A stretch of 63,933 bases of DNA, taken from the IMG/VR virus record IMGVR_UViG_3300006059_000003, positions 1 through 63,933 of that record; one strand, 5' to 3'. Below the pieces are notes generated by a model. It was not told the origin of the DNA. It saw only the letters and a list, made by a program, of their open reading frames with translations, and ran no database searches. Source of the stretch: a virus. Its lineage: Duplodnaviria > Caudoviricetes. A program made the position numbers and the translations under genes. Positions 1 through 63,933 of this stretch are shown here, piece by piece. Positions within the stretch are counted from its first letter, which is position 1. Each line of letters begins with the position of its first letter.

Positions 1-186
1 CTAGGTAGTATAACATGCAATGTATAACATTTGTATAGTATATAAGGTTATATCGCTGTTATATTATATAACTACTATAATATATACATAATATACATAT
101 ATACTATTATGATATATAGATAATAATATAAACTAAGGTCCAAAAAATACCCCAAAATGTGCAAATTTCCGAAGGGTGTTATACCA

Positions 187-209
187 TTTCGTTTTTTACC
201 GTTTTTATT
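187..209 (-). repeat. 23-bp ori-like motif (reverse copy, locus A)
   Basis: Reverse complement AATAAAAACGGTAAAAAACGAAA; matches copies at 39214, 39452(-), 63635, 63817. Confidence 0.8.
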
Positions 210-258
210 ATTGTTGATACTTGTTGACAACATGCTGTTAATTATTCGCGGTAGTTGC

Positions 259-278
259 GTGAAACATTTTTGTTTCAC
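259..278. repeat. Palindrome GTGAAACA-TTTT-TGTTTCAC (two parS half-sites back to back)
   Basis: Identical 20-mer also at 63397-63416. Confidence 0.8.
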
Positions 279-922
279 AGATTTACTTAGAAATAAGAGG
301 AATTCTTACAGTTATTTTGATTAACCCCTTCCTTTCTTTCTTTTTCCCTATAGATATATAATAATAGGAGAGGGTAGGTCTAGTTTCTGGATTGGAAAAA
401 GGGTACTCGATTCAATTCCTGAAATAACTTTTGGAGTAATTTCAATTACAGAATTTTGAGGAATGGTGGTAAGTCTAGTTTCTACATATACCCTTAGAGG
501 GTTTTTGTTTGGGTTTTTCCCTCTTATCTTGGTATTTAGAAACTACAGCAAGCTGGGGGTAGACTGCTCTGTGGGGATTTTTCTATAGAAAACCGCATTT
601 CATGGTATCACTGCGTCTAATTGCGTGTCAATGCCAATTTTTGGCACCTGTAGATACATATTAGGTAGTTATTGATAGTAAATACATGTAGTTATATGTA
701 GTTACTACCTTATAGGTTAAATACCCTGATATACCTATATGTATAAGAGACACTAAGTACAGAAATTACATTGTAATAATTGCAATTAGTACAAAAGTGA
801 AAAGCGGTATAGAGGATTGCGAATTAATGGAGATATTCCGGCATAATCTGGAATCCACCGAATTGCATACATATATGCAGATTCTTTTCCAGAGAATGAC
901 GCAGGAACACGGAAAACGGCAG

Positions 923-984
923 GATACGGGAAAATGCAGGTATCCTGCTATGAAATCGCTACACGGTCAATTCTGAGGCAGGAA
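923..984 (+). repeat. Degenerate ~62-bp direct repeat, copy 1
   Basis: GATACGGGAAAATG(C/T)AGG...ACGGTCAA-N6-GGCAGGAA; second copy at 6438-6500. Confidence 0.6.
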
Positions 985-1005
985 ACAGCATATATGAGCA
1001 GGGTA

Positions 1006-1035
1006 TTGACAGCAGATATATAGTTGTGTTAGTAT
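1006..1035 (+). promoter_or_regulatory. sigma70-type early promoter
   Basis: TTGACA-N18-TAGTAT with TG extended -10, upstream of RBS and ORF at 1087. Confidence 0.6.
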
Positions 1036-1086
1036 CCTGTTGTTGGGTATTGTCCTAACAATGCACTTTCACAAAGGAATACAGAA

Positions 1087-1224
1087 ATGAAAAAATTAGT
1101 AGATGTACTGATGTTTTTGCTATGTTTTGTTATTGCTATATCTATAGCAGTAATAAATAACTACACTAGTAATAATATTGCTAGAATCATAGTGAGAGGG
1201 ATAGGTACAGAAAATGCGAATTGA
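1087..1224 (+). CDS. Small membrane protein (45 aa)
   Basis: AAAGGA RBS; MKKLVDVLMFLLCFVIAISIAVI hydrophobic helix; below ORF-track cutoff. Confidence 0.5.
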   Translation: MKKLVDVLMFLLCFVIAISIAVINNYTSNNIARIIVRGIGTENAN

Positions 1225-1537
1225 CAGCGAACTAAGAACAGAACGGGTGAAATTACAATCCCCTATCGGCGATATGTGTGAGTATTGCGGTAAACATCTG
1301 GAAACAGGGAAATATTGCACAATCGTAGTAAACAAAGATGAATCTCGGTTTATTGATACAGGTGTTGATTTAATGGAGAAAATCCATCGTGTAAAAGCCG
1401 AAAATGGAGAAATGACACGGGAAGAGGGAAAAGAAGGCAATATGTTGTGTTTTCTAAATGCAGAAATGCAACATCTTGCAATCCGTCTAAATATCTACTG
1501 TTCTGAGAAGTGCTGTAAAGAGGATAAACAATTATGA
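1214..1537 (+). CDS. Hypothetical Zn-finger protein
   Basis: CxxC...LNIYCxxxC; similar to the 3940 product. Confidence 0.7.
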   Translation: MRIDSELRTERVKLQSPIGDMCEYCGKHLETGKYCTIVVNKDESRFIDTGVDLMEKIHRVKAENGEMTREEGKEGNMLCFLNAEMQHLAIRLNIYCSEKCCKEDKQL

Positions 1538-1701
1538 AGTTTGCCGAACTAATGGAAATGTTAGGGTATTTAAAACAGATATACCCTGCCACCAATTACC
1601 CTATGTATTACATACGTGTAATTACTCAATTCGGGAAAGTAGACATACGTGACTTTCGGGATTATGAAGGCTATAAACGCAGGATAGCAAATAGAGGATA
1701 G
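1534..1701 (+). CDS. Hypothetical protein (55 aa)
   Basis: ATGA overlap with the upstream stop, GAGGA RBS, followed by a terminator. Confidence 0.6.
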   Translation: MKFAELMEMLGYLKQIYPATNYPMYYIRVITQFGKVDIRDFRDYEGYKRRIANRG

Positions 1702-1720
1702 ATAATCTCTTTCCAAAGAA

Positions 1721-1761
1721 AACCGATACTCAAAAAACAAAAGAGTATCGGTTTTTTTTTT
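1721..1761 (+). terminator. Intrinsic terminator
   Basis: AACCGATACTC/GAGTATCGGTT stem plus poly-T. Confidence 0.85.
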
Positions 1762-1876
1762 GGTTTCCGATTTTGAAATACTGCCAGAATCTCAGGTTTT
1801 TAGTCTGATCTATTCCAGTATCGGGTATTGGGTGGCAGGGTATCGGGAAGAAATCCGATTTATTTTCTAAAATCTC

Positions 1877-1905
1877 TTGACACGCAGGATAAACGACGAT
1901 AGAAC
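1877..1905 (+). promoter_or_regulatory. sigma70-type promoter
   Basis: TTGACA-N17-TAGAAC. Confidence 0.45.
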
Positions 1906-2074
1906 CTTGATGTGCTATTCGGTCTTGAAATAGACCACGGTTTACCGATACCTGCGTAGACTTGCTAGAAACGTTTGATATGATTTTCTGTTTTCCGTAA
2001 AGGCATAGCGGATTAAATGCAGAAAGTGTACCTGTAATTCTAGAGATAGTGTCGCTGTCTAAAGTCGGAAATAT

Positions 2075-2259
2075 AACTGTATAGTTTGTGGATTATCTCC
2101 ACATAATAGCGTGTTCCCTCCTATCTAATCCCTCCAATGGGTGATTCCCGATAAAGCGGTATTTTCTACCGCATAATTTAACCTTCTATCGCAAAATCAC
2201 CCAACCTAAACGAATACGCTATTATGCCGGAATACCTGCTCATTATATAGACTATAGTT
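2075..2259 (+). ncRNA. Candidate structured RNA / leader
   Basis: Nested stems 2102-2116/2212-2226, 2138-2146/2195-2203, 2156-2161/2167-2172, with G-U pairs on the + strand; no ORF. Confidence 0.5.
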
Positions 2260-2295
2260 TCAAGGACAAAAAATACACGAAGGAAAATTCCTCAA

Positions 2296-2676
2296 ATGGC
2301 AACAACAACGAAACCCGCAACAACCCCGGCAGGGTTAAAGAAAAACAATCCTCCTGCCCCTTCTCCTGTAAAAACAACGGCTAAAACCGCTGTATCTACT
2401 CCCCCGGCTAAGCGTCTAATACCTGCTGTAACGCAGGAAACAGAAGACAGCGACGAAGGCAGCGACGAAGAGACTAATATCATACTGTCTAAGGATGGTA
2501 AATCGCTTACCATAGTTATTCCTGTTAACCTGCTCACACCTTCAACCAATGAAAAAGGGAATTTTATTGTAGGTAAAACATCGTTTACGAACGATGTTGC
2601 TACAATCCCTACGGGAAAGCACAAAGGAAAGAAATTAATCCTCTCGCCTATAACCGCATTTTTCAAACCTAAATAA
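2296..2676 (+). CDS. Hypothetical protein with Lys/Pro/Thr-rich N-terminus
   Basis: AAGGA RBS; 126-aa ORF. Confidence 0.75.
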   Translation: MATTTKPATTPAGLKKNNPPAPSPVKTTAKTAVSTPPAKRLIPAVTQETEDSDEGSDEETNIILSKDGKSLTIVIPVNLLTPSTNEKGNFIVGKTSFTNDVATIPTGKHKGKKLILSPITAFFKPK

Positions 2677-2688
2677 TTTAGACTGAAT

Positions 2689-3912
2689 ATGCGGAAAATA
2701 AACGACTGGAAAACAGGATTTAATATCCTCGCTGAATATTTCTATACCAGAGGAGATACACAAAACACCATGCCACAAAGGAAAACAAAACCAATGCCTG
2801 TAAAAACCTTGATACTTGCCGATTTTACCAAAAACGGCAACAGTCATACGTTTACCGATACGACCGGAAAATATACACTTCTCCTTAGTGAGAAGTTTAA
2901 GACGTTTGAGGTAAAACACAATCGGGAAGTTATCGGCGACGGGATAAAGGGAGTTGTCAACGCTGTAAACGTTGTCAATGAGTATCGAAAGGAAAACGAA
3001 CCTGTGAAAACTGTAGTAACAACGAATAAAGGCAAAATTGCCACTACCGCAAAACCTGCGACTATCGGAAAGTCGGCACCTGTTGAAGTCATGGAGACAA
3101 GGAACGGGAAGATTGTAGAAAAGAAGGGTACACCTGTCGTTTCTGCAAAATCTGTACCTGCTGTTCCTGCGAAAGCAACAACAGCAAAACCTGCTACTAA
3201 AGCGAAGAAAATTCTTGCATTTCCTGAATATGAGGAGTGGGAGGGATACCCTGTACGGAAATCACACGAAACTGTTCGTCGCGGAAAAACTGTAGAGGTT
3301 TTCGACGAAACAGAAGAGGAATATAACAAGCGGGTTAAAGGCGGGAAACTCCAATGGGGAAAAGCACGAAAAGCGTATAACGCCGAACATGGTTTAGAGG
3401 ACGTCTCTGTACCTGTACCTGCAAAAACTACGCGAAAAGCGAAGGACGAAGATGACGACGAACCAACAGAACGCGCCCCCCGTGATTTTGGAGAAAGAGG
3501 GAATTCTTTCAATGGTGGAGTATCTCCTACTCCATTAGAATTTCTCCTCGCTCGTCGGGAATCTGCACTCGGAACACGGGAATATGCTATCTCATTCGGA
3601 GCACTTCACCCGTATGGAGAGAATTGGAAGAAACAATTCTTTCCGGCGGTTGAGCGTATCTATAATCTGGAATTGGATATTCATTCAATTGCAGAAAATA
3701 CAGGTGAGAAACCGCCAAAAGGGTACGAACCGATGTATTTCGGGAAAACGGTTTCTGATTTAGACGAAGCAGAAGCCGAAGCAATTACGGAACACTATAT
3801 GGTGTTTCGAGAGGCAAACCCGATTTACGACCGAAAAGGTGAACCTATTGACCCTTGCCTTGAGGGAATGCTAGAAACCAAAAAGAAGGTCACACCTAAT
3901 CGTCGGAAGTAG
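2689..3912 (+). CDS. Hypothetical protein with histone-H1-like K/A/T/P linker (true start may be 2770)
   Basis: 407-aa ORF; AGGAGA RBS upstream of ATG 2770; PAKATTAKPATKAKK repeats. Confidence 0.8.
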   Translation: MRKINDWKTGFNILAEYFYTRGDTQNTMPQRKTKPMPVKTLILADFTKNGNSHTFTDTTGKYTLLLSEKFKTFEVKHNREVIGDGIKGVVNAVNVVNEYRKENEPVKTVVTTNKGKIATTAKPATIGKSAPVEVMETRNGKIVEKKGTPVVSAKSVPAVPAKATTAKPATKAKKILAFPEYEEWEGYPVRKSHETVRRGKTVEVFDETEEEYNKRVKGGKLQWGKARKAYNAEHGLEDVSVPVPAKTTRKAKDEDDDEPTERAPRDFGERGNSFNGGVSPTPLEFLLARRESALGTREYAISFGALHPYGENWKKQFFPAVERIYNLELDIHSIAENTGEKPPKGYEPMYFGKTVSDLDEAEAEAITEHYMVFREANPIYDRKGEPIDPCLEGMLETKKKVTPNRRK

Positions 3913-3939
3913 TGACAATAAGCCAGATATAGAACCTAC

Positions 3940-4302
3940 ATGGTTTTGTATCTGGCTTTTCTTTTGCCTGAATTGAAAGGAATACAAACAGTGAGTTATC
4001 ATCCAATAGAAGAAAGTCCGGTACAGAAACCGGAAACGAAAACGCCGAAAATTACGGAAATGTATCCGACTGATGTAGTATTTTCGGTTATTCCGAAAAA
4101 TCCCGAACATGAGAAATTCTGTGACGTATGCAAGCAGGAAATAAACTCAGGTAGTTGTGTTGTGAGTGTACCTAAGATGTTTTGCGAACAGCGAAACAAA
4201 TTAGACTACCTGTTAAATATCTACTGTCTGGATTGTGGCAGTACTGCACAAACAGCAAGGGAACGACATGAGGAGTATATGGAGGCAAGTAGACGAGGAT
4301 GA
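3940..4302 (+). CDS. Hypothetical Zn-finger protein (start may be GTG 3991)
   Basis: CDVC...LNIYCLDC; paralog of 1214. Confidence 0.7.
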   Translation: MVLYLAFLLPELKGIQTVSYHPIEESPVQKPETKTPKITEMYPTDVVFSVIPKNPEHEKFCDVCKQEINSGSCVVSVPKMFCEQRNKLDYLLNIYCLDCGSTAQTARERHEEYMEASRRG

Positions 4303-4508
4303 ACAGAGGAAACCAACAAGGACAAAAACTACAGCGATATGTAGTTCGTATACATGTGGAAGATGGCAGTGAATCCGGCTTTTACTATTTGTGTACTGTA
4401 TCCGCTCCTTTACATAGCGCCGCTATAGAAATTGCACGAATACAGCAGAATTTATCCGATACCTGCGTGTTAGTGGCGAAACTTTGCTACCACCAAAATG
4501 AGCGATAG
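4299..4508 (+). CDS. Hypothetical protein
   Basis: ATGA coupling to upstream gene; terminator follows. Confidence 0.6.
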   Translation: MNRGNQQGQKLQRYVVRIHVEDGSESGFYYLCTVSAPLHSAAIEIARIQQNLSDTCVLVAKLCYHQNER

Positions 4509-4533
4509 ATAATCTCTTTTCCAGAGAAACCGG

Positions 4534-4569
4534 AAACCGATACCTCAAAAGGGTATCGGTTTTTTTTTT
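4534..4569 (+). terminator. Intrinsic terminator
   Basis: ACCGATACC/GGTATCGGT stem plus T10; related to the 1721 terminator. Confidence 0.85.
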
Positions 4570-4610
4570 GCCTATTTTTATTGATTATGTGGATTTTCTA
4601 CAGACTCTTC

Positions 4611-4639
4611 TTGACAACGTTTTAAGACCGTGCTACAGT
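4611..4639 (+). promoter_or_regulatory. sigma70-type promoter
   Basis: TTGACA-N17-TACAGT with TG extension. Confidence 0.6.
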
Positions 4640-4682
4640 CTCTTTAGGTGATACATACCCGGAAAGTCAGGAACTACAGACA

Positions 4683-4904
4683 ATGAACAAGTATACTTTT
4701 TACAACATGACACTCTCTATGGAAACAGAAGAGTTTACAGCAGAAAATGCTACGGAAGCATTCAAGCACTTCTGCAAAATTTCCCGATACAAATACATTG
4801 GTATCTCAATGGTAGAAATCAAAGGGGTCAAGCGAACAGTAAGAATTGCAGATACACAGGGTATAGATGGTATCTGTATCTATATGTCCTACTCAGTAGA
4901 CTAA
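4683..4904 (+). CDS. Hypothetical protein
   Basis: AGGA RBS, downstream of promoter. Confidence 0.65.
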   Translation: MNKYTFYNMTLSMETEEFTAENATEAFKHFCKISRYKYIGISMVEIKGVKRTVRIADTQGIDGICIYMSYSVD

Positions 4905-4965
4905 TCAAAGGGGATTAATTCCCTTTCTTAATGCAGGTATTAACCGTCACAACCCGGTATGAGAA

Positions 4966-5208
4966 ATGCAGAGTGAGAAAAGAGTACAGATAATGTTTCA
5001 AACAGTTTTAAATGAAGTTATCGCCAATACGGAATCTAATTCCATTACGACGATTGACACATTAGAAGTTTTTACTTCATGGGTGAAGGAATATGCTGAT
5101 AGTATCGGGTATGAAATACCAGTAAAGGCCATAGATGTTCTTTACTATGTATACTGTGAAATTTTGAGAGTAACAGGGATACCCTTCTCTAATGATAATG
5201 AAAGGTAA
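4966..5208 (+). CDS. Hypothetical protein
   Basis: 80-aa ORF in early operon. Confidence 0.6.
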   Translation: MQSEKRVQIMFQTVLNEVIANTESNSITTIDTLEVFTSWVKEYADSIGYEIPVKAIDVLYYVYCEILRVTGIPFSNDNER

Positions 5209-5308
5209 ATCAAAGGGAAGTTTCTTCCCTTTCTAATGAGACTACAGATTATATTATCTGTACCTGTTGCAAGTCAGGATAAACTCAGAGCAGGAAGGAC
5301 CTTAAAAA

Positions 5309-5422
5309 ATGAATATCGCCACTAAAGCAGTATTTTATACTGCTGTTCTCCTGTTGTCCTATGTGATGTCAGGATTTCTTCTGATGTTTCTTTTCTCCGT
5401 TATGTTCGGAATGAAAGGATAG
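5309..5422 (+). CDS. Small membrane peptide (37 aa)
   Basis: AAGGA RBS; hydrophobic AVFYTAVLLLSYVMSGFLLMFLFSVMF. Confidence 0.5.
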   Translation: MNIATKAVFYTAVLLLSYVMSGFLLMFLFSVMFGMKG

Positions 5423-5427
5423 AATCA

Positions 5428-5664
5428 ATGAAACCTGAGTTATTCGTTTTACGCGAAAGAAAGAAGGAACTGTATGAATTGTACAGACAAACAGAGGAAT
5501 ACTGTTCTGAATTCATCTTCAATAGTGTAGAGGATGAAAATGTATACAATTCTGCTAAATCTAAACTAACAGATATAGAACAGGAGATAGGCACAATCAA
5601 CTCAGAGATTAAATCTCTAATCCATGAAACGTACACAAGGGAAGATGGTACAGTAAGATGGTAA
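5428..5664 (+). CDS. Hypothetical coiled-coil protein
   Basis: AAAGGA RBS; heptad-like pattern. Confidence 0.65.
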   Translation: MKPELFVLRERKKELYELYRQTEEYCSEFIFNSVEDENVYNSAKSKLTDIEQEIGTINSEIKSLIHETYTREDGTVRW

Positions 5665-5891
5665 AACCGAAATGGTTACAGAAACCGCTTACTGATTTAA
5701 CGCTCCCGCAACTAAGGAAAGTTAAATACATGTATGAAGAATTGATACGAAGAAGTGCAGAAATTACCGTATCATCCGAACAAACGAAAGAGCAGAAGGA
5801 AAGAGCAGAAACAAGAAAAGCAGGGTATGAAGAGAAACTAGCGAAGGTCAAGGAGGAGATACAGCAACGAACCAAAAAAACAAAGTGGTAA
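5658..5891 (+). CDS. Hypothetical basic coiled-coil protein
   Basis: Overlaps upstream stop; terminator follows. Confidence 0.65.
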   Translation: MVKPKWLQKPLTDLTLPQLRKVKYMYEELIRRSAEITVSSEQTKEQKERAETRKAGYEEKLAKVKEEIQQRTKKTKW

Positions 5892-5899
5892 CACTAAAG

Positions 5900-5931
5900 A
5901 AACAACCTAAGAAATTAGGTTGTTTTTTTTT
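5900..5931 (+). terminator. Intrinsic terminator (duplicated at 6382)
   Basis: AAACAACCTAA-GAAA-TTAGGTTGTTT plus T-tract. Confidence 0.85.
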
Positions 5932-5963
5932 GTCTTATTTATCTGTAGTTTTTACATTTCCTA

Positions 5964-5992
5964 TTGACACTCTAAGAAATCAGCGTTACTAT
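5964..5992 (+). promoter_or_regulatory. sigma70-type promoter
   Basis: TTGACA-N17-TACTAT. Confidence 0.65.
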
Positions 5993-6045
5993 CTTTTCGC
6001 GGGTACACACAAAATAAAGCATACTCGCTAACGAAGGGAATTAAA

Positions 6046-6360
6046 ATGAAAACTACAGACGTTACTTATTCTCTTACTCTCCATTCGTGGGAAAAGGAAG
6101 AAGTATGGAATAATGCATTTTCTATGCTTCTTGATTTTGGTCTTGACAATGAGGATATTTCTTTCTCTATAGGTGACCTTACCAGAAGCAACAACGGGTA
6201 TCATATTCCTTGTGTTGTTATCGTTCCTGAGGTAGACGGAACACAATACGAGATGGATTCCTGCTTTCAAGTTTTCCGTTGCCCATGCGGCGCAATAGGT
6301 ATACAGTATGGAGAGGGAAGTATGTTGTGCCATAAATGCGGATTAGATTCTGATGTATAG
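6046..6360 (+). CDS. Hypothetical protein with C-terminal Zn ribbon
   Basis: CPCG...CHKCG; AAGGGA RBS. Confidence 0.7.
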   Translation: MKTTDVTYSLTLHSWEKEEVWNNAFSMLLDFGLDNEDISFSIGDLTRSNNGYHIPCVVIVPEVDGTQYEMDSCFQVFRCPCGAIGIQYGEGSMLCHKCGLDSDV

Positions 6361-6381
6361 AATCTAAAAGCCGAACTAAAG

Positions 6382-6412
6382 AAACAACCTAAGAAATTAG
6401 GTTGTTTTTTTT
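6382..6412 (+). terminator. Intrinsic terminator
   Basis: Same hairpin as 5900-5931. Confidence 0.85.
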
Positions 6413-6437
6413 GTCTCTGGAATAGCCAGATATGCCA

Positions 6438-6500
6438 GATACGGGAAAATGTAGGGATTCATGGGTACAACCGTGTGTACGGTCAAAAGAATGGCAGGAA
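6438..6500 (+). repeat. Degenerate ~62-bp direct repeat, copy 2
   Basis: Matches 923-984 at both conserved blocks. Confidence 0.6.
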
Positions 6501-6896
6501 TCGGTATTCCCTAATCCCTGTCAGGGTATGGAATCGGGAATAATCGGAAGAATTGACATAGATCGGCTATCGTCTATCGGTATTCTCTTTCCAGAGAGAA
6601 TATGATTTTGCTTCTGGCTTATGGTCCGCTTTTACATACTAGATATACATACTGCGACGGGCGATACCGCAGGGTATACCAGTGTGAAACATGATTATTT
6701 TTTATCTGCTACTCTGTGAAACATTAGAAGATACCCTAAAACCGCTATAATTGACCGTACAGGTGCCTCCAGCTATTGCCCCCTATGATTCTACCTTCTG
6801 TTTTTCCTACGGCTTATGTAGGGAATGTTCAATTCCCCCTATATAGTTATACAATCAAGATGTAGTTAATACAGATAAAGCAAAACAGGGTAAAAA

Positions 6897-6912
6897 CGTT
6901 CCACGTGGAACA
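6897..6912. promoter_or_regulatory. parS-like centromere site
   Basis: CGTTCCACGTGGAACA; perfect 14-bp palindrome GTTCCACGTGGAAC fitting the bacterial parS consensus TGTTNCACGTGAAACA. Confidence 0.7.
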
Positions 6913-7321
6913 CCTTAAAACTGATAACTATTGATATATCTGATATAGAAACTAATAGTAATTGATAGATAACGTATGTTTCACGGAAATTGGTGTTTTG
7001 TTTTATGGGTGATTTCTGCTGATATATCTATTTAGACCCTACGCGGAATAGAATTCTCTTTCCAGAGAGGAGAGGGAATGGTTTCCTGTATATCAGATAT
7101 GGTTATCTGCATACGCGGATTAGATAGATATATTAGATATATTAGATATATTAACTATGACGATGATAATTGATTTATCTATATTAATGATTATATTAAG
7201 CTTAACTTATATGTTGTATGTAGTCTTGATTTTGCAATTATTAACCTTAGTTTACTGTTTCACTACGTAAACTAAGGTTTGGGATAATTGCTTTATTTAT
7301 TATATACAGAAGGGGATTAAC

Positions 7322-7345
7322 GGGATATTAGGGTTAGGGTTAGGG
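7322..7345 (+). repeat. (TTAGGG)3 / G-quadruplex motif
   Basis: GGGATATTAGGGTTAGGGTTAGGG: four G3 tracts. Confidence 0.7.
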
Positions 7346-7477
7346 TATGGAGATACAGCGTTATGTGTTGATGGCATGATTTGTAGAAAGTATTGATATG
7401 GAGATGATATGGAGAGGGGATGGTCTGATATGTTGGCATGTTGGCATGTTGTTTACTTCGTAACCTAATATAAGTTT

Positions 7478-8174
7478 CTACACTAAGGTTTGATAGAATG
7501 GTTGGAGGAAAAATATTTTTGGTTTGCTATAAATCATTGTTAGCATATGTTGATAATTGTTGATAGTTTAGGGAACGGTCTGGAATCCGATTTATATGCT
7601 TGCTTGCTTGACGATTTTGGGTTGTTCGGGTAAGGTATGACCGTTCCACATGAAACGTTTTCTTTCCACATGGAATTCGTTTTCCCTTCTTTCCTCTCCT
7701 CTGTAGTTTCTCCATAACGTTATCCACGGTCGTTTCCTGCCGTTCCTAGACTACCTATACAGGTGTTAGTGTAGCATGTTAGGTAGGTATAGACGATTCT
7801 AAATTTTCTACAGTAAGGGTATATCAGACGTTACAGGTAGTGTTAGGGTTTCTCCACATTTCCTACACTAATAATAACTGTATTTACTACTCCTGAGATT
7901 CTACACTAAGGTAATTTTAGGTCTAAAACCTTAACTTCCTGCTTCTGTAATTTCTACTCTGTATCTGTAGTTTCTATCCTTCTGTTTAGTGTAGGTTCTA
8001 ACCCTATAGTTATACCTGTAGGAACTTAACCTGACACCCTTGCTCCCTTTTTGGTGTATTTTCTAGGGATGGCCGTGGGCATCATAGTTTTGAAAATCCT
8101 AATTACTATACCTTATCTGTAGAAACTAAGGTTATCTACATATGAAAATCCAAACCATCCTACTCTTAGTGTAG
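7478..8174. repeat. Cluster of six CTACACTAA 9-mers
   Basis: + at 7478, 7863, 7901; - at 7766, 7986, 8166. Confidence 0.7.
7642..7677. promoter_or_regulatory. Two degenerate parS-like sites
   Basis: CGTTCCACATGAAACG and CTTTCCACATGGAATT. Confidence 0.45.
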
Positions 8175-8183
8175 AAACTAAGG

Positions 8184-8858
8184 GTGGCTATCCTTCTATA
8201 TAGAAAAAATCCTAATATGAAACTCTATACTGCAGATTCTACACTTCTCTCCTCTCCTATTCGCTCTATCCTCTCCTCTTACCCTCAACTTGCTAGATAC
8301 TCTATAGTTCCTATAGATCAAGACCGCTTTGCTGAATACAAATCTACTGCATATTCTAAACATATTCAATACGGTTTCGGTGCAAAAGACTCCCCTTCCT
8401 ATTTAGGTACTGGAATAATTACTTATGATGACATTGATTGTTCTGGTTTCTTCGAGACTCTACTATACTACTCTACACATAATGTACTCCATGATCTTTC
8501 CCCTCCTTATACTCCACTTCCTGATGGTTCCTATCTTCAAGCAGATTGGTTCCTCTCTCCTATTAATAATTTCTACCATCACAGAATACTCTCTAATCAA
8601 GATTATCTTGATGCAGTTTCTCCTTCTTCTACCACCGACCACGACCCCTTAGTTCGTGCTTGTTTTCATCTTCCTAATGGTCGTAACGGAGATTCTACAG
8701 GTCATGTGTGGATTGACTGCCATGGTCATTCTGTAGAATCTTATGGTGGTCATGGTCCCGGCGAACGTCCTATCCTTCATCAGTGGTTCCAAGATCATTG
8801 TGATCTGGTAGTTATTATTGGTCCTCTAGTTCCTACTTCTAATTGGTCTTACCCTTAA
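8184..8858 (+). CDS. NlpC/P60-type peptidoglycan hydrolase (endolysin); start may be ATG 8217
   Basis: YGFGAK, DCSGF (catalytic Cys), GHVWI (His), ES motif. Confidence 0.7.
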   Translation: MAILLYRKNPNMKLYTADSTLLSSPIRSILSSYPQLARYSIVPIDQDRFAEYKSTAYSKHIQYGFGAKDSPSYLGTGIITYDDIDCSGFFETLLYYSTHNVLHDLSPPYTPLPDGSYLQADWFLSPINNFYHHRILSNQDYLDAVSPSSTTDHDPLVRACFHLPNGRNGDSTGHVWIDCHGHSVESYGGHGPGERPILHQWFQDHCDLVVIIGPLVPTSNWSYP

Positions 8859-9031
8859 ACGCTCCTCGTCGCTTCGCTCCTCAGAGTCCGAATGTAGAAC
8901 ATATACTAATAGAGTAGTATCTATTACCTTAACTTCTTACTCTATCCGACTCCCTGCGGTCGTCGGCCTTCTATATAATCTCTATACACAATTCTCTTTC
9001 CAGAGAAAATACGCAAAGGAAACCTTCTGAT

Positions 9032-9328
9032 ATGTCATGGTCTTTATATACAAAAGGTAGAATTTCTGCTGTTATTGAAGCAGTGAAACTCTCAAAACTC
9101 CAAAATACTGATAATGAACAAGGTAATCATGCTAAGAATCTTATCCTCTCACAAGTGCAGAATATTAAGGAGTATGAAGAGTTATATCAAAATTCTACAC
9201 AACTTGAAGGATTCATTAAAGTTAAATGTGTAGAAATCCAGGCTTTTGGACATTCTGATACTACTAATGGTTCTAGCAATTTCTCTATTAAAGTAGATAT
9301 CTCAGAAATGTTAATTCCTGCTGTCTAA
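9032..9328 (+). CDS. Hypothetical protein
   Basis: AAAGGA RBS; resembles N-terminal domain of the 14269 product. Confidence 0.7.
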   Translation: MSWSLYTKGRISAVIEAVKLSKLQNTDNEQGNHAKNLILSQVQNIKEYEELYQNSTQLEGFIKVKCVEIQAFGHSDTTNGSSNFSIKVDISEMLIPAV

Positions 9329-9352
9329 TCTCTCTCTCTCTCTCTCTCTCTC
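9329..9352. repeat. (TC)12 microsatellite
   Basis: Read directly from sequence. Confidence 0.9.
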
Positions 9353-9391
9353 TTCTCTTTTCTATCTCCAATAACTAAGGAAACCCTAAAA

Positions 9392-9592
9392 ATGAGTGAT
9401 CTTTCTACAGAAATTGAACAAGTGTCTGGAATTCCTGAGATTCACCTTATGGACACTCCAACCCAGGCAAAAGCCGTAGCTTCTAAGGTGAATGATATTG
9501 TCTCTGTTATCCCACAGGAACAACGAATGTCCTTTATTGGACATTTTATGGTGCAACTTATGGGATTCTTTAACCATAAGAAATCTAACTGA
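9392..9592 (+). CDS. Hypothetical protein
   Basis: TAAGGA RBS; 66 aa. Confidence 0.65.
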   Translation: MSDLSTEIEQVSGIPEIHLMDTPTQAKAVASKVNDIVSVIPQEQRMSFIGHFMVQLMGFFNHKKSN

Positions 9593-9631
9593 TTCGACGA
9601 GTAAAACACTGAAAGGAACATTTCCTATACT

Positions 9632-10027
9632 ATGGCTACCTCTCTTACTGGAAGAAATATTTCAGCAACACACCTTCCCTGGGAGGATGGGAATGTCCCT
9701 GTAACTCCTAATGCCGCTGCCGCCCTTCAACAATCAATTACTGGAATTCGTCGTTCTCGTTTAGTGACTCCCGCAGATTCTACGAATCTAACACTAACAG
9801 ACCCTATTTCCGGTGTAACTACTGCGGCTATAGCACGTTGTCTTACAATTTATGGTGGTACTCAGATTTGTGTAGTTTGTGCAGACGATGACCCTGCCGG
9901 TACTCTTAATGCGGGAGGCCCAATTAATATTCCTCTATCTGGTGGATTTATTATTCTTCCATATCATGTCTCTCAGGTGTGGGCAACAGGAACTACAGGT
10001 TCTCCAACCATCATAGCTAATTATTAA
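9632..10027 (+). CDS. Head-spike base protein (RcGTA Rcc01079-like)
   Basis: VTPAD...ARCLTIYGG...LPYHVSQVWATGTT resembles the GTA spike-base family signature. Confidence 0.55.
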   Translation: MATSLTGRNISATHLPWEDGNVPVTPNAAAALQQSITGIRRSRLVTPADSTNLTLTDPISGVTTAAIARCLTIYGGTQICVVCADDDPAGTLNAGGPINIPLSGGFIILPYHVSQVWATGTTGSPTIIANY

Positions 10028-10096
10028 TTAACTTGTACCTATAGTTTATAAGGAAATTCTTTTCCAGAGAAAGGAGGCGCGGAACCGCAGAAATTA

Positions 10097-11908
10097 ATGG
10101 CTAAACTTTCACAAGAATTGTTTCCAGGTGGAGTCGCTAGTGCTACATTTGATTGGGCTGTAGACTATGCAGTAGTAGCTAATGGTCCTCCTGAAACTCC
10201 TAATGTTGCTGGTAGAATTTACACTACTAGAAACTCCACTGTCTCTGCCGCCGGTAAGTATGGAATGTCCCATGTGGTAGATTCTATTAGTGGGCAAATT
10301 GGAGTAAGAGCAGTGTTCTTCCTTACAGGTTCCCCTAGTGGAACTTCTGCTATGGAAATATGCCTACGATCTACTACTCAGGATGGTTCTGGTGACCAAT
10401 ACTTCTTCCACTTTGGTATTGATGCTGGTGGAGCAAATATTTTTAAGAGACTTGCAGGAGTTGCAGGTAGTGCTAAGGCTCAAGCGGCAGGAGCAAACTT
10501 AATTGTAGTTAATAATGGTTACGAAGTGTATTTTAGTGCAGAAGGAACTACAACTACTGTATTAAAAGCCTTTGTAAGAGATATGATTACAGGTAAGTAT
10601 CTACAGTCAGACTCTACATGGCAGTATAAAGTTGCTCCTTGTTGTACTTATTCTGATTCTACTTCTCCCTTAACTGCCGCAGGGTATTATGGTGTTTCTA
10701 CACGTATTCAAGCTGGTACTGGTACATGGTATGTAGCTTCTCTACAAGCTGGTTCTATCCAAGCAGTGACTACAGGTAACGTAATAAATGTATCTAATGC
10801 CGCAATTAAACGTACTCATTTAGGTTGGTTTGAAGATACAGTTTCTTCTCCTAACAGAATACAATCTGCTAATCCAGGTAATGCTTTTGATGTAACTATT
10901 ACAGACTCACAATATGCATATATTACCTTAGACGGAGCATCTCCAGCTACTACCTTTGATGTACAATGGAAAGCATCTTACGATACTGACTATAATGCCG
11001 CTTCATTTGTGACTTCTACTATTAATGGAACTTCTGTACTTGCTATTGTAGGGATGCCTTATGGTTCAAATGATTTAAAGGTTATTCTCAAAAATCCCGG
11101 TACTGCTACTGCTGATGTAAGATATACAGGTACAGTAATTGGTATCCAGGGAATAGAGTTGGAATCCGGGAGTTCTGTATCCGCACCTTCTTCAGTTCCT
11201 ACACTTCTAGCAATGTCATACTGTGACTCTATTGGAGAAGGTCAAACTGCAAATCCTACAACAGCAGTATCTTCATATGTATTTGCTCAAGATGCTACAC
11301 AGACATTCCTACATATAGCAATGAAGTTGTTAAATTACTACTATGCCCCTATAGCTTTCTCTGGGCAAGGAGTATATCCTACAATTAACTCTGTTCCTCC
11401 TCTAACTACTACTTATGATGCTTATTTTGCCATATCAGGTACAAAGAAATCTCGCATATCGGGTGGTGTATTTGTTACACAACCTGACTTAGTTATTATA
11501 GAAGAAGGTCATAACGATGGTACTTCTATATCAGGTGGCCCCCAATCTAGTGGTAACTTTCAAACAGCTTATTCTACAGTAGTTACAGGAATTAGAACAG
11601 CGGCTCCTAATGCAATTATTATCTGTATGGTCCCCTTCTCAGGAGTGTATCGTACAGAAATTACAGCTGTTGTTGCCGCCGCTGGCTCAAAGGTGTTTCT
11701 TCTTGATTTAGGAACTCTAGGATTAGCTTCTTTAGGTAATGAAAATCTTACTGCTGGCTCATATGTAGGATTACAAGGAAGTTATGATGAAATTCATCCT
11801 ACAAAAGATTATCATAAGATTCTAGGGGGATTAGTAGCACAAGCACTTAGACAAATACTTGCGCCTTTTGTAGGTAGATCGGGTATTATGTACGGAGGAA
11901 GACTGTAA
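10097..11908 (+). CDS. Virion fibre/spike with C-terminal SGNH (GDSL) esterase
   Basis: SGNH blocks DSIGEG, SGQG, GHND, DEIHP; beta-rich N-terminal domains. Confidence 0.7.
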   Translation: MAKLSQELFPGGVASATFDWAVDYAVVANGPPETPNVAGRIYTTRNSTVSAAGKYGMSHVVDSISGQIGVRAVFFLTGSPSGTSAMEICLRSTTQDGSGDQYFFHFGIDAGGANIFKRLAGVAGSAKAQAAGANLIVVNNGYEVYFSAEGTTTTVLKAFVRDMITGKYLQSDSTWQYKVAPCCTYSDSTSPLTAAGYYGVSTRIQAGTGTWYVASLQAGSIQAVTTGNVINVSNAAIKRTHLGWFEDTVSSPNRIQSANPGNAFDVTITDSQYAYITLDGASPATTFDVQWKASYDTDYNAASFVTSTINGTSVLAIVGMPYGSNDLKVILKNPGTATADVRYTGTVIGIQGIELESGSSVSAPSSVPTLLAMSYCDSIGEGQTANPTTAVSSYVFAQDATQTFLHIAMKLLNYYYAPIAFSGQGVYPTINSVPPLTTTYDAYFAISGTKKSRISGGVFVTQPDLVIIEEGHNDGTSISGGPQSSGNFQTAYSTVVTGIRTAAPNAIIICMVPFSGVYRTEITAVVAAAGSKVFLLDLGTLGLASLGNENLTAGSYVGLQGSYDEIHPTKDYHKILGGLVAQALRQILAPFVGRSGIMYGGRL

Positions 11909-11918
11909 TAAATAAACT

Positions 11919-12716
11919 ATGGCTACAAACAAAGGTATAGATATTCGTCAAAGAGGAGTAGCTTTAGATATTAAAGTCTCCTTAAAAGATACAGCAGGTG
12001 CAAAAGTAACTACAGGTACTACAGTTTGTAGAATCTTGGAGTTACAAACAGATGGTACATTTAAGACATATGACTTCAATGATAATACCTTTAAGTCTAC
12101 TGCTTGTACAACTCCTACACTTGCTTTAACCCATCGTACTGCTAACAATGCTACATTTAACACAGGAATATGGACTGTTATTCAGTCTACCCTTACTGGA
12201 TTTACTGTAGGTAACAAATATACTATATTAGTAAATAACTCTTTAGCGGCTCCTCCCGATCAAGAAAGAGAATGGCAGTATGGAGATGGAGAAGGAGACT
12301 TCTCACTGGACTCTTCTGGAAGAACTACTCTTACTCCTACTACTATTCAAGCCATATGGGATGCTTTAACTTCTGCACTTACTACGGCAGGTTCGGTGGG
12401 CAAAGCACTGGCTGACTATATTGCAGAAAATCAAGTAGTCTTGAATGTTCCTACTACAGGAACTACAGATGGTAATACCTTAGCCCTAACTCGTAAACAG
12501 TTAAATACGCTTATGGCATCTTTAGCGGCTGGTGGAGATACTGCATCTGGTCCTCCTGTAGCTTCTGCATCTTTAACAGTGACTTACTATATGGTAGGTA
12601 TGCCTAAGATCGCTGGTAACATTGTTGCAGTTGCTACAGTGTCCTATGATTCTAATAAGATACAAACTGGTAGAAGTACTACACTTATTCAGAATCCTTT
12701 CCCTGCAATACCATAA
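11919..12716 (+). CDS. Putative virion structural protein
   Basis: Thr/Gly-rich; AIWD...AGSVGK motif seen in phage fibre-associated proteins. Confidence 0.6.
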   Translation: MATNKGIDIRQRGVALDIKVSLKDTAGAKVTTGTTVCRILELQTDGTFKTYDFNDNTFKSTACTTPTLALTHRTANNATFNTGIWTVIQSTLTGFTVGNKYTILVNNSLAAPPDQEREWQYGDGEGDFSLDSSGRTTLTPTTIQAIWDALTSALTTAGSVGKALADYIAENQVVLNVPTTGTTDGNTLALTRKQLNTLMASLAAGGDTASGPPVASASLTVTYYMVGMPKIAGNIVAVATVSYDSNKIQTGRSTTLIQNPFPAIP

Positions 12717-12744
12717 TCAACCATAACCGTAGGAAATTATTATT

Positions 12745-12894
12745 ATGATAGCAGGACTAGATCAAGCATTAGACCCTTGTTTCGATCAAATGGCTCTAAT
12801 TACTCAAGGTTCTTCTCCTCCACCACCAACACCTACAGATTCTATAGGTGGATTAACTTCCGGGTGGCTTAGTGGACTAACAGTAGGAATTTAA
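12745..12894 (+). CDS. Small hypothetical protein (49 aa)
   Basis: AGGA RBS; fills the intergenic gap in the operon. Confidence 0.45.
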   Translation: MIAGLDQALDPCFDQMALITQGSSPPPPTPTDSIGGLTSGWLSGLTVGI

Positions 12895-12933
12895 TTAAAT
12901 TGAACCGACATAGAAAAGGAAACAATATAAGCT

Positions 12934-14229
12934 ATGTCAGCAACATGCAAAGTAAAAGTAAAACGAAAAGAAGAATCTACTGTATCTGTAGAAACTGTTC
13001 CCTCTAAGAAAACAGCAGTTAAATCTACATCTATAGGAAATTCTCTTCCAGAGAAATTGGAACCCGTTTCGGAACCGAAACCTAGATTTGTTCATAAGAA
13101 ACCTAATGTAAATTCTCCAGAAATAACCAATCAATTCTTAGTACCTTATGGAACTTCTAAAGGTATTGCTGGACCTATAGCAATATTATCTAAAGAAGTA
13201 AGAATAGGTTCTCAGGGAGGAATTATAGGTAATCCAAAAGCAGGTAAGAGACGCGGCGGAAGAGAAAGAAAACTTCATATCTATGACGAAGAAAGACAGT
13301 TAAGAGATAAAGTTATTGCTCATACTCCTGAAGGTAAGAGAATATTTGCATATAACAATAATGGAGTTCCTATTTGTTTCGCTAAACGTTCTAAAGAAAG
13401 TGAAAATTATCCAGAAGGCCATATAGGTAGAGTTCGTTGTCAGTCACATATTACTATGATGAATGGTAGATGTGCTAGACATGGAGGAAATGCACGTTCT
13501 GGACTAATGCACCCCCATGCTAAACATTTACGAACAGCAGAATCTCTCCCTAGACACCTTCGTGTAGATATGTTAGCCGCAGAAAATGACCCTGATCTTC
13601 TTTCTTTGAGACATGAAATAAAACTAAGTGATGTAAGAATTGCTAGTTTAAAACGTGACTTGGAATTAGGATTAAATTCTACTGCCGCTAGACGTATTGA
13701 TAATCTCCTACAGACTATTAACGAGAAACTAAGTAAAAAGTCTTCTTCACAATCTATTAATGAATTATTGTACGAATTAATAGAAGTTTACCAAAAAGGT
13801 AAATCTGAAAAAGCAGGATGGAAAGAGTTAGAAGAAGCTAAAGAAGCTAGACGTAAGTTATCAGAGTCAGAAGCTAAAAGAGAAACTCAACTCAAACTTA
13901 CTTTAGGTGCTAATCAAGTACTTACTCTAGTTTCTGCTATGGCTACTATTGCTCGTGATCTAATTGCTAAACTTATGAAAGACCTAGAATCTAGGTATAT
14001 TTTTATAGATAAAGCAAATGCACCTTTAGCATTACAGCAAACTCTTAAAGAATTTGTAGATTCTAACCCTACTTCAACTGCTGTAGTGAAACGACTTGAT
14101 CTTTCCTGGCAAACTCTGTTCTTAACTGATATGACTAGGAAATTGGGTAAATTAACTACAGGAACAGTTCGTGAAGAAGAAAAAGACGCTATGTATTCTG
14201 ATAGCGAATCAGATATAATGGACGAATAG
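12934..14229 (+). CDS. terS: Terminase small subunit-like (HGG Zn-finger domain plus coiled coil)
   Basis: C..RC...GRCARHGG motif (HGGxSTG-type), upstream of TerL. Confidence 0.55.
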   Translation: MSATCKVKVKRKEESTVSVETVPSKKTAVKSTSIGNSLPEKLEPVSEPKPRFVHKKPNVNSPEITNQFLVPYGTSKGIAGPIAILSKEVRIGSQGGIIGNPKAGKRRGGRERKLHIYDEERQLRDKVIAHTPEGKRIFAYNNNGVPICFAKRSKESENYPEGHIGRVRCQSHITMMNGRCARHGGNARSGLMHPHAKHLRTAESLPRHLRVDMLAAENDPDLLSLRHEIKLSDVRIASLKRDLELGLNSTAARRIDNLLQTINEKLSKKSSSQSINELLYELIEVYQKGKSEKAGWKELEEAKEARRKLSESEAKRETQLKLTLGANQVLTLVSAMATIARDLIAKLMKDLESRYIFIDKANAPLALQQTLKEFVDSNPTSTAVVKRLDLSWQTLFLTDMTRKLGKLTTGTVREEEKDAMYSDSESDIMDE

Positions 14230-14268
14230 AAAATAAAGATAGAACATAAGGATGGAGACAGTAACTAT

Positions 14269-14988
14269 ATGAGTTTTACAGAAGCAAAAAGCGGTAGTAT
14301 TGAAGAAGTTAAAGATTGGCTCGATAATCTAAAAGATACAGGTATTACCTTCTACGGCGAAGCCCGTGATCTTGACCAACATCGTGCAGAACATGCAGAT
14401 ATTTTCGATTATGCAAAATATGATCTTCTATACTTAATCAAGCGTGAAGAAGAGAAGGAAGACAGTACTGGATTTGTTATAGTAAATTTAGCAGGACATG
14501 GAGGAATTGGACAAGCACAATACTCTATTTCCTGTATTAGGATTCCTAGTCCATCTTCTTCCCAGGAAAATGCAACTCCTTCACAAGGTCAAGGAAATCT
14601 CTCTGCTAATCAAATTCCTACATCATACCCTACTGTTGGGGGGCATGATGAAGTCGGTCCTAATGTAGGTTCTGAACTTCCTCCAAAACAAATCTTTGTA
14701 GACACTGTAAGTTCTAGTAGTCCTATTGCTGAATCTACAGAAGAAGAATCTACAGATAATGAAGAAGATGAAGATAGTAAAGATAACGAAGAAGGCGAAG
14801 TTGATTTAGATGAAAATGAAAATCCAATAACTTCTAACTCTACTCCTACTTCCACTCCTACATCAGAATCTACTCCTGCACCTGTAATTACTACTACAAA
14901 TACATCAACTACATCAGAATCTACTTCTACTACAGAACCTACACCTCCTGTAGAAGATAAGAAAGAAGACAAAAATAATGGCAGTTAG
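14269..14988 (+). CDS. Hypothetical protein with acidic, S/T/P-rich disordered tail
   Basis: 239-aa ORF; N-domain similar to 9032. Confidence 0.7.
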   Translation: MSFTEAKSGSIEEVKDWLDNLKDTGITFYGEARDLDQHRAEHADIFDYAKYDLLYLIKREEEKEDSTGFVIVNLAGHGGIGQAQYSISCIRIPSPSSSQENATPSQGQGNLSANQIPTSYPTVGGHDEVGPNVGSELPPKQIFVDTVSSSSPIAESTEEESTDNEEDEDSKDNEEGEVDLDENENPITSNSTPTSTPTSESTPAPVITTTNTSTTSESTSTTEPTPPVEDKKEDKNNGS

Positions 14989-15346
14989 TGGACAAAAAGT
15001 GGTATCTGCATATAAGGTTATTGCGGCAGGTAGTGTAAATAATACACTAATTGCACCTAACCTTTCCTATCTTCGTGGGTATCAATTAGTAAACAATGCC
15101 GCTTATGTAGTATATCTACATTTGTATGATAAGGCTACTGCTCCTGTTTGTGGTACTGATGTACCAATATTGACTATTGCAATTCCTGCATCTACAACTA
15201 CTCCTATACCATTTCCTCTAACAAGCACACAAGAAGCTGTTATATTCAAGAATGGTCTAGGATTTGCACTATCTAAGGGTTCGGCAGATACAGATGCTAC
15301 AGTAGTAGTTGCAGCAGATATTGTTGGAACTATTTTCTACGTTTAA
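14978..15346 (+). CDS. Putative virion protein
   Basis: YLHLYDKATAP..GTDVP...FKNGLGFA beta-sandwich pattern. Confidence 0.6.
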   Translation: MAVSGQKVVSAYKVIAAGSVNNTLIAPNLSYLRGYQLVNNAAYVVYLHLYDKATAPVCGTDVPILTIAIPASTTTPIPFPLTSTQEAVIFKNGLGFALSKGSADTDATVVVAADIVGTIFYV

Positions 15347-15493
15347 GATAGTATCTACCATTTCTCTTCCAGAGAAGATGTAGAAAAGGGTTCCTTTGGT
15401 TTGTTTCCTTACCTTTTCTACTAAGTGAGGGAGTAGTAATTTCTGTTTTGAGAGGGATAGGGTTCTCTACTCCCTTATCTTAGAGTATAAACT

Positions 15494-17419
15494 ATGTTAG
15501 CAAATGTAGGTCGTAATGGTAAGACAGTAAACGAAACCACTAAGTCAATGTTTGAGTTAGCATTAGAAGAATTAACTGCACAACTAACTCCTGACACTGT
15601 TTTAGAAGATCGAGAATCTGCACCTAAAACTGTAGATGTATTACCTCTTTATGATTTCGTAGAAAAAACATCAAAGTTTATTCTTGAACCGTGGCAAGTA
15701 CATCTATGTAATAGATTAGAACGTTTGACTTATGAGAAGGGACAAAGAATTCTTATACATAAACCTCCTCAACATGGTGGGAGTGTTATTGTATCTCAGA
15801 GACTACCTGCATATCTTATTGGTGATAATCCTATCACAAGGGTAAAACTTGCATGTTATAATATCGAACATGCCACAACTTTTACATCTATTAATAAGCA
15901 GATTATGCAAACTTCTGAATACCAGGAGTTATTCCCTAGTAGAAACTGCAGATTACCTCTTCGTCCTTCTGATAAGAAATTTTCTACAGCAGCTCGTATT
16001 CGTTATCGTGATGGTCAATCCTCTTTAATGGCTTTAGGTTTGCTTACTGGATTTGTTGGACAAGGAGCAGATCACCTTTTAATTGACGACCCATACGCTT
16101 CCCCACAAGAAGCATTATCTCCTGCTGTAAATAAATCAGTACAGATGTTTTGGGAATCAGCGGCCCGTACTCGTATTGATGATAATACTAATGTAATTGT
16201 TATGTTCCATAGATATTGGGAAGATGACATTACTGGATTTCTTATTAAGAATGAAGGACTTCAAGCAGAAGGGGGTAAATGGGAGTTAATTTCCTACAGA
16301 GCAGAATGGGACGGTGATGAATCTATAGAAGTTGGAGGAAAAGACCCTTTAAATCGTAAGATTGGTGTATATCTTTCTCCCAGGAAAGCGGCGCAACCTA
16401 ATTACTACAGAGAACAAAAGAAAAGTGTTGCGATATGGCGTTCACAATTTCAAGGTAAACCTTCATCAGAAGACGGTAACATGTTTAAGACTGATAGGAT
16501 TAAGATAATTCCTACAGTTTTAGTTAAACTTGTCAAATTGACTCGTGCATGGGATACTGCATCTTCTGAGGATGGTGACTATACTGTTGGTGTTCTAATG
16601 GGATTAGGTGAAGATAAGATAATATATATTCTACACGTAGAGAGATTCAAAGCAGAAACTCACGAACGTAATAAGAGAATGAAACGAACTTGTCTTAATG
16701 ATCGTTTACGTTATCGTCGTATTGAGTATGTAGTTTGTGTACCTCAAAATCCTTCTGATGCTGGTAAAGATCAAGCAACTTCTTTTCAAATGTTATTTGC
16801 AGGATTTACAGTTTCTGTCATTCAAGCATTTAATAGAGGAGATAAGACAGTTCGTGCTGACCCGTGGGGTTCCTACTGTAATGCTGGACTTGTTAAAGTA
16901 GTTTTCTCTGGAAATATGTTTGAGAAAAATGAAAAAGGCGACTATATTTCCTGGGTTCCAGAATGGTATGCAGAACATAAGAAATTTCCTAACCAATTAA
17001 TTGACGACCAAGTTGATGCCTCTTCAGACGGATTTTCTGAATTAGTCTTAGATGGAGATATTCCTGCTGGAGAAGATTTTGATACTTTAGGAAGAGGTAA
17101 GGATTCTGACTTACTTGATAATCTACTTCCTACATCAAACATAGTATTTAATGAAGAGAATGATTTTGATACTATGATGAATGAGTATCTTGCTCAACAA
17201 GCAGAAGGAAATACTTATGAAGATTACTATAGTAGTAGAGCAGGTACAACAAATTCAGGTTCTCCTCCTACAATTATTGGAGATATAAATGGCTACGGTA
17301 AAAATAAAATCAGTATCAACCAGATCGTCTCCAACGCGACGGGGAATCCTAGCTTCTACAGGTATGGTAAAGGACTACCAAGAAAAGTCCCTCAAAAAAC
17401 TACGAGAGGGAGTCGCTGA
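15494..17419 (+). CDS. terL: Terminase large subunit
   Basis: PWQ Q-motif, Walker A-like PPQHGGS, Walker B LLIDDP, nuclease RAWDTA...GDYTVG...DDQVDA. Confidence 0.9.
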   Translation: MLANVGRNGKTVNETTKSMFELALEELTAQLTPDTVLEDRESAPKTVDVLPLYDFVEKTSKFILEPWQVHLCNRLERLTYEKGQRILIHKPPQHGGSVIVSQRLPAYLIGDNPITRVKLACYNIEHATTFTSINKQIMQTSEYQELFPSRNCRLPLRPSDKKFSTAARIRYRDGQSSLMALGLLTGFVGQGADHLLIDDPYASPQEALSPAVNKSVQMFWESAARTRIDDNTNVIVMFHRYWEDDITGFLIKNEGLQAEGGKWELISYRAEWDGDESIEVGGKDPLNRKIGVYLSPRKAAQPNYYREQKKSVAIWRSQFQGKPSSEDGNMFKTDRIKIIPTVLVKLVKLTRAWDTASSEDGDYTVGVLMGLGEDKIIYILHVERFKAETHERNKRMKRTCLNDRLRYRRIEYVVCVPQNPSDAGKDQATSFQMLFAGFTVSVIQAFNRGDKTVRADPWGSYCNAGLVKVVFSGNMFEKNEKGDYISWVPEWYAEHKKFPNQLIDDQVDASSDGFSELVLDGDIPAGEDFDTLGRGKDSDLLDNLLPTSNIVFNEENDFDTMMNEYLAQQAEGNTYEDYYSSRAGTTNSGSPPTIIGDINGYGKNKISINQIVSNATGNPSFYRYGKGLPRKVPQKTTRGSR

Positions 17420-18956
17420 TATACACCTTCAAATACAAATAGATCGTAGAGATGCTTTCTCTTCCTTTGAACATATCACTAAGTTTAGAAACTATGCTAA
17501 AGGGAAGCAAGACTCTACTCTTACTATAGAACAACAGAAAATGTTGGAAGGTGTATTAGGTAACGATTACTGCGATAATATTTGTGGAGAAATTCTATCA
17601 GAACATACTTCGAGATTAGAAGTAGATCGTGTTACCTGCGAAGATGATACAGTACAAGAATGGTTAGATGATTTCCTACAGAGGCATCGTTTTGAGGATT
17701 TACAGGAACGAACCCATCGTCATACTTTACGGGACGGTAATTTCTGCTTAATGCCTTATTATGACCCTGATTTAAATAGGATTCTTCCTTCCAGAGAAAA
17801 ATGGTGGGACGGATTTTCTGGTGTATTTATTGGATATGATACCTCTGGTGGTATACTTTATGCAGTAAAGGAGTGGAATACTCTTATAGGTAGACGACGT
17901 ACTATTTACTACGAAGGATTTATGGAACGGTATATTGCTATAGGTTCTACAAATACCTGGCAACCATATATTTCCCTAAGTGATATGTCTATCTTAGGAT
18001 TAACTTCTACTACTGCTCTCCCTGGAATACAGCAAAACTCTAGCCCTATAGGAATTCCATATGTTGACCAACCGGACATACCATTACATATTCCTTTTGT
18101 TCATTTCTCTAATCCTGGCGATGATGATAATTATGGTACCTCAATTTTCGATGGAGGAATTGTAGGTGGTCAAGATCAAGTAAATGATGTACAGTATGAT
18201 ATGAGTGCCGCAGGTAGAATGAACGGTTATCAGCGTACATGGTCTAAAGGCTACAAACTAAAGCAAATTAATGGAGTTACTGTACAACCTAGAACAGGTC
18301 CGGGAGTACATTATCATTCTCCAGAAAAAGATGCGGCATGGGGAACCTTACAAGCAGGTTCTATAGATGAACTAATAAAACTCTATAATGCTAAAGTAGG
18401 TTCTCTATGTAGAGTTACTGGAACCCCTAACCATGTTATTACTGGTAATTGGCCTAGTGGAGAAGCTGCATATAAACTAGAAAGTCCAATTCGTGGGCGT
18501 ACAAAATCTAGACAGAAACGAATGGCTCCTTCCTGGGTAGAGTATGTACATAGGTGTATAGAATTAGCTAATATTTATCAAGATGCAGAACTTGATGAAG
18601 AAGCTATGCTTACTTGTGTATATACTGATGCTGGCGACCGTGACCCACTTACAGAGGCTATGTCTGATTTCTCCTTCTGGCAAGCCGCACAAATTGCACT
18701 TCAATGTGGATTACCTTTAGTTGATTTTCTACGAATCAATGGATGGGGAGAAGATCAAATTAAGGGTATATCTAATAACATTGTAATAGTTCCTCCTGAT
18801 GCTTTAATCCCTACAGGTCCAGGTTCTACAGTTCCTAACCCTGAAGGAAATAATGGTGGTCCCTCTAAATCCCCTGGAGGAATAAGACCTAATGCCCCTA
18901 ATACCGGACAAAAGCCAACTAAAGCAACTCAAAAAACAGCACGAAAACAAGGATAA
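17289..18956 (+). CDS. Portal protein (SPP1 gp6-like)
   Basis: GGAGA RBS; follows TerL; NYAKGKQ, HFSN, PSGEA motifs typical of SPP1-type portals. Confidence 0.8.
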   Translation: MATVKIKSVSTRSSPTRRGILASTGMVKDYQEKSLKKLREGVADIHLQIQIDRRDAFSSFEHITKFRNYAKGKQDSTLTIEQQKMLEGVLGNDYCDNICGEILSEHTSRLEVDRVTCEDDTVQEWLDDFLQRHRFEDLQERTHRHTLRDGNFCLMPYYDPDLNRILPSREKWWDGFSGVFIGYDTSGGILYAVKEWNTLIGRRRTIYYEGFMERYIAIGSTNTWQPYISLSDMSILGLTSTTALPGIQQNSSPIGIPYVDQPDIPLHIPFVHFSNPGDDDNYGTSIFDGGIVGGQDQVNDVQYDMSAAGRMNGYQRTWSKGYKLKQINGVTVQPRTGPGVHYHSPEKDAAWGTLQAGSIDELIKLYNAKVGSLCRVTGTPNHVITGNWPSGEAAYKLESPIRGRTKSRQKRMAPSWVEYVHRCIELANIYQDAELDEEAMLTCVYTDAGDRDPLTEAMSDFSFWQAAQIALQCGLPLVDFLRINGWGEDQIKGISNNIVIVPPDALIPTGPGSTVPNPEGNNGGPSKSPGGIRPNAPNTGQKPTKATQKTARKQG

Positions 18957-18991
18957 CACACAACTTTAACTTCTAAGGAAACCAACAAACA

Positions 18992-19678
18992 ATGAAAACA
19001 TTCCCTTTGCAATTTGCTAATAGTTTCTCTCCTTTCCAGAGATTTGAGGCTCCTGTATTTTTTGCAGTTGATGATGGTAAAGGTGGAATAGTAGAAAAAA
19101 CAGCAGAAGAGATAGCTAAAGAAAAAGAAGAAGCAGATAAGAAAGCGGCAGAAACTAAGCCTTTTGATATAGCTACACTTCCTACAGAACAACAAGAAGC
19201 TATTAAGAAGATGATAGCTGATTCTGTTACAGAAGCTACTACTAAATCTTCTGCACAAGCTATTAAGGATAAGGAAGATGCAGATAAGAAAGCAGAACGA
19301 GATAGGAAACTTGCAGAAGCTAAGACTAAAGGCGATAAAGACGCAGAAACTGCACTTCGTCTTGAACAACTTGAAGAAGATAATAAGAAATTACGAATAG
19401 CAAACGAAGCGGCTTTAAAGAGTAACGAAGAAGCACAGAAAATTAGAATTGCTTCTCGCTTAGGTCTTCCTGATGGTTTCCATTCCAGACTATTAGGTTC
19501 TACACCAGAAGAATGGGAAAAAGATGCTAAGGATTTAGCAAAGACTTTACCTACTGTAAAACCTAAACCTGGAGATACAGACCCAGGTAATAAAGATGTA
19601 AAATCTTCTGCTAAGTTACAACAAGATACTGCTAACAAAATTGCAGGAGGTATTCTAAAGAGTGTTGGATTTAACTAA
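18992..19678 (+). CDS. Capsid scaffolding protein
   Basis: Charged coiled coil, GLP...RLLGSTPEE motif, between portal and MCP. Confidence 0.75.
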   Translation: MKTFPLQFANSFSPFQRFEAPVFFAVDDGKGGIVEKTAEEIAKEKEEADKKAAETKPFDIATLPTEQQEAIKKMIADSVTEATTKSSAQAIKDKEDADKKAERDRKLAEAKTKGDKDAETALRLEQLEEDNKKLRIANEAALKSNEEAQKIRIASRLGLPDGFHSRLLGSTPEEWEKDAKDLAKTLPTVKPKPGDTDPGNKDVKSSAKLQQDTANKIAGGILKSVGFN

Positions 19679-19711
19679 CTTTGTGTTATTTCTACGAGAG
19701 GATAATGTTTA

Positions 19712-20515
19712 ATGTCTACAGTTGTTAAAAGTGCAACAGGCGTATCGCTAGCTACAGTACTTCCAGATTCAGGAAGTATGATTGGTCCTATTGGTGATGT
19801 TGCTACACCTGCATATCGTACAGGAGGAGCAGGACAGAAACTCGATTCAGGAGATTTATGTTATGTAAATTCTTCTGGAGAAGTTATGCCAGCATTGGAG
19901 GATCAGACCGGCACAACTGCCGCTGTCAATGATGTACAAACTATGGGTGCATCACAGAATACTTCTAATGTATCTGCCGGAGGATATGTACTTGGCTATA
20001 AGGGAGTATACACTGCACTTCTTGCATACAATGCTTCTGCTGGTACAGTACAGACGGCTATTCAAGCCCTTTCTACAGTTGGTGCAGGAAATATCTTAGT
20101 TACTTCGACATTCCCTAACTTTGTGTTTACTGCCGCTAGTGGACTTGCAGGAACTCCACTTGATCTCATTGAAGTACAACCTTCACTTGTTGATTTAACT
20201 TCACAATACCCTGTTACCTTATCTATGGTACATACTACTATGGGGCTACCTATAGGGGCATCAGGTGCGGAACAAGCGCAATCCCGTGTGTTCGGTATGA
20301 CTATGAAGAAATACAATAGAGGAGAACCTGTAACTCTCTATCATGGTGTAATTATGATGTACTCTGATGGAAATCTTACACCTGGGGCAGACTACTATCT
20401 CTCTGGAACAGTACCAGGAGCATTAGATACTGCACGTACTTTAGCTGTTGGTGTTCAATTTCCTGTTGCTAGAGCAATAGATTCTCAACGTCTTTGGGTA
20501 TTTCACGTAAGGTAA
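19712..20515 (+). CDS. Capsid decoration/cement protein
   Basis: GD.CY...GEPVT...TPGADYYLSGTVPG cement-like fold with an inserted ALSTVGAGN domain. Confidence 0.6.
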   Translation: MSTVVKSATGVSLATVLPDSGSMIGPIGDVATPAYRTGGAGQKLDSGDLCYVNSSGEVMPALEDQTGTTAAVNDVQTMGASQNTSNVSAGGYVLGYKGVYTALLAYNASAGTVQTAIQALSTVGAGNILVTSTFPNFVFTAASGLAGTPLDLIEVQPSLVDLTSQYPVTLSMVHTTMGLPIGASGAEQAQSRVFGMTMKKYNRGEPVTLYHGVIMMYSDGNLTPGADYYLSGTVPGALDTARTLAVGVQFPVARAIDSQRLWVFHVR

Positions 20516-20600
20516 TAATTAACTGCTATCTATATTGTAGTTTCTATTATCTCCTCTCTACTTTAATGTTTAATTTCTTAAGAAAGGTCAATCAAAAAGG

Positions 20601-21722
20601 ATGCCTTTACCTCTTTTTGGTACAAATACTTCCTTCGAATCGTTAGTTGCAAATAATCAAACTATTGCACAACTTGGTCCTGATGGGCAGAAGCATGTAT
20701 GGGATGGTATAGCTTCTCTACTTAATGCTTTTAATGCACAACAGAAGGAACTTGTTTCTCAATTTTGTGAAAGAACTACAGGTCGTCTTCGTAAGTACGG
20801 AGGTGGCAAGCGGTTCCGTATGCAACGTACCGATGAATTCGGTCGTGGTAATGCGCAGAAAATGCTGGTAGGTTCTTATGTTGGATTTCCTATGGAAAAA
20901 TATGAAATCGCAACACAGTGGACTGCTACTGCTCGTAAGAACATGAAGGTTTCTGAGATTGCCGCACAAGTTACAGCAGTTGTAACTGCTTCTGCCACAG
21001 GAGTTATTGGTAACATCAAGACAGCACTTATGGGAGGAGTTAATTATATTTTCTCCGACTATCTTGTCGATCACGTTGATAACCAGTTTTCTCTTCCAGT
21101 GAAAGCGTTGCTTAATGCTGATGGGCAGGTAATTCCTCCAGGTCCGAATGGAGAAACTTTCAACGGTTCCACGCACACTCACTACCTTGCTAGTGTAGTT
21201 CTTACAAACTCCTGGTTAGTTGCACTTGTTGATACTGTAGTACAACATGTCAATAACGGAGTTCCTGTGATGTGGATTAACTACGCTGATGCTGATGCAG
21301 TTTCTGCACTCCCTTCATTCAAGGAACTTGTATATTCTACAACACAGAAATCAGCTAATCAGGAGTATGGCGAAGGAGTACTTGACCCTGTAAATATTAA
21401 CAATCGACAAATCGGTTGGTTTAGGGGTGCGGCGGTATGGGTAAAACCATTTTGGCCTGCGAATTATTTCCTATGCTTTATCGCCGCTACTGCACAAGGT
21501 AAACCACTTGCATTTCGAGTAAGGGGTACAGACCCCAATGGCGGTGAGGAAGTTCCTGATGCTGGCGATCTTGTTCTAATTTATGAGGATGAAGAACATC
21601 CTCTAAGGGCTACAGGTTGGGAACAAGAATACGGTATTGGAGTTTGGGGTAGAAACTTAGCCGCTATTGGTTATGTCGGGGCATCTACCTATGTAATTCC
21701 TGATACTACTACTTTCTTCTGA
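20601..21722 (+). CDS. Major capsid protein
   Basis: 373 aa; position after scaffold; NADG..IPPGPNGETFNG.THTH motif. Confidence 0.8.
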   Translation: MPLPLFGTNTSFESLVANNQTIAQLGPDGQKHVWDGIASLLNAFNAQQKELVSQFCERTTGRLRKYGGGKRFRMQRTDEFGRGNAQKMLVGSYVGFPMEKYEIATQWTATARKNMKVSEIAAQVTAVVTASATGVIGNIKTALMGGVNYIFSDYLVDHVDNQFSLPVKALLNADGQVIPPGPNGETFNGSTHTHYLASVVLTNSWLVALVDTVVQHVNNGVPVMWINYADADAVSALPSFKELVYSTTQKSANQEYGEGVLDPVNINNRQIGWFRGAAVWVKPFWPANYFLCFIAATAQGKPLAFRVRGTDPNGGEEVPDAGDLVLIYEDEEHPLRATGWEQEYGIGVWGRNLAAIGYVGASTYVIPDTTTFF

Positions 21723-21855
21723 TAGTAATTACAGCAATCCTCTCATTCTGTATACCATTTCCTTTCCAGGGAAAATAAGGCAAGCAGGGAAGAGAGAGAA
21801 GGATTCCACACACAAAACTAAATTAAGTTAAGAAGCTAAGGAAATATCAAAAACA

Positions 21856-22218
21856 ATGTCAGAATCAATTCAAAGTACACAAACAAAGTCTAATGCAGAA
21901 CTTCTAGGTAGAGGTAAGAAGGTTAAAGTTTCTACAGCTAATAAGCCAGTAAAACAAGCTATAGTAGTTAGGGATTTATACGACCGGGAAGAGGATTACG
22001 ACGTACCTCATAGCGGTTCTGTAGATGAAGAAACTGGACGACCTTTATATGATGAAGCACCTGTTCCTGGTGGGAGATTTGCAGTAATTCAAAAGCAAGG
22101 TGCAAATATTAAGATTGATCTACTAAACGCAAAAGGCGATGTTATTGATGCAGATGGTAATATCCTAAAAGAAGCACCTAAACTTGATGCAACAAATCTT
22201 CCTCTACTGTTAGTGTAA
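21856..22218 (+). CDS. Hypothetical head-region protein
   Basis: TAAGGA RBS; VPGGRF motif. Confidence 0.65.
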   Translation: MSESIQSTQTKSNAELLGRGKKVKVSTANKPVKQAIVVRDLYDREEDYDVPHSGSVDEETGRPLYDEAPVPGGRFAVIQKQGANIKIDLLNAKGDVIDADGNILKEAPKLDATNLPLLLV

Positions 22219-22245
22219 ATTCTTTCTCAGGAGATACAACCCGTT

Positions 22246-23070
22246 ATGCAAGCCGGAACTATCCAACTAATAAAAGAATCTGTTGATTTAGGTGTAAATT
22301 ATATACTAACTAATCCTAATACAATAGTCTTTGCACCTGATGGTAGTCAGAAAACTGTAGTACCTGTTGTATCTCCTGATGTAGCAGTGTCTTCTAATCC
22401 TCATAATTTTACTGCAAGATATACTCCTACTATGGGGGGATTACATCAGGCTATATTCCAGTTTCTTGTAGGGTCTGAAACTCTATACAGTACTGTTAAT
22501 TTCTGGATTACATGGCAGGATATTTACCCTCTATTAAGAACTAAATTAGGGGTAAATAAAGTACAGTTACCTGATATCTTAATTGACTTAGAATTTACTA
22601 CTATCTATCAGTGGCTATTTACTCTTACAGGAGATACACTTCCTACATACTATCAGTTTAATGCAGATTATCAACTTAGATTTGATACTGGTATGCTATA
22701 CTTACTTGCTTCTCGTCTTCGTCCTACTATTGGAGGAACTGCATCAGCAGGTAACATTACTCTGTTCAAAAAAGGAACTACTACAGTAGAGTACTCAGAT
22801 CGTGATCCTAAACGTAGAACATCTATAGAAGATATATGGTGGGACCAGGGTATTGATTATCTTCAAACAATTTCTACTGAAATACAGCTTGCCATTAATA
22901 ATGACCGTCCGGGTGATATGATTATGACTAGAACTGTAGAAGGTTTACCTTTAGGAAATAATCATCCTCTGTCTAATGGTAATATTGGTTGGCAAATTGG
23001 AGTAGGTGGAGGAACTGTGTATTCTATAGATCAATACTTAACTAGGAGAAGATCGCGATGTACTCCCTAG
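22246..23070 (+). CDS. Head-tail adaptor (putative)
   Basis: Position in the neck cluster; C-terminal helical adaptor-like region. Confidence 0.5.
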   Translation: MQAGTIQLIKESVDLGVNYILTNPNTIVFAPDGSQKTVVPVVSPDVAVSSNPHNFTARYTPTMGGLHQAIFQFLVGSETLYSTVNFWITWQDIYPLLRTKLGVNKVQLPDILIDLEFTTIYQWLFTLTGDTLPTYYQFNADYQLRFDTGMLYLLASRLRPTIGGTASAGNITLFKKGTTTVEYSDRDPKRRTSIEDIWWDQGIDYLQTISTEIQLAINNDRPGDMIMTRTVEGLPLGNNHPLSNGNIGWQIGVGGGTVYSIDQYLTRRRSRCTP

Positions 23071-23474
23071 GTGTACTTAATAATGTACGCGCCCTATCTA
23101 ATTCTACTTTAACCGATACCTGTAATTACTACCGTTTTCAAACAGCACAAACTCTATCTAATCCTCTAATGCACACTACAGGAGATGTGCAGGAAGTTTA
23201 TGATTCTGCAATAGTAATGTCATGTAGGGTAGATGAAATCACAAATGATATACTTACCGAAAGAACTAAAGCAAGTATTGATGTAGCAAAACTACAGAGA
23301 TTTATCTATCTCTCACTTGATGATTTAGTTACTAACGGAATTACTCCTAAACTTAGAGATAAGATAGAAACTAATGCAGGTTCACCTAATGGAGAGTTAA
23401 TGAGGTTTAGAGTAGTTTCTGTAGACACTGAAACAGATGAAATTGATGTTATTCTTCTTATAGAAGTAATGTAA
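23058..23474 (+). CDS. Head-tail connector / stopper (putative)
   Basis: Position and size; TLTDTC...PKLRDKI...FRVVSV pattern. Confidence 0.5.
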   Translation: MYSLGVLNNVRALSNSTLTDTCNYYRFQTAQTLSNPLMHTTGDVQEVYDSAIVMSCRVDEITNDILTERTKASIDVAKLQRFIYLSLDDLVTNGITPKLRDKIETNAGSPNGELMRFRVVSVDTETDEIDVILLIEVM

Positions 23475-23486
23475 GGAGATAATCTA

Positions 23487-24008
23487 GTGGCAGATACAAG
23501 AAATAGACTTAACCTAAAAGCTATTCAGAAGATACGTACTAATGTCAGAGCGGCTATTAGAAGTGCTACTTTCAATACTGCTTTACAAGTAGCCGCTGAT
23601 GCCGCAGAACTTGCACCTAAAGACACAACCTATCTTCGGGAAAGCATTTACGTTTCTACTGCTAATTTCTCTGGATATGAAGCATCATTAGCATCTTCTA
23701 CAGATCAATTTAATAGTGCTGTTGCTGTAGGAAAAACTCCTAAAGGAAGATACATTAGTAACTACTCTAAGAGTCGTTATCAGTCTTTTGAAAAAGTAAC
23801 CACAGAAAATCCAGATGAAGCTATTGTAGTAGTTGGGGCGCGACATGGAATATTTGCGGAATTCTCTTCCAGAGAAGGTAAGCGGTTTCTGGAAAAAGCA
23901 ATCTACATGAATCGTGGAAGACTTACAGAAGAGATACGAGATTCTCTAAATGGCTTATGTGTATCTGCACAAAGAAATCTATTTAGCACTAAAGAATTAG
24001 AGGATTGA
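23487..24008 (+). CDS. HK97 gp10-like tail completion protein
   Basis: APKDTTYLRESI...HGIFAEF...RFLEKA. Confidence 0.7.
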   Translation: MADTRNRLNLKAIQKIRTNVRAAIRSATFNTALQVAADAAELAPKDTTYLRESIYVSTANFSGYEASLASSTDQFNSAVAVGKTPKGRYISNYSKSRYQSFEKVTTENPDEAIVVVGARHGIFAEFSSREGKRFLEKAIYMNRGRLTEEIRDSLNGLCVSAQRNLFSTKELED

Positions 24009-24015
24009 TTATATT

Positions 24016-24510
24016 ATGATTCATGGTAATGAAGTAACTACACTTGCTAGGTACATATATAGTCAATTACTTTCTACTCCTTATTGGAGTACAGTTCTTG
24101 CACCTAATGGGTCTAACTTCTTTAGAGAATCAATTCCTGTAGGAGTTAGATTAGAAAATGTAAGTGCAATATTTGAGCAAATACACTCTGAGGATACCAG
24201 AGGGGCTTTTGGATATAAACTATTTTCAGAAGGTGTATATGAAATAAGAGCAGTTTGTGAAGGTAGTGATTATTCAAAACTTGAATTAGCCGCTAATGCA
24301 ATAGATTCTGTATTTGATTGGCAGAACATATTTGATACCAATGCCGGACGATGTAAGTCTCAGGATATTTATGTTGACCCAGTAACTACAGATACTATGA
24401 CTGTAATGTGTATGTTACGAAATGGCCCTGCAATATACCCTAGTAATATTGATGGAGTTAATTACTGTCACTTAGGTGGTACTTACTATATACAGTATAG
24501 GGTAGAATAA
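24016..24510 (+). CDS. Tail terminator (putative)
   Basis: Position before tail genes; YCHLGGTY C-terminal pattern. Confidence 0.55.
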   Translation: MIHGNEVTTLARYIYSQLLSTPYWSTVLAPNGSNFFRESIPVGVRLENVSAIFEQIHSEDTRGAFGYKLFSEGVYEIRAVCEGSDYSKLELAANAIDSVFDWQNIFDTNAGRCKSQDIYVDPVTTDTMTVMCMLRNGPAIYPSNIDGVNYCHLGGTYYIQYRVE

Positions 24511-24528
24511 GAAAGTAGAGTAATCTAC

Positions 24529-25560
24529 ATGTCAGCAACTCTCCTTTTAGATACTAATGTACACTCCGGTTATGTAGTATCTTCTACTACTACTTTTAAT
24601 GTAAATCTTACTACTAATGGTCCTAACAGAATTGCTGTCCTATATATAGAAACTAATAGTGGTACTACAAGTACCATAGCTTCTATTACAGGAGGTGGAA
24701 CATGGGTAAAAAGAAATACAGATCAATCAGGTAATTACGAATTATGGACTTGTAACCTATCTGCTCAACAAACAAGTACTACAGTTACAGTAACTACTAC
24801 ATTAGCTACTACAAATTTAGGTCTAATATTAGATACTTTCTATACATCTGGAAGTCTAATGATTCCTATATTTGATAATATACACTCTAGTACATGGTCT
24901 TCTGCAATTAATAATCCTACAGGTACTATAACTACAATAGTTGATAATACTTCTGTAGTTGGGTATTGCTATGGAAGTCTAGGTTCTGCTGGTAGTTTAA
25001 GTGCAGGAACAGGATTTACACTTAATGGTACAGTGTCATGGAACTTTGGTCAATCATTTATAGGTAGTGAGATAAAGAATGTAGATACTTCTACTGGAGG
25101 AACTGCTGTATCTGTACCTTTTAGTACTTCTGTAAGTGCTACAGCAGGTTCTTTAATCTGCGTGTCATTTACTTTCATGCCTCCTGTACTTGCTCCTCCT
25201 AATAGTGTAACTGCTACATATATTTCAGGCATTAATGGTAATCCTGGGTATATATCTATCTCCTGGCCTAACCCTGGTAATGGTTTCGTAGGTTCTGGAT
25301 TTAAACTATATCGGTCTTCTAATGAAACTCTTTTAAAGAAGAATGGCGTACCTTCTCTTATAGGCGTACAACCTCCATCTACGTTCTCCTACATCCCATG
25401 GGGAACAAACACTGTAATAGATAGATCATGCGCATATCCTGCAACTGATAATGGTGATAATATTTACACTTACTATATATCTACAGTAGATGCTACTACT
25501 AATCCAATTTCAGAAAGTACTTTATCAACAGGAAGTTCTCCTACAACTTTCCTGGGATAG
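24529..25560 (+). CDS. Virion accessory protein with C-terminal FN3-like domain (paralog 1)
   Basis: Thr/Ser-rich; ISW..P...FKLYR...YTYYIS FN3 pattern. Confidence 0.65.
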   Translation: MSATLLLDTNVHSGYVVSSTTTFNVNLTTNGPNRIAVLYIETNSGTTSTIASITGGGTWVKRNTDQSGNYELWTCNLSAQQTSTTVTVTTTLATTNLGLILDTFYTSGSLMIPIFDNIHSSTWSSAINNPTGTITTIVDNTSVVGYCYGSLGSAGSLSAGTGFTLNGTVSWNFGQSFIGSEIKNVDTSTGGTAVSVPFSTSVSATAGSLICVSFTFMPPVLAPPNSVTATYISGINGNPGYISISWPNPGNGFVGSGFKLYRSSNETLLKKNGVPSLIGVQPPSTFSYIPWGTNTVIDRSCAYPATDNGDNIYTYYISTVDATTNPISESTLSTGSSPTTFLG

Positions 25561-25597
25561 GAATTTCCCTTCCAGGGAAAGAAAGGTTTCCGATTAA

Positions 25598-26632
25598 ATG
25601 GCAGGAACCGTCCTAAAAGATGGAACAAATAAAACTGCATATTCAGGTAGTACTGTAACTACTATAGCAGTAACTCTTACAACAGCGGCAATTAACAGGT
25701 TAGCAGTACTTTATATCTACTGTGGTAACACTACAGTAGTAAGTGTAATATCTGCTGGACTAACATGGACTCTACGTGATAGGACAAATACAGGTTATGA
25801 GATATGGACTGCACCTGTAGCGGCAGTAAAAACTGCACTAACTACTACTGTAACTGTTGCTGTTGCACAAGCTATCCTTAATGTGATAATGGATTCGTTC
25901 TATATTACAGGTAATACGTATATTCCTACAGTAGATGCAGTAGTTGCTACTACATTCAATAATACACTAACTCCTGTAGGTAATGTAGTAACTCAGTCTC
26001 CAACTACTACTATTGTCTCATACATTGTAGCTGTAGGGAATGCCACAATAACTCCTACTGCTGGAGGTGGATTTACTCTATCAAACTCACAGACATGGAG
26101 TGCAGGTGGTTCAATGCAAGCATCTGAATTTGCTACATTTGATACACCTAATACTGGTAGCCCTGTAAGTGCAGGATTTACTCTTAACAATGTATGTTCT
26201 GGATTTATGACTACTCTGTCGTTATCTGGAACTCCTGGACCACTTGTTACTAATGTTCCACAACCTACATCTATAACTGCTACATATAATGCAGGAGTTA
26301 ATGGAAACCCTGGAAGTATAACAGTAGGATGGACTCCTCCTTCTGGGCAAACTACTAATCCTACAGGCTATTTAGTGTACCGTGTCTCTAATGCGTCTCT
26401 AGCTGGAGGAAATGGAGTACCTAAAAGAGTCTCTGCCCTTGCTCCTTATGCAGAAGTTGCTTTTGGAACTAACGCTTTTGTAGATAAGAATATGGGATAC
26501 CCTGCTATTGAAAGCGGAGGAAATATCTATACTTACTATGTAACTGCTGTATACGATAATATCACTGTTGCACCACCTTATTTAGAAGGTCTACTTTCTT
26601 CACCTTCTGCAACTGCAACCTTCCTGGGATAA
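25598..26632 (+). CDS. Virion accessory protein with C-terminal FN3-like domain (paralog 2)
   Basis: Shares NRxAVLYI, NGNPG, NGVP, YPA...NIYTYY and TFLG end with 24529. Confidence 0.65.
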   Translation: MAGTVLKDGTNKTAYSGSTVTTIAVTLTTAAINRLAVLYIYCGNTTVVSVISAGLTWTLRDRTNTGYEIWTAPVAAVKTALTTTVTVAVAQAILNVIMDSFYITGNTYIPTVDAVVATTFNNTLTPVGNVVTQSPTTTIVSYIVAVGNATITPTAGGGFTLSNSQTWSAGGSMQASEFATFDTPNTGSPVSAGFTLNNVCSGFMTTLSLSGTPGPLVTNVPQPTSITATYNAGVNGNPGSITVGWTPPSGQTTNPTGYLVYRVSNASLAGGNGVPKRVSALAPYAEVAFGTNAFVDKNMGYPAIESGGNIYTYYVTAVYDNITVAPPYLEGLLSSPSATATFLG

Positions 26633-26680
26633 GGATAGATTCTCTTCCAGAGAAAGGAAGAGGGAAAGGTTTTCCTCTAA

Positions 26681-27667
26681 ATGCTAAGAGGCGCAAAGTT
26701 AAGGGGTTTTCAATTTGCCCCAGAATCTACAGCAGGAACATTAATACCTGCAAATAAACTTATGAAGAATGGTACGTTTAAGAACAAGCGTACACCTAAT
26801 AAGAAACGAGTAGAGGCAGAAGGGCATCGTCACGCTATAGGACAGCAAAAGGGTAAACGTTGGTCGGAATGGAGTATCTCCGGTCAATTAGGTTATTCTT
26901 TTCTTTCCTACATAGGTGCAGGATTATTTGGTCCAGTTTCTCCAACAAACCCTGCAACAGGAGCATATACTTACTCTTATGTAGAAGCTAATGCTACTCT
27001 TAATACTCCACAGACATTTTCTTTTGAATGGGGTAATTCTTTAGGGTCAAATTCCAAAATGGCTTTTGGAGTAATGACTGACTTTGATCTTAAAGTATCT
27101 CCTACAGATGCTTCTTATACCCTTAATGGTTTTGGTGCATACCCTATTAAGAATATCACCATGACTGCTAACCCTACTATCATATCTCCTGTAATTTGTG
27201 CAATCAGTGACTTTAAGATTAACTTCGCTATAAGTTATGCTAATCTAGCTACTGGTAAACTTCTTACAGCAAAAGCTATTGATATGGGAGTTAAAGGGAA
27301 GTACATGTATGAATTATTCATAGATGATGCTACCAATTCTATTGGAGGGGTTGTAGAGAAGGTTCCAGATTGTTCTGGAAAAATTACAGTTGCATTAGGT
27401 TCTGAATCAGATTACTTCCTTGCTAATCTAGAAAGTGATTCTCTTATTTATATGCAACTTGTAGGAACTGGACCTATTCTATATAATGCTGGTGGTGTAG
27501 GAAATGTGTATAGTCAAGTGATCTACACATGGGCCGCATATGTAGAAAATGAAGATGAAGGCGACACTGAGGAACTTGCTACAGGAACTTATGATTTCTA
27601 CTGTGGTGAAGATGTTGCCAATAATGATATGAGTCTAGTAGTAACTAATTACCTCTCTGGTTATTAA
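26681..27667 (+). CDS. Major tail (tube) protein
   Basis: QFAPESTAGT N-terminus, PQTFSFEWG; upstream of chaperone and TMP. Confidence 0.75.
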   Translation: MLRGAKLRGFQFAPESTAGTLIPANKLMKNGTFKNKRTPNKKRVEAEGHRHAIGQQKGKRWSEWSISGQLGYSFLSYIGAGLFGPVSPTNPATGAYTYSYVEANATLNTPQTFSFEWGNSLGSNSKMAFGVMTDFDLKVSPTDASYTLNGFGAYPIKNITMTANPTIISPVICAISDFKINFAISYANLATGKLLTAKAIDMGVKGKYMYELFIDDATNSIGGVVEKVPDCSGKITVALGSESDYFLANLESDSLIYMQLVGTGPILYNAGGVGNVYSQVIYTWAAYVENEDEGDTEELATGTYDFYCGEDVANNDMSLVVTNYLSGY

Positions 27668-27715
27668 TTTAATTAGTTTCTCTATCTCTATCTCTATCTA
27701 CTATAGGTAATCTGT

Positions 27716-28186
27716 ATGAAATCAAAAACAAGGAAACAAAGGTCAATTATTATGGGTGATATGAGTCAACGTAGGGAGACCGTTATTGGTCCCTTTTCTG
27801 TATTTCTTAATACTACTGAGATAGACTCTGCAACAGGTACACTTGTTACAGAAGACCATGAAGATGAAACTACGGGTAAGATTACTCGTAGGATTAAGAA
27901 AGAAACTACTCCTTTTCTTACTAAAGTCTACTATAAGAAGAATGTAATGAATGCTAATCTTCAACGAGAATTACGTGATCTAAATTCTCAAACCGAAATG
28001 GCAGGACTTACCTTAACAGTAGGAATTAAAGAACTCTCTAAGATTCTTCATTCATGGGATTTAACTGATGGAGGTAAAGCTGTACCTCCTACAGAACAAG
28101 GTATGCTTGATGCTAACTTAGACCCTGAGTTACTTTTTGCAGTAACTAATAGATTCTATGAAGCAATACAACCCCCAAAGCAATAG
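27716..28186 (+). CDS. Tail assembly chaperone (gpG-like)
   Basis: WDLTD...VPPT motif; slippery CCCAAAG just before the stop. Confidence 0.75.
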   Translation: MKSKTRKQRSIIMGDMSQRRETVIGPFSVFLNTTEIDSATGTLVTEDHEDETTGKITRRIKKETTPFLTKVYYKKNVMNANLQRELRDLNSQTEMAGLTLTVGIKELSKILHSWDLTDGGKAVPPTEQGMLDANLDPELLFAVTNRFYEAIQPPKQ

Positions 28187-28413
28187 CGGAGGAGATTGCT
28201 GTATATCTTATATCTGAGGGTATTAATGGTACTATGCCTAGAGAGTATGAGTTAATTCGTGCGGCAAAGTTACTTAATACACAACCTTGGATATTAGACG
28301 GAGCTTCTCCACTAGAACCTGTTCCGTTACACTGGATTAGTTGGGCTTTTGTATGTGAGAAAGCAGATAATTTAGTACAGAAGCATTTCACGGATGGAGG
28401 AGAAGACGATTAG
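27716..28413 (+). CDS. Frameshifted tail chaperone (gpGT-like, -1 at 28174-28180)
   Basis: X XXY YYZ heptamer C CCA AAG; -1 frame open to TAG at 28411-28413 (AAKLLNTQPW...). Confidence 0.75.
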
Positions 28414-28440
28414 CAAAGAAGTTAATCGTCTTTTTTTTTT
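28403..28440 (+). terminator. Intrinsic terminator between chaperone and TMP
   Basis: AAGACGATTAGC/GTTAATCGTCTT stem plus T10. Confidence 0.7.
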
Positions 28441-28476
28441 ATCTATATTTCTCTTTTCTCTGGAAAGGAAATTCCC

Positions 28477-31400
28477 ATGGCAGTAGCCGGAGCATTTACA
28501 GTTGCTCAAATGGTAGCTGTACTATCTGCTGATAGCACTCAATTAGAAAAACGACTTGATAAAGTAGAGTCATTACTTTTACAAACTGCACAAAATGCAG
28601 AAGATATGCGTGACGCTATTGAGAAAGCGGCTACGGGTTCTGCAACAAGTCTTAATAAGTTATTATCTAGTGCAGAAGATACAGAAAGAGGGTTAGCTAA
28701 TCTAGCAGAATTTGAATATCGCACTGGTAAAAAATCTGCGGAAGATTACTCTACATTTCTTTCCCAGAGGATGAACGCCTTCAATACTTTTGAAAGTGAA
28801 TGGCGATCTTCTGCACTTCGTATGGCAGCAGTTGATGCAGATATTGAACGAAAGAAAACCGCACAATATAAAGCTGAATTAGAAATACGTAATAACTTAA
28901 CCAGAGGTTTAGCTATTCGTGGTGGTGCTTCTGCAACAGAATTGAGAAGTGTAGAATCTGCCAACACTTTTGGAGTAATAACTAATACTTCTAATTTATA
29001 CTCTAATGAAGAGAAAATAAGAGCAAGTCAAAGATTTTATCAACTAGAACAGCAACAACGCACAGAAGATGAAGCAGAAGAGAAACGTTATCTAAATACC
29101 CGTTTAGCAGAACTTAAAGCAGAAAGAGACGCAGAAGTTATTGCATCAAGAGAAGCTGATGCTTTAATTATGGCGGCACATAGAGAAGCAGGAGCAGAAT
29201 TTAAGGCTCAACTTCTTTCCCAGGAAGAAGCACAAGCGGCATCGCAAACTAAACGTAAAGCTATTGCAGGAAATATCTCTTCTACTATTCAAAACACAAC
29301 AGCAGGAATTGCAGTAGTTGAAGTAGCTTCTGGAATAATGGCATCTAAGTTTAATTACGACTTACAGACTATTGCTAATAATACCTATATGTCTTCACAA
29401 GAGTTTGAGAATATGAAGAAAGTAACCTTAGATTTATCAAAGTCTACAGGTTCTTCTTTTGACTCTCTAGCACAAGGGTATAGGTTTATTACAGACTTTA
29501 ATTATCGTAATGCTGATGCTACACATATTCTTACTGTAGCTAATAAAGAAGCAGTTGCTACAAATACACAAGTAGAAGCTACAACAAAAACGTTAGCTTC
29601 AACTATGCACATATTTGGTGCAGAAGCTAAAGACGCTGATAGGTATATGGGAATGCTTGATCTTACTGCATCAAGAGGTTCTATTACTATACAGCAACTT
29701 ATTGATAACGTTGGTCCTGCTCTAGCTATTGCGGCAAACTATCATCTAAAGATTGAAGATACTCTTTCTGCACTATCTACTCTTTCTCTTCATGGATTTA
29801 ATGCCTCAGAAGTAACTACACAGATTAAAGGTATTATTAATCATATAGGTGATGCTAGTAAAGGTGCAAGAGAATTTGCTAGAGAACTAGAAAAGATAAC
29901 AGGAGTTCCTTTATCTAAAGATTTTACTGCACAAGGTCTTACTCAAAAAGGATTGCAAGGAGTACTAGCGGATATTCAGCGTGCTACTGGAGGAAATCCA
30001 GAACTTATAGGAAAACTTATTCCTGCTTTACGTGGAGGAGTCGGAGCAAATACTCTAGCAAATTCACTTAAAGAAATGACAGAATTACATACTCAACTAC
30101 AGAGTGTAACAAATGCAAACACAAAAGTAGACGAGAAGTTTAATGCTGTTATGGAAACTTCTGCACAAAAGGTTAAGTCTCTAGTACAGACTATTGAAGC
30201 AGATTTTATTCCTGTAGGTGAAAAAGCTATTGCTTTGTTTGAAAAATGGGAACCATATACCTTACGTTTCTCTAACTTTGTTCTAGGTTTAATGGAGAAT
30301 TTCCAGAAACTTCCAGAACCTATCCAACAAGCAATTACTGTGATTGGTGGACTTTCTCTTCTAAACAAATTTACTGGAATAGGAACTGCTTTAGCAATCC
30401 CAGAAGCAACTATAGCTTCTTTAAAAATGCTTACTTCTATCTTCCCTAGACTTACCCTTGTAGCAGGAGAATCTAGTCTTGCTTTAGGTGTGGCAGGTGC
30501 TACAGAAGCTAGTGTTGGAACTGCTATGACTGCATTTGCTGCAAGTTCTGGACCTGTGTTTCTTGTAATTGCGGCACTAACTGCACTAAGTTGGGAAGGC
30601 TATAATGTTATAGATATGTATAACAAAATGGCTAAAGCACAAGATGATGCCGCAAAGAAAGATAGAGAATTTGCAGAACAAAAAGAGAAGTTTAAGAATC
30701 ACAGTGTTGGTGGATTAATAACTGTAGAAACTCTAGAAGCATCACAGAAACTATCAGACAAGCAGATAGAACTAAAAAGTTTACGTTTCTCTGACGATGC
30801 AGTAAATGTAGCTAAAAAACGTATTCTCCAAAAAGAGATAGCAGATTTAGAGTTACAAATAAAAACAAACAGAGATAAACTTAACTCAGGAACTTTACAT
30901 GAAACTAAATTTGCTACTGCTGATTCTTATGGGATACCTAATAATGGTAGAGAAAATAGTGCTAATCCTCTAGGAGATGTAGTTGCTAGTACTAACTCTT
31001 ATATCAGTGATTCTGTAAATGCTTTAATGTCAGGTAAAGGTCTTACACTTGACATGGTTAATGCTTATATAGAAGCAGATAAAGCGGCAGAAAAAGCACG
31101 TAAACAAGCAGAAGCGGCACGTAAAGAAGCAGAAAAAAGGTATGCACATGAGGTTAATGCGCTACATCTAATTATTAACCTTAAAGAGAAATCGGAAGAA
31201 CTTGATGCACACCATGAAAGAACTAAGGTAGAATCCCTTTTCCAGAAAGGCGGAAGCCTTGCGCTTCTCTCTGGAAAGAAAGGAAATCTACTAAGTATAG
31301 CTGATCTTGCTGATGCTATGGAACATCAGAACTACTTAGATAAGATTATACAACAAGGTAAGGATAGACTTACTATTGGTGGTATGTCTTCTAATGAACA

Positions 31401-33165
31401 AAAAGCTATAGAGATGTTAGGTGGAGGTTCTAAAGGTCTTACTGGATTTAACTCATTAGGTCAAGATCAACGTTCTGATTTCTTGAAACAGGTAAGAGAT
31501 TTAACTGTATCTGGAGAAACTAAGAAAGCAAAAGAAGAGTTAGCAGATTTAAACCTTCAATTAGCATCATTAGGAAATCCTGCTAAACTAGCCGCAATTC
31601 AATCCGTAGCACAAGGTTCCGCTAAAGTATGGAAAGATTTGTCGGATACTTTAAAAGCTGATGCTATTGATGCAGAGAAAGAGAAGTTATCTGCAAAAGG
31701 TATACTTTCTCTTCAAGAAAAATATAATGTACCTATTGCTAATGATACTACTGAGAAAGAAACAGAAGTACAGAAAGCAATAAAAGACATTAATGAGTTA
31801 AAGCAGAATTTAGGTGGATTAGCTTACTCTTATGAAATACTAAAGAGAGGAGGAGAAGGAGCAATTATTGCAGAAGCTGAATTAAGAGATCAAGAAATTG
31901 CGGCTAAAGATGCTTTAGTTCAACGTAAGATTCTCAATGAGACAGTAACAGAAAGTAATAATCATATTAAGGAATTACAGACTAATATGGTTATGATGTA
32001 TTCTCCTTCTCAGAAAGCAGTAATTCAATGGGAAGACACAAACCGTAAAGCAATTAAGGAACTACATAAAGATATTGGTGATCTTGCTGACGAGTATGTA
32101 TTTCTTGCAGAAGCACAAATTGCAAGTAATGTAAACAGAGAAGCAGTAATCAATACCTATAACAACGCTTCTACTTCCCTTGTAGACTCCTTGAAACAAG
32201 CTAATGCAATTAAGTCTAGTGACCCTTTCCAGATATGGCTACAATCATATATGCAGTTACAGCAAACTGTTTCTGCTGATGGTGGTATTTCCTACACTAT
32301 AGGTCTTCCTACTGGAACTGATGTAGGAATTATGAGACAGATTTACGATCAAATCTATCAGATACAACAACAAATAAAACTGTACGATATGATTAAATCT
32401 GGAGAATCTGGACTAGCATCTTCTGTAATGGGTGGACTTAATGCTGCATTTAATCCAGATCAAAGTGTAAGAAGTTCTCTACAGCAAACACTGTTATCAC
32501 AGAAACAACAGTATATGGAGTATCAAGTAGCAGAAGCACAGTACAAACAGAAGTATCCTAATTCTGGTAATGACCCATATATTCAACGTCTGAAAGATTT
32601 ACAGAACATGATAGACGGTACACAGAATAAGATAGACAAGATGGGTAACTCCTTAGTTAATACTTTTAACAGAGCATTTGATTCTATAGTGAAATCTTTT
32701 GAAAACACTTTACAGAAAATGGCTATGGAGTATTTACAGTCTCAATTACTACAGTACATTCAACGTCAAGCAGGGAATCCTTTTGGTGGAAGTACAGGAG
32801 CAAGTAAGGGAAGTGTAGGTTTAATTTCTACAGGAATTAATCTAGGACTACAAGCATGGGGAATGTTTGGTGGAGGAGGTAGTACTGGAGGAACTGGAGT
32901 AGATTATAGTGTTGCCCCATTACCTGATTATGGTGGAAGTGTAGGAACTGGCGGAGTGTGGGACACAGTAAATACTACTGCACTTTCTAGGTCTGTGATG
33001 ATTCCGGGTGCAGGATTCTCTTCCAGAAGAAGCGCGGGTTCCGCGCAAATGATTCAGCATAATCAAATAACTATAAATACTCCAGATACACAAACAATGC
33101 GAAGATCGAGAGCAACAATTCAACAAGAGTTCGCTAAGATAGCCGCAGTACCCTTTAGAAAGTAG
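28477..33165 (+). CDS. Tape measure protein
   Basis: 1562 aa, helical Ala/Lys/Glu-rich, TP901-type core, hydrophobic segments. Confidence 0.9.
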   Translation: MAVAGAFTVAQMVAVLSADSTQLEKRLDKVESLLLQTAQNAEDMRDAIEKAATGSATSLNKLLSSAEDTERGLANLAEFEYRTGKKSAEDYSTFLSQRMNAFNTFESEWRSSALRMAAVDADIERKKTAQYKAELEIRNNLTRGLAIRGGASATELRSVESANTFGVITNTSNLYSNEEKIRASQRFYQLEQQQRTEDEAEEKRYLNTRLAELKAERDAEVIASREADALIMAAHREAGAEFKAQLLSQEEAQAASQTKRKAIAGNISSTIQNTTAGIAVVEVASGIMASKFNYDLQTIANNTYMSSQEFENMKKVTLDLSKSTGSSFDSLAQGYRFITDFNYRNADATHILTVANKEAVATNTQVEATTKTLASTMHIFGAEAKDADRYMGMLDLTASRGSITIQQLIDNVGPALAIAANYHLKIEDTLSALSTLSLHGFNASEVTTQIKGIINHIGDASKGAREFARELEKITGVPLSKDFTAQGLTQKGLQGVLADIQRATGGNPELIGKLIPALRGGVGANTLANSLKEMTELHTQLQSVTNANTKVDEKFNAVMETSAQKVKSLVQTIEADFIPVGEKAIALFEKWEPYTLRFSNFVLGLMENFQKLPEPIQQAITVIGGLSLLNKFTGIGTALAIPEATIASLKMLTSIFPRLTLVAGESSLALGVAGATEASVGTAMTAFAASSGPVFLVIAALTALSWEGYNVIDMYNKMAKAQDDAAKKDREFAEQKEKFKNHSVGGLITVETLEASQKLSDKQIELKSLRFSDDAVNVAKKRILQKEIADLELQIKTNRDKLNSGTLHETKFATADSYGIPNNGRENSANPLGDVVASTNSYISDSVNALMSGKGLTLDMVNAYIEADKAAEKARKQAEAARKEAEKRYAHEVNALHLIINLKEKSEELDAHHERTKVESLFQKGGSLALLSGKKGNLLSIADLADAMEHQNYLDKIIQQGKDRLTIGGMSSNEQKAIEMLGGGSKGLTGFNSLGQDQRSDFLKQVRDLTVSGETKKAKEELADLNLQLASLGNPAKLAAIQSVAQGSAKVWKDLSDTLKADAIDAEKEKLSAKGILSLQEKYNVPIANDTTEKETEVQKAIKDINELKQNLGGLAYSYEILKRGGEGAIIAEAELRDQEIAAKDALVQRKILNETVTESNNHIKELQTNMVMMYSPSQKAVIQWEDTNRKAIKELHKDIGDLADEYVFLAEAQIASNVNREAVINTYNNASTSLVDSLKQANAIKSSDPFQIWLQSYMQLQQTVSADGGISYTIGLPTGTDVGIMRQIYDQIYQIQQQIKLYDMIKSGESGLASSVMGGLNAAFNPDQSVRSSLQQTLLSQKQQYMEYQVAEAQYKQKYPNSGNDPYIQRLKDLQNMIDGTQNKIDKMGNSLVNTFNRAFDSIVKSFENTLQKMAMEYLQSQLLQYIQRQAGNPFGGSTGASKGSVGLISTGINLGLQAWGMFGGGGSTGGTGVDYSVAPLPDYGGSVGTGGVWDTVNTTALSRSVMIPGAGFSSRRSAGSAQMIQHNQITINTPDTQTMRRSRATIQQEFAKIAAVPFRK

Positions 33166-33174
33166 AGGTAATAT

Positions 33175-33834
33175 ATGAGTACTCCTGGCTTTCTGGAAAT
33201 ACAACTTAATCCAGATATTGCGTATGGTACTAAAGGAGGATTGTCATATACCTCTGTAGTAGTTACTAACCAGACTAGAGTAGAAACTAGGTTCCAGCAA
33301 CAGAGTAGAGGATTTTGGAAATTCAATTTAGGATACAATACTAAAAGTAAGAAAGTAATGGCAGGAATTCAAGCCTTCTTCCAACAGGTACAAGGAAAGA
33401 CTTATGGTTGGAGGTTTAGAAACTATAGAGAATACTATACTTCTATTACTGACTATATTGATGCAACTTCTCCACCTACTCCTGTCAAGGAACCTATAAC
33501 TACTTATGCTAGTGGAACTACTATGCAGTTAATCCATACCAGACGGCCTGGGACTTCTACAGCAGAGATAGTTCCTATACGTAAACCAGATATGACTGTC
33601 CCTATAAAACTTTATAGGGATGGTTCTGGTACTGAATGGCCTAATACAAACTACACACTAGACACCACTACTGGAATAGTTACATTTAATACCTCTCAAA
33701 CGGGGCATACTTTCTCGTGGTTAGGGTATTGGGATACTCCTTGTAGATTTGATGTAGATTCTCCTGACATATCTTGGGATGATTTTGATATATTCAGTTG
33801 GTCTGGTATTAACATAATGGAAATAGTGACGTAG
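33175..33834 (+). CDS. Distal tail protein (DUF2460, GTA-like)
   Basis: YGTKGG.SY.TSVV...AFFQQVQGKTYGWRFR...DTPCRFD. Confidence 0.8.
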   Translation: MSTPGFLEIQLNPDIAYGTKGGLSYTSVVVTNQTRVETRFQQQSRGFWKFNLGYNTKSKKVMAGIQAFFQQVQGKTYGWRFRNYREYYTSITDYIDATSPPTPVKEPITTYASGTTMQLIHTRRPGTSTAEIVPIRKPDMTVPIKLYRDGSGTEWPNTNYTLDTTTGIVTFNTSQTGHTFSWLGYWDTPCRFDVDSPDISWDDFDIFSWSGINIMEIVT

Positions 33835-33842
33835 GAATTACA

Positions 33843-34724
33843 ATGCCTAAAACAATAAACAGTTCTCTTCTAGCATATATAGCCGGACCTGTAGTTACTA
33901 TTGCTGTTCTAGTTCTAATAACTAGAGTAGATGGTACTATCATGGGATTTACCAGTTGGGACACTACTATTAACTACTCAGGAGTAGATTATGTACCTGC
34001 AATTAGTATGTCTCCTAGTACTATAAAATCTACATCTACTGGCACTACAGATCAAATGGATATCATAGGTGCAATAGATAGTGTTCTTATTACTGATACA
34101 GATATTTATGCCGGAAGGTATGATAATGCTTCTGTAAGGGTAATGAGAATTAACCCTTACCAGACAGGATGGGGAGTTATAGTTGATCTTGTAGGAACTT
34201 TAGGAACTGTAGACTATGGTGATGGTAGATTTCAAGTAGCAATTAATGCTATGTCTAATCAGTTGTCTATGATGATTGGAGATATAATTTCTCCAACTTG
34301 CAGGGTAAAACAACTAGGAGATTCTCAATGTAAAGTAACTATAGCTTCTTATAGATTTGCTAAAACAGTAGTTTCTGTTAGTGGTGGTAATCGTGTGCTT
34401 ACATTTTCTGATGCACATGCTACAGGTTATTTTGATTACGGTATGGTTAGATTTAATTCCTATGGTACTGGTGGAGGATTAAACTACCTTATCAATATGG
34501 AGATAAAGACTTCTACACAAGCGGCAGGAGTTACTACAATTACTTTACAGGAACCTATGCCCTATACTGTATCACCTGGAGATTCTGTAGTATTAGAAGC
34601 AGGTTGTGATCGTAATGCAACTACTTGCCGTGCTAAATTTTCTAATCTTGTGAACTTCCATGCAGAACCATATGTACCAGGTAACGATTATCTAATTCGT
34701 ACAGCTAGACAACCTGGAACCTAA
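33843..34724 (+). CDS. Baseplate hub (DUF2163/BR0599, GTA-like)
   Basis: ITRVDGT.MGFT, GRYDNA, CRVKQLGDSQC, GCDR...C..KFSN..NF..EP..PG. Confidence 0.85.
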   Translation: MPKTINSSLLAYIAGPVVTIAVLVLITRVDGTIMGFTSWDTTINYSGVDYVPAISMSPSTIKSTSTGTTDQMDIIGAIDSVLITDTDIYAGRYDNASVRVMRINPYQTGWGVIVDLVGTLGTVDYGDGRFQVAINAMSNQLSMMIGDIISPTCRVKQLGDSQCKVTIASYRFAKTVVSVSGGNRVLTFSDAHATGYFDYGMVRFNSYGTGGGLNYLINMEIKTSTQAAGVTTITLQEPMPYTVSPGDSVVLEAGCDRNATTCRAKFSNLVNFHAEPYVPGNDYLIRTARQPGT

Positions 34725-34752
34725 TCGAATTCTCTGGAAAGGAAAACAATTT

Positions 34753-35223
34753 ATGTTAGTATCTACACTGACAGCAGAAATGAGAACTCATATAGGAACT
34801 CCTTTTCATAATGGAGGGAGAGTTTCTGGACCTAATGGAGGAATTGATTGCGGAGGATTATTAGCAGTATCGTTAAGAAACTTAGGTTATGAAGTAGTAG
34901 ATATACCTAACTTTAATCCTAAATCAGACAGTATAGAACTTATGACAGAAGTGTTAATAGATAACAACTTCATAAATCAAGGTTTACCTTTATTATCTGA
35001 GGATAGAATTTTCCTTCCAGGAAATGTTGCAATCGTTCGCGGATTGCGAATGAATCACCATATGGTTTACTTTAGTACAGGAACTCAACTTTATGCTACT
35101 CCTAATATTATCCATGCTTATAATTCTTCTGGAATAAATAAAGTAGTAGAAATGCCTATGCCTCAATCATGGATAGAAAATATTCATTCTATATGGAGAT
35201 TAGAAGGATTAGAAGAAGGTTAA
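34753..35223 (+). CDS. Tail-associated NlpC/P60 peptidase
   Basis: IGTPFHNGGR...GIDCGGL...HH...IIHAY. Confidence 0.85.
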   Translation: MLVSTLTAEMRTHIGTPFHNGGRVSGPNGGIDCGGLLAVSLRNLGYEVVDIPNFNPKSDSIELMTEVLIDNNFINQGLPLLSEDRIFLPGNVAIVRGLRMNHHMVYFSTGTQLYATPNIIHAYNSSGINKVVEMPMPQSWIENIHSIWRLEGLEEG

Positions 35224-35229
35224 TACGAT

Positions 35230-38190
35230 ATGGCTACTTTAGTCTTAGGTGTGGCAGGTGCAGTAGTTGGAGGTATTGCTACAGGAGGTTCTCCACAAGG
35301 GATAATGTTAGGTTGGTCTGTAGGAGCTACATTAGGTGGTTTTATAGATCAATCAAAGCAACACTTCTATACTTCCGATATGGGTAAACTATCAGACCTA
35401 AGAGTTACTGTAGCCTCTTATGGTTCTTTTATTACTCAGGCTTTTGGGCATGTTAGAGTTCCTACATCGCTAATATGGGGAACTGATTTTGTAGAACACG
35501 AATCAGATGTAAATAGTGGAGGAGGTTCGGGTGGTCCTAAAGTAACTACACGAACTTATGCTTATACTGTATCTTTTGCAATAGCTATTTGTAAAGGTCA
35601 AGCATCTACATCTACTATGACTATCACCAAAATCTTTGGTGATGATTTACTTATATATGATTCCTCTCTTGCTAATACAGAAACTAATATTATAGATTCT
35701 TCTTCTGTACATTCTGGAAAAGAAATTAATCCTGTTGTTGGATTTGATGGATTAAGTATTAGATGGTATTGTGGTAATGAGACACAAGATGCAGATTCGT
35801 TAATGGTAGTTTCTGCTGGTACTACAGCTTTACCTGCTGGTTCTGATAATCCTGCATTTAGAGGATTGTGTTATGCAGTATTTCAAGATTTACCACTAGC
35901 TAAATTCGGAAACAGAATTCCTAATATTAGTGTAGAACTTTCTACTCCTGATAACCTTTCGACAATAGTAAATCAGATAACAGATCAAGTTGGGATTAAT
36001 CTTTCAGGTGGTCCTTATGGTACTCTAGTAACTACTACTATAGCAGGAATAACTATAGGTGGTATGCTAATTTCCAGTAGAATAGATTGTAAAAGTGCAT
36101 TACAAGCGTTAATGGATTTTTATGATTTCGATATAGTAGAAATCGATGGAAGTGTAACTTGTATACTTCGTGGAGCAAGTACTATTGCAACACTATCTTA
36201 TGTTGATATGGGATATACTTCTGTAGGTTCTGGACCTGCACCTGAAATACAAAGACTAATAAAAACTAGACAAGATACTTCTACTCTTCCTTCCAGAGTA
36301 GACGTAGGCTACCTAAGTTCTAATATAGATTATCAGAACGCAACACAAGCGGCATTAAGGTTAAGTGCTAGACATAATAACTTTGCTTCTTTTCAGTATC
36401 CCTTAGTTCTTACAGACGATCAAGGTAGACAATTCGCAGAGCGAAAGCTGTATATTCTCTGGGTGGAAAAAGAGACATATCAGATTTCAGTATCCCCTTC
36501 TTTTGCTAATCTAGTTCCTACAGATTGCCTTATGATTCAGATTGATTCTTATGGTAATACTCAACGTGCAAGAATTACAGAACTAGAAGGAGGTTCTCTA
36601 GGAGAAATAAAACTCACTTTAGTAAAAGATGAAGATGCAGTTTATACACAAAGTATTACGGGTACTACTCCTACCGGAGGAACTACAGGAGTTCCGGTAG
36701 TAACGACTGACTTCTTTGTATGGTCTGGTACGGAACTCTCTGATACTGACAGTACCTCTCCTGGCTTCTACGTTGCCGTTTCAGGTGCCTCCGGGTGGCA
36801 AGGCGGGATAATTTACGTTTCCGTAGGTGGAGGAGCGTATACGGCGGTAGGGACGATTTCTCAAAGATCGGTTTTTGGAACTGTAAGTAATGTATTAGGG
36901 AACACTTATGTCCCTGATGGGAATGGATTTGATGTAACAAATACTTTAAATGTCATAACTAATGGAGTACTTAATTCTACAGATGAAAACTCTGTATTAA
37001 ATGGATTAGGTAATTATGGTTTACTAATGGATTACATTGGTAATAATTCTCCATTAACTTCTTATGAGATTTTTGGATTCGATACTGCTACACTAACTTC
37101 TACAAACCACTATACCTTATCAGGATTTCTTCGTTCCCAGAGAAATACTGTAGTAACTGGACACCTCTCCACAGATAGATTCGTGCAGTTAAGTTCTGCT
37201 ATCCAGAGAATTATTGTTGCAGAAAATCTAATAGGCCAGGATATTAATGTTAAGGTAGCTTCTCCATCAGTCGATCTAACTACGGTAACTGCACAGACTA
37301 TTAAAATTGCTACACCTTCTCATATTTATGCTTCTCCTGCTGATGCAACTTCTGCGGCTAATGCAACACGTACTCCCTATTGGAGAATTAGAGGATACTT
37401 AGGTGGACATAAGGGAGTCCTAGATTCTACATACTTCCTGGCAAGTAACGGTACTCCCCAAGCTAATCATCAATATACTACATTTACTGTAGTAATAAGT
37501 ACTACTGGATTAATAACAGGTTCTTATACTATTACAGTAAATGATATAACTAAAGCTAGTTCCCAAACTGCTACTATTCTAGTAACAGATACTACAGCAA
37601 ACATAAAGACAAAAATAGAAGCATTGTCTAATGTAGGAGCAGGAAATACTTCTATTACTGGAACTCCTACAAACTACACTCTAACTTTTACTGGTACTTC
37701 TATCTTTATTGACCTAATAAAGATAACTTCAAATAGTTCTGGTATTGGAGGGTTGCTGACTTCTTTTGTACAAACTTATGTAGAAGGTACACACGATAAA
37801 TTCTGGCAAGAATCATCCTTATCTCCTATAGATGTTTCATGGCGATATGAAACACCTGGAATGGGATACAACATGTATGCCAGAATTAATATAAAAAATA
37901 CGACAGGCTCTACTAAGTCGTTTAATTGGTGGATTCCAGCGTTTGATAATCACATGGTAGTAATAATTAATGGAACCACAGTATTTTCGGATGGTGTAAT
38001 AACTTCGGGAGAAACTACAGATGCTACACAAACCGGGGGTCCGATTGCAGTAACAGCAGGAACAACCTATTTGATAGAGATTTTCTACAGTAATAATCCT
38101 GCTACTTATGACCCTACAGATCAAGGAGTAGTAACATTTATTACAGATGCTTTAGCAAATGGTTTAACGTGGGTAGATGCAGGAGTTTAA
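35230..38190 (+). CDS. Central tail tip / host-specificity protein (GTA megatron-like) with C-terminal PA14-like domain
   Basis: YTVSFAIAIC, PAFRGLCYAVFQDLPLAKFGNRIPN; C-terminal DN..VVIING...IAVTAG..YLIEIFY. Confidence 0.85.
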   Translation: MATLVLGVAGAVVGGIATGGSPQGIMLGWSVGATLGGFIDQSKQHFYTSDMGKLSDLRVTVASYGSFITQAFGHVRVPTSLIWGTDFVEHESDVNSGGGSGGPKVTTRTYAYTVSFAIAICKGQASTSTMTITKIFGDDLLIYDSSLANTETNIIDSSSVHSGKEINPVVGFDGLSIRWYCGNETQDADSLMVVSAGTTALPAGSDNPAFRGLCYAVFQDLPLAKFGNRIPNISVELSTPDNLSTIVNQITDQVGINLSGGPYGTLVTTTIAGITIGGMLISSRIDCKSALQALMDFYDFDIVEIDGSVTCILRGASTIATLSYVDMGYTSVGSGPAPEIQRLIKTRQDTSTLPSRVDVGYLSSNIDYQNATQAALRLSARHNNFASFQYPLVLTDDQGRQFAERKLYILWVEKETYQISVSPSFANLVPTDCLMIQIDSYGNTQRARITELEGGSLGEIKLTLVKDEDAVYTQSITGTTPTGGTTGVPVVTTDFFVWSGTELSDTDSTSPGFYVAVSGASGWQGGIIYVSVGGGAYTAVGTISQRSVFGTVSNVLGNTYVPDGNGFDVTNTLNVITNGVLNSTDENSVLNGLGNYGLLMDYIGNNSPLTSYEIFGFDTATLTSTNHYTLSGFLRSQRNTVVTGHLSTDRFVQLSSAIQRIIVAENLIGQDINVKVASPSVDLTTVTAQTIKIATPSHIYASPADATSAANATRTPYWRIRGYLGGHKGVLDSTYFLASNGTPQANHQYTTFTVVISTTGLITGSYTITVNDITKASSQTATILVTDTTANIKTKIEALSNVGAGNTSITGTPTNYTLTFTGTSIFIDLIKITSNSSGIGGLLTSFVQTYVEGTHDKFWQESSLSPIDVSWRYETPGMGYNMYARINIKNTTGSTKSFNWWIPAFDNHMVVIINGTTVFSDGVITSGETTDATQTGGPIAVTAGTTYLIEIFYSNNPATYDPTDQGVVTFITDALANGLTWVDAGV

Positions 38191-38240
38191 CACAAACAAC
38201 AAATAAACTAATAAAGAAACAACAAGTAAGGTGTTAGACT

Positions 38241-38627
38241 ATGCCAGATAGTAGAGAAGAGAAAAAGTACACAGAAGCAGAAATAGGAAATGCCATAAAT
38301 CATATGGTAACAGGAGATAATACAGAAGAAAATATGTTTAATAAAACAGTAAGTGTATCAAATCTTGTTATAGCGACTTGCATGTTGATACTGGCTTTGA
38401 TGGTAGCCGCTAGTAGTATCTACAATGGGTTAGGTACAAAGCTAGATGCAGTTACTCAGAAAGCAGATATGGCAGTCACTAGAGAAGAAGCTATAACAGA
38501 TAGAGTACTTTCTCTGGAAAGGAAAGGTGAATATTACGAAACTCTTATTCAACAAAGAACTCTACAACTAAGTGACTTAAAAGAACGTTTAGTTAGAATA
38601 GAAACTAAACTAGATAAAGAAAGATGA
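38241..38627 (+). CDS. Membrane protein with coiled coil (holin/spanin-like)
   Basis: One TM helix and RLVRIETKLD C-terminus. Confidence 0.55.
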   Translation: MPDSREEKKYTEAEIGNAINHMVTGDNTEENMFNKTVSVSNLVIATCMLILALMVAASSIYNGLGTKLDAVTQKADMAVTREEAITDRVLSLERKGEYYETLIQQRTLQLSDLKERLVRIETKLDKER

Positions 38628-38660
38628 AGTAGAGAGTAAGTAAGAAGGAAACAAACACTA

Positions 38661-38981
38661 ATGAAGTTCTTATCATGGACTCCCGATCAAATATCAAATC
38701 TCATTGTACAACTTACAGCATTAGTTGGTGGAGTAGCAGTAGTAATTAATGCAGTAAGAGGATTAAAGAATTCAGTACCTAACGAGACAGTACATAAAAT
38801 CATTGACAGTAACACTACTGCTAATGCCTCTAAACCTACAGTAACTACACAAACTACTCAATCGCCGGACGGTTCTCTTAATGTGAGTACTACAGAAGGA
38901 AATTCTCTTCCAGAGAAAACAACGGAACCCAGTGTTTTGGAAAGTACTGGTACTCCTATAATTGTTGCACCTAATCCGTAA
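38661..38981 (+). CDS. Holin-like membrane protein
   Basis: N-terminal TM helix; last late gene before terminator. Confidence 0.5.
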   Translation: MKFLSWTPDQISNLIVQLTALVGGVAVVINAVRGLKNSVPNETVHKIIDSNTTANASKPTVTTQTTQSPDGSLNVSTTEGNSLPEKTTEPSVLESTGTPIIVAPNP

Positions 38982-39122
38982 AAAATTGCAACAACCTAAA
39001 TCTCTGAAAATTTTTCAAAATCAGAACAAAACAGGTTTTTGAAAATGCGCGAAAGTGCAAAAAAGCGTCATTTTGAAATTCGATTTTGCATGTTTTTCTC
39101 TGGAAAAGAGAGAAAAAATAAT

Positions 39123-39153
39123 AGTCCAACCACGTCCGGTTGGGCTTTTTTTT
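39123..39153 (+). terminator. Intrinsic terminator ending the late region
   Basis: AGTCCAACC/GGTTGGGCT plus T8. Confidence 0.8.
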
Positions 39154-39213
39154 GTCTAATTTCTCTGTATATCTATTAATCTGTTATACTGTATTAAGGA
39201 AATTTAGGTGACG

Positions 39214-39474
39214 AATAAAAACGGTGAAAACCGAAAGCATATAGTACTCCGAACATGCAAAAAGTCGATTTCTAAGAAGTTAATCTAATTCTTACACCTT
39301 TCTCTTTATATAATATCTGATCTAATATATTAGTATAATTAGTATATTGTTGTTATACGATAACTACATATAACTATATACTATATACTATATGATATAT
39401 ATGTTAATGTTATAGCAAAAATTGTGCATTTTGCATTTTGGCATTATACCGTTTCGTTTTTCACCGTTTTTATT
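39214..39474. other. Origin-like locus B: inverted 23-mers flanking AT-rich DNA
   Basis: AATAAAAACGGTGAAAACCGAAA at 39214-39236 and its inverse at 39452-39474 (one mismatch); TA-rich spacer. Confidence 0.6.
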
Positions 39475-39523
39475 CCCGCTTAATAACAGATATGTTACTA
39501 GATATACAGCGAAATTACCCGAC

Positions 39524-39552
39524 TTGACAAGTATGTTTCAATGTGGTAGAAT
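39524..39552 (+). promoter_or_regulatory. sigma70-type promoter of the replication operon
   Basis: TTGACA-N17-TAGAAT with TG; shares GACTTGACAAG and TGTGGTA with the 45749 promoter. Confidence 0.8.
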
Positions 39553-39582
39553 AGGGACAGTTCGACGAAAAAGGAATACAAC

Positions 39583-40893
39583 ATGTTAGTCAAAATGTCA
39601 AAGTCTTCTGTAGCTTCTGCAATCAATTCAAGACGATCTAAGAAGGTAACTGTAAAGACTACAGCTACAGTTAAACTAGTAGAAGATACTGTAAAAATTG
39701 TGAAGAATCCTTCGCCACGTAAGCCTGATAGTAGAATCTGCGGATATAACTTTGTAGATAAAGATATTTGCGGATTACCAGAATATCATCATGGTCCTCA
39801 CCAAACTGTAGAAAAATCAGAAGTTCCTATTAAAGTAGTTAGACGTACAGAAACTAACTGCCCTATGGTTGCAAAGTTTGATACTAAGATTGCAGGAAGT
39901 CTTACAGATATTATCTTTGCATGGTGGTTATTAGGAAATCCAGTATCTACTCCATTAGAAATATCTTTAGATATTTACTCTAAAGGATTAAAATTTGAAA
40001 ATGAGATAAACAGTTTTCCTGCTGTACATTCTCTAGTATTTCTAGGGTATATGGAGACTATAGAATGGACTGCCGCTAATCGTATTTCTCGCTGTAATAA
40101 ATACAAATTAACGAAGGAAGGTATAAAAATTGCAGAAACAATCTCGCAAAAAACGGGTACTAATCAAATTGTGGTACAAAACGAAAAAACAAATACAAAA
40201 GAATCCACAGAATCAGATTGCGATTTGTGTGAAGGAACTGGATTTAACGAAGATAATGGAGAATCCTGTAAAAAATGTAAAGGAACAGGAGTGATTAAAA
40301 CGAAGGTTAGTAATTCTCTTCCAGAGAAGGTTCGGCAACCGGAAATTGTAATGAGTACTACAATGGTTGAGTGTATTAATTGCGATGGAACAGGAGTAGC
40401 TGGAGAAACTATTTGTCCTATTTGTAAAGGGACGGGAGAGCGAGAAGGTAAGGTAGAGCCTAAGAAAATACAAGTAAAGGTTAAACCTATACTAGCTACT
40501 CCTATAGTTTATAATAAGCTAATAGATAAGGGTATCCCAAAAGATGTAGTTTATATAGGTCGTCCTTCTAAGTACGGTAATCCTTACAAATTAACTACAA
40601 ATACTTATGCAGAACGACAAACAGTAATTGAAAAGTTTCGGAAGTATGCAGAAAATAGATTACAGAAGGAACCTAATTGGTTAGACGAATTGAAAGGAAA
40701 GAGTGTGGTTTGTTTTTGCGCTCCTAAATTGTGTCATGGTGATGTACTTATAGAACTTGCAAATAAAGAACAGAAGGTAATACAGTTATCTAAAGAACCT
40801 ATAGATTGTAAGTATTGTAAGGGAACTGGAATGTCTACAATAACTACAGATGGAATGTGCCGACGATGTAAAGGAACAGGTGAAAGTAAATGA
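39583..40893 (+). CDS. Multidomain protein: wHTH-like region, DnaJ-type Zn fingers, DUF4326
   Basis: Six CxxCxGxG motifs; VYIGRPSKYGNPY...CFCAPKLCHGDVL (DUF4326); LGY...YKLTKEG wHTH-like. Confidence 0.75.
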   Translation: MLVKMSKSSVASAINSRRSKKVTVKTTATVKLVEDTVKIVKNPSPRKPDSRICGYNFVDKDICGLPEYHHGPHQTVEKSEVPIKVVRRTETNCPMVAKFDTKIAGSLTDIIFAWWLLGNPVSTPLEISLDIYSKGLKFENEINSFPAVHSLVFLGYMETIEWTAANRISRCNKYKLTKEGIKIAETISQKTGTNQIVVQNEKTNTKESTESDCDLCEGTGFNEDNGESCKKCKGTGVIKTKVSNSLPEKVRQPEIVMSTTMVECINCDGTGVAGETICPICKGTGEREGKVEPKKIQVKVKPILATPIVYNKLIDKGIPKDVVYIGRPSKYGNPYKLTTNTYAERQTVIEKFRKYAENRLQKEPNWLDELKGKSVVCFCAPKLCHGDVLIELANKEQKVIQLSKEPIDCKYCKGTGMSTITTDGMCRRCKGTGESK

Positions 40894-41048
40894 AATTTAA
40901 ATATAAAGTAGTAACTATAGTTTTAGAGGATTTTAAATCACAAGAAGGAGTAAACATTCTTAATAAGTATGGAGAATTGGGTTGGCGTGTAGTATCTACT
41001 GTACTACATAATGATTTAGTAGAAGTATTATTTTCTAAAGAAAAGTAG
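40890..41048 (+). CDS. DUF4177-like small protein (52 aa)
   Basis: KYKVV...LNKYGELGWRVV motif; ATGA coupling. Confidence 0.65.
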   Translation: MKFKYKVVTIVLEDFKSQEGVNILNKYGELGWRVVSTVLHNDLVEVLFSKEK

Positions 41049-41067
41049 AAACTAAATAAAATCCATT

Positions 41068-41099
41068 AAGACTGATGCTTTTTAAGTGTCGGTCTTTTT
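41068..41099 (+). terminator. Intrinsic terminator
   Basis: AAGACTGATGCTT/AAGTGTCGGTCTT plus T-tract. Confidence 0.6.
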
Positions 41100-42564
41100 C
41101 TTGCGTCAAAGAATACAAAATCAGGTTATAATGAAGTTAGTAAAAGTTAAATATAAAAAATACAGAACACTAATGAAACATCAACAAGATTTCATTAGTT
41201 GGGGATTAGAAAAAACCCATGTACCTAATCTAATGGATTTAAGGTTAGGAAAAACATTAAGTACTATTCGATTGATAAAGGAATGGACAGATGCAGAAAC
41301 TAATAATAATCCTGAGAACAGCACTTTTCCTGTACTTATTGTTGCGCCTTCTGCTGTACTAGAGACTTGGGAAAAAGAACTACGGTTAGAGTATGAGCAA
41401 TATGTAATCCTTCAAGGTAAAACATTTGATAGACGATCTACTCTAGCAGTTAAAGAGGGGTTCGGAATCTCTGGAAGAAGATGGATACTGATAAACTACG
41501 AATCACTTTTGTACACTCCCGGTATAGCTTTCCTTCCATGGTTTAGTGTAGTAAGTGATGAAAGCGTAATTATTAAAAATCCTAAATCCAAAATCTCTCA
41601 ACTATTTACTAAAGGATTTCATGAAGTTAAACATAGAGTAATACTTACTGGACTTATATCACCCGAAGGAGAGTTAGATATTTTCCAGCAAATGTATTTT
41701 CTATATAGAGAATTCATGGGTTGCACTAATTACTACGAATACAGAGCAAAATACTTTCGTTTACAATGGGATGGTTGGGCATGTAAACCGTCGGCAAAAC
41801 TACAGATTGAAAATGCCGTCCATGCCACTTCTTTTGCCCTCACACGAACGCAAGCAGGTATAGGCAATAAAAAGGTCCGGCAGGTACGAAAAGTCTCTCT
41901 CACGACCGAACAACAGAAAATCTATGACCGTATAGAAAAGGACTTTGTTTCAGAAGTAAAAGGACTAGAAGTAGAAACTGACCATGCTACTACTAAGTCT
42001 ATATGGTTAGCAAGAATTACAGGAGGTTGTGATACAGAAGGTACTTTCAAATGGAATCCTAAACTACAAGAATTACTGTATCTTCTTAAATACGAACTAA
42101 GTAAAGAACCTGTAGTAGTATGGTGTAGGTTTGATACAGAAATAAAAATGATAGCAGATACTTTACTAAAGAAGAAGATACCCTGCACTACTTTAACAGG
42201 TGAAGATACTAGAGAAACTAAAAAGAAGAAACAGGAATGGTTTAGAACTTGTTCTGTTCCAGGGAGAGTAATTATCTGCCAGGAAATGAAAGTCGCCGAA
42301 TTCGGAGTCAACATGTCTGCATCTTCTACAGCAGTTTACTATTCCTTTGTGTATTCTGGAAATACTATAGCACAAACAGAAGATCGTATAGAAGACCCTA
42401 TGAAGAAACAACCTTTATTATACATCTACCTTGTAGCAGAAGGAACTGTAGATGAAGATGTTGTAGAAACTATACGAGATAAAGTAAGATCGGCGAAACA
42501 GTTTATGGCAGGATTTAATTCAAGATTTAGAAAAAGGATTATGGAAAAATATGCAACAAAATAA
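41086..42564 (+). CDS. SNF2-like SF2 helicase (start probably 41131)
   Basis: HQ...LGKT, DES, LTG, VVWCRF, FGVNMS, QTEDRI motifs. Confidence 0.85.
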   Translation: MSVFFLRQRIQNQVIMKLVKVKYKKYRTLMKHQQDFISWGLEKTHVPNLMDLRLGKTLSTIRLIKEWTDAETNNNPENSTFPVLIVAPSAVLETWEKELRLEYEQYVILQGKTFDRRSTLAVKEGFGISGRRWILINYESLLYTPGIAFLPWFSVVSDESVIIKNPKSKISQLFTKGFHEVKHRVILTGLISPEGELDIFQQMYFLYREFMGCTNYYEYRAKYFRLQWDGWACKPSAKLQIENAVHATSFALTRTQAGIGNKKVRQVRKVSLTTEQQKIYDRIEKDFVSEVKGLEVETDHATTKSIWLARITGGCDTEGTFKWNPKLQELLYLLKYELSKEPVVVWCRFDTEIKMIADTLLKKKIPCTTLTGEDTRETKKKKQEWFRTCSVPGRVIICQEMKVAEFGVNMSASSTAVYYSFVYSGNTIAQTEDRIEDPMKKQPLLYIYLVAEGTVDEDVVETIRDKVRSAKQFMAGFNSRFRKRIMEKYATK

Positions 42565-43207
42565 ACCTAAAATGTTCATCTGTTTAGACCCAGGACTTAG
42601 TAGATTTCCTGGTGGTACTGGTTGGGCATTGTTTAATTCAATTTCTACTCATATAGTTCCAGTAGAAACTGGACTAATAACAACCAGAGTCGTCAAACTT
42701 TCCTGGGAAGAAAGAGTATCAGAGATTTGTAAAAGAGTACACCATGATTTAGTTCCTAAACTAAGATGGTGTGGAGTAGTGCATGGTAAAGTGTATATAG
42801 AACTTCCTACACTATTCCTATCAGCTAAAGGAATGACTTGTGCTTCTGGTAAGAATGGTGGAGATTCTGACCTTGTTAAACTAGCTTTTCTTGTAGGTAG
42901 TTTATCTGAAATATTTAGAGAATTCGATATACCTGTACAACTTATTCGTGTGAACGATTGGAAAGTTCAACTAAATGATAAACAAGTAGAAGATCGTGTA
43001 GAAAATAGATTAGGTGTTCTAAAAGGGCAGTTACCTTATTCTATTCACGAAACTTGTGCAGTTGCTATGGGTCTGTGGGTCAAAGGAAGTTTCAAAGCTA
43101 ATGAAGGAAGAATACAAAATACAGGAACAAGAGCAACCAAAGGTAAAGAAATCACAGAAATCTTCAATACCATTACAAATGTTAGAACTAGAAAAAGAGT
43201 GGAGTAA
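42551..43207 (+). CDS. RuvC-like Holliday junction resolvase
   Basis: ICLDPG...TGWA, VYIELP, DWK motifs. Confidence 0.7.
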   Translation: MQQNKPKMFICLDPGLSRFPGGTGWALFNSISTHIVPVETGLITTRVVKLSWEERVSEICKRVHHDLVPKLRWCGVVHGKVYIELPTLFLSAKGMTCASGKNGGDSDLVKLAFLVGSLSEIFREFDIPVQLIRVNDWKVQLNDKQVEDRVENRLGVLKGQLPYSIHETCAVAMGLWVKGSFKANEGRIQNTGTRATKGKEITEIFNTITNVRTRKRVE

Positions 43208-43928
43208 ATGTACTAAGTGTAGAGGTATAGGAGCTAATGCAAGAAATCATGTTTTCTACGATAGATTATCATTTTCTTTTGATGAATCATTTGAAATAGA
43301 TACTTTCAAAAAGAGAACAAGAAAAATTAGTGCTGAAACTAGAAAATTATTCTACACTAATTTAATGTATAAACCTGTAGATATTCTATTTATAGGAGAA
43401 GGTCCAGGTTTAATTGAAGATGTTAAAGGACTACCATTCGTAGGAAGTTCAGGACAATTACTCCGTCAATCACTATTAGATGCTAATGTTAAGTGTCCTG
43501 AGTGTGATGACGATGGATTGACAAACGACTGTAGTACCTGTCAAGGGGAAGGGATTATTAAGATAGGATTTATTAATCTTCTAATGTGTCGTCCTTATGA
43601 GAAGAACCCTAAAGGTACAGGAAATAGACCACCAACACAAAGAGAAGTAATTAATTGTTTTCCTAGATTAATTACGCAAATAAAACTTCTCAATCCTGCT
43701 ATGATTATTGCTTTAGGTCAAGAAGCATCAAAAATTATACCACTACTATCTGACTTACTAAATGCAGACGGATACCAGATTATGACAAGCACTTGTGTTC
43801 ATCCTTCTGCAATTCTTAGAAGAGACTCACAAAAAGAAGATATAGATTACTACACTGCACACTTTAAGAAACTATACAATATTTTCTGGACTATGAGAAA
43901 GAAAGGTTACTACAATGGCGATTCCTGA
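43056..43928 (+). CDS. Uracil-DNA glycosylase family 4-like (start probably 43101)
   Basis: CxxC, LFIGEGPG..ED..GLPFVG.SGQLL, CRP...NRPP...C, HPSAILR; inserted CxxC-CxxC ribbon. Confidence 0.85.
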   Translation: MQLLWVCGSKEVSKLMKEEYKIQEQEQPKVKKSQKSSIPLQMLELEKEWSKCTKCRGIGANARNHVFYDRLSFSFDESFEIDTFKKRTRKISAETRKLFYTNLMYKPVDILFIGEGPGLIEDVKGLPFVGSSGQLLRQSLLDANVKCPECDDDGLTNDCSTCQGEGIIKIGFINLLMCRPYEKNPKGTGNRPPTQREVINCFPRLITQIKLLNPAMIIALGQEASKIIPLLSDLLNADGYQIMTSTCVHPSAILRRDSQKEDIDYYTAHFKKLYNIFWTMRKKGYYNGDS

Positions 43929-44172
43929 AGAAATTAGACCTAGAATGGTAGTTACTGAGATAAAAGTTTCCTTTCTGAAAGATACAGAGGAAATTGGTAT
44001 AGAAGTTTCCTATGAAGACCAAAAAATATACATCTCTTTTGAATTATGGGAACTTATTAGAGAATTCTACTTTAATAGTGTACCAAAACAACAACTAATT
44101 ACAAATATAGAGAATGTATACGGTACAGATAAACAAATAGAAGACTTTGAAAGAAGTCAGAAATTAAGGTGA
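43915..44172 (+). CDS. Hypothetical protein
   Basis: Coupled ORF within operon. Confidence 0.6.
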   Translation: MAIPEEIRPRMVVTEIKVSFLKDTEEIGIEVSYEDQKIYISFELWELIREFYFNSVPKQQLITNIENVYGTDKQIEDFERSQKLR

Positions 44173-45356
44173 TAATTATGGCAACAGTTAAAGTAAAGAA
44201 AAGAATAATACAGAATATAGTAAATTCTGTTTCAGTTAAGGACAGTATTCCTTCTCTTCCAGAAAGAGTGAAGCGAGTATTGGCGAAACCGCTTCCTGTA
44301 ATTTCTGGAGAAGAATCCTACTATTGGTTGCTTTCCCGCGACGGCATAACGCAAAGTGCAATTTCTGTATATGAAGAATGTCCTAGGAAGTTACAGTATA
44401 AATTACGAGAAGGATTAACTAAAGGAACTTCAGATCACAGTCTTGATTTTGGAAATATGTTCCATCATATTCTGGATAAATGCTACAGTAGTATAAAAAC
44501 TTTTCCAGTAAGAAAAGGTATAAATCCTAAGACAGCATGGACTACTATAATAAATCAAGCATGTAAAGAATACTACTATAAACAATCTAAAGACTTAGAT
44601 GTAAAAGATACTCAAAAATTTGAATTAATGTTCGGAACATGTAAACTGATGTTAGAACATTATTTCGATTGGTGGGGAAAAGAAGATTTAAGTCTAAATT
44701 TTGTAGGAGTAGAACAGCTTTTCGATGTACCCTATACCCTTCGTAATGGGGTAAAAATTAGACTTAGAGGGAAGATAGACGGTATCCTAAAAATAGACGG
44801 AGGATATTGGATTCTTGAAAACAAAACAAAAGGAAGTATAGATGATATAGGTGCATATTCTGTTAATGGAGTAGTAGAGTCTATGGGGTACAATCTACAG
44901 GTTCTTTTCTACTGTCTTGCAATCAAGGGAGTGTATGGAGTATATCCAAAAGGTGTAATCTATAATCTTATTAAAAGACCCGGACAGGAATTTAAAGGTA
45001 CATTCAATAGAAAGCCAGAAACTCTCCCTGAATACTATGAAAGAATTAAGAAAGATATTGCAGAAAAGATAGTAGAAGTAGGAGGAAAGAAATTCAATCC
45101 ATACCTTCTTCGTTATCATGTAAGAATTACAGAAGAAGAGATTCAAACATGGTCATTACAAGATTTTGATTCTGTAATAGAGGAAATATACCAATGGGAT
45201 ATGCAGAATCTCATTTCCAGAAGAGTACAGGCAAGCTGTTTTATGTTTCGGAAACCATGCGAATTCCTAGACATATGTTCCTCTGGAAGTAAAGTCGGAT
45301 ATTCTAAAAGAGAACACGTATTTCCTGAATTAGTTTCTGAGGAGGAAGATGAATAA
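44169..45356 (+). CDS. Cas4-like PD-(D/E)XK exonuclease (start probably 44178)
   Basis: CPRK, FG..FH, E...RGKIDG...ILENKT, Q..FY, C-terminal C...PCEF..IC. Confidence 0.85.
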   Translation: MIIMATVKVKKRIIQNIVNSVSVKDSIPSLPERVKRVLAKPLPVISGEESYYWLLSRDGITQSAISVYEECPRKLQYKLREGLTKGTSDHSLDFGNMFHHILDKCYSSIKTFPVRKGINPKTAWTTIINQACKEYYYKQSKDLDVKDTQKFELMFGTCKLMLEHYFDWWGKEDLSLNFVGVEQLFDVPYTLRNGVKIRLRGKIDGILKIDGGYWILENKTKGSIDDIGAYSVNGVVESMGYNLQVLFYCLAIKGVYGVYPKGVIYNLIKRPGQEFKGTFNRKPETLPEYYERIKKDIAEKIVEVGGKKFNPYLLRYHVRITEEEIQTWSLQDFDSVIEEIYQWDMQNLISRRVQASCFMFRKPCEFLDICSSGSKVGYSKREHVFPELVSEEEDE

Positions 45357-45711
45357 AAACACAAACTATGCTAGAGTAGGAAATATAGCAGGACATAGTT
45401 GTTATGGTTTTGTAAAGAAAGAAGTTATAGTAAAGAAAGAAGAGTATAGGAAACCTATGTTCAAAGAAGATGATAAGCTAGAAAGTATACTATCTCCACC
45501 TAAAACTACATTTGTAAATATTGACTATACTTGGCATTTAGTTAGTATAGGAGATAGAGTACACGGTCTAGTAGAACCTAATACTAAATGTGGAGTAAAT
45601 CTTGCTTTAAAAGAAAGAATACTTACATCTACTAGGGTAGCATCTAGCGAAAATATCTGTGAAGTTTGTTTATTAAATATATCTATAGAAAATACAGACA
45701 CTAAAACATAA
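45349..45711 (+). CDS. Hypothetical Zn-binding protein
   Basis: WH...TKCG...CEVC. Confidence 0.65.
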   Translation: MNKNTNYARVGNIAGHSCYGFVKKEVIVKKEEYRKPMFKEDDKLESILSPPKTTFVNIDYTWHLVSIGDRVHGLVEPNTKCGVNLALKERILTSTRVASSENICEVCLLNISIENTDTKT

Positions 45712-45748
45712 TACTATATTACTATGTAATACACTATAATACAGGGAC

Positions 45749-45777
45749 TTGACAAGCGGAAAACCGTGTGGTATAAT
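45749..45777 (+). promoter_or_regulatory. Perfect-consensus sigma70 promoter
   Basis: TTGACA-N17-TATAAT with TG extended -10. Confidence 0.9.
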
Positions 45778-45780
45778 GAA

Positions 45781-46027
45781 TCATGGCTAAATGCCTACCC
45801 AAAATCACAAACGGTAACAGTCGTATGGAAAAGCCGAATTGACGGTGCGGAAGTTTAAACCGTGTAGCGTAGAACCTACAGGAACTCCGGCGGAATCTAG
45901 AAGTAGCTAAGTTGGCGTAGAATCTGATGTTATTAGTTGATATGACCTATACTTTCTCTTAGTAGTAAAGATAGAAGTCTTAGACTAGATTTTATACAAT
46001 GGCTTAGAGCAACGTGTCCTTCCATGA
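45781..46027 (+). ncRNA. Candidate structured RNA / long leader
   Basis: Follows a strong promoter; no long ORF; TCATGG/CCATGA closing stem with internal hairpins. Confidence 0.35.
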
Positions 46028-46066
46028 AATGTAACAAATAGATAATCAAAAAGGATTAATAGAGTT

Positions 46067-46993
46067 ATGGCAACGGTAATAAATCGTTCCGGCGGTAGAG
46101 TATCCACAGTCAATAAACCAAAACCAGTTAGTAGAAAATCTACAAAAACACCAATCCCCACAATAGATACAGATGTTGACTTGACAATACCAGATGAACC
46201 ATGTGAACCGGAATACGACCTAAGTACTTGTACTTTCGTATTACATGGAGAGGAAGGTATAGGAAAAACATCAGTAGCACGTGAATTTCCTTCTCCTCTA
46301 TTTCTTATGTTTGAACCTGGTGGTAAGTTTCTTAGTATGTCCCGTATACCACGCAACGGACAGTTTTCTAAATGGTCGCAATTTGTAAAGGTAATAGACA
46401 ATCTATTAAAGTCTGATACTTATAGGACTGTAGTTATAGATACTGTTGATTTGTGTTATATACTTTGTGAACAGCATATTTGTGAAGAAAATGTAGAACA
46501 ACATATTAATGACGGTTCACTAGGGTTCAATCGTGGAAATGACAAAGCAGAGTTTGAATTCAAGGAACAAATTCTACGCATAACAGGAAGTGGTAGAGGA
46601 GTAATCTTTATATCTCATAGTAAATCTGTAGAATTTGAAAAATCAACAGGTGTAAAACATACAAAAATAATTCCTACTATGAAAGATCGTGTTCGTCGGT
46701 TCCTCAAAGGTTTTGTTGATATGACAATGTATTTTGGTTATTCTGGTAATAAACGAATACTAACTATAGAAGGTTCCGACGATGTTGATGCTAAAAATAG
46801 AATGGGAAGTGCAGGTAGATTCTTCACACCTAAAGGAGAAGCAATTCGTTCTGTAGATATGGGAGATTCTGCACAAGAAGGTTATGATAATTTCTTAAAG
46901 GCTTTCAACAATCAACAAGTTGACCCAGGCGATGATGTAAGAACTGCACGTCTCTCTGAGGTAAAAGCAAAATTTGCAGTTAAAAAGAAATAA
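46067..46993 (+). CDS. Sak4-like AAA_24 ATPase (ssDNA annealing)
   Basis: HGEEGIGKT, TVVIDTV, IFISH, AKNR motifs; next to SSB and Cas4-like genes. Confidence 0.85.
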   Translation: MATVINRSGGRVSTVNKPKPVSRKSTKTPIPTIDTDVDLTIPDEPCEPEYDLSTCTFVLHGEEGIGKTSVAREFPSPLFLMFEPGGKFLSMSRIPRNGQFSKWSQFVKVIDNLLKSDTYRTVVIDTVDLCYILCEQHICEENVEQHINDGSLGFNRGNDKAEFEFKEQILRITGSGRGVIFISHSKSVEFEKSTGVKHTKIIPTMKDRVRRFLKGFVDMTMYFGYSGNKRILTIEGSDDVDAKNRMGSAGRFFTPKGEAIRSVDMGDSAQEGYDNFLKAFNNQQVDPGDDVRTARLSEVKAKFAVKKK

Positions 46994-47002
46994 AGGAATA
47001 CA

Positions 47003-47101
47003 GTGATTAAACACAGAAATACCATTGGAGTTGTTTTTGTAAACATAGCCGGAGCAATTTTTGTAATTGGTGTAATTGTTTATGCACTAATTAACATGTA
47101 G
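47003..47101 (+). CDS. Small membrane peptide (32 aa)
   Basis: AAAGGA RBS, GTG start, single hydrophobic helix. Confidence 0.45.
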   Translation: MIKHRNTIGVVFVNIAGAIFVIGVIVYALINM

Positions 47102-47181
47102 AATTTAACGAATTATCTTTCAGTTAAGTTGAGTAATTCCTGACGTGGTGAACAGATAATGGCTCCTTCTGAATAGATAAT

Positions 47182-47244
47182 AGAGGTAAGATTGAATACA
47201 GGTTTTTGTATTCTCCTGAGTAGTATAATCTTACCTCTTTTTTT
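47182..47244 (+). terminator. Long-stem terminator / structured element
   Basis: AGAGGTAAGATT/AATCTTACCTCT stem enclosing an inner hairpin, then a T-tract. Confidence 0.6.
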
Positions 47245-47388
47245 CTTTTTCTCACTAGAATACAAATACAAAATAAAGGAAACTGATAGACAAACAAAAA
47301 TACATTCTATCTAAATGATTCATTCTCTTTTCCAGAGAAATTATCGTCAACCGTTCGTAATCTGTTTGAAAGGTTTTTAGTTACCAAT

Positions 47389-48825
47389 ATGGCAACACAA
47401 TCGTTATCGTCCTTACTTGCTAAGGCAAAGAAGAACTGGTCTGAAACTGTAGAAACTGCGAAGAAGAATAACTCCGTAGTTTTTGATGATGGTTCCTATA
47501 CGGGACAGTTTGTAGCATTCGATATTAAACAGTCGAATCCACAGGAGAAGGGTAAAGTACCTACATGGGGCTGTCTAATTTCTCTTCTTATTCTCGAAGG
47601 AGATAAAGAAGGTAAGACATACTATCAATGGGTTAATCTTTTCGATAAGATTGATGGAGAGGAACAACTCGGTGTAATTTCTCCATACTTTATTCCTTAT
47701 CTGGAAAAGTTTACAAATACTGATGCAGAGGAATTAGATATATCCAAACTGGAAGAAATCCTAAAAGACTGTGTAGACGAAAATCAGGTATGGGATTTTA
47801 CGTTGAAGACAGGTTCGGCAGGGTTCCAGAATCTACGGCTTATTAAGAGAGATGAAAACTATAAGCCAGCTAAGAAGGGTGCAAAATCTACACCTGTTCC
47901 TACTCCACAAGACCACAAGAAACCTACTCCTACTAAAGCAGAAGCCGCAAAATCTACTCCTAAGAAGAAGACAAAGCGAGAATGTCCTTTTGAAGAAGGA
48001 CAGGAGGTTACCTTTACTGATAATGATATAGAGTATACTGGAACTGTTGCAGAAATTGATCTGGATAACGAAACAGTAGACATTTCTTACACCTTTACTA
48101 AGAAGGTAGGAAAGAAGACTGTAGAGGAGGAAGCAGTAGCAACTGTAGGTTATGATAATGTTACTGCTATAGAATCTGACCTTCTTCCTTTTGAAGAAGG
48201 CGACGAAGTTATCTGGATAAAGGTAACGGGTTCTGGTAAGAGGGCAACTACAGAAACTATTGAATGTACTGTTGAATCTGTGGATACTGAGAATGAAACC
48301 TGTAATGTAGTTTTTGGTAAAGGTAAGAACAAAATCGTCGGAGTAGTTAAGTGGGAAGATTTGTCTAAACCTGAATCTGAGGAGGATGAAGAGGAAGACG
48401 AAGAAACTACAGAAGAAGAGGAAGAAGAAACCGAAGCAATCAATCTTGAATTGGAAGAAGGCGACGAAGTTACCTTTACCAATGATGAAGATTTAGAAGT
48501 TACTGGTACTGTAGTTTCTCTTGATGAAGACGAACAAACCTTGGAGGTTAAGATCAAGGTTGGTAAGAAATTCCAGACAGTTACCGTACCTTACTCTTCT
48601 GTAGTTATTCCTGATGCAGAGGAAGAAGACGAAGAAGGGAATGAAGAAGACGAAGAGGAAGTAGTTCCTACAGTTGGAGATGATGTAGAATTCATAGACG
48701 AAAAGACAGGTAAGGAAGTACAGGGTAAGATTGTTAAGCTAGACCCTACAAACTCTATTGCTTCTGTAAAAGTAGGAACAGTAGTAAAGAAACTTTCCTA
48801 CGATGATATTCAAATCTTACGATAG
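47389..48825 (+). CDS. SSB-like protein with four tandem SH3/Tudor-like acidic repeats
   Basis: DUF669-like N-domain (DGSYTG...ILEG..EGK); repeats FEEGQEVTF, FEEGDEVIW, LEEGDEVTF, TVGDDVEF. Confidence 0.65.
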   Translation: MATQSLSSLLAKAKKNWSETVETAKKNNSVVFDDGSYTGQFVAFDIKQSNPQEKGKVPTWGCLISLLILEGDKEGKTYYQWVNLFDKIDGEEQLGVISPYFIPYLEKFTNTDAEELDISKLEEILKDCVDENQVWDFTLKTGSAGFQNLRLIKRDENYKPAKKGAKSTPVPTPQDHKKPTPTKAEAAKSTPKKKTKRECPFEEGQEVTFTDNDIEYTGTVAEIDLDNETVDISYTFTKKVGKKTVEEEAVATVGYDNVTAIESDLLPFEEGDEVIWIKVTGSGKRATTETIECTVESVDTENETCNVVFGKGKNKIVGVVKWEDLSKPESEEDEEEDEETTEEEEEETEAINLELEEGDEVTFTNDEDLEVTGTVVSLDEDEQTLEVKIKVGKKFQTVTVPYSSVVIPDAEEEDEEGNEEDEEEVVPTVGDDVEFIDEKTGKEVQGKIVKLDPTNSIASVKVGTVVKKLSYDDIQILR

Positions 48826-48953
48826 GAAGTGAGGATATACAGTCCTATATCTCTATAGCTGTAAGGTATAGTAATTCCAGTTACTATCTAGCTAAGTATC
48901 CTTGTGGGGTCCGTATCTGATGCTAGTATAGAAATATAGAAACTGTAGAGGAG

Positions 48954-48983
48954 AAAGCAGGGTATTCATTTACCCTGCTTTTT
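48954..48983 (+). terminator. Intrinsic terminator
   Basis: AAAGCAGGGTA/TACCCTGCTTT plus T-tract. Confidence 0.75.
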
Positions 48984-48998
48984 CTTGTACCAAAAATT

Positions 48999-49232
48999 AT
49001 GACACCTAAAATAAAAGCAAAAATTAAGGTAAAACCAAAACCAATCGTACTTTCTGGAAGAGAACCTTCTACTGCATATTGTTTAGAAACTAGAGATTTT
49101 AACTTACAAGGCAACGACACAAACATGATCTCTACTTTCTCAACTAAAGAAGAACTTCTAGGTAGGATTGAATCTGAAATTGACGCAGGAAACAAACGAA
49201 TGATAGTTTCTGTAGTTGAAAGGTTGATATGA
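48999..49232 (+). CDS. Hypothetical protein with KIKAKIKVK N-terminus
   Basis: 77-aa ORF coupled to the next gene. Confidence 0.6.
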   Translation: MTPKIKAKIKVKPKPIVLSGREPSTAYCLETRDFNLQGNDTNMISTFSTKEELLGRIESEIDAGNKRMIVSVVERLI

Positions 49233-49660
49233 AAATAAATGTACCTCTCTCACAATGTTCTATTATTGGAACTGTAACTCCTGCTATTGCCCCTTCTTTT
49301 GTAGTTTCTGGAAAACTATACGATAGTTTGTATATTGATGATACTAAACTAATTATTGAAACAGATGATGGTAGACATAATCATGCAGATTTAGATACTG
49401 TTTTTGTTTCAGTAGAAATTCCTGATGAAGAAATACAAAAAGCTAGTAATTTACAAATCACAACAGAAGAACAAGAACTAATACAACTTCTGCTTTCTCA
49501 GGCATTTCCTGTATGGACTAAACACAACGATGTTATAGAGTTCCTACAGTTTCAGTTAGGAGAAACTTCTACAGAAATTACAAAAACAAAAGAATTTATA
49601 GAGAAATTCATACCTTCTCTAAACTTCTTAGTACAGCAAGATTCCGACACTATCCCATAA
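49229..49660 (+). CDS. Hypothetical protein
   Basis: ATGA coupling; 143 aa. Confidence 0.65.
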   Translation: MKINVPLSQCSIIGTVTPAIAPSFVVSGKLYDSLYIDDTKLIIETDDGRHNHADLDTVFVSVEIPDEEIQKASNLQITTEEQELIQLLLSQAFPVWTKHNDVIEFLQFQLGETSTEITKTKEFIEKFIPSLNFLVQQDSDTIP

Positions 49661-49765
49661 GGAAACTACCCTGTTTTTGCCTGTTTCCTGCCCGTTCTAG
49701 CAGGGTATAGCGGAACAGGCGACAAGTATTCACCCAACCAAAAAACAAACAAGGAAAACAAACAA

Positions 49766-51154
49766 ATGAGTAACGTTCAAAATGAGTATATGAAGTATAA
49801 AGCTATTGCAGAAGCTACAGGAGAGAAGGTAATGACCTTCTCTCAATGGATAAACAAAGTAGAGTTAGAAGAGAAACTACTTACTAAGAAATCTACTACA
49901 GAAGAGGAAGAAGTAGAAGATGGTGGTTTAGATATAGATTCTGTAGATACTTCTGATTCTCAAATTGGAAATGAATTTGCATCTAAATCTTCACGAGCAT
50001 TATCTGCAATAACTGCGAATGCTAAAGGTACAAATTCTCTTCCAGAGAAACCTGCGGTTCGCATAATTCCTCATGTAAAAGAAACAGCAGTAGTACAAAA
50101 TTTCATTAAACCTGAAAAGCCTACTCAAATTGCTACACAAACTTCTCCTGCAATAAAAGTAGGAACTCCAGGCTACAAGGCTTATATTCAAGATGTTTCT
50201 GTAACTCTTTCAGACTTGGTTGCGCCACGGATTGCTAAATCTCTGGAAGAGAAACTACTGCAACTGATTGAAGAGAAGTCCCGCGATTGGACAGAGTATG
50301 GTAATTTCTATGACGCTATGCGAGAAGTTACTCCTGACTTTATGGTTATGTCCTGTAAGTTAGGGTATGTTGTACAGATTCTACACACTGATATGGGATT
50401 ATCTTTCTGGAAAGTAGTTTCTGCAATTAAGCCTACTCCACATGAAGCCTTACAATCTGCACTAGAATCTAAAGAATTATCATATCTTGTTGCAGAAAAA
50501 TTTCCTCTTCCTGCTATGCCTTATGACAATCAGTTTGAAGAAGAAAATGCAGTTAAAGCAAAGTATCAAAGTCAGAAGGAAGATCATATTAAGGAATTAG
50601 AGAGGACACTTCGTAACTGTCAGATACGACTTGATGAAGCGGCACAGTCTAAGAATTACAAGAAAGCCGCTGAAATAGAAACTCAGATGGAACAATTAGA
50701 GGAGTCTATTAAGTTAGCTTATCAGACAGCAGGGATTGATAGAGAGAAACGAAACATTCTACAAGAATACGTAGAATCTACTCCAACTCCGTTTATTGAT
50801 AATACTCCACAAGATACTCTAATAACTAGAAGTATTCCTGAATCAATGCAAGTACCAGAAGAGATTCTGTCTGACATTGATACAGTAATTACTAAAGGTA
50901 CAGAAGATGCTGACTTTCTTATTGAAATGGCAATAGGTAAAGAAGTTATTGGTAATCGAATGTATCATTCAAAAGGAAATGGAACAACAGTTAAAGGAGT
51001 ATTTGCTGGTAGGGTGATGCCTATTAATGATGGTAAAGCATTGGTATATGGTGTAAAATACCGAACACCTGATGGTAAGTTAAGGATGATAGCAATTAAA
51101 GAAGATACTATCATTGTAATGAAGGACACACAAGAAGAAACTATAGAAAAGTGA
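49766..51154 (+). CDS. Hypothetical protein with UVR-like coiled coil
   Basis: AAGGA RBS; LDEAAQSKNYKKAAEI resembles the UVR motif. Confidence 0.75.
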   Translation: MSNVQNEYMKYKAIAEATGEKVMTFSQWINKVELEEKLLTKKSTTEEEEVEDGGLDIDSVDTSDSQIGNEFASKSSRALSAITANAKGTNSLPEKPAVRIIPHVKETAVVQNFIKPEKPTQIATQTSPAIKVGTPGYKAYIQDVSVTLSDLVAPRIAKSLEEKLLQLIEEKSRDWTEYGNFYDAMREVTPDFMVMSCKLGYVVQILHTDMGLSFWKVVSAIKPTPHEALQSALESKELSYLVAEKFPLPAMPYDNQFEEENAVKAKYQSQKEDHIKELERTLRNCQIRLDEAAQSKNYKKAAEIETQMEQLEESIKLAYQTAGIDREKRNILQEYVESTPTPFIDNTPQDTLITRSIPESMQVPEEILSDIDTVITKGTEDADFLIEMAIGKEVIGNRMYHSKGNGTTVKGVFAGRVMPINDGKALVYGVKYRTPDGKLRMIAIKEDTIIVMKDTQEETIEK

Positions 51155-51217
51155 ATAAGCAACTAAGCCTGACAGTCATTCGATTGTTGGGCCTTAGTCA
51201 TTGGTATAATTACTAAT

Positions 51218-53623
51218 ATGCCTACAATAATACAATCAAATAAAGAGTTTAGACCTAAAAAGAATACAATAATTGCACTTGACACTGAAACAACAGGTGT
51301 AGATTCTTGGGGAAAGCGAGTACTATACTCTTCTGGAAAGAGACTCTATACTGCCGATTCTGTATTCATGGTTTCAATGTCTGATAGTGAAGGGAATACG
51401 TGGTGTTGTAATTGGCCCGTTGACCCATTCACCCGACAACCTGAGATTAATCAGAAAGATGTAGTATTTATACTTGATACTTTATCTAAGAAAGGAGTAC
51501 AATTAACTTGCCATAATACGAAGTTTGATACTCGTATGATGAAAAATGTAGATACTAGATTCAATCAAATATTCAAGCATTTACATTCTTTGGAGAAATT
51601 ACACGATACGTTATTTATGGCGCGTATCTGTTTTACTCTTGAATTAGCATATGGTCTAAAGTATCTATCTAAGAAAACTCTAGGTATAAGCGATGAAGAC
51701 GAAAAGGAATTGCAGAAAGCAGTAGCAACTGCACGTCGTAAAGCAACAATGTACAATAGACGTGTAGAGAAAGCTGGTGGAGAAAACCCTAAAGGTTTAG
51801 GTAATTTCTACCGTATGATGTTAATAGACAGTGAGGAGTTAAAAACTGACTATTGGCTTCCTTATTACTTCGACGAAAATCAAACAGGTGACGCTTTCCT
51901 TTGTGAGAAATACTGTAGATTTGATACATATAGAACTGTTGGACTGTATCAATTCTACAATGAGATAATGCAGAATGATAAACACCTGAGAGACACTTAC
52001 TATCTCGAAATGCAGAAAGTATGGCCTATTGTCGATTTCATGGAAACAAGAGGTATTACTGTATTTCCTGACAGAGCAAAAGAAGAATCAAAACGGTGTG
52101 AAGAAGAAGTTACTCTAAGATATAGTAACTTACAAAAGATAATTCGGGAACAGAATCTTAAACCTTTTCCAATAAAAGAAGTCCCTAATATAGATGCAGA
52201 TTCTCTTTCCAGAAAAAGACGGAATGCAAAACCAAAACCAGAACCTGAATTTAATCCAGGTTCTCCACAACAACTTCTTAGAGTACTCTATCTTCCAGAG
52301 AGTGAAGGAGGATTAGGATTAGAAACTGATAGACGAAACAGAAAGACAGGTAAATTAACTACAGATAAAGACACATTACGAGAGTTGATGTATTCTCCAT
52401 TTGTTAGAGAATTAACTGCATTTCGTGATGCCTCTCACACTAAGTCTCTATTCTTTGATAAGATAGAAGATATGGTAAAACCTTATGGATATAGTAACAG
52501 TAATAATGACGGTAGTAGGAGTAGTATTAATAGTACTGACAATACTATATGTATTATACGTCCTTCATTTAATCAATGCGGTACAAAATCAGGTAGACTA
52601 TCAGCAGGAGGAGAAGGGGGATTAAATGTACAGCAATTATCGGCAGGAGGAAAGAAATCATTAGGAGGAAGTACATATAGTTCACAGAAAGTATTCGGTT
52701 GTAGAAAAGATCATGTATGGTTAGGATTAGATTATTCACAACAAGAAGCGAGACTATTTGCAGGATTTGCACAAGTACCAGTAATGTTAGAAGCTATACG
52801 TAATAAAACAGATTTGTTTAAGGCTATGGCTAATAAAGCATGGGGAGGTGTAAATAATCCACAAAGTATTAAAGCAGTAATTCAGGCTCTTGATCTATTC
52901 CGTGAACCTGCTAATGGCGAAGTTTCTACGGCATGGCAACATCTAGGATGGTCAAAATCTAAAGCTAAGAAATGTAATCCTACTGATAAGTATGTACAGG
53001 AAGTATGTGAACAGTTTCTTTCTGAATTTGAGTATGACATTGTTAAAGCAGAATCTGCATTAGGTAAAGAAGCTAGTCGTCAGCGGTGTAAGCACATAAC
53101 TTATGCCAAAATCTTCGGCGGTGGTCCTGGTAGTTACACTCACTTGTTATACTGTACACTTGATGAAGCAAAGTTATTTGACTCTGAATACAATAACTCT
53201 ATGCCAGAGTTAAAGAGATACATCAAACAAGTAGAGAGAGAAGCTAGAGAAAATGGATTCATCATAAATGCTTATGGTAGAAAATTACGTGTAGACCCTA
53301 ACTTTGCTTACCGTGGAGTATCTTATATGATTCAAGGTACTGCCGCTGATATGATGAAAGCATCATTAGTTAAAGTGCATGAATTTAACCAATCTATCAA
53401 AGCAAGAGCATATCTAATTCTTACAATCCATGATGAATTGAAAGTAGAGATTCACAAAAGTGATCTTAACAGAGGATATGTGAAATCTGTAATTGCTAGA
53501 ATGGAGAATACAGAAGGAAGCACTGTCAATGTACCAATGACTGTAGAGTGTACAGTATCTCCACAATTCTGGAGCGTTGATGAATACAAATTACACGTAT
53601 GGGGTAAAGAAACAAACCTATGA
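51218..53623 (+). CDS. polA: DNA polymerase family A
   Basis: Exo I DTETTG, HNTKFD, HDT; motif A DYSQQEAR; motif B R..K...Y; IQGTAAD; motif C IHDEL. Confidence 0.95.
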   Translation: MPTIIQSNKEFRPKKNTIIALDTETTGVDSWGKRVLYSSGKRLYTADSVFMVSMSDSEGNTWCCNWPVDPFTRQPEINQKDVVFILDTLSKKGVQLTCHNTKFDTRMMKNVDTRFNQIFKHLHSLEKLHDTLFMARICFTLELAYGLKYLSKKTLGISDEDEKELQKAVATARRKATMYNRRVEKAGGENPKGLGNFYRMMLIDSEELKTDYWLPYYFDENQTGDAFLCEKYCRFDTYRTVGLYQFYNEIMQNDKHLRDTYYLEMQKVWPIVDFMETRGITVFPDRAKEESKRCEEEVTLRYSNLQKIIREQNLKPFPIKEVPNIDADSLSRKRRNAKPKPEPEFNPGSPQQLLRVLYLPESEGGLGLETDRRNRKTGKLTTDKDTLRELMYSPFVRELTAFRDASHTKSLFFDKIEDMVKPYGYSNSNNDGSRSSINSTDNTICIIRPSFNQCGTKSGRLSAGGEGGLNVQQLSAGGKKSLGGSTYSSQKVFGCRKDHVWLGLDYSQQEARLFAGFAQVPVMLEAIRNKTDLFKAMANKAWGGVNNPQSIKAVIQALDLFREPANGEVSTAWQHLGWSKSKAKKCNPTDKYVQEVCEQFLSEFEYDIVKAESALGKEASRQRCKHITYAKIFGGGPGSYTHLLYCTLDEAKLFDSEYNNSMPELKRYIKQVEREARENGFIINAYGRKLRVDPNFAYRGVSYMIQGTAADMMKASLVKVHEFNQSIKARAYLILTIHDELKVEIHKSDLNRGYVKSVIARMENTEGSTVNVPMTVECTVSPQFWSVDEYKLHVWGKETNL

Positions 53624-53880
53624 CAAACAGACAGTTTAATCGTTACAAGAGATTTAAGACGAAAAAGAATAAGTCTGAATTTACTAGACTAAACACAACA
53701 AGACCTATCTGTGATGTACTATTTACTTGTAGTATTTCTTTAACTAACTGCGAAGAAAGAACTCAAACACATGCAGAGTATATGAGATACCATAGAATAC
53801 AGAGACTTAAACGAGAACAGTTCTGGTATACTGCAACTACTAATAGAGGACAGAGATTATACCCTTATACTTCTGCATAA
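53620..53880 (+). CDS. Hypothetical basic protein
   Basis: ATGA coupling. Confidence 0.55.
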   Translation: MTNRQFNRYKRFKTKKNKSEFTRLNTTRPICDVLFTCSISLTNCEERTQTHAEYMRYHRIQRLKREQFWYTATTNRGQRLYPYTSA

Positions 53881-53954
53881 AATACAAAATACAAATAAAG
53901 TGAGGATAGGTAAAATTTCTACCTAACTATGTATGTTAGGAACTAAAGAATACC

Positions 53955-54560
53955 ATGGAAACAAAAATAAAAGTAGTTAATACTGCACAAAGAATACAAC
54001 AACAAATATGTGATGGTAAATGTAGAAAACCACGTATACTTAAACGTGTAATTTCTGGAGGTCAAAGAGGAGTAGATATTGCAGGAGTTAGAGCCGCTAA
54101 ACTTCTAGGTATAAAAACTGGTGGACATATGCCAGAAGGATTTATTACACAAGATGGTCCTAAGATAGGTTACAAGTGGCAGTACGGAATGGTTGATGAT
54201 ACTCCTCCTCTGGAAAAGAATGGAGAATTTAAACCTGACTATAAGACTAGAACCTGGAAGAATGTACAAGAAGCTGATGCAACTATTAGAATTGCAACTG
54301 ACTTTGACAGTTATGGTGAAGTTTGTACACTTAATGCAATACAACACTACCAGAAACTACATCTTGATATATACCTAATACCCTTATGGACTATTGACGG
54401 AGAAACACAGTACCGAATCCCACAAAGAGAACTTGCATACTGGATTGTCTCTCACGGGATTGAGACTCTAAATATTGCAGGTAATAGCTACAACAGTATA
54501 TACGATAAAGCCTATGCGTATATACTAAATACACTTTCTATTGTAGCGTGGGAGTTATGA
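53955..54560 (+). CDS. SLOG-superfamily 'putative molybdenum carrier' protein
   Basis: VISGGQRGVD.AG...GG..P.GF...RT..NV..ADAT...TLNIAGN. Confidence 0.8.
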   Translation: METKIKVVNTAQRIQQQICDGKCRKPRILKRVISGGQRGVDIAGVRAAKLLGIKTGGHMPEGFITQDGPKIGYKWQYGMVDDTPPLEKNGEFKPDYKTRTWKNVQEADATIRIATDFDSYGEVCTLNAIQHYQKLHLDIYLIPLWTIDGETQYRIPQRELAYWIVSHGIETLNIAGNSYNSIYDKAYAYILNTLSIVAWEL

Positions 54561-54561
54561 T

Positions 54562-57500
54562 ATGGTTTATATAAAGAAAGACAATATGAAAGTTCCTGCT
54601 GTACTTCGTCCGTTTATAAGGTTAGGTTTTGTGTATGATGAAGAGAAAGTATCAGGTGTAAATGTAAGAGGAGATTGTATCTTCTGTGGTAAAGTAGATA
54701 AATTTTACATACGTATAGAAGACGGTATAGGAAGTGATGGTAAGGAAAAGAAAGCGGGAATGTGGGATTGTAAATCCTGTCAGAAACTAGGGAATGTATA
54801 TTCCTTTATGAAGTTCTGGTATGATTTTTGGTTAGAAGAAAGGAAAAATTACAGTAAACAGTTTATAGAATTATCCTTAGATAGAGGAGTACCTGCAAAA
54901 ACTCTAAAAGATGCAGGAATTGTATATGACAATGACCAATTTGCTATTCCTGTAAGAAATGCAACAGGAACTATAAACAACTTCCGTTTCTACAATTTCT
55001 TTGGTAAAATTCCTAGAGGCAAAAAGAAACATCAACTCTATGGAATGCCGGAATTAGACAGTCAACTGTATGGTATGGATTCTCTTTTCCAGGGAGTAGC
55101 ACGCGGAATTCAGAAAGTGTATATCTGCTATAGTGCTGATACTGAAATTCTTACAGAAGAAGGTTGGATAAAATTTCCTACCCTTAAAAATCAAAAAGTA
55201 GCGCAATATGCAGAGAACACTCAGAATATAACTTTTGTAAAACCTCTAGCAAAACAGATTTTACCATATAGTAAGAAGATGGTAAATATAAAGGGTAATT
55301 CTTGTGACTTACTTGTAACTCCTGAACATAGAGTTCTTATAAAAGAAACAGATGGTATAAGAACTATACGTGCAGATCAAGTAAAGTCAGGAATGGTACT
55401 TCCTGTTTCTGGAGAATATAGAGGTAAAGGTTATTCTCCTAGTAATAACGAAGTAAAGCTACTTGTAGCTTATGCAGCTGATGGTCATAAAGAAAGAGGT
55501 AATAGACGTGCCTGGGCTTTTAAGAAAGAACGTAAAGTAAGTAGATTAATTGAGATACTAGAGTCATTAGAAATTCCGTACAAATTTGGTGGACTTTCTG
55601 CTAAAGGGTATACTCAAATAGTTGTTATGGCTTACGATGCTCCTATTCTTGACAGGATTATGCCTACTAAGCAGATAACTTCTGACTTTATTCACTGGTC
55701 TGTAGAAGCTAGAGAAACTCTAATTAATGAGTTAAGATTTTGGGACGGTGATACTGTCAGTAAGTACACACATAGAGTGTTTAGTGCAGATAAAGTACAA
55801 GTAGATGCTATCTCTTCCATATGCGTAACTACTGGATATAGTTGTAATATAAGAGAGGATACTAGAAAAAGCAGTATAAACTATATACTAAACATATCAC
55901 CTAGGAAGTATAGAAATGTAACTTCAGTTACTACACAAAGAAATATAACTAATAAAGTTTACTGTGTTACTGTACCTACAGGTACGGTAGTAGTAAGACG
56001 TAATGGGAAAATAGTTATCTGTAGAAACTGCGAGGGCGAATGGGATACTATAGCCTTAGAGTATCTATTAAGTAAAGAAAGTGTAGAAGCTATAGTTGTA
56101 GGAACTCCAGGTGCTAATACATGGAAAGCGTCTTGGAACAAATGTTTCTCTGGAAAGGAAGTTACTATATGTTATGATGTAGGAAGTGAAGGTGAGAAAG
56201 GTACAGAGAAAGTTTATCATAACCTAAAAGATATAGTAAGTAAGAGTAGTCCAATTAAGTATATTAATTGGAGTAAGAAAGGTGACTTACCTGATGGTTA
56301 CGATGTAAGAGACCATATAAAGCAAGGAGGAACTTATGAACAGTTTATACAGCTTGAAGAGAAATATACGTCTATCCCTGTAAAGGAAGAACAGAAACAA
56401 ACTGAGATAGAAAATACTCCTACTCTTCAAGAAGTCCAACAATCTAAATCACTATCTGCTAAACGCCCTACTTTTGAGAAGGTCTTAAAAGCCTATAGAA
56501 AGTATTTGTTTATGGATAAGGATATGGAGAATGGACTCAGGATAATGTTTGCTACTTGTCTTACTGTAGGAATAAAAGGTGACCCTCTATGGGTACATAC
56601 TATTGGCCCTCCTGGTAGTGGAAAAACTGCATTACTTATGTCTCTATCTAAGGTGAAGATAGTAGTATCTAAATCTTCTATTACAAGAAATGTACTTGTA
56701 TCTGGTATGAATGTCCATCCAGACCCTTCGTTAATTCCTAGACTTAATGGTAAACTATTTGTCTTTAAAGATTTTACAGAGTTGTTAGGTATGAGAAGTG
56801 ATGACAAGGAGTTTATATTTTCTACACTTAGAGGAGTGTATGATGGTACACTTGAAAAAGATCACGGCAACGGAACACAAAGAGATTTCAAATCTCACTT
56901 CAATATGCTTACAGGAGTAACTCAAAAGATATTCACAGAAAATAGATCAATCATGGGTGAAAGATTTCTTCTGTACCATATGGTAAAAGGTACAGATTAT
57001 GACAGTCGTAATCCTGTAATGGCGGCAATAGATTCTGTGGGTAGTGAAGTACCAATACATGAAGAACTTGTAGGAATTGCGGCAGAGTATCTTGATGTTA
57101 GAGTAAGTAAGGAAGATATACCAGTAATTCCTCAACATTATAAAGAGAAGATATACTCTCTAGCATGTCTTACTTCGTTATTACGTGCTACTGTGGAAAG
57201 ACTGTCAAAGGTAGATAGGAAGTTAATGCTACGTCCACAACAAGAAATGCCTACACGAATTGCTAAACAGCTAACTAAACTCCTTATGGGATTATCTCTA
57301 CTAAATACTCCAATACAGTATACTCAGGAAGACATAGCATTAGTTACTAGAGTAGCATTAGATTCATGCGTAGCATTTAACCTTGAAACAGTATCTTCGT
57401 TAATACAGAAACCAGGACAAACATTAGTCGATCTAGCAATAGATTCTAATATTCCACACTCTACATTAAGAGATCACATTGAAGATTTAGTAGAGTTAGG

Positions 57501-57717
57501 AGTTATCCGTTATGTAGCTGGAGAAACTACAAGTGACTTTCAAGGAAGAGGTAGAAAACCACACACTTACTATGTAACACCTAAGATGGAGAAAATATGG
57601 AAAGACGCTTCTCTGGAAAGAAAAGACGGTGAAGTATATATGAAGTTAAAATCTCTTTTCCAGAGAAATGTAACGCAATCGACGCAATCGCAGAAAGTAA
57701 AGGTAAAGCGAAAATGA
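54562..57717 (+). CDS. Primase-helicase (Zn finger, TOPRIM, AAA+, C-terminal wHTH) containing an intein
   Basis: CIFC..CKSC; CEGEWD and CYD TOPRIM; DVRD; GPPGSGKT; C-terminal HTH. Confidence 0.85.
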   Translation: MVYIKKDNMKVPAVLRPFIRLGFVYDEEKVSGVNVRGDCIFCGKVDKFYIRIEDGIGSDGKEKKAGMWDCKSCQKLGNVYSFMKFWYDFWLEERKNYSKQFIELSLDRGVPAKTLKDAGIVYDNDQFAIPVRNATGTINNFRFYNFFGKIPRGKKKHQLYGMPELDSQLYGMDSLFQGVARGIQKVYICYSADTEILTEEGWIKFPTLKNQKVAQYAENTQNITFVKPLAKQILPYSKKMVNIKGNSCDLLVTPEHRVLIKETDGIRTIRADQVKSGMVLPVSGEYRGKGYSPSNNEVKLLVAYAADGHKERGNRRAWAFKKERKVSRLIEILESLEIPYKFGGLSAKGYTQIVVMAYDAPILDRIMPTKQITSDFIHWSVEARETLINELRFWDGDTVSKYTHRVFSADKVQVDAISSICVTTGYSCNIREDTRKSSINYILNISPRKYRNVTSVTTQRNITNKVYCVTVPTGTVVVRRNGKIVICRNCEGEWDTIALEYLLSKESVEAIVVGTPGANTWKASWNKCFSGKEVTICYDVGSEGEKGTEKVYHNLKDIVSKSSPIKYINWSKKGDLPDGYDVRDHIKQGGTYEQFIQLEEKYTSIPVKEEQKQTEIENTPTLQEVQQSKSLSAKRPTFEKVLKAYRKYLFMDKDMENGLRIMFATCLTVGIKGDPLWVHTIGPPGSGKTALLMSLSKVKIVVSKSSITRNVLVSGMNVHPDPSLIPRLNGKLFVFKDFTELLGMRSDDKEFIFSTLRGVYDGTLEKDHGNGTQRDFKSHFNMLTGVTQKIFTENRSIMGERFLLYHMVKGTDYDSRNPVMAAIDSVGSEVPIHEELVGIAAEYLDVRVSKEDIPVIPQHYKEKIYSLACLTSLLRATVERLSKVDRKLMLRPQQEMPTRIAKQLTKLLMGLSLLNTPIQYTQEDIALVTRVALDSCVAFNLETVSSLIQKPGQTLVDLAIDSNIPHSTLRDHIEDLVELGVIRYVAGETTSDFQGRGRKPHTYYVTPKMEKIWKDASLERKDGEVYMKLKSLFQRNVTQSTQSQKVKVKRK
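55126..56028 (+). mobile_element. Intein with LAGLIDADG homing endonuclease (301 aa)
   Basis: Starts CYSADTEILT; VTPEHR block B; VAYAADG and LRFWDG; ends VYCVTV...ICRN, +1 Cys of CEGEWD. Confidence 0.9.
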
Positions 57718-58019
57718 AACTTAAAGCAACAAAAACTATTAAACTGACAGAATCAGGACAACAAGAATTTTATCGTCCTAATTACTACGGTGCTTTTGGT
57801 GCAAATGTTACAGAAGTATGGACTTTTGTAAGACAACATGGCCTTTCTTTTCAAATAGGAAATATAATTAAGTATCTTGTAAGGGCAGGAAAGAAAGAAA
57901 ATACAACAAGACTTGTCGATCTAAAGAAAGCTATGACTTATCTACAGCAGGAGATAAAGTGGGAAGAAGAGGAGCAAAGAGTACATAACGATATAGTAAG
58001 AGAGGAGACACAATCTTGA
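57714..58019 (+). CDS. DUF3310 family protein
   Basis: P.YY...F.IGNIIKYLVRAGKK....DLKKA..YL..EI. Confidence 0.85.
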   Translation: MKLKATKTIKLTESGQQEFYRPNYYGAFGANVTEVWTFVRQHGLSFQIGNIIKYLVRAGKKENTTRLVDLKKAMTYLQQEIKWEEEEQRVHNDIVREETQS

Positions 58020-58324
58020 AAGCAGGAGATATAGTAAATATCTTTAACAAGGACAGCACTTTATACAAAAAAGGAACTATTGAATCTATATCCAAAATAG
58101 GTATAGTAGTTAGACCTTTAGAATCAAGAAGTGTTATTACTTTTACATTGAGTAATAGAGAACTATCTACGGGTAGATTCTTTACTCTTTATGAGAGAGT
58201 AGGTAAAGAAGAAGCTAAACCTACTTACTATAAATCAACACAAGATGGTAAACCTTTTGGTGCAGAAGCTAAAGACTATAAGACTCCACTTAGTAGAACA
58301 AGAAGGATAAGAAGTTATTTCTAA
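58016..58324 (+). CDS. Hypothetical protein
   Basis: TTG start with GAGGAG RBS, coupled. Confidence 0.6.
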   Translation: MKAGDIVNIFNKDSTLYKKGTIESISKIGIVVRPLESRSVITFTLSNRELSTGRFFTLYERVGKEEAKPTYYKSTQDGKPFGAEAKDYKTPLSRTRRIRSYF

Positions 58325-58680
58325 TGGAAATAGAAGAAGTAAAAAGAGAAGAAACCTTTAGTACTGTAAAGAATCATATAGATGATTTCTTAGATAACAT
58401 GCGTTTTGGTAGTTCACAAGCAGAACGATATGCTTATCTATTTCTTACTATAGCTAGATTTCCTGCATGGAAAAAGAATCTATGTGAGGATTTTGTAAGT
58501 CTACCTATACTATGTCATTATAGAAAGAAACAGTATAGACTTACTGGAGCTTCTAGATTAGGTGATGTATGGCTTAGAGAAGATATAACTAGAACTAATG
58601 GTTATGATCTTAGGGTAGATGTTACAGAACTATCTAACTTTACAGTAATGGGTATGCCCTCATGGGGGAACAAAGGATAA
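58324..58680 (+). CDS. Conserved phage hypothetical protein
   Basis: YRLTGASRLGDVWL...GYDLRV motif. Confidence 0.7.
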   Translation: MEIEEVKREETFSTVKNHIDDFLDNMRFGSSQAERYAYLFLTIARFPAWKKNLCEDFVSLPILCHYRKKQYRLTGASRLGDVWLREDITRTNGYDLRVDVTELSNFTVMGMPSWGNKG

Positions 58681-58699
58681 GGATTGAAGAAGTAATAAA

Positions 58700-60511
58700 A
58701 TGGAAACAAATAACACAACTCCTCTAGCAGAAAAGAAACTATTAAATGCAGGTGTATGTGCATTAATTAGTGTAAGCGGTAGTGATCTTCTACCAGTACA
58801 AGCGGCACGAACATCATTCCGTAAATCTATTCAAGACTATACAGAAGAACAGAACGATAACTTAATGGACTATCTTATTCGTATGAAGCATGATGGTCCT
58901 GTAGAATTTCCAGATGCTATCTTCTATGTAAAGGCACCTATATTTGTTGCACGTCAATGGTTTCGACATCGTATTGGTTGTTGTCTATCAGGTAATAGTC
59001 AGATAAGTTTTGAATTACCTTGTAGATTAAAAGAGGGATATAATGAGCAAAGACTTTTCTCTTTAGAGTACTTGTACAATAACTGGATTAAATCAGAATA
59101 TAATAGAAGAAGAATACAAAGTATGATTCTTCGTTGTGTGGATGAAAGTGACAATACTTTAATAACTTCACATATATCCAATATATATAGTAATGGCAAG
59201 AAGCATGTATATAGGACATACTTTAAGAATGGTTCTATGTTAGAATGCACTAAACAGCATAAATGTCTAACTAAATATGGATGGATGACATTAGAAGAAG
59301 CATTAGAAATTAATGCAGAATTTATGACTTCATCTAAAGTTGAAAGAGATAAAGAAGTTGTACCTCTTTCTTTTATAGATAGTATAGTAGGAGAAGAATG
59401 GAGGAAAATACAAGGTTATGGAGGTAGATACGAAGTTTCTAATTTAGGAAGAATTAGATCATACTCTACTACATCATATAATGGAGATGTATCTAATATT
59501 CCTACTATTAAGAGACAATCAATAGTATCTTCTGGATATTATGTAGTAAATTTATCAGAAAATGGAAAATCTCATGTTAGAACAGTACACCAACTTGTAC
59601 TTGAATCTTTCTCTAAACAAAAAAGAAAGAATGAACAAGAAACTAGACATATTAATAGCTGTAGAACAGATAATAGAATAGATAACTTATGTTGGGCATC
59701 TTCTAAAGAGAACGCTAGTGATAGAAAACTAAAAGGGTCAAATAAGTTATCTATAAACTACACCTCTATTATAAAGTCAGAGTATTTAGGATATATAAAT
59801 ACTTATGATATAGAAGTAGAAGGTAAATATCATAACTTTTTTGCTAACAATATTGTGGTACATAATTCTTACAATGAAGAGTCTCTCCGATACATAGAAC
59901 CTTGTAAGGAGTTCTATATTCCTTCTCCAGAAGAATGTAAGGGTAAACCTAAGAATGCAAAACAAGGTGCAGGAGACTTACTTGATGAAGAAGATGCACA
60001 AACAGCACAAGATATAATTTCTGCAATAGGAGGAGAAGCACACTCTTGTTATGCACAATTAGCAAGATTAGGATTAGCTAATGAACTAAGTAGAACTGTA
60101 CTTCCTTTAGGTCAATATACTGCATTCTATTTTAAGATTAACCTACGTGCTTTGTTCCACTTTCTAGGGTTACGTCTTAATCCACATGCACAATATCAAA
60201 TACGTGTATATGCTATGACTATGACAGAAATGCTTAAACCATACTTTCCTGTAGCTTTTGAGGCTTTTGAAAATCACATTTTAAATGCAGTAACTTTCTC
60301 TGCTGATGAATGGAAGATATTAAAAGACTTAATAATAAGTGAATGTGGTAATACTCCTTTTTATTCGGGAGGTAGAGAAGAAATATGGGAAAGATTTACT
60401 AATGATTCTGTAGAAAATGATTCAATAGTACATGGGTTACGAAAAACAAGAATTACAGAGCTAATACAGAAACTAAACAAACAACCAATAGAAATAAAAG
60501 GATACAAATAG
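58700..60511 (+). CDS. thyX: FAD-dependent thymidylate synthase containing an intein
   Basis: AARTS, H..P.E, APIFVARQWFRHR|SYNEESLRY, ELSRTVLP, NLRALFHFL.LR..HAQ.QIR. Confidence 0.95.
   Translation: METNNTTPLAEKKLLNAGVCALISVSGSDLLPVQAARTSFRKSIQDYTEEQNDNLMDYLIRMKHDGPVEFPDAIFYVKAPIFVARQWFRHRIGCCLSGNSQISFELPCRLKEGYNEQRLFSLEYLYNNWIKSEYNRRRIQSMILRCVDESDNTLITSHISNIYSNGKKHVYRTYFKNGSMLECTKQHKCLTKYGWMTLEEALEINAEFMTSSKVERDKEVVPLSFIDSIVGEEWRKIQGYGGRYEVSNLGRIRSYSTTSYNGDVSNIPTIKRQSIVSSGYYVVNLSENGKSHVRTVHQLVLESFSKQKRKNEQETRHINSCRTDNRIDNLCWASSKENASDRKLKGSNKLSINYTSIIKSEYLGYINTYDIEVEGKYHNFFANNIVVHNSYNEESLRYIEPCKEFYIPSPEECKGKPKNAKQGAGDLLDEEDAQTAQDIISAIGGEAHSCYAQLARLGLANELSRTVLPLGQYTAFYFKINLRALFHFLGLRLNPHAQYQIRVYAMTMTEMLKPYFPVAFEAFENHILNAVTFSADEWKILKDLIISECGNTPFYSGGREEIWERFTNDSVENDSIVHGLRKTRITELIQKLNKQPIEIKGYK
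58982..59866 (+). mobile_element. Intein with NUMOD4-HNH endonuclease (first residue may be 58979)
   Basis: CLSGNSQI; CTKQH block B; EEWRKI.GY..RYEVSNLGRIRS (NUMOD4); RHIN...DN...NL.W (HNH); TYDIEV...HNFFAN.IVVHN|S. Confidence 0.9.
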
Positions 60512-60544
60512 AAAATCTAGGAGATCACACAGAAAGAAAATACA

Positions 60545-60679
60545 ATGGTTACTTATTGGTTTACTGAATATATTAGATTTAATGTACCTTATTTACATGT
60601 TGGGTCTAGGTCACTATTTATGATACGTTTTGGTATAACCATACAGAGTGAGAAATTAGACCTATTAGGAGATAAGTAA
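60545..60679 (+). CDS. Small hypothetical protein (44 aa)
   Basis: TAATG coupling to the next gene. Confidence 0.35.
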   Translation: MVTYWFTEYIRFNVPYLHVGSRSLFMIRFGITIQSEKLDLLGDK

Positions 60680-61110
60680 TGGATTTAAGTAATTTATCTA
60701 GAGAAGAAAGAAATAAGTATTTAGGTCAATGGAAAGACTTACAAGCAGAAAGAGAGCAGTTTAAAAAAGAATACGGAGATAATGAAAAGATAGAACCTTT
60801 CTTTAATTTAGTGTCTAAAATACTAAAAGAATATTCTGATACAGGACAGTTACAAGCTAAAGGACAAGTAATAGTTTGTAACCCTATATGGGGATATACT
60901 GCTAATTGGATAGCTAGACATTTTGGACTTGATTATGAAACTGATGTAGTTTTTAAAGAAAACGAAATAGTAGTATGTGGTAAGGATGATGTAGATAAAG
61001 TTATCGAATCTAGAAAATGGATTAAAAAACAAATAAACGAACCTGTATTACTAAAGAAAGCACAAATAAATCTAGCACCTACAAGAAATATAAGAAAGAG
61101 AATAATATGA
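60679..61110 (+). CDS. Hypothetical protein
   Basis: AGGAG RBS; 143 aa. Confidence 0.7.
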   Translation: MDLSNLSREERNKYLGQWKDLQAEREQFKKEYGDNEKIEPFFNLVSKILKEYSDTGQLQAKGQVIVCNPIWGYTANWIARHFGLDYETDVVFKENEIVVCGKDDVDKVIESRKWIKKQINEPVLLKKAQINLAPTRNIRKRII

Positions 61111-61898
61111 TTGATACTACACTTAGTAAGATGTTCCCACAAGGTTGTCTTCCTGATTGGCTTATAGAAGATTCTGTAAAAGAATGCAAAGACTTCAAAC
61201 GTCGAGAAGAACTAGGCAAAACAGTTTCTACAGACTACTATCTTAATATAGGTCTGATAGATATAGAACCTTTTAACAAAGATCAAGTCCAACCAGCTTC
61301 TTATGATGTTAGGTTAGGAAATTCTTTTAAGATTCTCGATAAGAATAGAGGAATGACTATAGACCCTATAAAATGGGCAGACCCTTTAGGTAGACCTACA
61401 GTAGTTTATAGAGATATAGGAGTTAGTGAGTCCGGCATTTTAATTCTTCATCCAGGGGATTTACTACTAGCAACTACAGAAGAAGTTATTTCTCTTCCCA
61501 GGAATATACAAGGTTCTGTAGAAGGTAAATCTTCTCTTGCTAGATTAGGATTATCTGTACATTCTACTGGAAGATTTATAGACCCTGGATTTTCAGGACA
61601 GATAACCTTAGAGATTTCTACAATTTCTAATCCTATAATCCTCCGTCCTGGTATGTTTATTGCTCAGATAAACTTCCTACACTTAACTGCTCCCTGTCAT
61701 AGACCTTATGGTGATAAGAGTAGAGATAGTAAGTATCAAAATCAGCAAGGGGCTACAGAATCTAAATACTATGAAAACAAAAGTAAAGGTGAAGAAGAAA
61801 GTACAGGAGACTTTAGAGAAACAATTAAGAACCCAAGAGAATATACCAGAAAATACGAGCAAAGATACGGAGGTAGAGCAGAAACAGACGGAGGATAG
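61107..61898 (+). CDS. dcd: dCTP deaminase
   Basis: QPASYDVRLG, EGKSSLARLGL.VH, IDPGFSGQITLE, KYQNQ. Confidence 0.92.
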   Translation: MIDTTLSKMFPQGCLPDWLIEDSVKECKDFKRREELGKTVSTDYYLNIGLIDIEPFNKDQVQPASYDVRLGNSFKILDKNRGMTIDPIKWADPLGRPTVVYRDIGVSESGILILHPGDLLLATTEEVISLPRNIQGSVEGKSSLARLGLSVHSTGRFIDPGFSGQITLEISTISNPIILRPGMFIAQINFLHLTAPCHRPYGDKSRDSKYQNQQGATESKYYENKSKGEEESTGDFRETIKNPREYTRKYEQRYGGRAETDGG

Positions 61899-62319
61899 TT
61901 TAATTCCTACAGAAGTTTCATGTGATAGATTTACTCTCCATCCTGCTAAGAATTCAATGGGTGTAAGACCTAAACCTCTTATGTATATTGATTTTCAAAT
62001 AGTAAGACCCGGAATGTCCGGGTCTGAATTTCCTGGAGGAAAATTAATAATAACATATAGGGATGATGAAGAGATAAAATCTAGGGTTGTTACCTTCGTT
62101 GGTTTCTTAGAGTGTATTAAACATTTCTTAAATATACAGTTAGGTAATATATCTGTAGAATTTATAGATAAACAAGATTCTAATGAGGGAAAAACTGCCG
62201 CGCAAATAATGCAGGATAGGATGGAAAAAATACAGTATACAGAAGAAAATGAGATTGTACGAAATAAGAGTATAACTCCTATGTTTACTCCAAAAACTAC
62301 AGGATATAGGAAGAAATAG
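61771..62319 (+). CDS. Hypothetical protein (MKTKVKVKKK start; track start 61708)
   Basis: ATG at 61771; overlaps the dcd 3' end. Confidence 0.6.
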   Translation: MKTKVKVKKKVQETLEKQLRTQENIPENTSKDTEVEQKQTEDSLIPTEVSCDRFTLHPAKNSMGVRPKPLMYIDFQIVRPGMSGSEFPGGKLIITYRDDEEIKSRVVTFVGFLECIKHFLNIQLGNISVEFIDKQDSNEGKTAAQIMQDRMEKIQYTEENEIVRNKSITPMFTPKTTGYRKK

Positions 62320-62333
62320 AGAAAGTAATAACA

Positions 62334-62714
62334 ATGCCACGAAAGAAAACTGGTGATAGAACTGGTGGATTTTTTAATACACCATCGCGATCAAATCCTG
62401 ACCCTAGTGATATTGAGTTTAGGATAATTTCTACTAGAGAAGCACAAAAGAACATACTAGAAAGAGAAGAAAGGGAGAAGCAACTTATAGCTAAAAATAA
62501 GTGTACTATTTGCTGTAAACCTAACATAATTCAGGAACAGTTAGATTTTGTTTCTGAGAGTGTAAAAACTGCTACAAGAAATGGCTACCTTACCACTATG
62601 GAGAAAGAAGCTGTTACATTAGTAGTTAAGAAAATGTACAAAGATCAAAACTGTGGTTGGGATTTTACTTTGTGTACTTCCTGCAACAGTCACTCTGCAA
62701 ACTACGAGAAATAA
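62334..62714 (+). CDS. Hypothetical Zn-finger protein
   Basis: CTIC...CTSC. Confidence 0.65.
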   Translation: MPRKKTGDRTGGFFNTPSRSNPDPSDIEFRIISTREAQKNILEREEREKQLIAKNKCTICCKPNIIQEQLDFVSESVKTATRNGYLTTMEKEAVTLVVKKMYKDQNCGWDFTLCTSCNSHSANYEK

Positions 62715-62730
62715 GAAAGAAGGTTAAAAA

Positions 62731-63345
62731 ATGTATGTAGTCTGTAATAAATGTAAGTTAAGATATGACGATACATACTGTACTACAGTATGTCCTCATA
62801 GGGGTTTAGATTATTGCGTTGCTTGTGATTGTGTCGTCTGTACATGCCCGCAAGACACCTTAAACGAGCGTTCTAATGTTTACATCAGATGGCATCAAGA
62901 CGGTAGTGAGATATTTGAAGTAGGAATTCTAGGTAATACTGTAGAAGAAGACGAAAAGAAACAGACTCTTATAGAGTTTTTACAGTCATTAGGAGTAAAA
63001 CTAGAACCTAGTCATATCTCAATAATACAGGTTTTAGAATCTGGAAAAGTAATTTCTATACGAAAGGTAAACGATTCTGTTATTACTTTTGAAAGATATG
63101 GGATAGTTCTTACAGAACTTCCTAATAATCCTTTACTTGTAAATACTGGAAGAAATATAATAGAAGATACTCAAATATTTATACAAGAAGTAGTTCCTAT
63201 ACTTACTTCTAATAGTCTTATGCAAAATCTTGCAGATCAACTTACTATGTACTTAAAGAGTAGATTCTATAATGATGATGAAATAAGACAGATAGTTTCG
63301 GTAGTTTTACAAATGCAACAGCAACACAATTCCAGAGTACTATAA
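62731..63345 (+). CDS. Hypothetical protein with Cys-rich N-terminus
   Basis: CNKC..YDD..C..VCPH...CVAC...CTC. Confidence 0.7.
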   Translation: MYVVCNKCKLRYDDTYCTTVCPHRGLDYCVACDCVVCTCPQDTLNERSNVYIRWHQDGSEIFEVGILGNTVEEDEKKQTLIEFLQSLGVKLEPSHISIIQVLESGKVISIRKVNDSVITFERYGIVLTELPNNPLLVNTGRNIIEDTQIFIQEVVPILTSNSLMQNLADQLTMYLKSRFYNDDEIRQIVSVVLQMQQQHNSRVL

Positions 63346-63350
63346 TAAAA

Positions 63351-63387
63351 AAGCCTAGCTCTACTGTAGGAACTAGGCTTTCTTTTT
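63351..63387 (+). terminator. Intrinsic terminator ending the replication operon
   Basis: AAGCCTAG/CTAGGCTT plus T-rich tract. Confidence 0.75.
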
Positions 63388-63396
63388 GACTACTCT

Positions 63397-63416
63397 GTGA
63401 AACATTTTTGTTTCAC
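63397..63416. repeat. Palindrome GTGAAACA-TTTT-TGTTTCAC
   Basis: Identical to 259-278. Confidence 0.8.
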
Positions 63417-63634
63417 GGAATTAAATTGCATTTTTCGGAAAATTGCATTTTGGCTTGCTTGCTTCAAACGGTATTGCAACATATTTGCATTAAAATTTTC
63501 AATGCTTTTTTCTGGAAAAGAATTTCCTACAGATAACTAAAAATCCCGTCTCATTATGTGAAATTTTATCTAACCTTTACCAGGTGTAATAAATAGGCTA
63601 ACCTTTGGAATTGGATGATTTTGTACCCGAAATT

Positions 63635-63933
63635 AATAAAAACGGTAAAACACGAAAGCGGAAAAATTGGAATTAATTTTTGTTAAAATGCAGAAAAAGA
63701 ATGAAAAATGTAAAATTCTACTTTACACTTTTAGGTGTAGAAATTGTGATCTAAATAAAATTCACCTATCAAATAATGTCAATAATTATCAATATAGATT
63801 TACTATTGGCTATAGGAATTAAAGTGGTGAAACACGAAACCATATAGTACACAAAAGCAGAGTTTCTAACTCAAGCAAGTAAGCTATGACTCTGTAGATA
63901 TAATATACATAAAATATGCGCGTTATAATATAT
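63635..63933. other. Origin-like locus A (continues across the window end to 209)
   Basis: 23-mers at 63635-63657 and 63817-63839; downstream CATATAGTAC matches locus B; AT-rich stretch continues at position 1. Confidence 0.55.

What the first reader, a model, noticed from the sequence alone, without database searches (positions are those of the whole stretch)
882..63522. Genome-wide lattice of a 15-17 bp interrupted palindrome written into genes and intergenic DNA
Seen: TTCTCT-TCC-AGAGAA (6-bp arms around a TCC/TTCC/TTTCC core) recurs roughly every 1-2.5 kb across the whole genome. Exact copies: 13041, 15362, 23862, 26640, 38903, 40314, 50035. Variants on +: 882, 1706, 4513, 6583, 7054, 8992, 10057, 17785, 21759, 25565, 33016, 35011, 44252, 47323, 52201, 55080, 57652. 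Variants on -: 28456, 31267, 34730, 38510, 39096, 41468, 49051, 50240, 51331, 54208, 56146, 57609, 63510. Inside genes it falls in different frames and forces shared peptides into unrelated proteins: NSLPEK in TerS, the holin-like, the DUF4326 protein and 49766; SLFQ in TMP and primase; SSRE/SSRR in the gp10-like protein and TMP; SLERK in 38241 and primase. Selection is therefore acting on the DNA. The 25565 copy has a compensatory arm change (TTCCCT/AGGGAA). Copies I found up to ~26.6 kb are all + oriented and later ones are mixed. Inference: a phage-wide cis-site system, for example binding sites for a phage DNA-organising or protective protein, stoperator-like roadblocks (compare mycobacteriophage L5), programmed nick sites (compare T5), or packaging/ejection signals. 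It does not match any motif I recognise.
Basis: partly seen in the sequence, partly recalled or inferred. Interest (0 to 1): 0.9.

Follow-up and report, generated by a model that had tools for sequence, protein, structure and literature searches.

The report
Strand-biased DNA motif lattice in phages
This uncultured phage and its relatives carry about 30-45 copies of a short DNA word built around CCAGAGA, written through genes and gaps alike, which looks like a set of landing sites for the phage's own DNA-copying machinery rather than anything gene-regulatory.

Summary
TTCTCTTCCAGAGAA occurs 7 times, all on + (0 in shuffles), and all 37 listed coordinates hold a copy or variant.

The conserved unit is not the palindrome. 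It is an asymmetric site: a pyrimidine tract, then CCAGAGA, then purines. The window, a complete 63.9-kb virus record, has 31 sites by matrix scan and 45 by a looser rule against 4.7 in shuffles.

- Synonymous-codon shuffles cannot explain it: 17 against 0.68 in coding DNA.
- Three relatives with about 50% protein identity and 38-54% GC carry the same core with their own flanks.
- 28 site positions coincide between genomes against 3.7 expected.
- Gene-strand sites are evenly spaced, about 2.6 kb apart, in all four genomes.
- A generic form is enriched in 18 of 68 contigs sharing this phage's primase and in 0 of 30 unrelated contigs.
- It occurs with unrelated terminases.
- In one complete genome it keeps its strand through a module transcribed the other way.

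My best guess, at about 0.3, is strand-specific start sites for the phage primase. Nicks, Chi-like sites and roadblocks remain rivals. No cultured phage carries this primase.

The parts
882..896 (+). motif copy (core CCAGAGA at 889)
   Evidence: score 29.6
1706..1720 (+). variant copy (CCAAAGA)
4514..4528 (+). motif copy, intergenic, 11 nt before an intrinsic-terminator-like hairpin (4532-4564)
6584..6598 (+). motif copy
7055..7069 (+). motif copy in the 1.6-kb non-coding region
8993..9007 (+). motif copy, intergenic, 26 nt before the start codon at 9032
10057..10071 (+). motif copy, intergenic, 27 nt before the start codon at 10097; best matrix score
   Evidence: 36.0
13041..13055 (+). exact copy, 5' part of ORF 12934-14229 (TerS-like by a weak lead)
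15362..15376 (+). exact copy, intergenic upstream of the large terminase gene; position shared with G001
17784..17798 (+). motif copy in the portal gene
19029..19043 (+). motif copy
21759..21773 (+). variant (CCAGGGA), intergenic after the major capsid gene; position shared with G001 and G003
23862..23876 (+). exact copy inside ORF 23487-24008
25565..25579 (+). variant with compensatory arms (TTCCCT/AGGGAA), intergenic
26640..26654 (+). exact copy, intergenic, 28 nt before the start codon at 26681; position shared with G002
28456..28470 (-). minus-strand copy between a terminator-like hairpin (28396-28439) and the tape-measure start codon
31235..31249 (+). variant (CCAGAAA) in the tape-measure gene, convergent with the next copy
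31267..31281 (-). minus-strand copy in the tape-measure gene, 19 bp from the previous core
33016..33030 (+). variant (CCAGAAG)
34730..34744 (-). minus-strand copy, intergenic, before the start codon at 34753
35010..35024 (+). variant (CCAGGAA) in ORF 34753-35223 (weak 'minor tail protein' match only); a site at about this place in all four genomes, in different reading frames
38510..38524 (-). minus-strand copy
38903..38917 (+). exact copy
39096..39110 (-). minus-strand copy next to the terminator-like hairpin at 39123-39146
40314..40328 (+). exact copy in the DUF4326/zinc-ribbon gene; same alignment column in G002 and G003
41467..41481 (-). minus-strand copy in the helicase gene
44252..44266 (+). 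variant (CCAGAAA) in the PD-(D/E)XK nuclease gene
47325..47339 (+). motif copy, intergenic upstream of ORF 47389 (DUF669-like by a lead); position shared with G002 and G003
49050..49064 (-). minus-strand variant (CCAGAAA)
50035..50049 (+). exact copy in ORF 49766-51154
50239..50253 (-). minus-strand copy in ORF 49766-51154
51329..51343 (-). minus-strand variant (CCAGAAG) in the DNA polymerase gene
52202..52216 (+). variant (CCAGAAA) in the DNA polymerase gene
52288..52302 (+). motif copy in the DNA polymerase gene
54206..54220 (-). minus-strand variant (CCAGAGG)
55082..55096 (+). variant (CCAGGGA) in the primase gene; position shared with G003
56146..56160 (-). minus-strand copy in the primase gene
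57609..57623 (-). minus-strand copy, divergent with the next copy, cores 41 bp apart
57653..57667 (+). motif copy at the 3' end of the primase gene; position shared with G003
63508..63522 (-). minus-strand variant (CCAGAAA)
54562..57717 (+). candidate trans-acting factor (inferred, not shown): a primase with a weak CHC2 zinc ribbon, a Toprim_2 domain, a conserved GxGKT motif and a weak C-terminal winged helix, interrupted here by a probable intein

Best explanation
Shown:
- This is a genome-wide set of about 31-45 copies of one asymmetric DNA site, roughly 15-22 bp long: a pyrimidine-rich tract, the near-invariant core CCAGAGA, and a short purine run.
- It is kept by selection on the DNA itself, inside genes in all three reading frames and on both strands.
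- The core is shared by a whole lineage of uncultured phages. Each lineage has its own flanks.
- In this clade about two thirds of the sites lie on the gene strand. Those sites form an evenly spaced series, about one every 2.6 kb.

Inferred:
- The sites are read by a conserved protein of the phage's replication module, as a property of one DNA strand.
- My preferred mechanism is that they are the preferred start sites of the phage's zinc-ribbon/TOPRIM primase on the lagging-strand template.
- A primase needing a long, rare word would force the genome to supply that word at intervals the length of an Okazaki fragment. Selection would place it wherever the DNA tolerates it, in intergenic gaps and variable protein linkers.
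- The complement of the core, TCTCTGG, contains CTG, the start triplet of E. coli DnaG (PMC5737085). I cannot tell from sequence which strand is the template.
- Minority sites on the other strand would serve forks moving the other way.
For: The sites are real and under DNA-level selection:
- Searches give the counts against shuffles.
- Synonymous-codon shuffles give 17 observed against 0.68, 17 against 0.84, 30 against 2.1 and 21 against 2.2 in the four genomes.

- The same core occurs in genomes with 36%, 41%, 38% and 54% GC.
- 28 same-strand site pairs coincide within 45 nt in ortholog-mapped coordinates, against 3.7 expected.

The function is strand-specific:
- 98 sites lie on the gene strand and 46 on the other (P = 1.8e-5).
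- Gene-strand sites are evenly spaced in all four genomes: 23-27 sites each, mean gap 2.5-2.7 kb, CV 0.48-0.62 against about 0.94 for random placement, P = 0.0004, 0.0096, 0 of 5000 simulations, and 0.0004.
- The two strands pooled are less regular, with CV 0.62-0.76.
- Minus-strand sites do not fill gaps in the plus-strand series.
- One strand is also regular in G017 (P = 0.038), G011 (P = 0.009) and G013 (P = 0.006).

The motif travels with the replication module, not the packaging module:
- A generic form of the motif is enriched at P < 1e-3 in 18 of 68 loci that carry this primase family, and in 0 of 30 unrelated control loci.
- Positive loci cluster on the primase tree: 9 changes against a shuffled mean of 16.0, with 0 of 500 shuffles as low.
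- The near-complete motif-positive genomes G013, G014 and G017 show no match to this clade's terminase profile.

It is not tied to transcription:
- In G017 the 49.7-60 kb module is transcribed leftward, yet all 4 sites there are +.
- Most sites lie inside genes.

The candidate reader exists:
- The primase is one of the core genes shared by all four genomes.
- It has Toprim_2, a weak CHC2 zinc ribbon and a weak winged helix at the same place in three orthologs.

From the literature:
- Zinc-ribbon primases start at specific template words with untranscribed 'cryptic' bases (PMC5737085, passages).
- Flanking sequence changes T7 primase binding up to 10-fold (bioRxiv 266924, abstract).
Against: - Nothing here shows priming, or binding by any protein.
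- The primases listed in the passages I read recognise three or four bases, not 15-22.
- The link to the primase is no tighter than the link to the other genes inherited with it. DNA polymerase A, AAA_24 and the PD-(D/E)XK nuclease are equally common near positive and negative loci. Only 18 of 68 primase-bearing loci pass my generic test.
- Strand preference is not universal. L211, L217, L222 and G013 have roughly equal numbers on both strands. In G015 neither strand is evenly spaced.
- No orientation switch appears around the clustered iterons at 7.4-8.2 kb, which could be an origin (my count from the site lists).
- If CTG on the complementary strand is the start triplet, the majority sites would prime for forks moving against transcription, which is unusual.
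- The convergent palindromic pairs in L202 and L204, and the dyad with one compensatory change in this genome, would suit a dimer binding double-stranded DNA equally well.
- Gene calls are crude longest-ORF calls, so the intergenic fractions are approximate.
Confidence: 0.3

Rival explanations
1. The sites bind another, unidentified DNA-binding protein of the replication/recombination module. One version is a Chi-like signal that tames the phage's own helicase and PD-(D/E)XK nuclease. Another is nucleation sites for a protein that marks or organises phage DNA.
For: - The motif travels with the replication module and not with the terminase.
- A helicase, a PD-(D/E)XK nuclease, an AAA_24 protein and a DUF669-like protein are all encoded.
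- Both strands are used, with a 2:1 bias.
- The palindromic pairs in L202 and L204, and the dyad in this genome, fit a dimer on double-stranded DNA.
Against: - An orientation-blind binder of double-stranded DNA would make the pooled sites the evenly spaced set. Instead one strand alone is regular, and the other strand is placed independently of it.
- By my recollection Chi sites are 5-8 nt; this site carries about 24-33 bits.
- No gene near the primase separates motif-positive from motif-negative loci.
- No candidate binder was identified.
Confidence: 0.22
2. The sites are programmed single-strand nick sites in virion DNA, as in T5, the phiKMV-like phages and phage tf.
For: - Known nick sites are 7-19-nt consensus words scattered through the genome. 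Their positions are similar in related phages and the word differs slightly between lineages (PMC3517423, passages).
- All of that is seen here.
- There is strand bias, and orientation does not follow transcription in G017.
Against: - In T5-like, phiKMV-like and tf-group phages all sites lie on one strand only. Here 46 of 144 sites are on the other strand.
- Opposite-strand pairs lie 19-25 bp apart in this clade and 9-15 bp apart in L202 and L204. Nicking both would tend to break the genome.
- No nickase candidate was found.
- I could list no sequencing run holding the phage, so read ends could not be examined.
Confidence: 0.12
3. The sites are binding sites of a transcription regulator that blocks or modulates elongation, like the stoperators of Cluster A mycobacteriophages.
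For: - Stoperators are asymmetric sites, 20-30 per genome, mostly not at promoters, with lineage-specific consensus (PMC6550527, passages). The number, asymmetry and lineage-specific flanks match.
- Sites are about 3-fold enriched in intergenic DNA.
- Conserved intergenic positions lie after the capsid gene and after the gene orthologous to 26681, and before the terminase gene and ORF 47389.
Against: - Stoperators are oriented with transcription. Here only 98 of 144 sites are.
- In G017 all 4 sites in the leftward-transcribed module are antisense.
- No repressor, helix-turn-helix regulator, integrase or partition gene was found.
- No prophage relative was found.
- 65-80% of sites lie inside genes.
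Confidence: 0.1
4. The sites are promoters or terminators for a phage-directed RNA polymerase or sigma factor.
For: - Several copies sit 20-28 nt before start codons.
- The structural region 20-40 kb is poor in sigma-70-like matches, 37 against 67.8 expected.
- About 24 same-sense sites in 64 kb is a plausible promoter density.
Against: - No RNA polymerase or sigma factor was detected.
- A third of the sites are antisense and most lie inside genes.
- Good sigma-70-type promoters and intrinsic terminators exist separately.
- No second promoter element was found between -50 and +45.
- There is the G017 antisense block.
Confidence: 0.05
5. The sites are packaging or ejection signals read by the terminase or the portal.
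For: - One copy lies in or before the TerS-like ORF, and another before the large terminase gene.
- The strand bias could follow the direction of packaging.
Against: - Near-complete motif-positive genomes (G013, G014, G017) have no terminase related to this clade's.
- Phages sharing only the terminase lack the motif, and they also lack the primase and polymerase.
Confidence: 0.03

Closest known systems
Stoperators of Cluster A mycobacteriophages (L5, Bxb1; PMC6550527, passages read)
   Same: - An asymmetric site.
- 20-30 copies spread over a genome of about 50 kb.
- Most copies are not at promoters.
- Lineage-specific variants of one consensus, with some syntenic positions.
   Different: - Stoperators follow the direction of transcription and belong to temperate phages with a cognate repressor.
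- Here a third of the sites are antisense.
- One genome keeps the orientation through an oppositely transcribed module.
- Most sites are inside genes.
- No repressor or lysogeny gene was found.
Localised nick sites of T5, phiKMV-like phages and phage tf (PMC3517423, passages read)
   Same: - A short consensus word scattered through the genome, with strand bias.
- Positions are similar in relatives, and the word drifts between lineages.
- The function is unknown there too.
   Different: - Known systems have every site on one strand, with 4-14 major sites per genome.
- Here there are 31-45 sites, a third of them on the other strand, sometimes in close opposed pairs.
- Whether the DNA is physically nicked is untested.
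17-bp dyad repeat of Cluster O mycobacteriophages (PMC4351075, passages read)
   Same: - More than 30 copies of a repeat of about 17 bp, with short inverted arms around a 3-bp spacer.
- It lies between and inside genes.
- The function is unknown.
- This matches the form the motif takes in this window.
   Different: - The sequence is different.
- There the two 7-bp arms are invariant and symmetric. Here only the right half is conserved.
- The dyad disappears in relatives.
Recognition words of zinc-ribbon/TOPRIM primases (T7 GTC, E. coli CTG, AtTwinkle (G/C)GGA; PMC5737085 passages, bioRxiv 266924 abstract)
   Same: - A strand-specific word on single-stranded template, read by a zinc ribbon, with untranscribed bases and an influence of flanking sequence.
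- The complement of the core contains CTG.
- The spacing is in the range of Okazaki fragments (the range is recalled).
   Different: - Known words are 3-4 bases and occur by chance often enough to need no lattice.
- Here the site is 15-22 bp and has to be maintained by selection.
- No biochemistry exists for this primase family.
Chi sites and other polar genome words (KOPS, uptake sequences); recalled, no paper read
   Same: - Over-represented oriented words embedded in genes, read by DNA-processing machines.
- Chi shows a strand bias of about 3:1.
   Different: - Those words are host-genome features of 5-12 nt.
- This is a phage-encoded system whose core is kept across phages of very different GC content.

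Membership tests
Cluster A stoperator system | Asymmetric site present 20-30 times per genome | tested here: met
   31-44 sites per genome with an asymmetric consensus.
Cluster A stoperator system | [quoted passage not shown] | tested here: not met
   98 of 144 sites are sense. In G017 all 4 sites in the leftward-transcribed module are antisense.
Cluster A stoperator system | Cognate immunity repressor and a temperate life style | tested here: not met
   No repressor, helix-turn-helix regulator or integrase in about 60 ORFs scanned. No prophage relative. Unknown small proteins remain, so absence is not proven.
Localised nick sites (T5 / phiKMV / tf type) | Short consensus word at scattered, relative-conserved positions | tested here: met
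Localised nick sites (T5 / phiKMV / tf type) | All sites on one DNA strand | tested here: not met
   46 of 144 sites lie on the other strand. Opposed pairs lie 9-25 bp apart.
Localised nick sites (T5 / phiKMV / tf type) | Ligatable nick in virion DNA | not testable with these tools
   No run holding the phage was listed, so no reads could be laid.
Cluster O-type dyad repeat | Two invariant inverted arms around a 3-bp spacer | tested here: not met
   At least 5 of 6 arm pairs in 23 of 31 sites here, but in 2 of 34, 9 of 44 and 7 of 35 sites in relatives. The sequence is unrelated.
Primase start sites (zinc-ribbon/TOPRIM primases) | A cognate zinc-ribbon/TOPRIM primase is encoded | tested here: met
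   Toprim_2 above Pfam's cut-off in two orthologs. The CHC2 zinc ribbon is below the cut-off here, but is annotated in many homologues.
Primase start sites (zinc-ribbon/TOPRIM primases) | Strand-specific use, with spacing suited to lagging-strand synthesis | tested here: inconclusive
   One strand is evenly spaced at about 2.6 kb in 4 of 4 clade genomes and in 3 of 4 others. Some lineages use both strands equally.
Primase start sites (zinc-ribbon/TOPRIM primases) | Primers begin at the site | not testable with these tools
   Needs biochemistry or Okazaki-fragment mapping.
Sigma-70 promoter / intrinsic terminator | -35 and -10 hexamers, or a GC hairpin followed by a T run | tested here: not met
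   Separate good promoters and terminators exist. There is no further conserved element around the motif. The hairpin is weak and has no T run.
Known RNA families | Match to an Rfam model | tested here: not met
   0 matches at gathering score in the window. No tRNA genes.

The most novel reading that the evidence does not exclude
A large lineage of uncultured phages uses a primase with long sequence specificity. Their genomes must therefore carry a maintained, evenly spaced lattice of 15-22-bp start sites on the lagging-strand template, written through protein-coding genes. The lattice would set Okazaki-fragment length by sequence. It would also act as a self-mark, restricting the phage replisome to phage DNA.
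Probability: 0.3. Interest if true: 0.9.

Novelty: new variant of a known kind. Interest (0 to 1): 0.8.

Why it matters
Dispersed site lattices in phage genomes are rare, and most are unexplained. Stoperators are understood. Nick sites and the Cluster O repeat are not.

This lattice has features not seen together before:
- The core is kept across phages of 36-55% GC.
- It tolerates being written into proteins in any reading frame.
- It is evenly spaced on one strand.
- It travels with a replication module rather than with a life style or a packaging system.

If the sites are primase or replisome entry points, they would show that a genome can be shaped throughout by the sequence needs of its own replication enzyme. 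They would also supply a ready-made enzyme and site pair for biochemistry.

If they are something else, the lattice still marks a conserved protein-DNA recognition system that nobody has described, in a group with no cultured member.

In practice the motif is a simple sequence signature for recognising this phage lineage in metagenomes.

Tried and rejected
Leads that went nowhere:
- **Nucleotide search of cultured phages** found nothing. Protein searches with four proteins found only distant relatives.
- **Single-protein terminase scan** of viral contigs found nothing. The profile scan worked.
- **The metagenome scan** returned the same contigs.
- **The genome-collection scan** found no prophage.
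- **Sequencing runs:** none was listed for window 20001-30000, and no RNA holder was listed. I therefore made no read-laying run, and have no read-end or expression data.
- **Close strains:** the fragments related to G001 and G003 are 99.99-100% identical, so I could not test substitutions at sites against flanks.
- **Paper search by the motif string** returned primer lists only. A search for 'repeated motif / evenly / both strands' produced the Cluster O paper and nothing on this motif. I found no description of this motif, but five further searches are not proof of absence.
- **Gene-association test:** no gene within 10 kb of the primase separates motif-positive from motif-negative loci.
- **Strand calling by an RNY score** labelled only 71% of the windows of this all-plus genome correctly. 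I do not rely on its sense/antisense counts, nor on those for GC-rich loci.
- **Protein atlas** gave only leads: DUF669-like for 47389 and weakly terminase-small-subunit-like for 12934.
- **Solved-structure search** of the primase gave nothing below E = 0.18.

Ideas rejected:
- A codon-usage or peptide artefact.
- An RNA element (most sites are in genes on both strands).
- A hairpin as the functional unit.
- The host promoter.
- A downstream CGG..AACC hairpin as a general feature. It is clear only in G002 and partly in this genome.
- An orientation switch around the iteron cluster (none, by my count).

Full report
**What the window is.** The window is a whole IMG/VR virus record of 63,933 bp, rated 100% complete and linear, with 36% GC.
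- All substantial ORFs are on the + strand.
- Family scans identify a large terminase (15494-17419), a portal, a major head protein (20601-21722) and a helicase.
- They also identify a UDG-like protein, a PD-(D/E)XK nuclease, an AAA_24 protein, DNA polymerase A, ThyX with an intein, and a dCTP deaminase.
- The 1562-aa ORF at 28477 sits where a tape measure would; that reading rests on position and size only.
- No cultured phage is close, by nucleotide search or by protein searches with four proteins.

**The observation.** The exact 15-mer occurs 7 times, all on +, against none in 100 shuffles. A k-mer census shows that the over-represented unit is the right half.
- TTCCAGAGA occurs 18 times on + and 12 on -; the reversed-word control gives 0 and 0.
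- Aligning the sites gives a pyrimidine tract, then CCAGAGA, then purines.
- A refined matrix finds 31 sites, 24 on + and 7 on -.
- A looser rule finds 45 sites against 4.7 in shuffles.
- Shuffling synonymous codons within genes, which keeps each protein and its codon usage, leaves 0.68 copies of TTCCAGAGA where 17 are observed. Selection is therefore on the DNA.

**Relatives.** A terminase profile retrieved three further full-length records, G001, G002 and G003. Their GC contents are 41%, 38% and 54%.
- They are syntenic with the window at 22-60% protein identity, about 50% for the conserved structural and replication proteins.
- All their genes are on one strand.
- In each, the most enriched words are built on the same heptamer with lineage-specific flanks: aTCATTCCCAGAGAA in G001, TTCTTCTACCAGAGAaAACGG..AACC in G002, and tCTnyTyCCAGAGAr in G003.
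- They have 34, 44 and 35 sites respectively, and the same excess over synonymous shuffles.
- The hairpin is only -3.5 kcal/mol as single-stranded DNA and no better than shuffles.

**Anatomy of the lattice.**
- *Strand.* 98 sites are on the gene strand and 46 on the other.
- *Spacing.* Gene-strand sites number 23-27 per genome, with a mean gap of 2.5-2.7 kb. They are much more even than random: CV 0.48-0.62, and P between 0 of 5000 simulations and 0.0096. The other strand is mostly not regular, the pooled set is less regular, and minus-strand sites do not sit in the gaps of the plus-strand series.
- *Placement.* 20-33% of sites are intergenic against 8-11% non-coding DNA. The rest lie in genes in all three frames. 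The longest-ORF gene calls probably hide some further intergenic sites.
- *Conservation of place.* In coordinates mapped through ortholog alignments, 28 same-strand site pairs coincide within 45 nt, against 3.7 expected from circular shifts. The excess is significant in 5 of 6 genome pairs. Shared places include the gaps after the capsid gene and after the gene orthologous to 26681, the gaps before the terminase gene and before ORF 47389, and variable linkers inside ORF 34753, the DUF4326 gene, the nuclease, the polymerase and the primase. The encoded peptides and frames differ between genomes at several of these places. There is also much turnover.
- *Extent.* No further conserved element lies between -50 and +45.

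**What it is not.**
- It matches no Rfam family, and there are no tRNA genes.
- It is not the host promoter or terminator. Separate good sigma-70-type promoters exist, including a perfect consensus at 45749, as do intrinsic terminators.
- About 60 ORFs scanned against Pfam or PHROGs show no repressor, integrase, sigma factor or RNA polymerase.
- No prophage relative was found in a scan of 185,579 genomes.
- A separate cluster of about 7 iterons (TTCTACACTAAG, in both orientations) lies in the non-coding stretch at 7.4-8.2 kb. G001 has its own cluster. These look like an origin or control region distinct from the lattice.

**How far the motif reaches.** Phages that share only the terminase show no enrichment. 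They also lack this primase and polymerase.

The primase carries Toprim_2, a weak CHC2 zinc ribbon, a conserved GxGKT motif and a weak winged helix. In this window it is interrupted by a probable intein. It has many uncultured homologues.
- Among 68 viral loci of at least 12 kb that carry it, 18 are enriched at P < 1e-3 for a generic form of the motif (at least 6 of 7 pyrimidines, then CCAGARR).
- None of 30 unrelated control loci is enriched. The three control loci that pass at P < 1e-3 are pieces of G001, G003 and G005, and a piece of G002 comes close at P = 3.7e-3.
- Positive loci cluster on the primase tree.
- Their consensus words are recognisably the same: atTTcTTCTCCCAGAAAAaA, TTtTtcTCCAGAAGatgcc, and ggag.AtCtctcCCAGAAGA.gGGCC.
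- In L202 and L204 the sites often form convergent palindromic pairs.
- The near-complete positive genomes G013, G014 and G017 have no match to this clade's terminase profile. The motif therefore goes with the replication module.
- No gene near the primase distinguishes positive from negative loci, so I cannot single out the primase statistically.
- No cultured phage carries a close homologue.

**Strand or transcription?** G017 is a complete 60-kb genome with terminal repeats and 39% GC, so its ORF calls are reliable. Its genes from 49.7 to 60 kb run leftward. The 4 sites there are all +, like 12 of the 17 sites elsewhere in that genome.

Stoperators flip with transcription (PMC6550527); these sites do not. 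This rests on 4 sites in one genome.

**Mechanism.** The facts call for five things:
- a phage-encoded reader that is conserved across the lineage;
- action on DNA rather than RNA;
- sensitivity to strand;
- a need for sites at regular intervals on one strand;
- indifference to what the DNA encodes.

Lagging-strand priming is the process that inherently needs periodic events on one strand. The primase is a core gene with a zinc ribbon of the kind that reads template words (PMC5737085), and flanking sequence is known to modulate such primases (bioRxiv 266924, abstract). The complement of the core contains CTG, the E. coli DnaG triplet. I therefore put priming start sites first, at about 0.3.

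This is inference. Known primase words are far shorter. Some lineages use both strands equally. The palindromic pairs would suit a dimer on duplex DNA. The strand that would carry CTG implies forks moving against transcription.

The rivals, in order:
- another replication or recombination protein, acting as a Chi-like or organising signal (0.22);
- nicks (0.12), weakened by the two-strand distribution and the close opposed pairs, against the strictly one-strand sites of known systems (PMC3517423);
- stoperator-like roadblocks (0.10);
- promoters or terminators (0.05);
- packaging signals (0.03).

**Comparison and novelty.** The nearest described things are stoperators, localised nick sites, and the Cluster O 17-bp dyad repeat. 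The last resembles the form the motif takes in this window, with more than 30 copies between and inside genes and no known function (PMC4351075). This lattice fails a defining feature of each (see the membership table).

I rate it a new variant of a known kind, the dispersed site lattice of phage genomes. It would become categorically new if the priming reading holds.

Noticed in passing
window 7473-8183: About 7 copies of a second repeat (TTCTACACTAAG, in both orientations) cluster in the 1.6-kb non-coding region. This may be a replication origin or control region. G001 has an analogous cluster of CTAAACTCTAG at 3.3-4.7 kb of its gene-sense orientation.
   Followed up: partly
window 54562-57717 and 58700-60511: There are two probable inteins. 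The primase has an insert of about 300 aa that its orthologues lack; it matches intein-bearing proteins of unrelated families. ThyX carries an intein with NUMOD4 and HNH domains.
   Followed up: partly
window 45749-45777: A perfect sigma-70 consensus promoter (TTGACA, 17 nt with TG, TATAAT) lies in the gap before the AAA_24 gene. A near-perfect one lies at 39524-39552. The host therefore probably uses standard sigma-70 promoters.
   Followed up: no
window 20001-40000: Sigma-70-like matches are depleted in the structural region: 37 found against 67.8 (sd 8.2) in shuffles.
   Followed up: no
window 9330-9360: A (CT)n microsatellite of about 30 bp lies in an intergenic gap, on the + strand only.
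   Followed up: no
window 5896-5929 and 6375-6414: The same terminator-like hairpin sequence (AAACAACCTAA...TTAGGTTGTTT) occurs twice, about 480 bp apart.
   Followed up: no
window 39583-40893 and 53955-54560: One protein has three DnaJ-type CXXCXGXG zinc ribbons plus DUF4326. Another is a circularly permuted YpsA (SLOG) protein. Both are conserved in all four genomes and their function is unknown.
   Followed up: no
G003 (gene-sense orientation) 40355-40600: An array of about 14 tandem 18-bp repeats (CCGATCTTGGCCCATGCA-like) lies inside ORF 40253-40846. A 10-bp palindrome (ACAGCGTCTG / CAGACGCTGT) also occurs at 9 scattered places.
   Followed up: no
L264 and L205 (other phages with this primase family): Different words are strongly enriched on both strands: ACAGTGTG 17 times in 19.5 kb in L264, and CCGGAGCC 21 times in 16 kb in L205. 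Other branches of the family may carry different lattices.
   Followed up: no
G002, first and last ~180 bp: A near-identical stretch holding a motif-like site (CAAGAGA core) stands at both ends of the record. This is either a terminal repeat or the overlap of a circular assembly. L130 shows that the G001 sequence joins end to start.
   Followed up: partly

Follow-up and report, generated by a model that had tools for sequence, protein, structure and literature searches.

Alternating basic tags at the ends of replication and packaging proteins of a phage: predicted polyanion-binding tails

DUF669 proteins, which partner an AAA recombinase, have been described as OB-fold SSBs with a flexible acidic C-terminal region (PMC13687109; PMC4889955), and the acidic tail of T7 gp2.5 is reported to bind a basic patch on the polymerase (PMC12339929). 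The ClpX degrons given in Table 1 of PMC8138137 include the N-termini of lambda O (TNTAKILNFGR) and Dps (STAKLVKSKAT) and the C-terminus of MuA (RRKKAI). In E. coli, Lys or Asn followed by Tyr or Ile at codons 3-5 is reported to raise yield, largely whatever synonymous codon is used (PMC6920384). Here we compare with these systems a short alternating peptide, K-[VI]-K-[VI]-K, which recurs at protein ends in 63,933 nucleotides of DNA from an uncultured tailed phage (the whole stretch analysed, termed the window; GC 34-39%, about 36%). The only syntenic relative among the collections searched, G001 (GC 54%), matches 33 of 50 window proteins at 28-56% identity.

The working set consisted of 50 hand-curated ORFs on the + strand between positions 12934 and 63345 (15,824 aa in total). 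All gene starts in the window are calls of the present analysis, and several tags hinge on the start codon chosen (Table 1). The motif was defined post hoc, i.e., after the data had been seen, with K[VI]K[VI]K as strict pattern and K[VI]K[VI] or [VI]K[VI]K as loose pattern. End zones were the 15 residues next to a protein end, which make up 9.5% of the residues of the set, and the N-terminal zone counted was residues 2-16. In a six-frame translation, the strict pattern occurred three times in frame +0 and once in frame +2 and was absent from the remaining four frames; all four matches fell in ORFs, no more than 15 residues from an end of the protein. The loose pattern gave 17 overlapping matches in the 50 ORFs, 12 of them terminal, so that eight proteins carried a terminal match (seven N-terminal, one C-terminal), and internal matches were present in four proteins. 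Re-translation recovered all 12 peptides that an earlier, sequence-only reading had quoted, each in the gene to which it had been assigned. Of these, GKKVKVS is near an end and not at it, and PKVKK of the UDG is near-terminal only with an upstream start at 43101.

Table 1. Positions of the tags, related peptides and the candidate hub protein in the window.
Protein	Peptide	Residues	Position	Strand
TerS-like protein, 431 aa, upstream of TerL	KVKVKRK	6-12	12949..12969	+
Portal (MATVKIKS)	VKIK	4-7	17298..17309	+
120-aa protein	GKKVKVS	20-26 (near terminus, not at it)	21913..21933	+
436-aa zinc-finger protein	KKIQVKVKP	294-302	40462..40488	+
SNF2-type helicase	KLVKVKYKK	2-10	41134..41160	+
Cas4-like (PD-(D/E)XK) exonuclease	VKVKKRI	4-10	44187..44207	+
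Sak4 (AAA_24)	VKAKFAVKKK	last 10	46961..46990	+
Candidate hub, acidic 478-aa protein adjoining Sak4	not a tag		47389..48825	+
77-aa ORF, putative gene (48999)	KIKAKIKVKPKP	4-15	49008..49043	+
cpYpsA/SLOG protein	KIKVV	4-8	53964..53978	+
Primase-helicase, 1051 aa	KVKVKRK	last 7	57694..57714	+
182-aa ORF (61771)	KTKVKVKKKV	2-11	61774..61803	+

The terminal enrichment withstood composition-matched shuffling, with 7 of 50 N-termini observed and 0.1-0.7 expected: the mean was 0.13 in whole-protein shuffles (0 of 1000 reached 7), 0.70 in shuffles within each terminus and 0.50 in column shuffles (0 of 5000 in either case). At the C-terminus of the 50 ORFs, the loose excess over shuffles was not significant (1 observed, 0.12-0.19 expected, p 0.11-0.17) and the strict excess was nominal only (p 0.004-0.013). 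A single automatic gene caller, which missed the tags of 48999 and 61771, was also applied alike to the window, to G001 and to a background of 80 random IMG/VR viral loci with 1332 genes. N-terminal matches were found in 6 of 68, 4 of 77 and 12 of 1332 genes (0.9%), respectively, i.e., at a 6- to 10-fold higher rate in window and G001 than in the background (Fisher p = 1.2e-4 and 9e-3). The 1332 background genes showed no N-terminal excess, with 12 N-terminal and 12 C-terminal matches and 15 and 3 in internal windows. Within the window, tags were carried by 8 of the 31 proteins of packaging and replication and by none of the 19 proteins of the virion block (p = 0.015), as had been proposed when the tag was described as absent from capsid and tail; an end net charge of at least +4 was present in 11 of 31 and 1 of 19 proteins, respectively (p = 0.014).

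In G001, the helicase starts with MKIKLRA, the Cas4-like protein with MKIRVRA, the zinc-finger protein with MKIRVKT and PolA with MKIKTRVRR. An MKI[KR] start was thus present in 4 of 77 genes, all four encoding replication proteins (MKI[KR]x[KR]), versus none of the 1332 background genes. AT-rich codon bias, which the sequence-only reading had itself named among the findings that would refute its view, is not the explanation, because the 54%-GC relative encodes these starts in GC-rich codons, e.g., AAG ATC CGG GTC AAG. Conservation was partial: the tag survives K-to-R and V-to-I/L exchange in G001, but those of the TerS-like protein, 48999 and 61771 have no counterpart there. Tags are nearly alike within each genome, [T]x(0-1)K[VI]K[VI]K in the window and the four MKI[KR] starts in G001.

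It is very improbable that the peptides are nothing special and merely reflect composition, hexamer slippage tolerated at protein ends, post-hoc chance or ordinary first strands. In favor of this explanation, AAA makes up 66% of the Lys codons and GTA 59% of the Val codons, both of which the tags use, the tags of the TerS-like protein and the primase-helicase contain perfect hexamer repeats (AAAGTAAAAGTAAAA and GTAAAGGTAAAG, respectively), and the motif definition was post hoc. The SLOG peptide, although present, aligns with the hydrophobic, non-basic G001 start MGVIVKG and for this reason could represent a normal first strand of its fold. However, the explanation is largely refuted because the shuffles that keep the composition of termini or columns never match the observed count, the background rate is low, and the G001 codons and MKI[KR] counts oppose it; moreover, AlphaFold2 does not place the helicase tag in a strand of the fold. 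Of the six + strand occurrences of the DNA word AAAGTAAA, five are in frame, so that it is not a frame-independent DNA motif. Together, the data support the tag as a real, selected, protein-level feature common to unrelated proteins, with selection acting on the peptide and not on the DNA.

Comparison with homologs showed how variable the tags are. The TerS-like tag forms the tip of about 117 additional N-terminal residues, which are missing from the G001 ortholog; neither PHROGs nor Pfam supports the name TerS given earlier to the 12934 product. The start codon of the portal gene is located 131 nt into the TerL ORF, and the G001 portal N-terminus is Arg-rich and non-alternating. KKIQVKVKP marks the junction of a DnaJ-type zinc-finger region and DUF4326, and the shorter G001 ortholog ends near this point with VKARIKLRPGAR. 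The counterpart of the helicase tag in G001 is MKIKLRAVHRHY. In the Cas4-like protein, VKVKKRI tips an extension of variable length, here about 55 aa, and the G001 ortholog has MKIRVRAG; the database model of the latter (P0004) begins 40 codons later and lacks the tag. G001 Sak4 retains EVKAKFTVKGRR at its C-terminus. The basic peptide noted earlier at this end is indeed present in the window, but looks like an old family motif, LS[ED]..AK..KK[KR]. At the end of the primase-helicase gene, the stretch encoding KVKVKRK also includes the start codon (ATG) of gene 57714 and its ribosome-binding region; the protein ends with LKVRMVRRMRR in G001 and PRRIRRQKV in locus L003. No homolog of the 77-aa ORF 48999 was found, and none of the 61771 ORF, whose start lies 128 nt into the dCTP deaminase ORF, was found in G001, so that no tag comparison applies to these two. 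PolA and UDG are tagged in G001 only and the TerS-like protein in the window only. Tags come and go between orthologs in the manner of short linear motifs.

Basic ends in a wider sense are a habit of the Sak4 and helicase families of DNA enzymes, whereas strict alternation is lineage-specific. Among 149 Sak4 representatives, a net charge of at least +3 was present in the last 15 residues of 123 and in the first 15 residues of 88, and 41 helicase homologs included 17 with a basic N-terminus and 20 with a basic C-terminus, compared to 157 (N) and 219 (C) of 1332 background genes. Strict alternation was found in 1 of 16 Cas4-like proteins, 5 of 41 helicases, and 3 N-termini and 9 C-termini of the 149 Sak4 proteins. 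Farther relatives of the module have generic basic ends, e.g., MPIRRKQRKQ or the C-terminal PRRIRRQKV.

The sequence-only reading had called the peptide a beta-strand, yet AlphaFold2 predicts low-confidence coil for the helicase tag, the sole tag folded. In this model (mean pLDDT 88.8), residues 1-15 are coil and the folded part begins with residue 16; residues 1-5 score below 50 and residues 1-10 average 58. The helicase tag is thus predicted to be outside the fold. In the Cas4-like family, the conserved core opens at DGITQS and is preceded by extensions of 0 to about 90 aa, most of the longer ones with basic tips. Model and alignment support floppy tails on variable tethers, as would be expected of a recruitment motif.

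Our preferred explanation, held tentatively and with somewhat less than even confidence, is that the tags are polyanion-binding tails which tether enzymes to DNA. K-[VI]-K-[VI]-K would be a short linear motif forming a flexible, cationic and amphipathic tail at the extreme N- or C-terminus of DNA-handling proteins, in the window the helicase, Cas4-like nuclease, primase-helicase, Sak4 annealase, portal and TerS-like protein, with PolA and UDG added in G001. Such auxiliary arms, whose lysines would touch the phosphate backbone non-specifically, could raise the local concentration of the enzymes on replicating and packaging DNA, and by the same chemistry might also contact the acidic tail of a DNA-coating protein. 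DNA or another polyanion would be the partner, the K/V alternation would reflect an extended conformation when bound, and the common hub proposed earlier may simply be DNA.

Strict alternation, near-identical tags within a genome and placement directly after Met1 are all unnecessary for a tail that simply binds DNA, and these properties speak against the DNA-tail reading; a specific protein receptor, a machine that reads termini or an effect on translation would match them better. The last of these seems improbable to us. Lys/Ile-rich first codons might boost yield via an unstructured A-rich start or the nascent peptide, the 'tag' then serving gene expression and not the mature protein. This would account for the strict post-Met placement, and the K-I pair is located at codons 4-5 in METKIK and MTPKIK of the window and at codons 2-3 in G001. 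Tagged starts of the window are also less folded than untagged ones (-2.1 versus -5.6 kcal/mol, p = 0.005) and richer in A (fraction 0.57 versus 0.42), but those of G001 are not less folded (-11.2 versus -10.5 kcal/mol, p = 0.78). Further arguments against it are the missing N-terminal excess in the random viral genes, the lack of tags on the 19 capsid and tail proteins, which are presumed to be most highly expressed, the conservation also of C-terminal tags (Sak4, primase-helicase), and the extensions of 45-117 aa behind tags, which are superfluous for translation. The yield motif as given in PMC6920384 contains neither Val nor Arg. It also counts against the DNA-tail reading that the C-terminal codons of the primase-helicase coincide with the ribosome-binding site of the next gene in both window and G001.

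A terminus-reading machine could be a host ClpX-type AAA+ unfoldase/protease that threads free termini, with the tags as signals for timed turnover or for remodelling of replication and packaging complexes. We consider this analogy quite unlikely to hold. The extreme location at either end suits such machines, two of the listed degrons belong to phage replication or transposition proteins, and tags that are alike within a genome but different between genomes could reflect different hosts. The degrons can be likened to the window N-termini SATCKVKVKRK, ATVKVKKRI and ATVKIKS, to the C-termini KVKVKRK and FAVKKK, and to the G001 C-termini VRRMRR and TVKGRR. The case consists of this resemblance, however, and the MKI[KR]x[KR] starts of G001 are unlike the listed N-terminal degrons, no gene for a protease or adaptor was recognised in the phage, and there is no evident reason for making about eight proteins, including the portal, unstable.

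A candidate for a specific receptor is the acidic protein encoded next to Sak4. It comprises an N-terminal domain of about 155 aa, a Lys-rich linker and four small, repeated all-beta barrels (about residues 200-260, 270-322, 358-402 and 430-472 in the AlphaFold2 model), which are separated by poly-Asp/Glu linkers reaching net charges of -10 and -12 per 20 residues; residues 161-196, 330-352 and 408-424 are predicted to be disordered. Its best Foldseek matches were tandem Agenet, Spt5 KOW, tandem Tudor and MBT repeats (E 2.6e-7 to 1e-3, at low TM of 0.09-0.20), and P0062, a relative of this protein, matched the C-terminal SH3 domain of RimP (E = 1.5e-6). The architecture is kept in G001 and in P0061-P0063. 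In locus L010, the same post-Sak4 position is occupied by a true DUF669 protein (E 4.9e-11), and in the Atlas comparison hub residues 14-157 resembled DUF669 clusters (feature score 0.90; TM 0.67 normalised by target). Searches of Pfam and PHROGs revealed nothing for an SSB identity of the N-domain, and hhalign against real DUF669 gave a probability of 3.6%. Strongly basic ends accompany a strongly acidic post-Sak4 gene in L003 (net -15), L007 (net -34), G001 and the window, and weaker ones a post-Sak4 gene of net +1 to -3 in L008-L010, a rough trend over seven loci that are not independent.

The proposal of the sequence-only reading that the tags gather proteins at a common hub can be made concrete with this protein: its four SH3/Tudor/KOW-like barrels and poly-Asp/Glu linkers would offer several docking sites, on which nuclease, helicases, annealase, polymerase and glycosylase would gather as on one SSB-like hub. 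We regard such specific docking as unlikely, even though the conserved acidic repeat-barrel architecture, the DUF669 protein at the equivalent position, the near-identity of tags within one genome and the trend between acidic gene and basic ends favor it. Barrels of the SH3-like type are very widespread, sequence comparison does not support the N-domain as an SSB, poly-Glu attracts any polycation, so that specificity is not implied, and the tagged portal and TerS-like protein are not obvious SSB clients. Docking of this kind would resemble that of clients on bacterial SSB, T4 gp32 and T7 gp2.5, with the charge polarity reversed here.

The 63,933-base record has a GC content of 34-39%, and the + strand carries every gene from about 12.9 kb rightward. 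Gene starts were called by hand from SD-like sequences and gene packing, and functions were assigned with PHROGs and Pfam (see table). The product of 12934, named TerS in the sequence-only reading, gave no family match in PHROGs or Pfam and is called TerS-like here. PHROGs and Pfam pointed to no clamp gene in the phage, and a tRNA search of the window came back empty. In the left 12.9 kb coding density is lower, notably at about 6.6-8.2 kb, and recognisable genes are few; a 603-aa protein encoded there (10097-11908) showed a weak, sub-cutoff GDSL-lipase-like match at its C-terminal end. The ThyX product has its ThyX-type PHROG at residues 388-531 and an HNH endonuclease region at residues 155-350, an arrangement resembling the fusion or insertion of a homing endonuclease. 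The 39583-40893 product contains a DnaJ-type CXXCXGXG zinc-finger region (213-285) and DUF4326 (318-391), and ORF 61771 starts 128 nt within the dCTP deaminase ORF.

Genes of the window with an assigned function
Feature	Position	Strand	Assigned with
TerL	15494	+	PHROGs/Pfam
Portal	17289	+	PHROGs/Pfam
Major head protein	20601	+	PHROGs/Pfam
Tape measure	28477	+	PHROGs/Pfam
Tail proteins		+	PHROGs/Pfam
SNF2-type helicase	41131	+	PHROGs/Pfam
UDG	43179	+	PHROGs/Pfam
Cas4-like PD-(D/E)XK exonuclease	44178	+	PHROGs/Pfam
Sak4/AAA_24	46067-46993	+	PHROGs/Pfam
PolA	51218	+	PHROGs/Pfam
cpYpsA/SLOG protein	53955	+	PHROGs/Pfam
Primase-helicase, 1051 aa	54562-57717	+	PHROGs/Pfam
ThyX with HNH insert	58700-60511	+	PHROGs/Pfam
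dCTP deaminase	61107	+	PHROGs/Pfam

Every peptide quoted in the sequence-only reading was found in the translation of the window. The strict pattern K[VI]K[VI]K occurred four times in the six-frame translation, and all four occurrences lay in coding frames at most 15 residues from a protein end. The curated set comprised 50 + strand ORFs from 12934 to 63345 (15,824 aa), in which the terminal 15-residue zones make up 9.5% of the residues. Seven of these 50 proteins carried the loose pattern (K[VI]K[VI] or [VI]K[VI]K) within residues 2-16, where 0.13 were expected from whole-protein, 0.70 from within-terminus and 0.50 from column shuffles; a value of seven was attained in 0 of 1000, 0 of 5000 and 0 of 5000 shuffles, respectively. 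The enrichment at N-termini withstood shuffling. The C-terminal excess was weak (1/50) and not significant for the loose pattern.

To allow for real beta-strand habits and lysine-rich gene starts, we added a background of 80 random IMG/VR loci (1.02 Mb) picked by an arbitrary 14-mer, and applied one crude gene caller alike to these loci, to the window and to G001, the only syntenic relative in the collections searched. The pattern [KR][VIL][KR][VIL] or its reverse was present in residues 2-16 of 12 of the 1332 background genes, 6 of the 68 window genes (Fisher p = 1.2e-4) and 4 of the 77 G001 genes (Fisher p = 9e-3). The window count is conservative, because the crude caller overlooked the tags of 48999 and 61771. 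Elsewhere in the background proteins the pattern was found 12 times in the last 15 residues and 15 and 3 times in two internal windows, so that there is no general N-terminal effect, and a general property of gene starts was rejected as an explanation.

The bias by function that had been noticed from the sequence was borne out: tags were carried by 8 of 31 packaging and replication proteins and by none of the 19 proteins of the capsid-to-tail block (p = 0.015). A terminal net charge of +4 or more was reached by 11/31 and 1/19, respectively. Two tagged proteins, TerS-like (12934-14229) and Cas4-like (44178-45356), also end in strongly acidic C-termini, where the last 15 residues have a net charge of -5 and -6, and acidic residues past the FPEL motif are found again in most homologues of the Cas4-like protein; head-to-tail charge pairing inside oligomers is conceivable. 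Distinct from the K/V tag is an excess of M-A-T protein starts, with 8/68 auto-called genes in the window (e.g., 2296, 9632, 11919, 17289, 35230, 44178, 46067, 47389) and 5/77 in G001 compared to 13/1332 in the random viral loci.

Megablast of 39000-63900 against cultured phages revealed no close cultured relative, tblastn with PolA gave at best about 23% identity, and neither TerL nor the Cas4-like protein gave a match in IMG/VR as a single-protein query. G001, a 61,718-base IMG/VR record with 54% GC, turned up when the Cas4-like protein was used for an alignment scan. The two sequences are syntenic, and 33 of the 50 window proteins have a match in G001 (28-56% identity). Helicase alignment scans of IMG/VR and JGI metagenomes found G001, an apparent partial copy of it, and locus L137 at 22% identity. 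Closer relatives are known as proteins only (P0002, P0003, P0019-P0024, P0061-P0063). About 170 bases are common to both ends of the G001 record, suggestive of either terminal redundancy or genome circularity, and a tRNA-like sequence was seen by eye just upstream of its TerS-like gene. The portal ORF starts 131 nt within the 3' end of the TerL ORF in the window (17289-17419), with the same layout and a 185-nt overlap in G001. The G001 primase-helicase has 705 aa, and only residues 491-1025 of the window protein are alignable with it; residues ~184-490 match PHROGs named PhoH-like, ribonucleotide reductase and thymidylate synthase, a mixed set that may reflect an inserted element such as an intein.

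In G001 the helicase starts with MKIKLRAVHRHY and the Cas4-like nuclease with MKIRVRAG, Sak4 ends with EVKAKFTVKGRR and the primase-helicase with LKVRMVRRMRR. PolA has a 55-residue extension starting MKIKTRVRR that the window PolA lacks, the UDG has the possible start MIPIRIKR, and the orthologue of 39583 has the possible start MKIRVKT and the end VKARIKLRPGAR. In the window protein, the internal KKIQVKVKP lies at the junction of the DnaJ-type zinc-finger region and DUF4326; the shorter G001 orthologue stops near there, and KKIQVKVKP is therefore probably a former C-terminal tag. The G001 tag codons are GC-rich (e.g., AAG ATC CGG GTC AAG). This exchange among Lys/Arg and among Val/Ile/Leu amid changed DNA indicates that the tag is conserved as a peptide. 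Its conservation in the relative was partial: it was found for helicase, Cas4-like protein, Sak4 and primase-helicase, but not for the TerS-like protein, which in G001 is untagged and starts at a position corresponding to about residue 118 of the window protein, for the portal, which has an Arg-rich start without alternation, or for the SLOG protein, which starts MGVIVKG. Orthologues of 48999 and 61771 were absent from G001. In both phages the codons of the primase-helicase C-terminal tag overlap the start codon of the following gene together with its ribosome-binding region, and the basic character of this tag may come partly from that overlap.

That the tags reflect composition, slippage or chance is very improbable, being largely excluded by the shuffles, the background rate, the GC-rich codons of G001 and the MKI[KR] starts, which were found in 4/77 G001 genes, 0/68 window genes and 0/1332 background genes. 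AT-rich codon bias in particular, which the sequence-only reading had named as a refuting condition, does not explain tags that persist at 54% GC with codons that are not AT-rich, and was also ruled out by the composition-keeping shuffles. A frame-independent DNA motif was rejected as well, AAAGTAAA occurring six times on the + strand (five in frame) and three times on the - strand.

An early-translation ramp is another reading of lysine-rich starts. According to passages of PMC6920384, K|N-Y|I at codons 3-5 increases yield in E. coli, and the tagged starts of the window are A-rich and less folded (-2.1 versus -5.6 kcal/mol, p = 0.005). The tagged starts of G001, however, showed no such folding effect, so that mRNA unfolding was discarded, and K-I stands at codons 4-5 in just 2 of the 7 N-terminal tags of the window and at codons 2-3 in G001, most tags having K-V. 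The lack of an N-terminal excess of the pattern in background genes, its absence from all 19 virion-block genes, the conservation of C-terminal tags and the long tethers, which translation would not need, also count against a ramp, which we consider unlikely.

The helicase was modelled with AlphaFold2 from a 28-sequence alignment (mean pLDDT 88.8). Residues 1-15 are predicted as coil, with pLDDT below 50 at residues 1-5 and a mean of 58 over residues 1-10, and the fold opens with a helix at residue 16; this was the only tag folded. According to this model the helicase tag is not a strand of its own fold, which disposes of that explanation for the helicase; for the SLOG protein, the tag as first strand of the fold is possible. 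A Sec/Tat signal peptide, whose basic n-region would lead into a hydrophobic h-region of 10 or more residues, was also excluded, as the tags have no hydrophobic core and the sequence after them is polar and of low complexity. The conserved core of the Cas4-like family begins at DGITQS and is preceded by 0 to about 90 residues that are not alignable, the longer extensions starting MKIKKKPVQ, MRIQPQQ, MKTRKRS and MAFKLKAKPTKP. Many helicase relatives (35-57% identity) likewise have a basic and hydrophobic start before the L-x-HQ motif (MRVSIKP, MRIRCKIRKFR, MRVRNIKYR, MKIKEIELR, MVLRLKRRR, MIKKKFRLKPKK), and others start at this motif itself. Short linear motifs are typically built in this way, with the motif at the tip of a tether that varies.

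From 1.84 billion representative proteins scored against Sak4, the 149 best matches other than the query were read. Among these best 149, a net charge of +3 or more was present in the first 15 residues of 88 and in the last 15 residues of 123; the corresponding values were 17/41 and 20/41 for helicase homologues and 157/1332 and 219/1332 for background genes. The N-terminal consensus of the best 149 Sak4 matches is M-A-V-V-K-K-K (A in 47, V in 30 and V in 36 at positions 2-4; K/R in 72, K/R in 79 and K in 43 at positions 5-7), a start of the type that MATVKVKK and MATVKIKS also represent in the window. LS[ED]..AK..KK[KR] recurs as a C-terminal motif of the family. The passages on Sak4 consulted in PMC5928155 mention neither this consensus nor the basic C-terminal motif; the two could be SSB- or DNA-contact sites of the recombinase family. 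Distant loci sharing the Cas4-Sak4-PolA module have generic basic ends. From the terminal charges of Sak4 and helicases and these distant modules it follows that basic ends on such DNA enzymes are old and common. Strict alternation is rare, with 3/149 N-terminal and 9/149 C-terminal cases among the best Sak4 matches, 5/41 in helicases and 1/16 in Cas4-like proteins, and the neat K/V alternation with near-same tags within one genome is a speciality of the window/G001 lineage.

Flexible cationic tails on DNA-handling proteins are the best-supported description of the tags. They would bind a polyanion, DNA, directly. We propose this role tentatively and rate it likeliest, as it accounts for the class of proteins tagged, for the conservation of charge and for basic ends throughout the families, and can do without an unproven partner. 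Left unaccounted for are the near-identity of the tags within a genome and their placement at the very chain end; both features would suit a specific receptor better. A candidate for such a receptor is the product of 47389-48825, an acidic 478-aa protein encoded by the next gene after Sak4. Its folded N-domain (about 155 residues) is followed by a Lys-rich linker and then by four small all-beta barrels with poly-Asp/Glu runs between them; the G001 version has five barrels. Only four homologues were found among 5.8 billion proteins, with the architecture conserved. By Foldseek the barrels resemble tandem Agenet, Spt5-KOW, Tudor and MBT repeats (E down to 2.6e-7, with low TM), and one relative of the protein matches a RimP SH3 domain.

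In another locus, L010, a true DUF669 holds the same position after Sak4, and Atlas likens the N-domain to DUF669. DUF669 is described in the consulted parts of PMC13687109 and PMC4889955 as an OB-fold SSB with an acidic flexible tail and a partner of a Sak4-like ATPase. Passages of PMC5928155 report that HK620 Sak4 requires the acidic tail of the neighbouring SSB, and passages of PMC12339929 that the acidic tail of T7 gp2.5 docks onto a basic patch of the polymerase gp5. Pfam and PHROGs gave no support for the N-domain as an SSB, however, hhalign against true DUF669 yielded a probability of 3.6%, and Foldseek against viral models returned repeat-barrel matches only. A search of the PDB sequences with the 47389 product gave no match. 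An SSB identity of the N-domain, failing in sequence and profile comparisons, is possible from position and the Atlas lead, and the 47389 product as a hub that reads the tags is a doubtful candidate.

A rather doubtful elaboration is a scaffold-and-client system of a small phage clade, in which one short motif (K-V-K-V-K in the window, M-K-I-R-V-R in the relative) at the free ends of at least eight replication, recombination and packaging proteins would be read by an SSB-like hub. The reader would be the four or five Tudor/Agenet/KOW-like barrels with poly-acidic linkers encoded beside Sak4, and a multivalent hub on ssDNA would assemble the DNA-processing toolkit as a minimal viral factory. 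In a bacterial virus, such a system would be the counterpart of histone-tail readers, and relative to the classical SSB interactome its charge polarity would be inverted; if it exists, the metagenomic Sak4 starts M-A-V-V-K-K-K would mark a far wider use.

Terminal recognition by a ClpX-type unfoldase system has a low probability and is suggested by resemblance. Table 1 of PMC8138137 lists basic/hydrophobic signals at the N-termini of lambda O and Dps and at the C-terminus of MuA; several window tags are similar by eye, and all strict tags lie near a free N- or C-terminus. The MKI[KR] tags of G001 are, however, unlike these signals.

Taken together, the observation of a shared terminal tag is confirmed, and its interpretation as a docking signal that gathers replication and packaging proteins on a common hub is partly supported. 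Should the tags serve to tether enzymes, be it to DNA or to an SSB-like hub, they would be a simple, portable handle on the organisation of phage replication, recombination and packaging that works without a clamp or another recognisable organiser, and they would flag the unknown ORFs 48999 and 61771 as probable DNA-transaction proteins. The finding would gain much importance if the tandem-barrel acidic protein of 47389 reads the tags. The tag also aids the choice of start codons, as for the four MKI[KR] starts of G001, one of which was overlooked by the database gene model.

The PIP box and the beta-clamp-binding motif are shared hub-binding motifs of replication proteins, and the window tag resembles them as one short terminal motif on many unrelated replication and repair proteins, often on flexible linkers, but differs in sequence and has no Q-x-x-L/F core. 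The putative clients (helicase, nuclease, annealase, primase, polymerase, UDG) make up a list much like that of the E. coli SSB interactome. By analogy with what is described in the consulted parts of the sources on T7 gp2.5/gp5, HK620 SSB/Sak4 and DUF669/AAA recombinase, DNA enzymes would be joined electrostatically via flexible termini. The acidic, putatively SSB-like gene beside Sak4 is shared with these acidic-tail systems, but the flexible peptide of the window is a basic one, borne by the putative clients rather than by the SSB, and the candidate hub has 4-5 SH3/Tudor-like barrels with poly-acidic linkers instead of a short acidic tip. ClpX signals share the basic/hydrophobic character, the position at either terminus and the occurrence on phage replication and transposition proteins, but differ from the G001 form of the tag. 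The translational ramp shares Lys-Ile in the first codons and action at the amino-acid level, but the window tags are longer, include Val and Arg, occur C-terminally too and are missing from virion genes. Disordered basic tails on nucleic-acid binders are a general principle, seen for example in the extensions of ribosomal proteins, and in the phi29 connector a basic N-terminus binds pRNA. The tags share with such tails that they are short, Lys/Arg-rich, unstructured ends on DNA-acting proteins whose charge is more conserved than their sequence, and differ from them in the strict K/hydrophobic alternation, the near-sameness across unrelated proteins and the chain-end position. They are a variant of the charged terminal tails that organise DNA enzymes.
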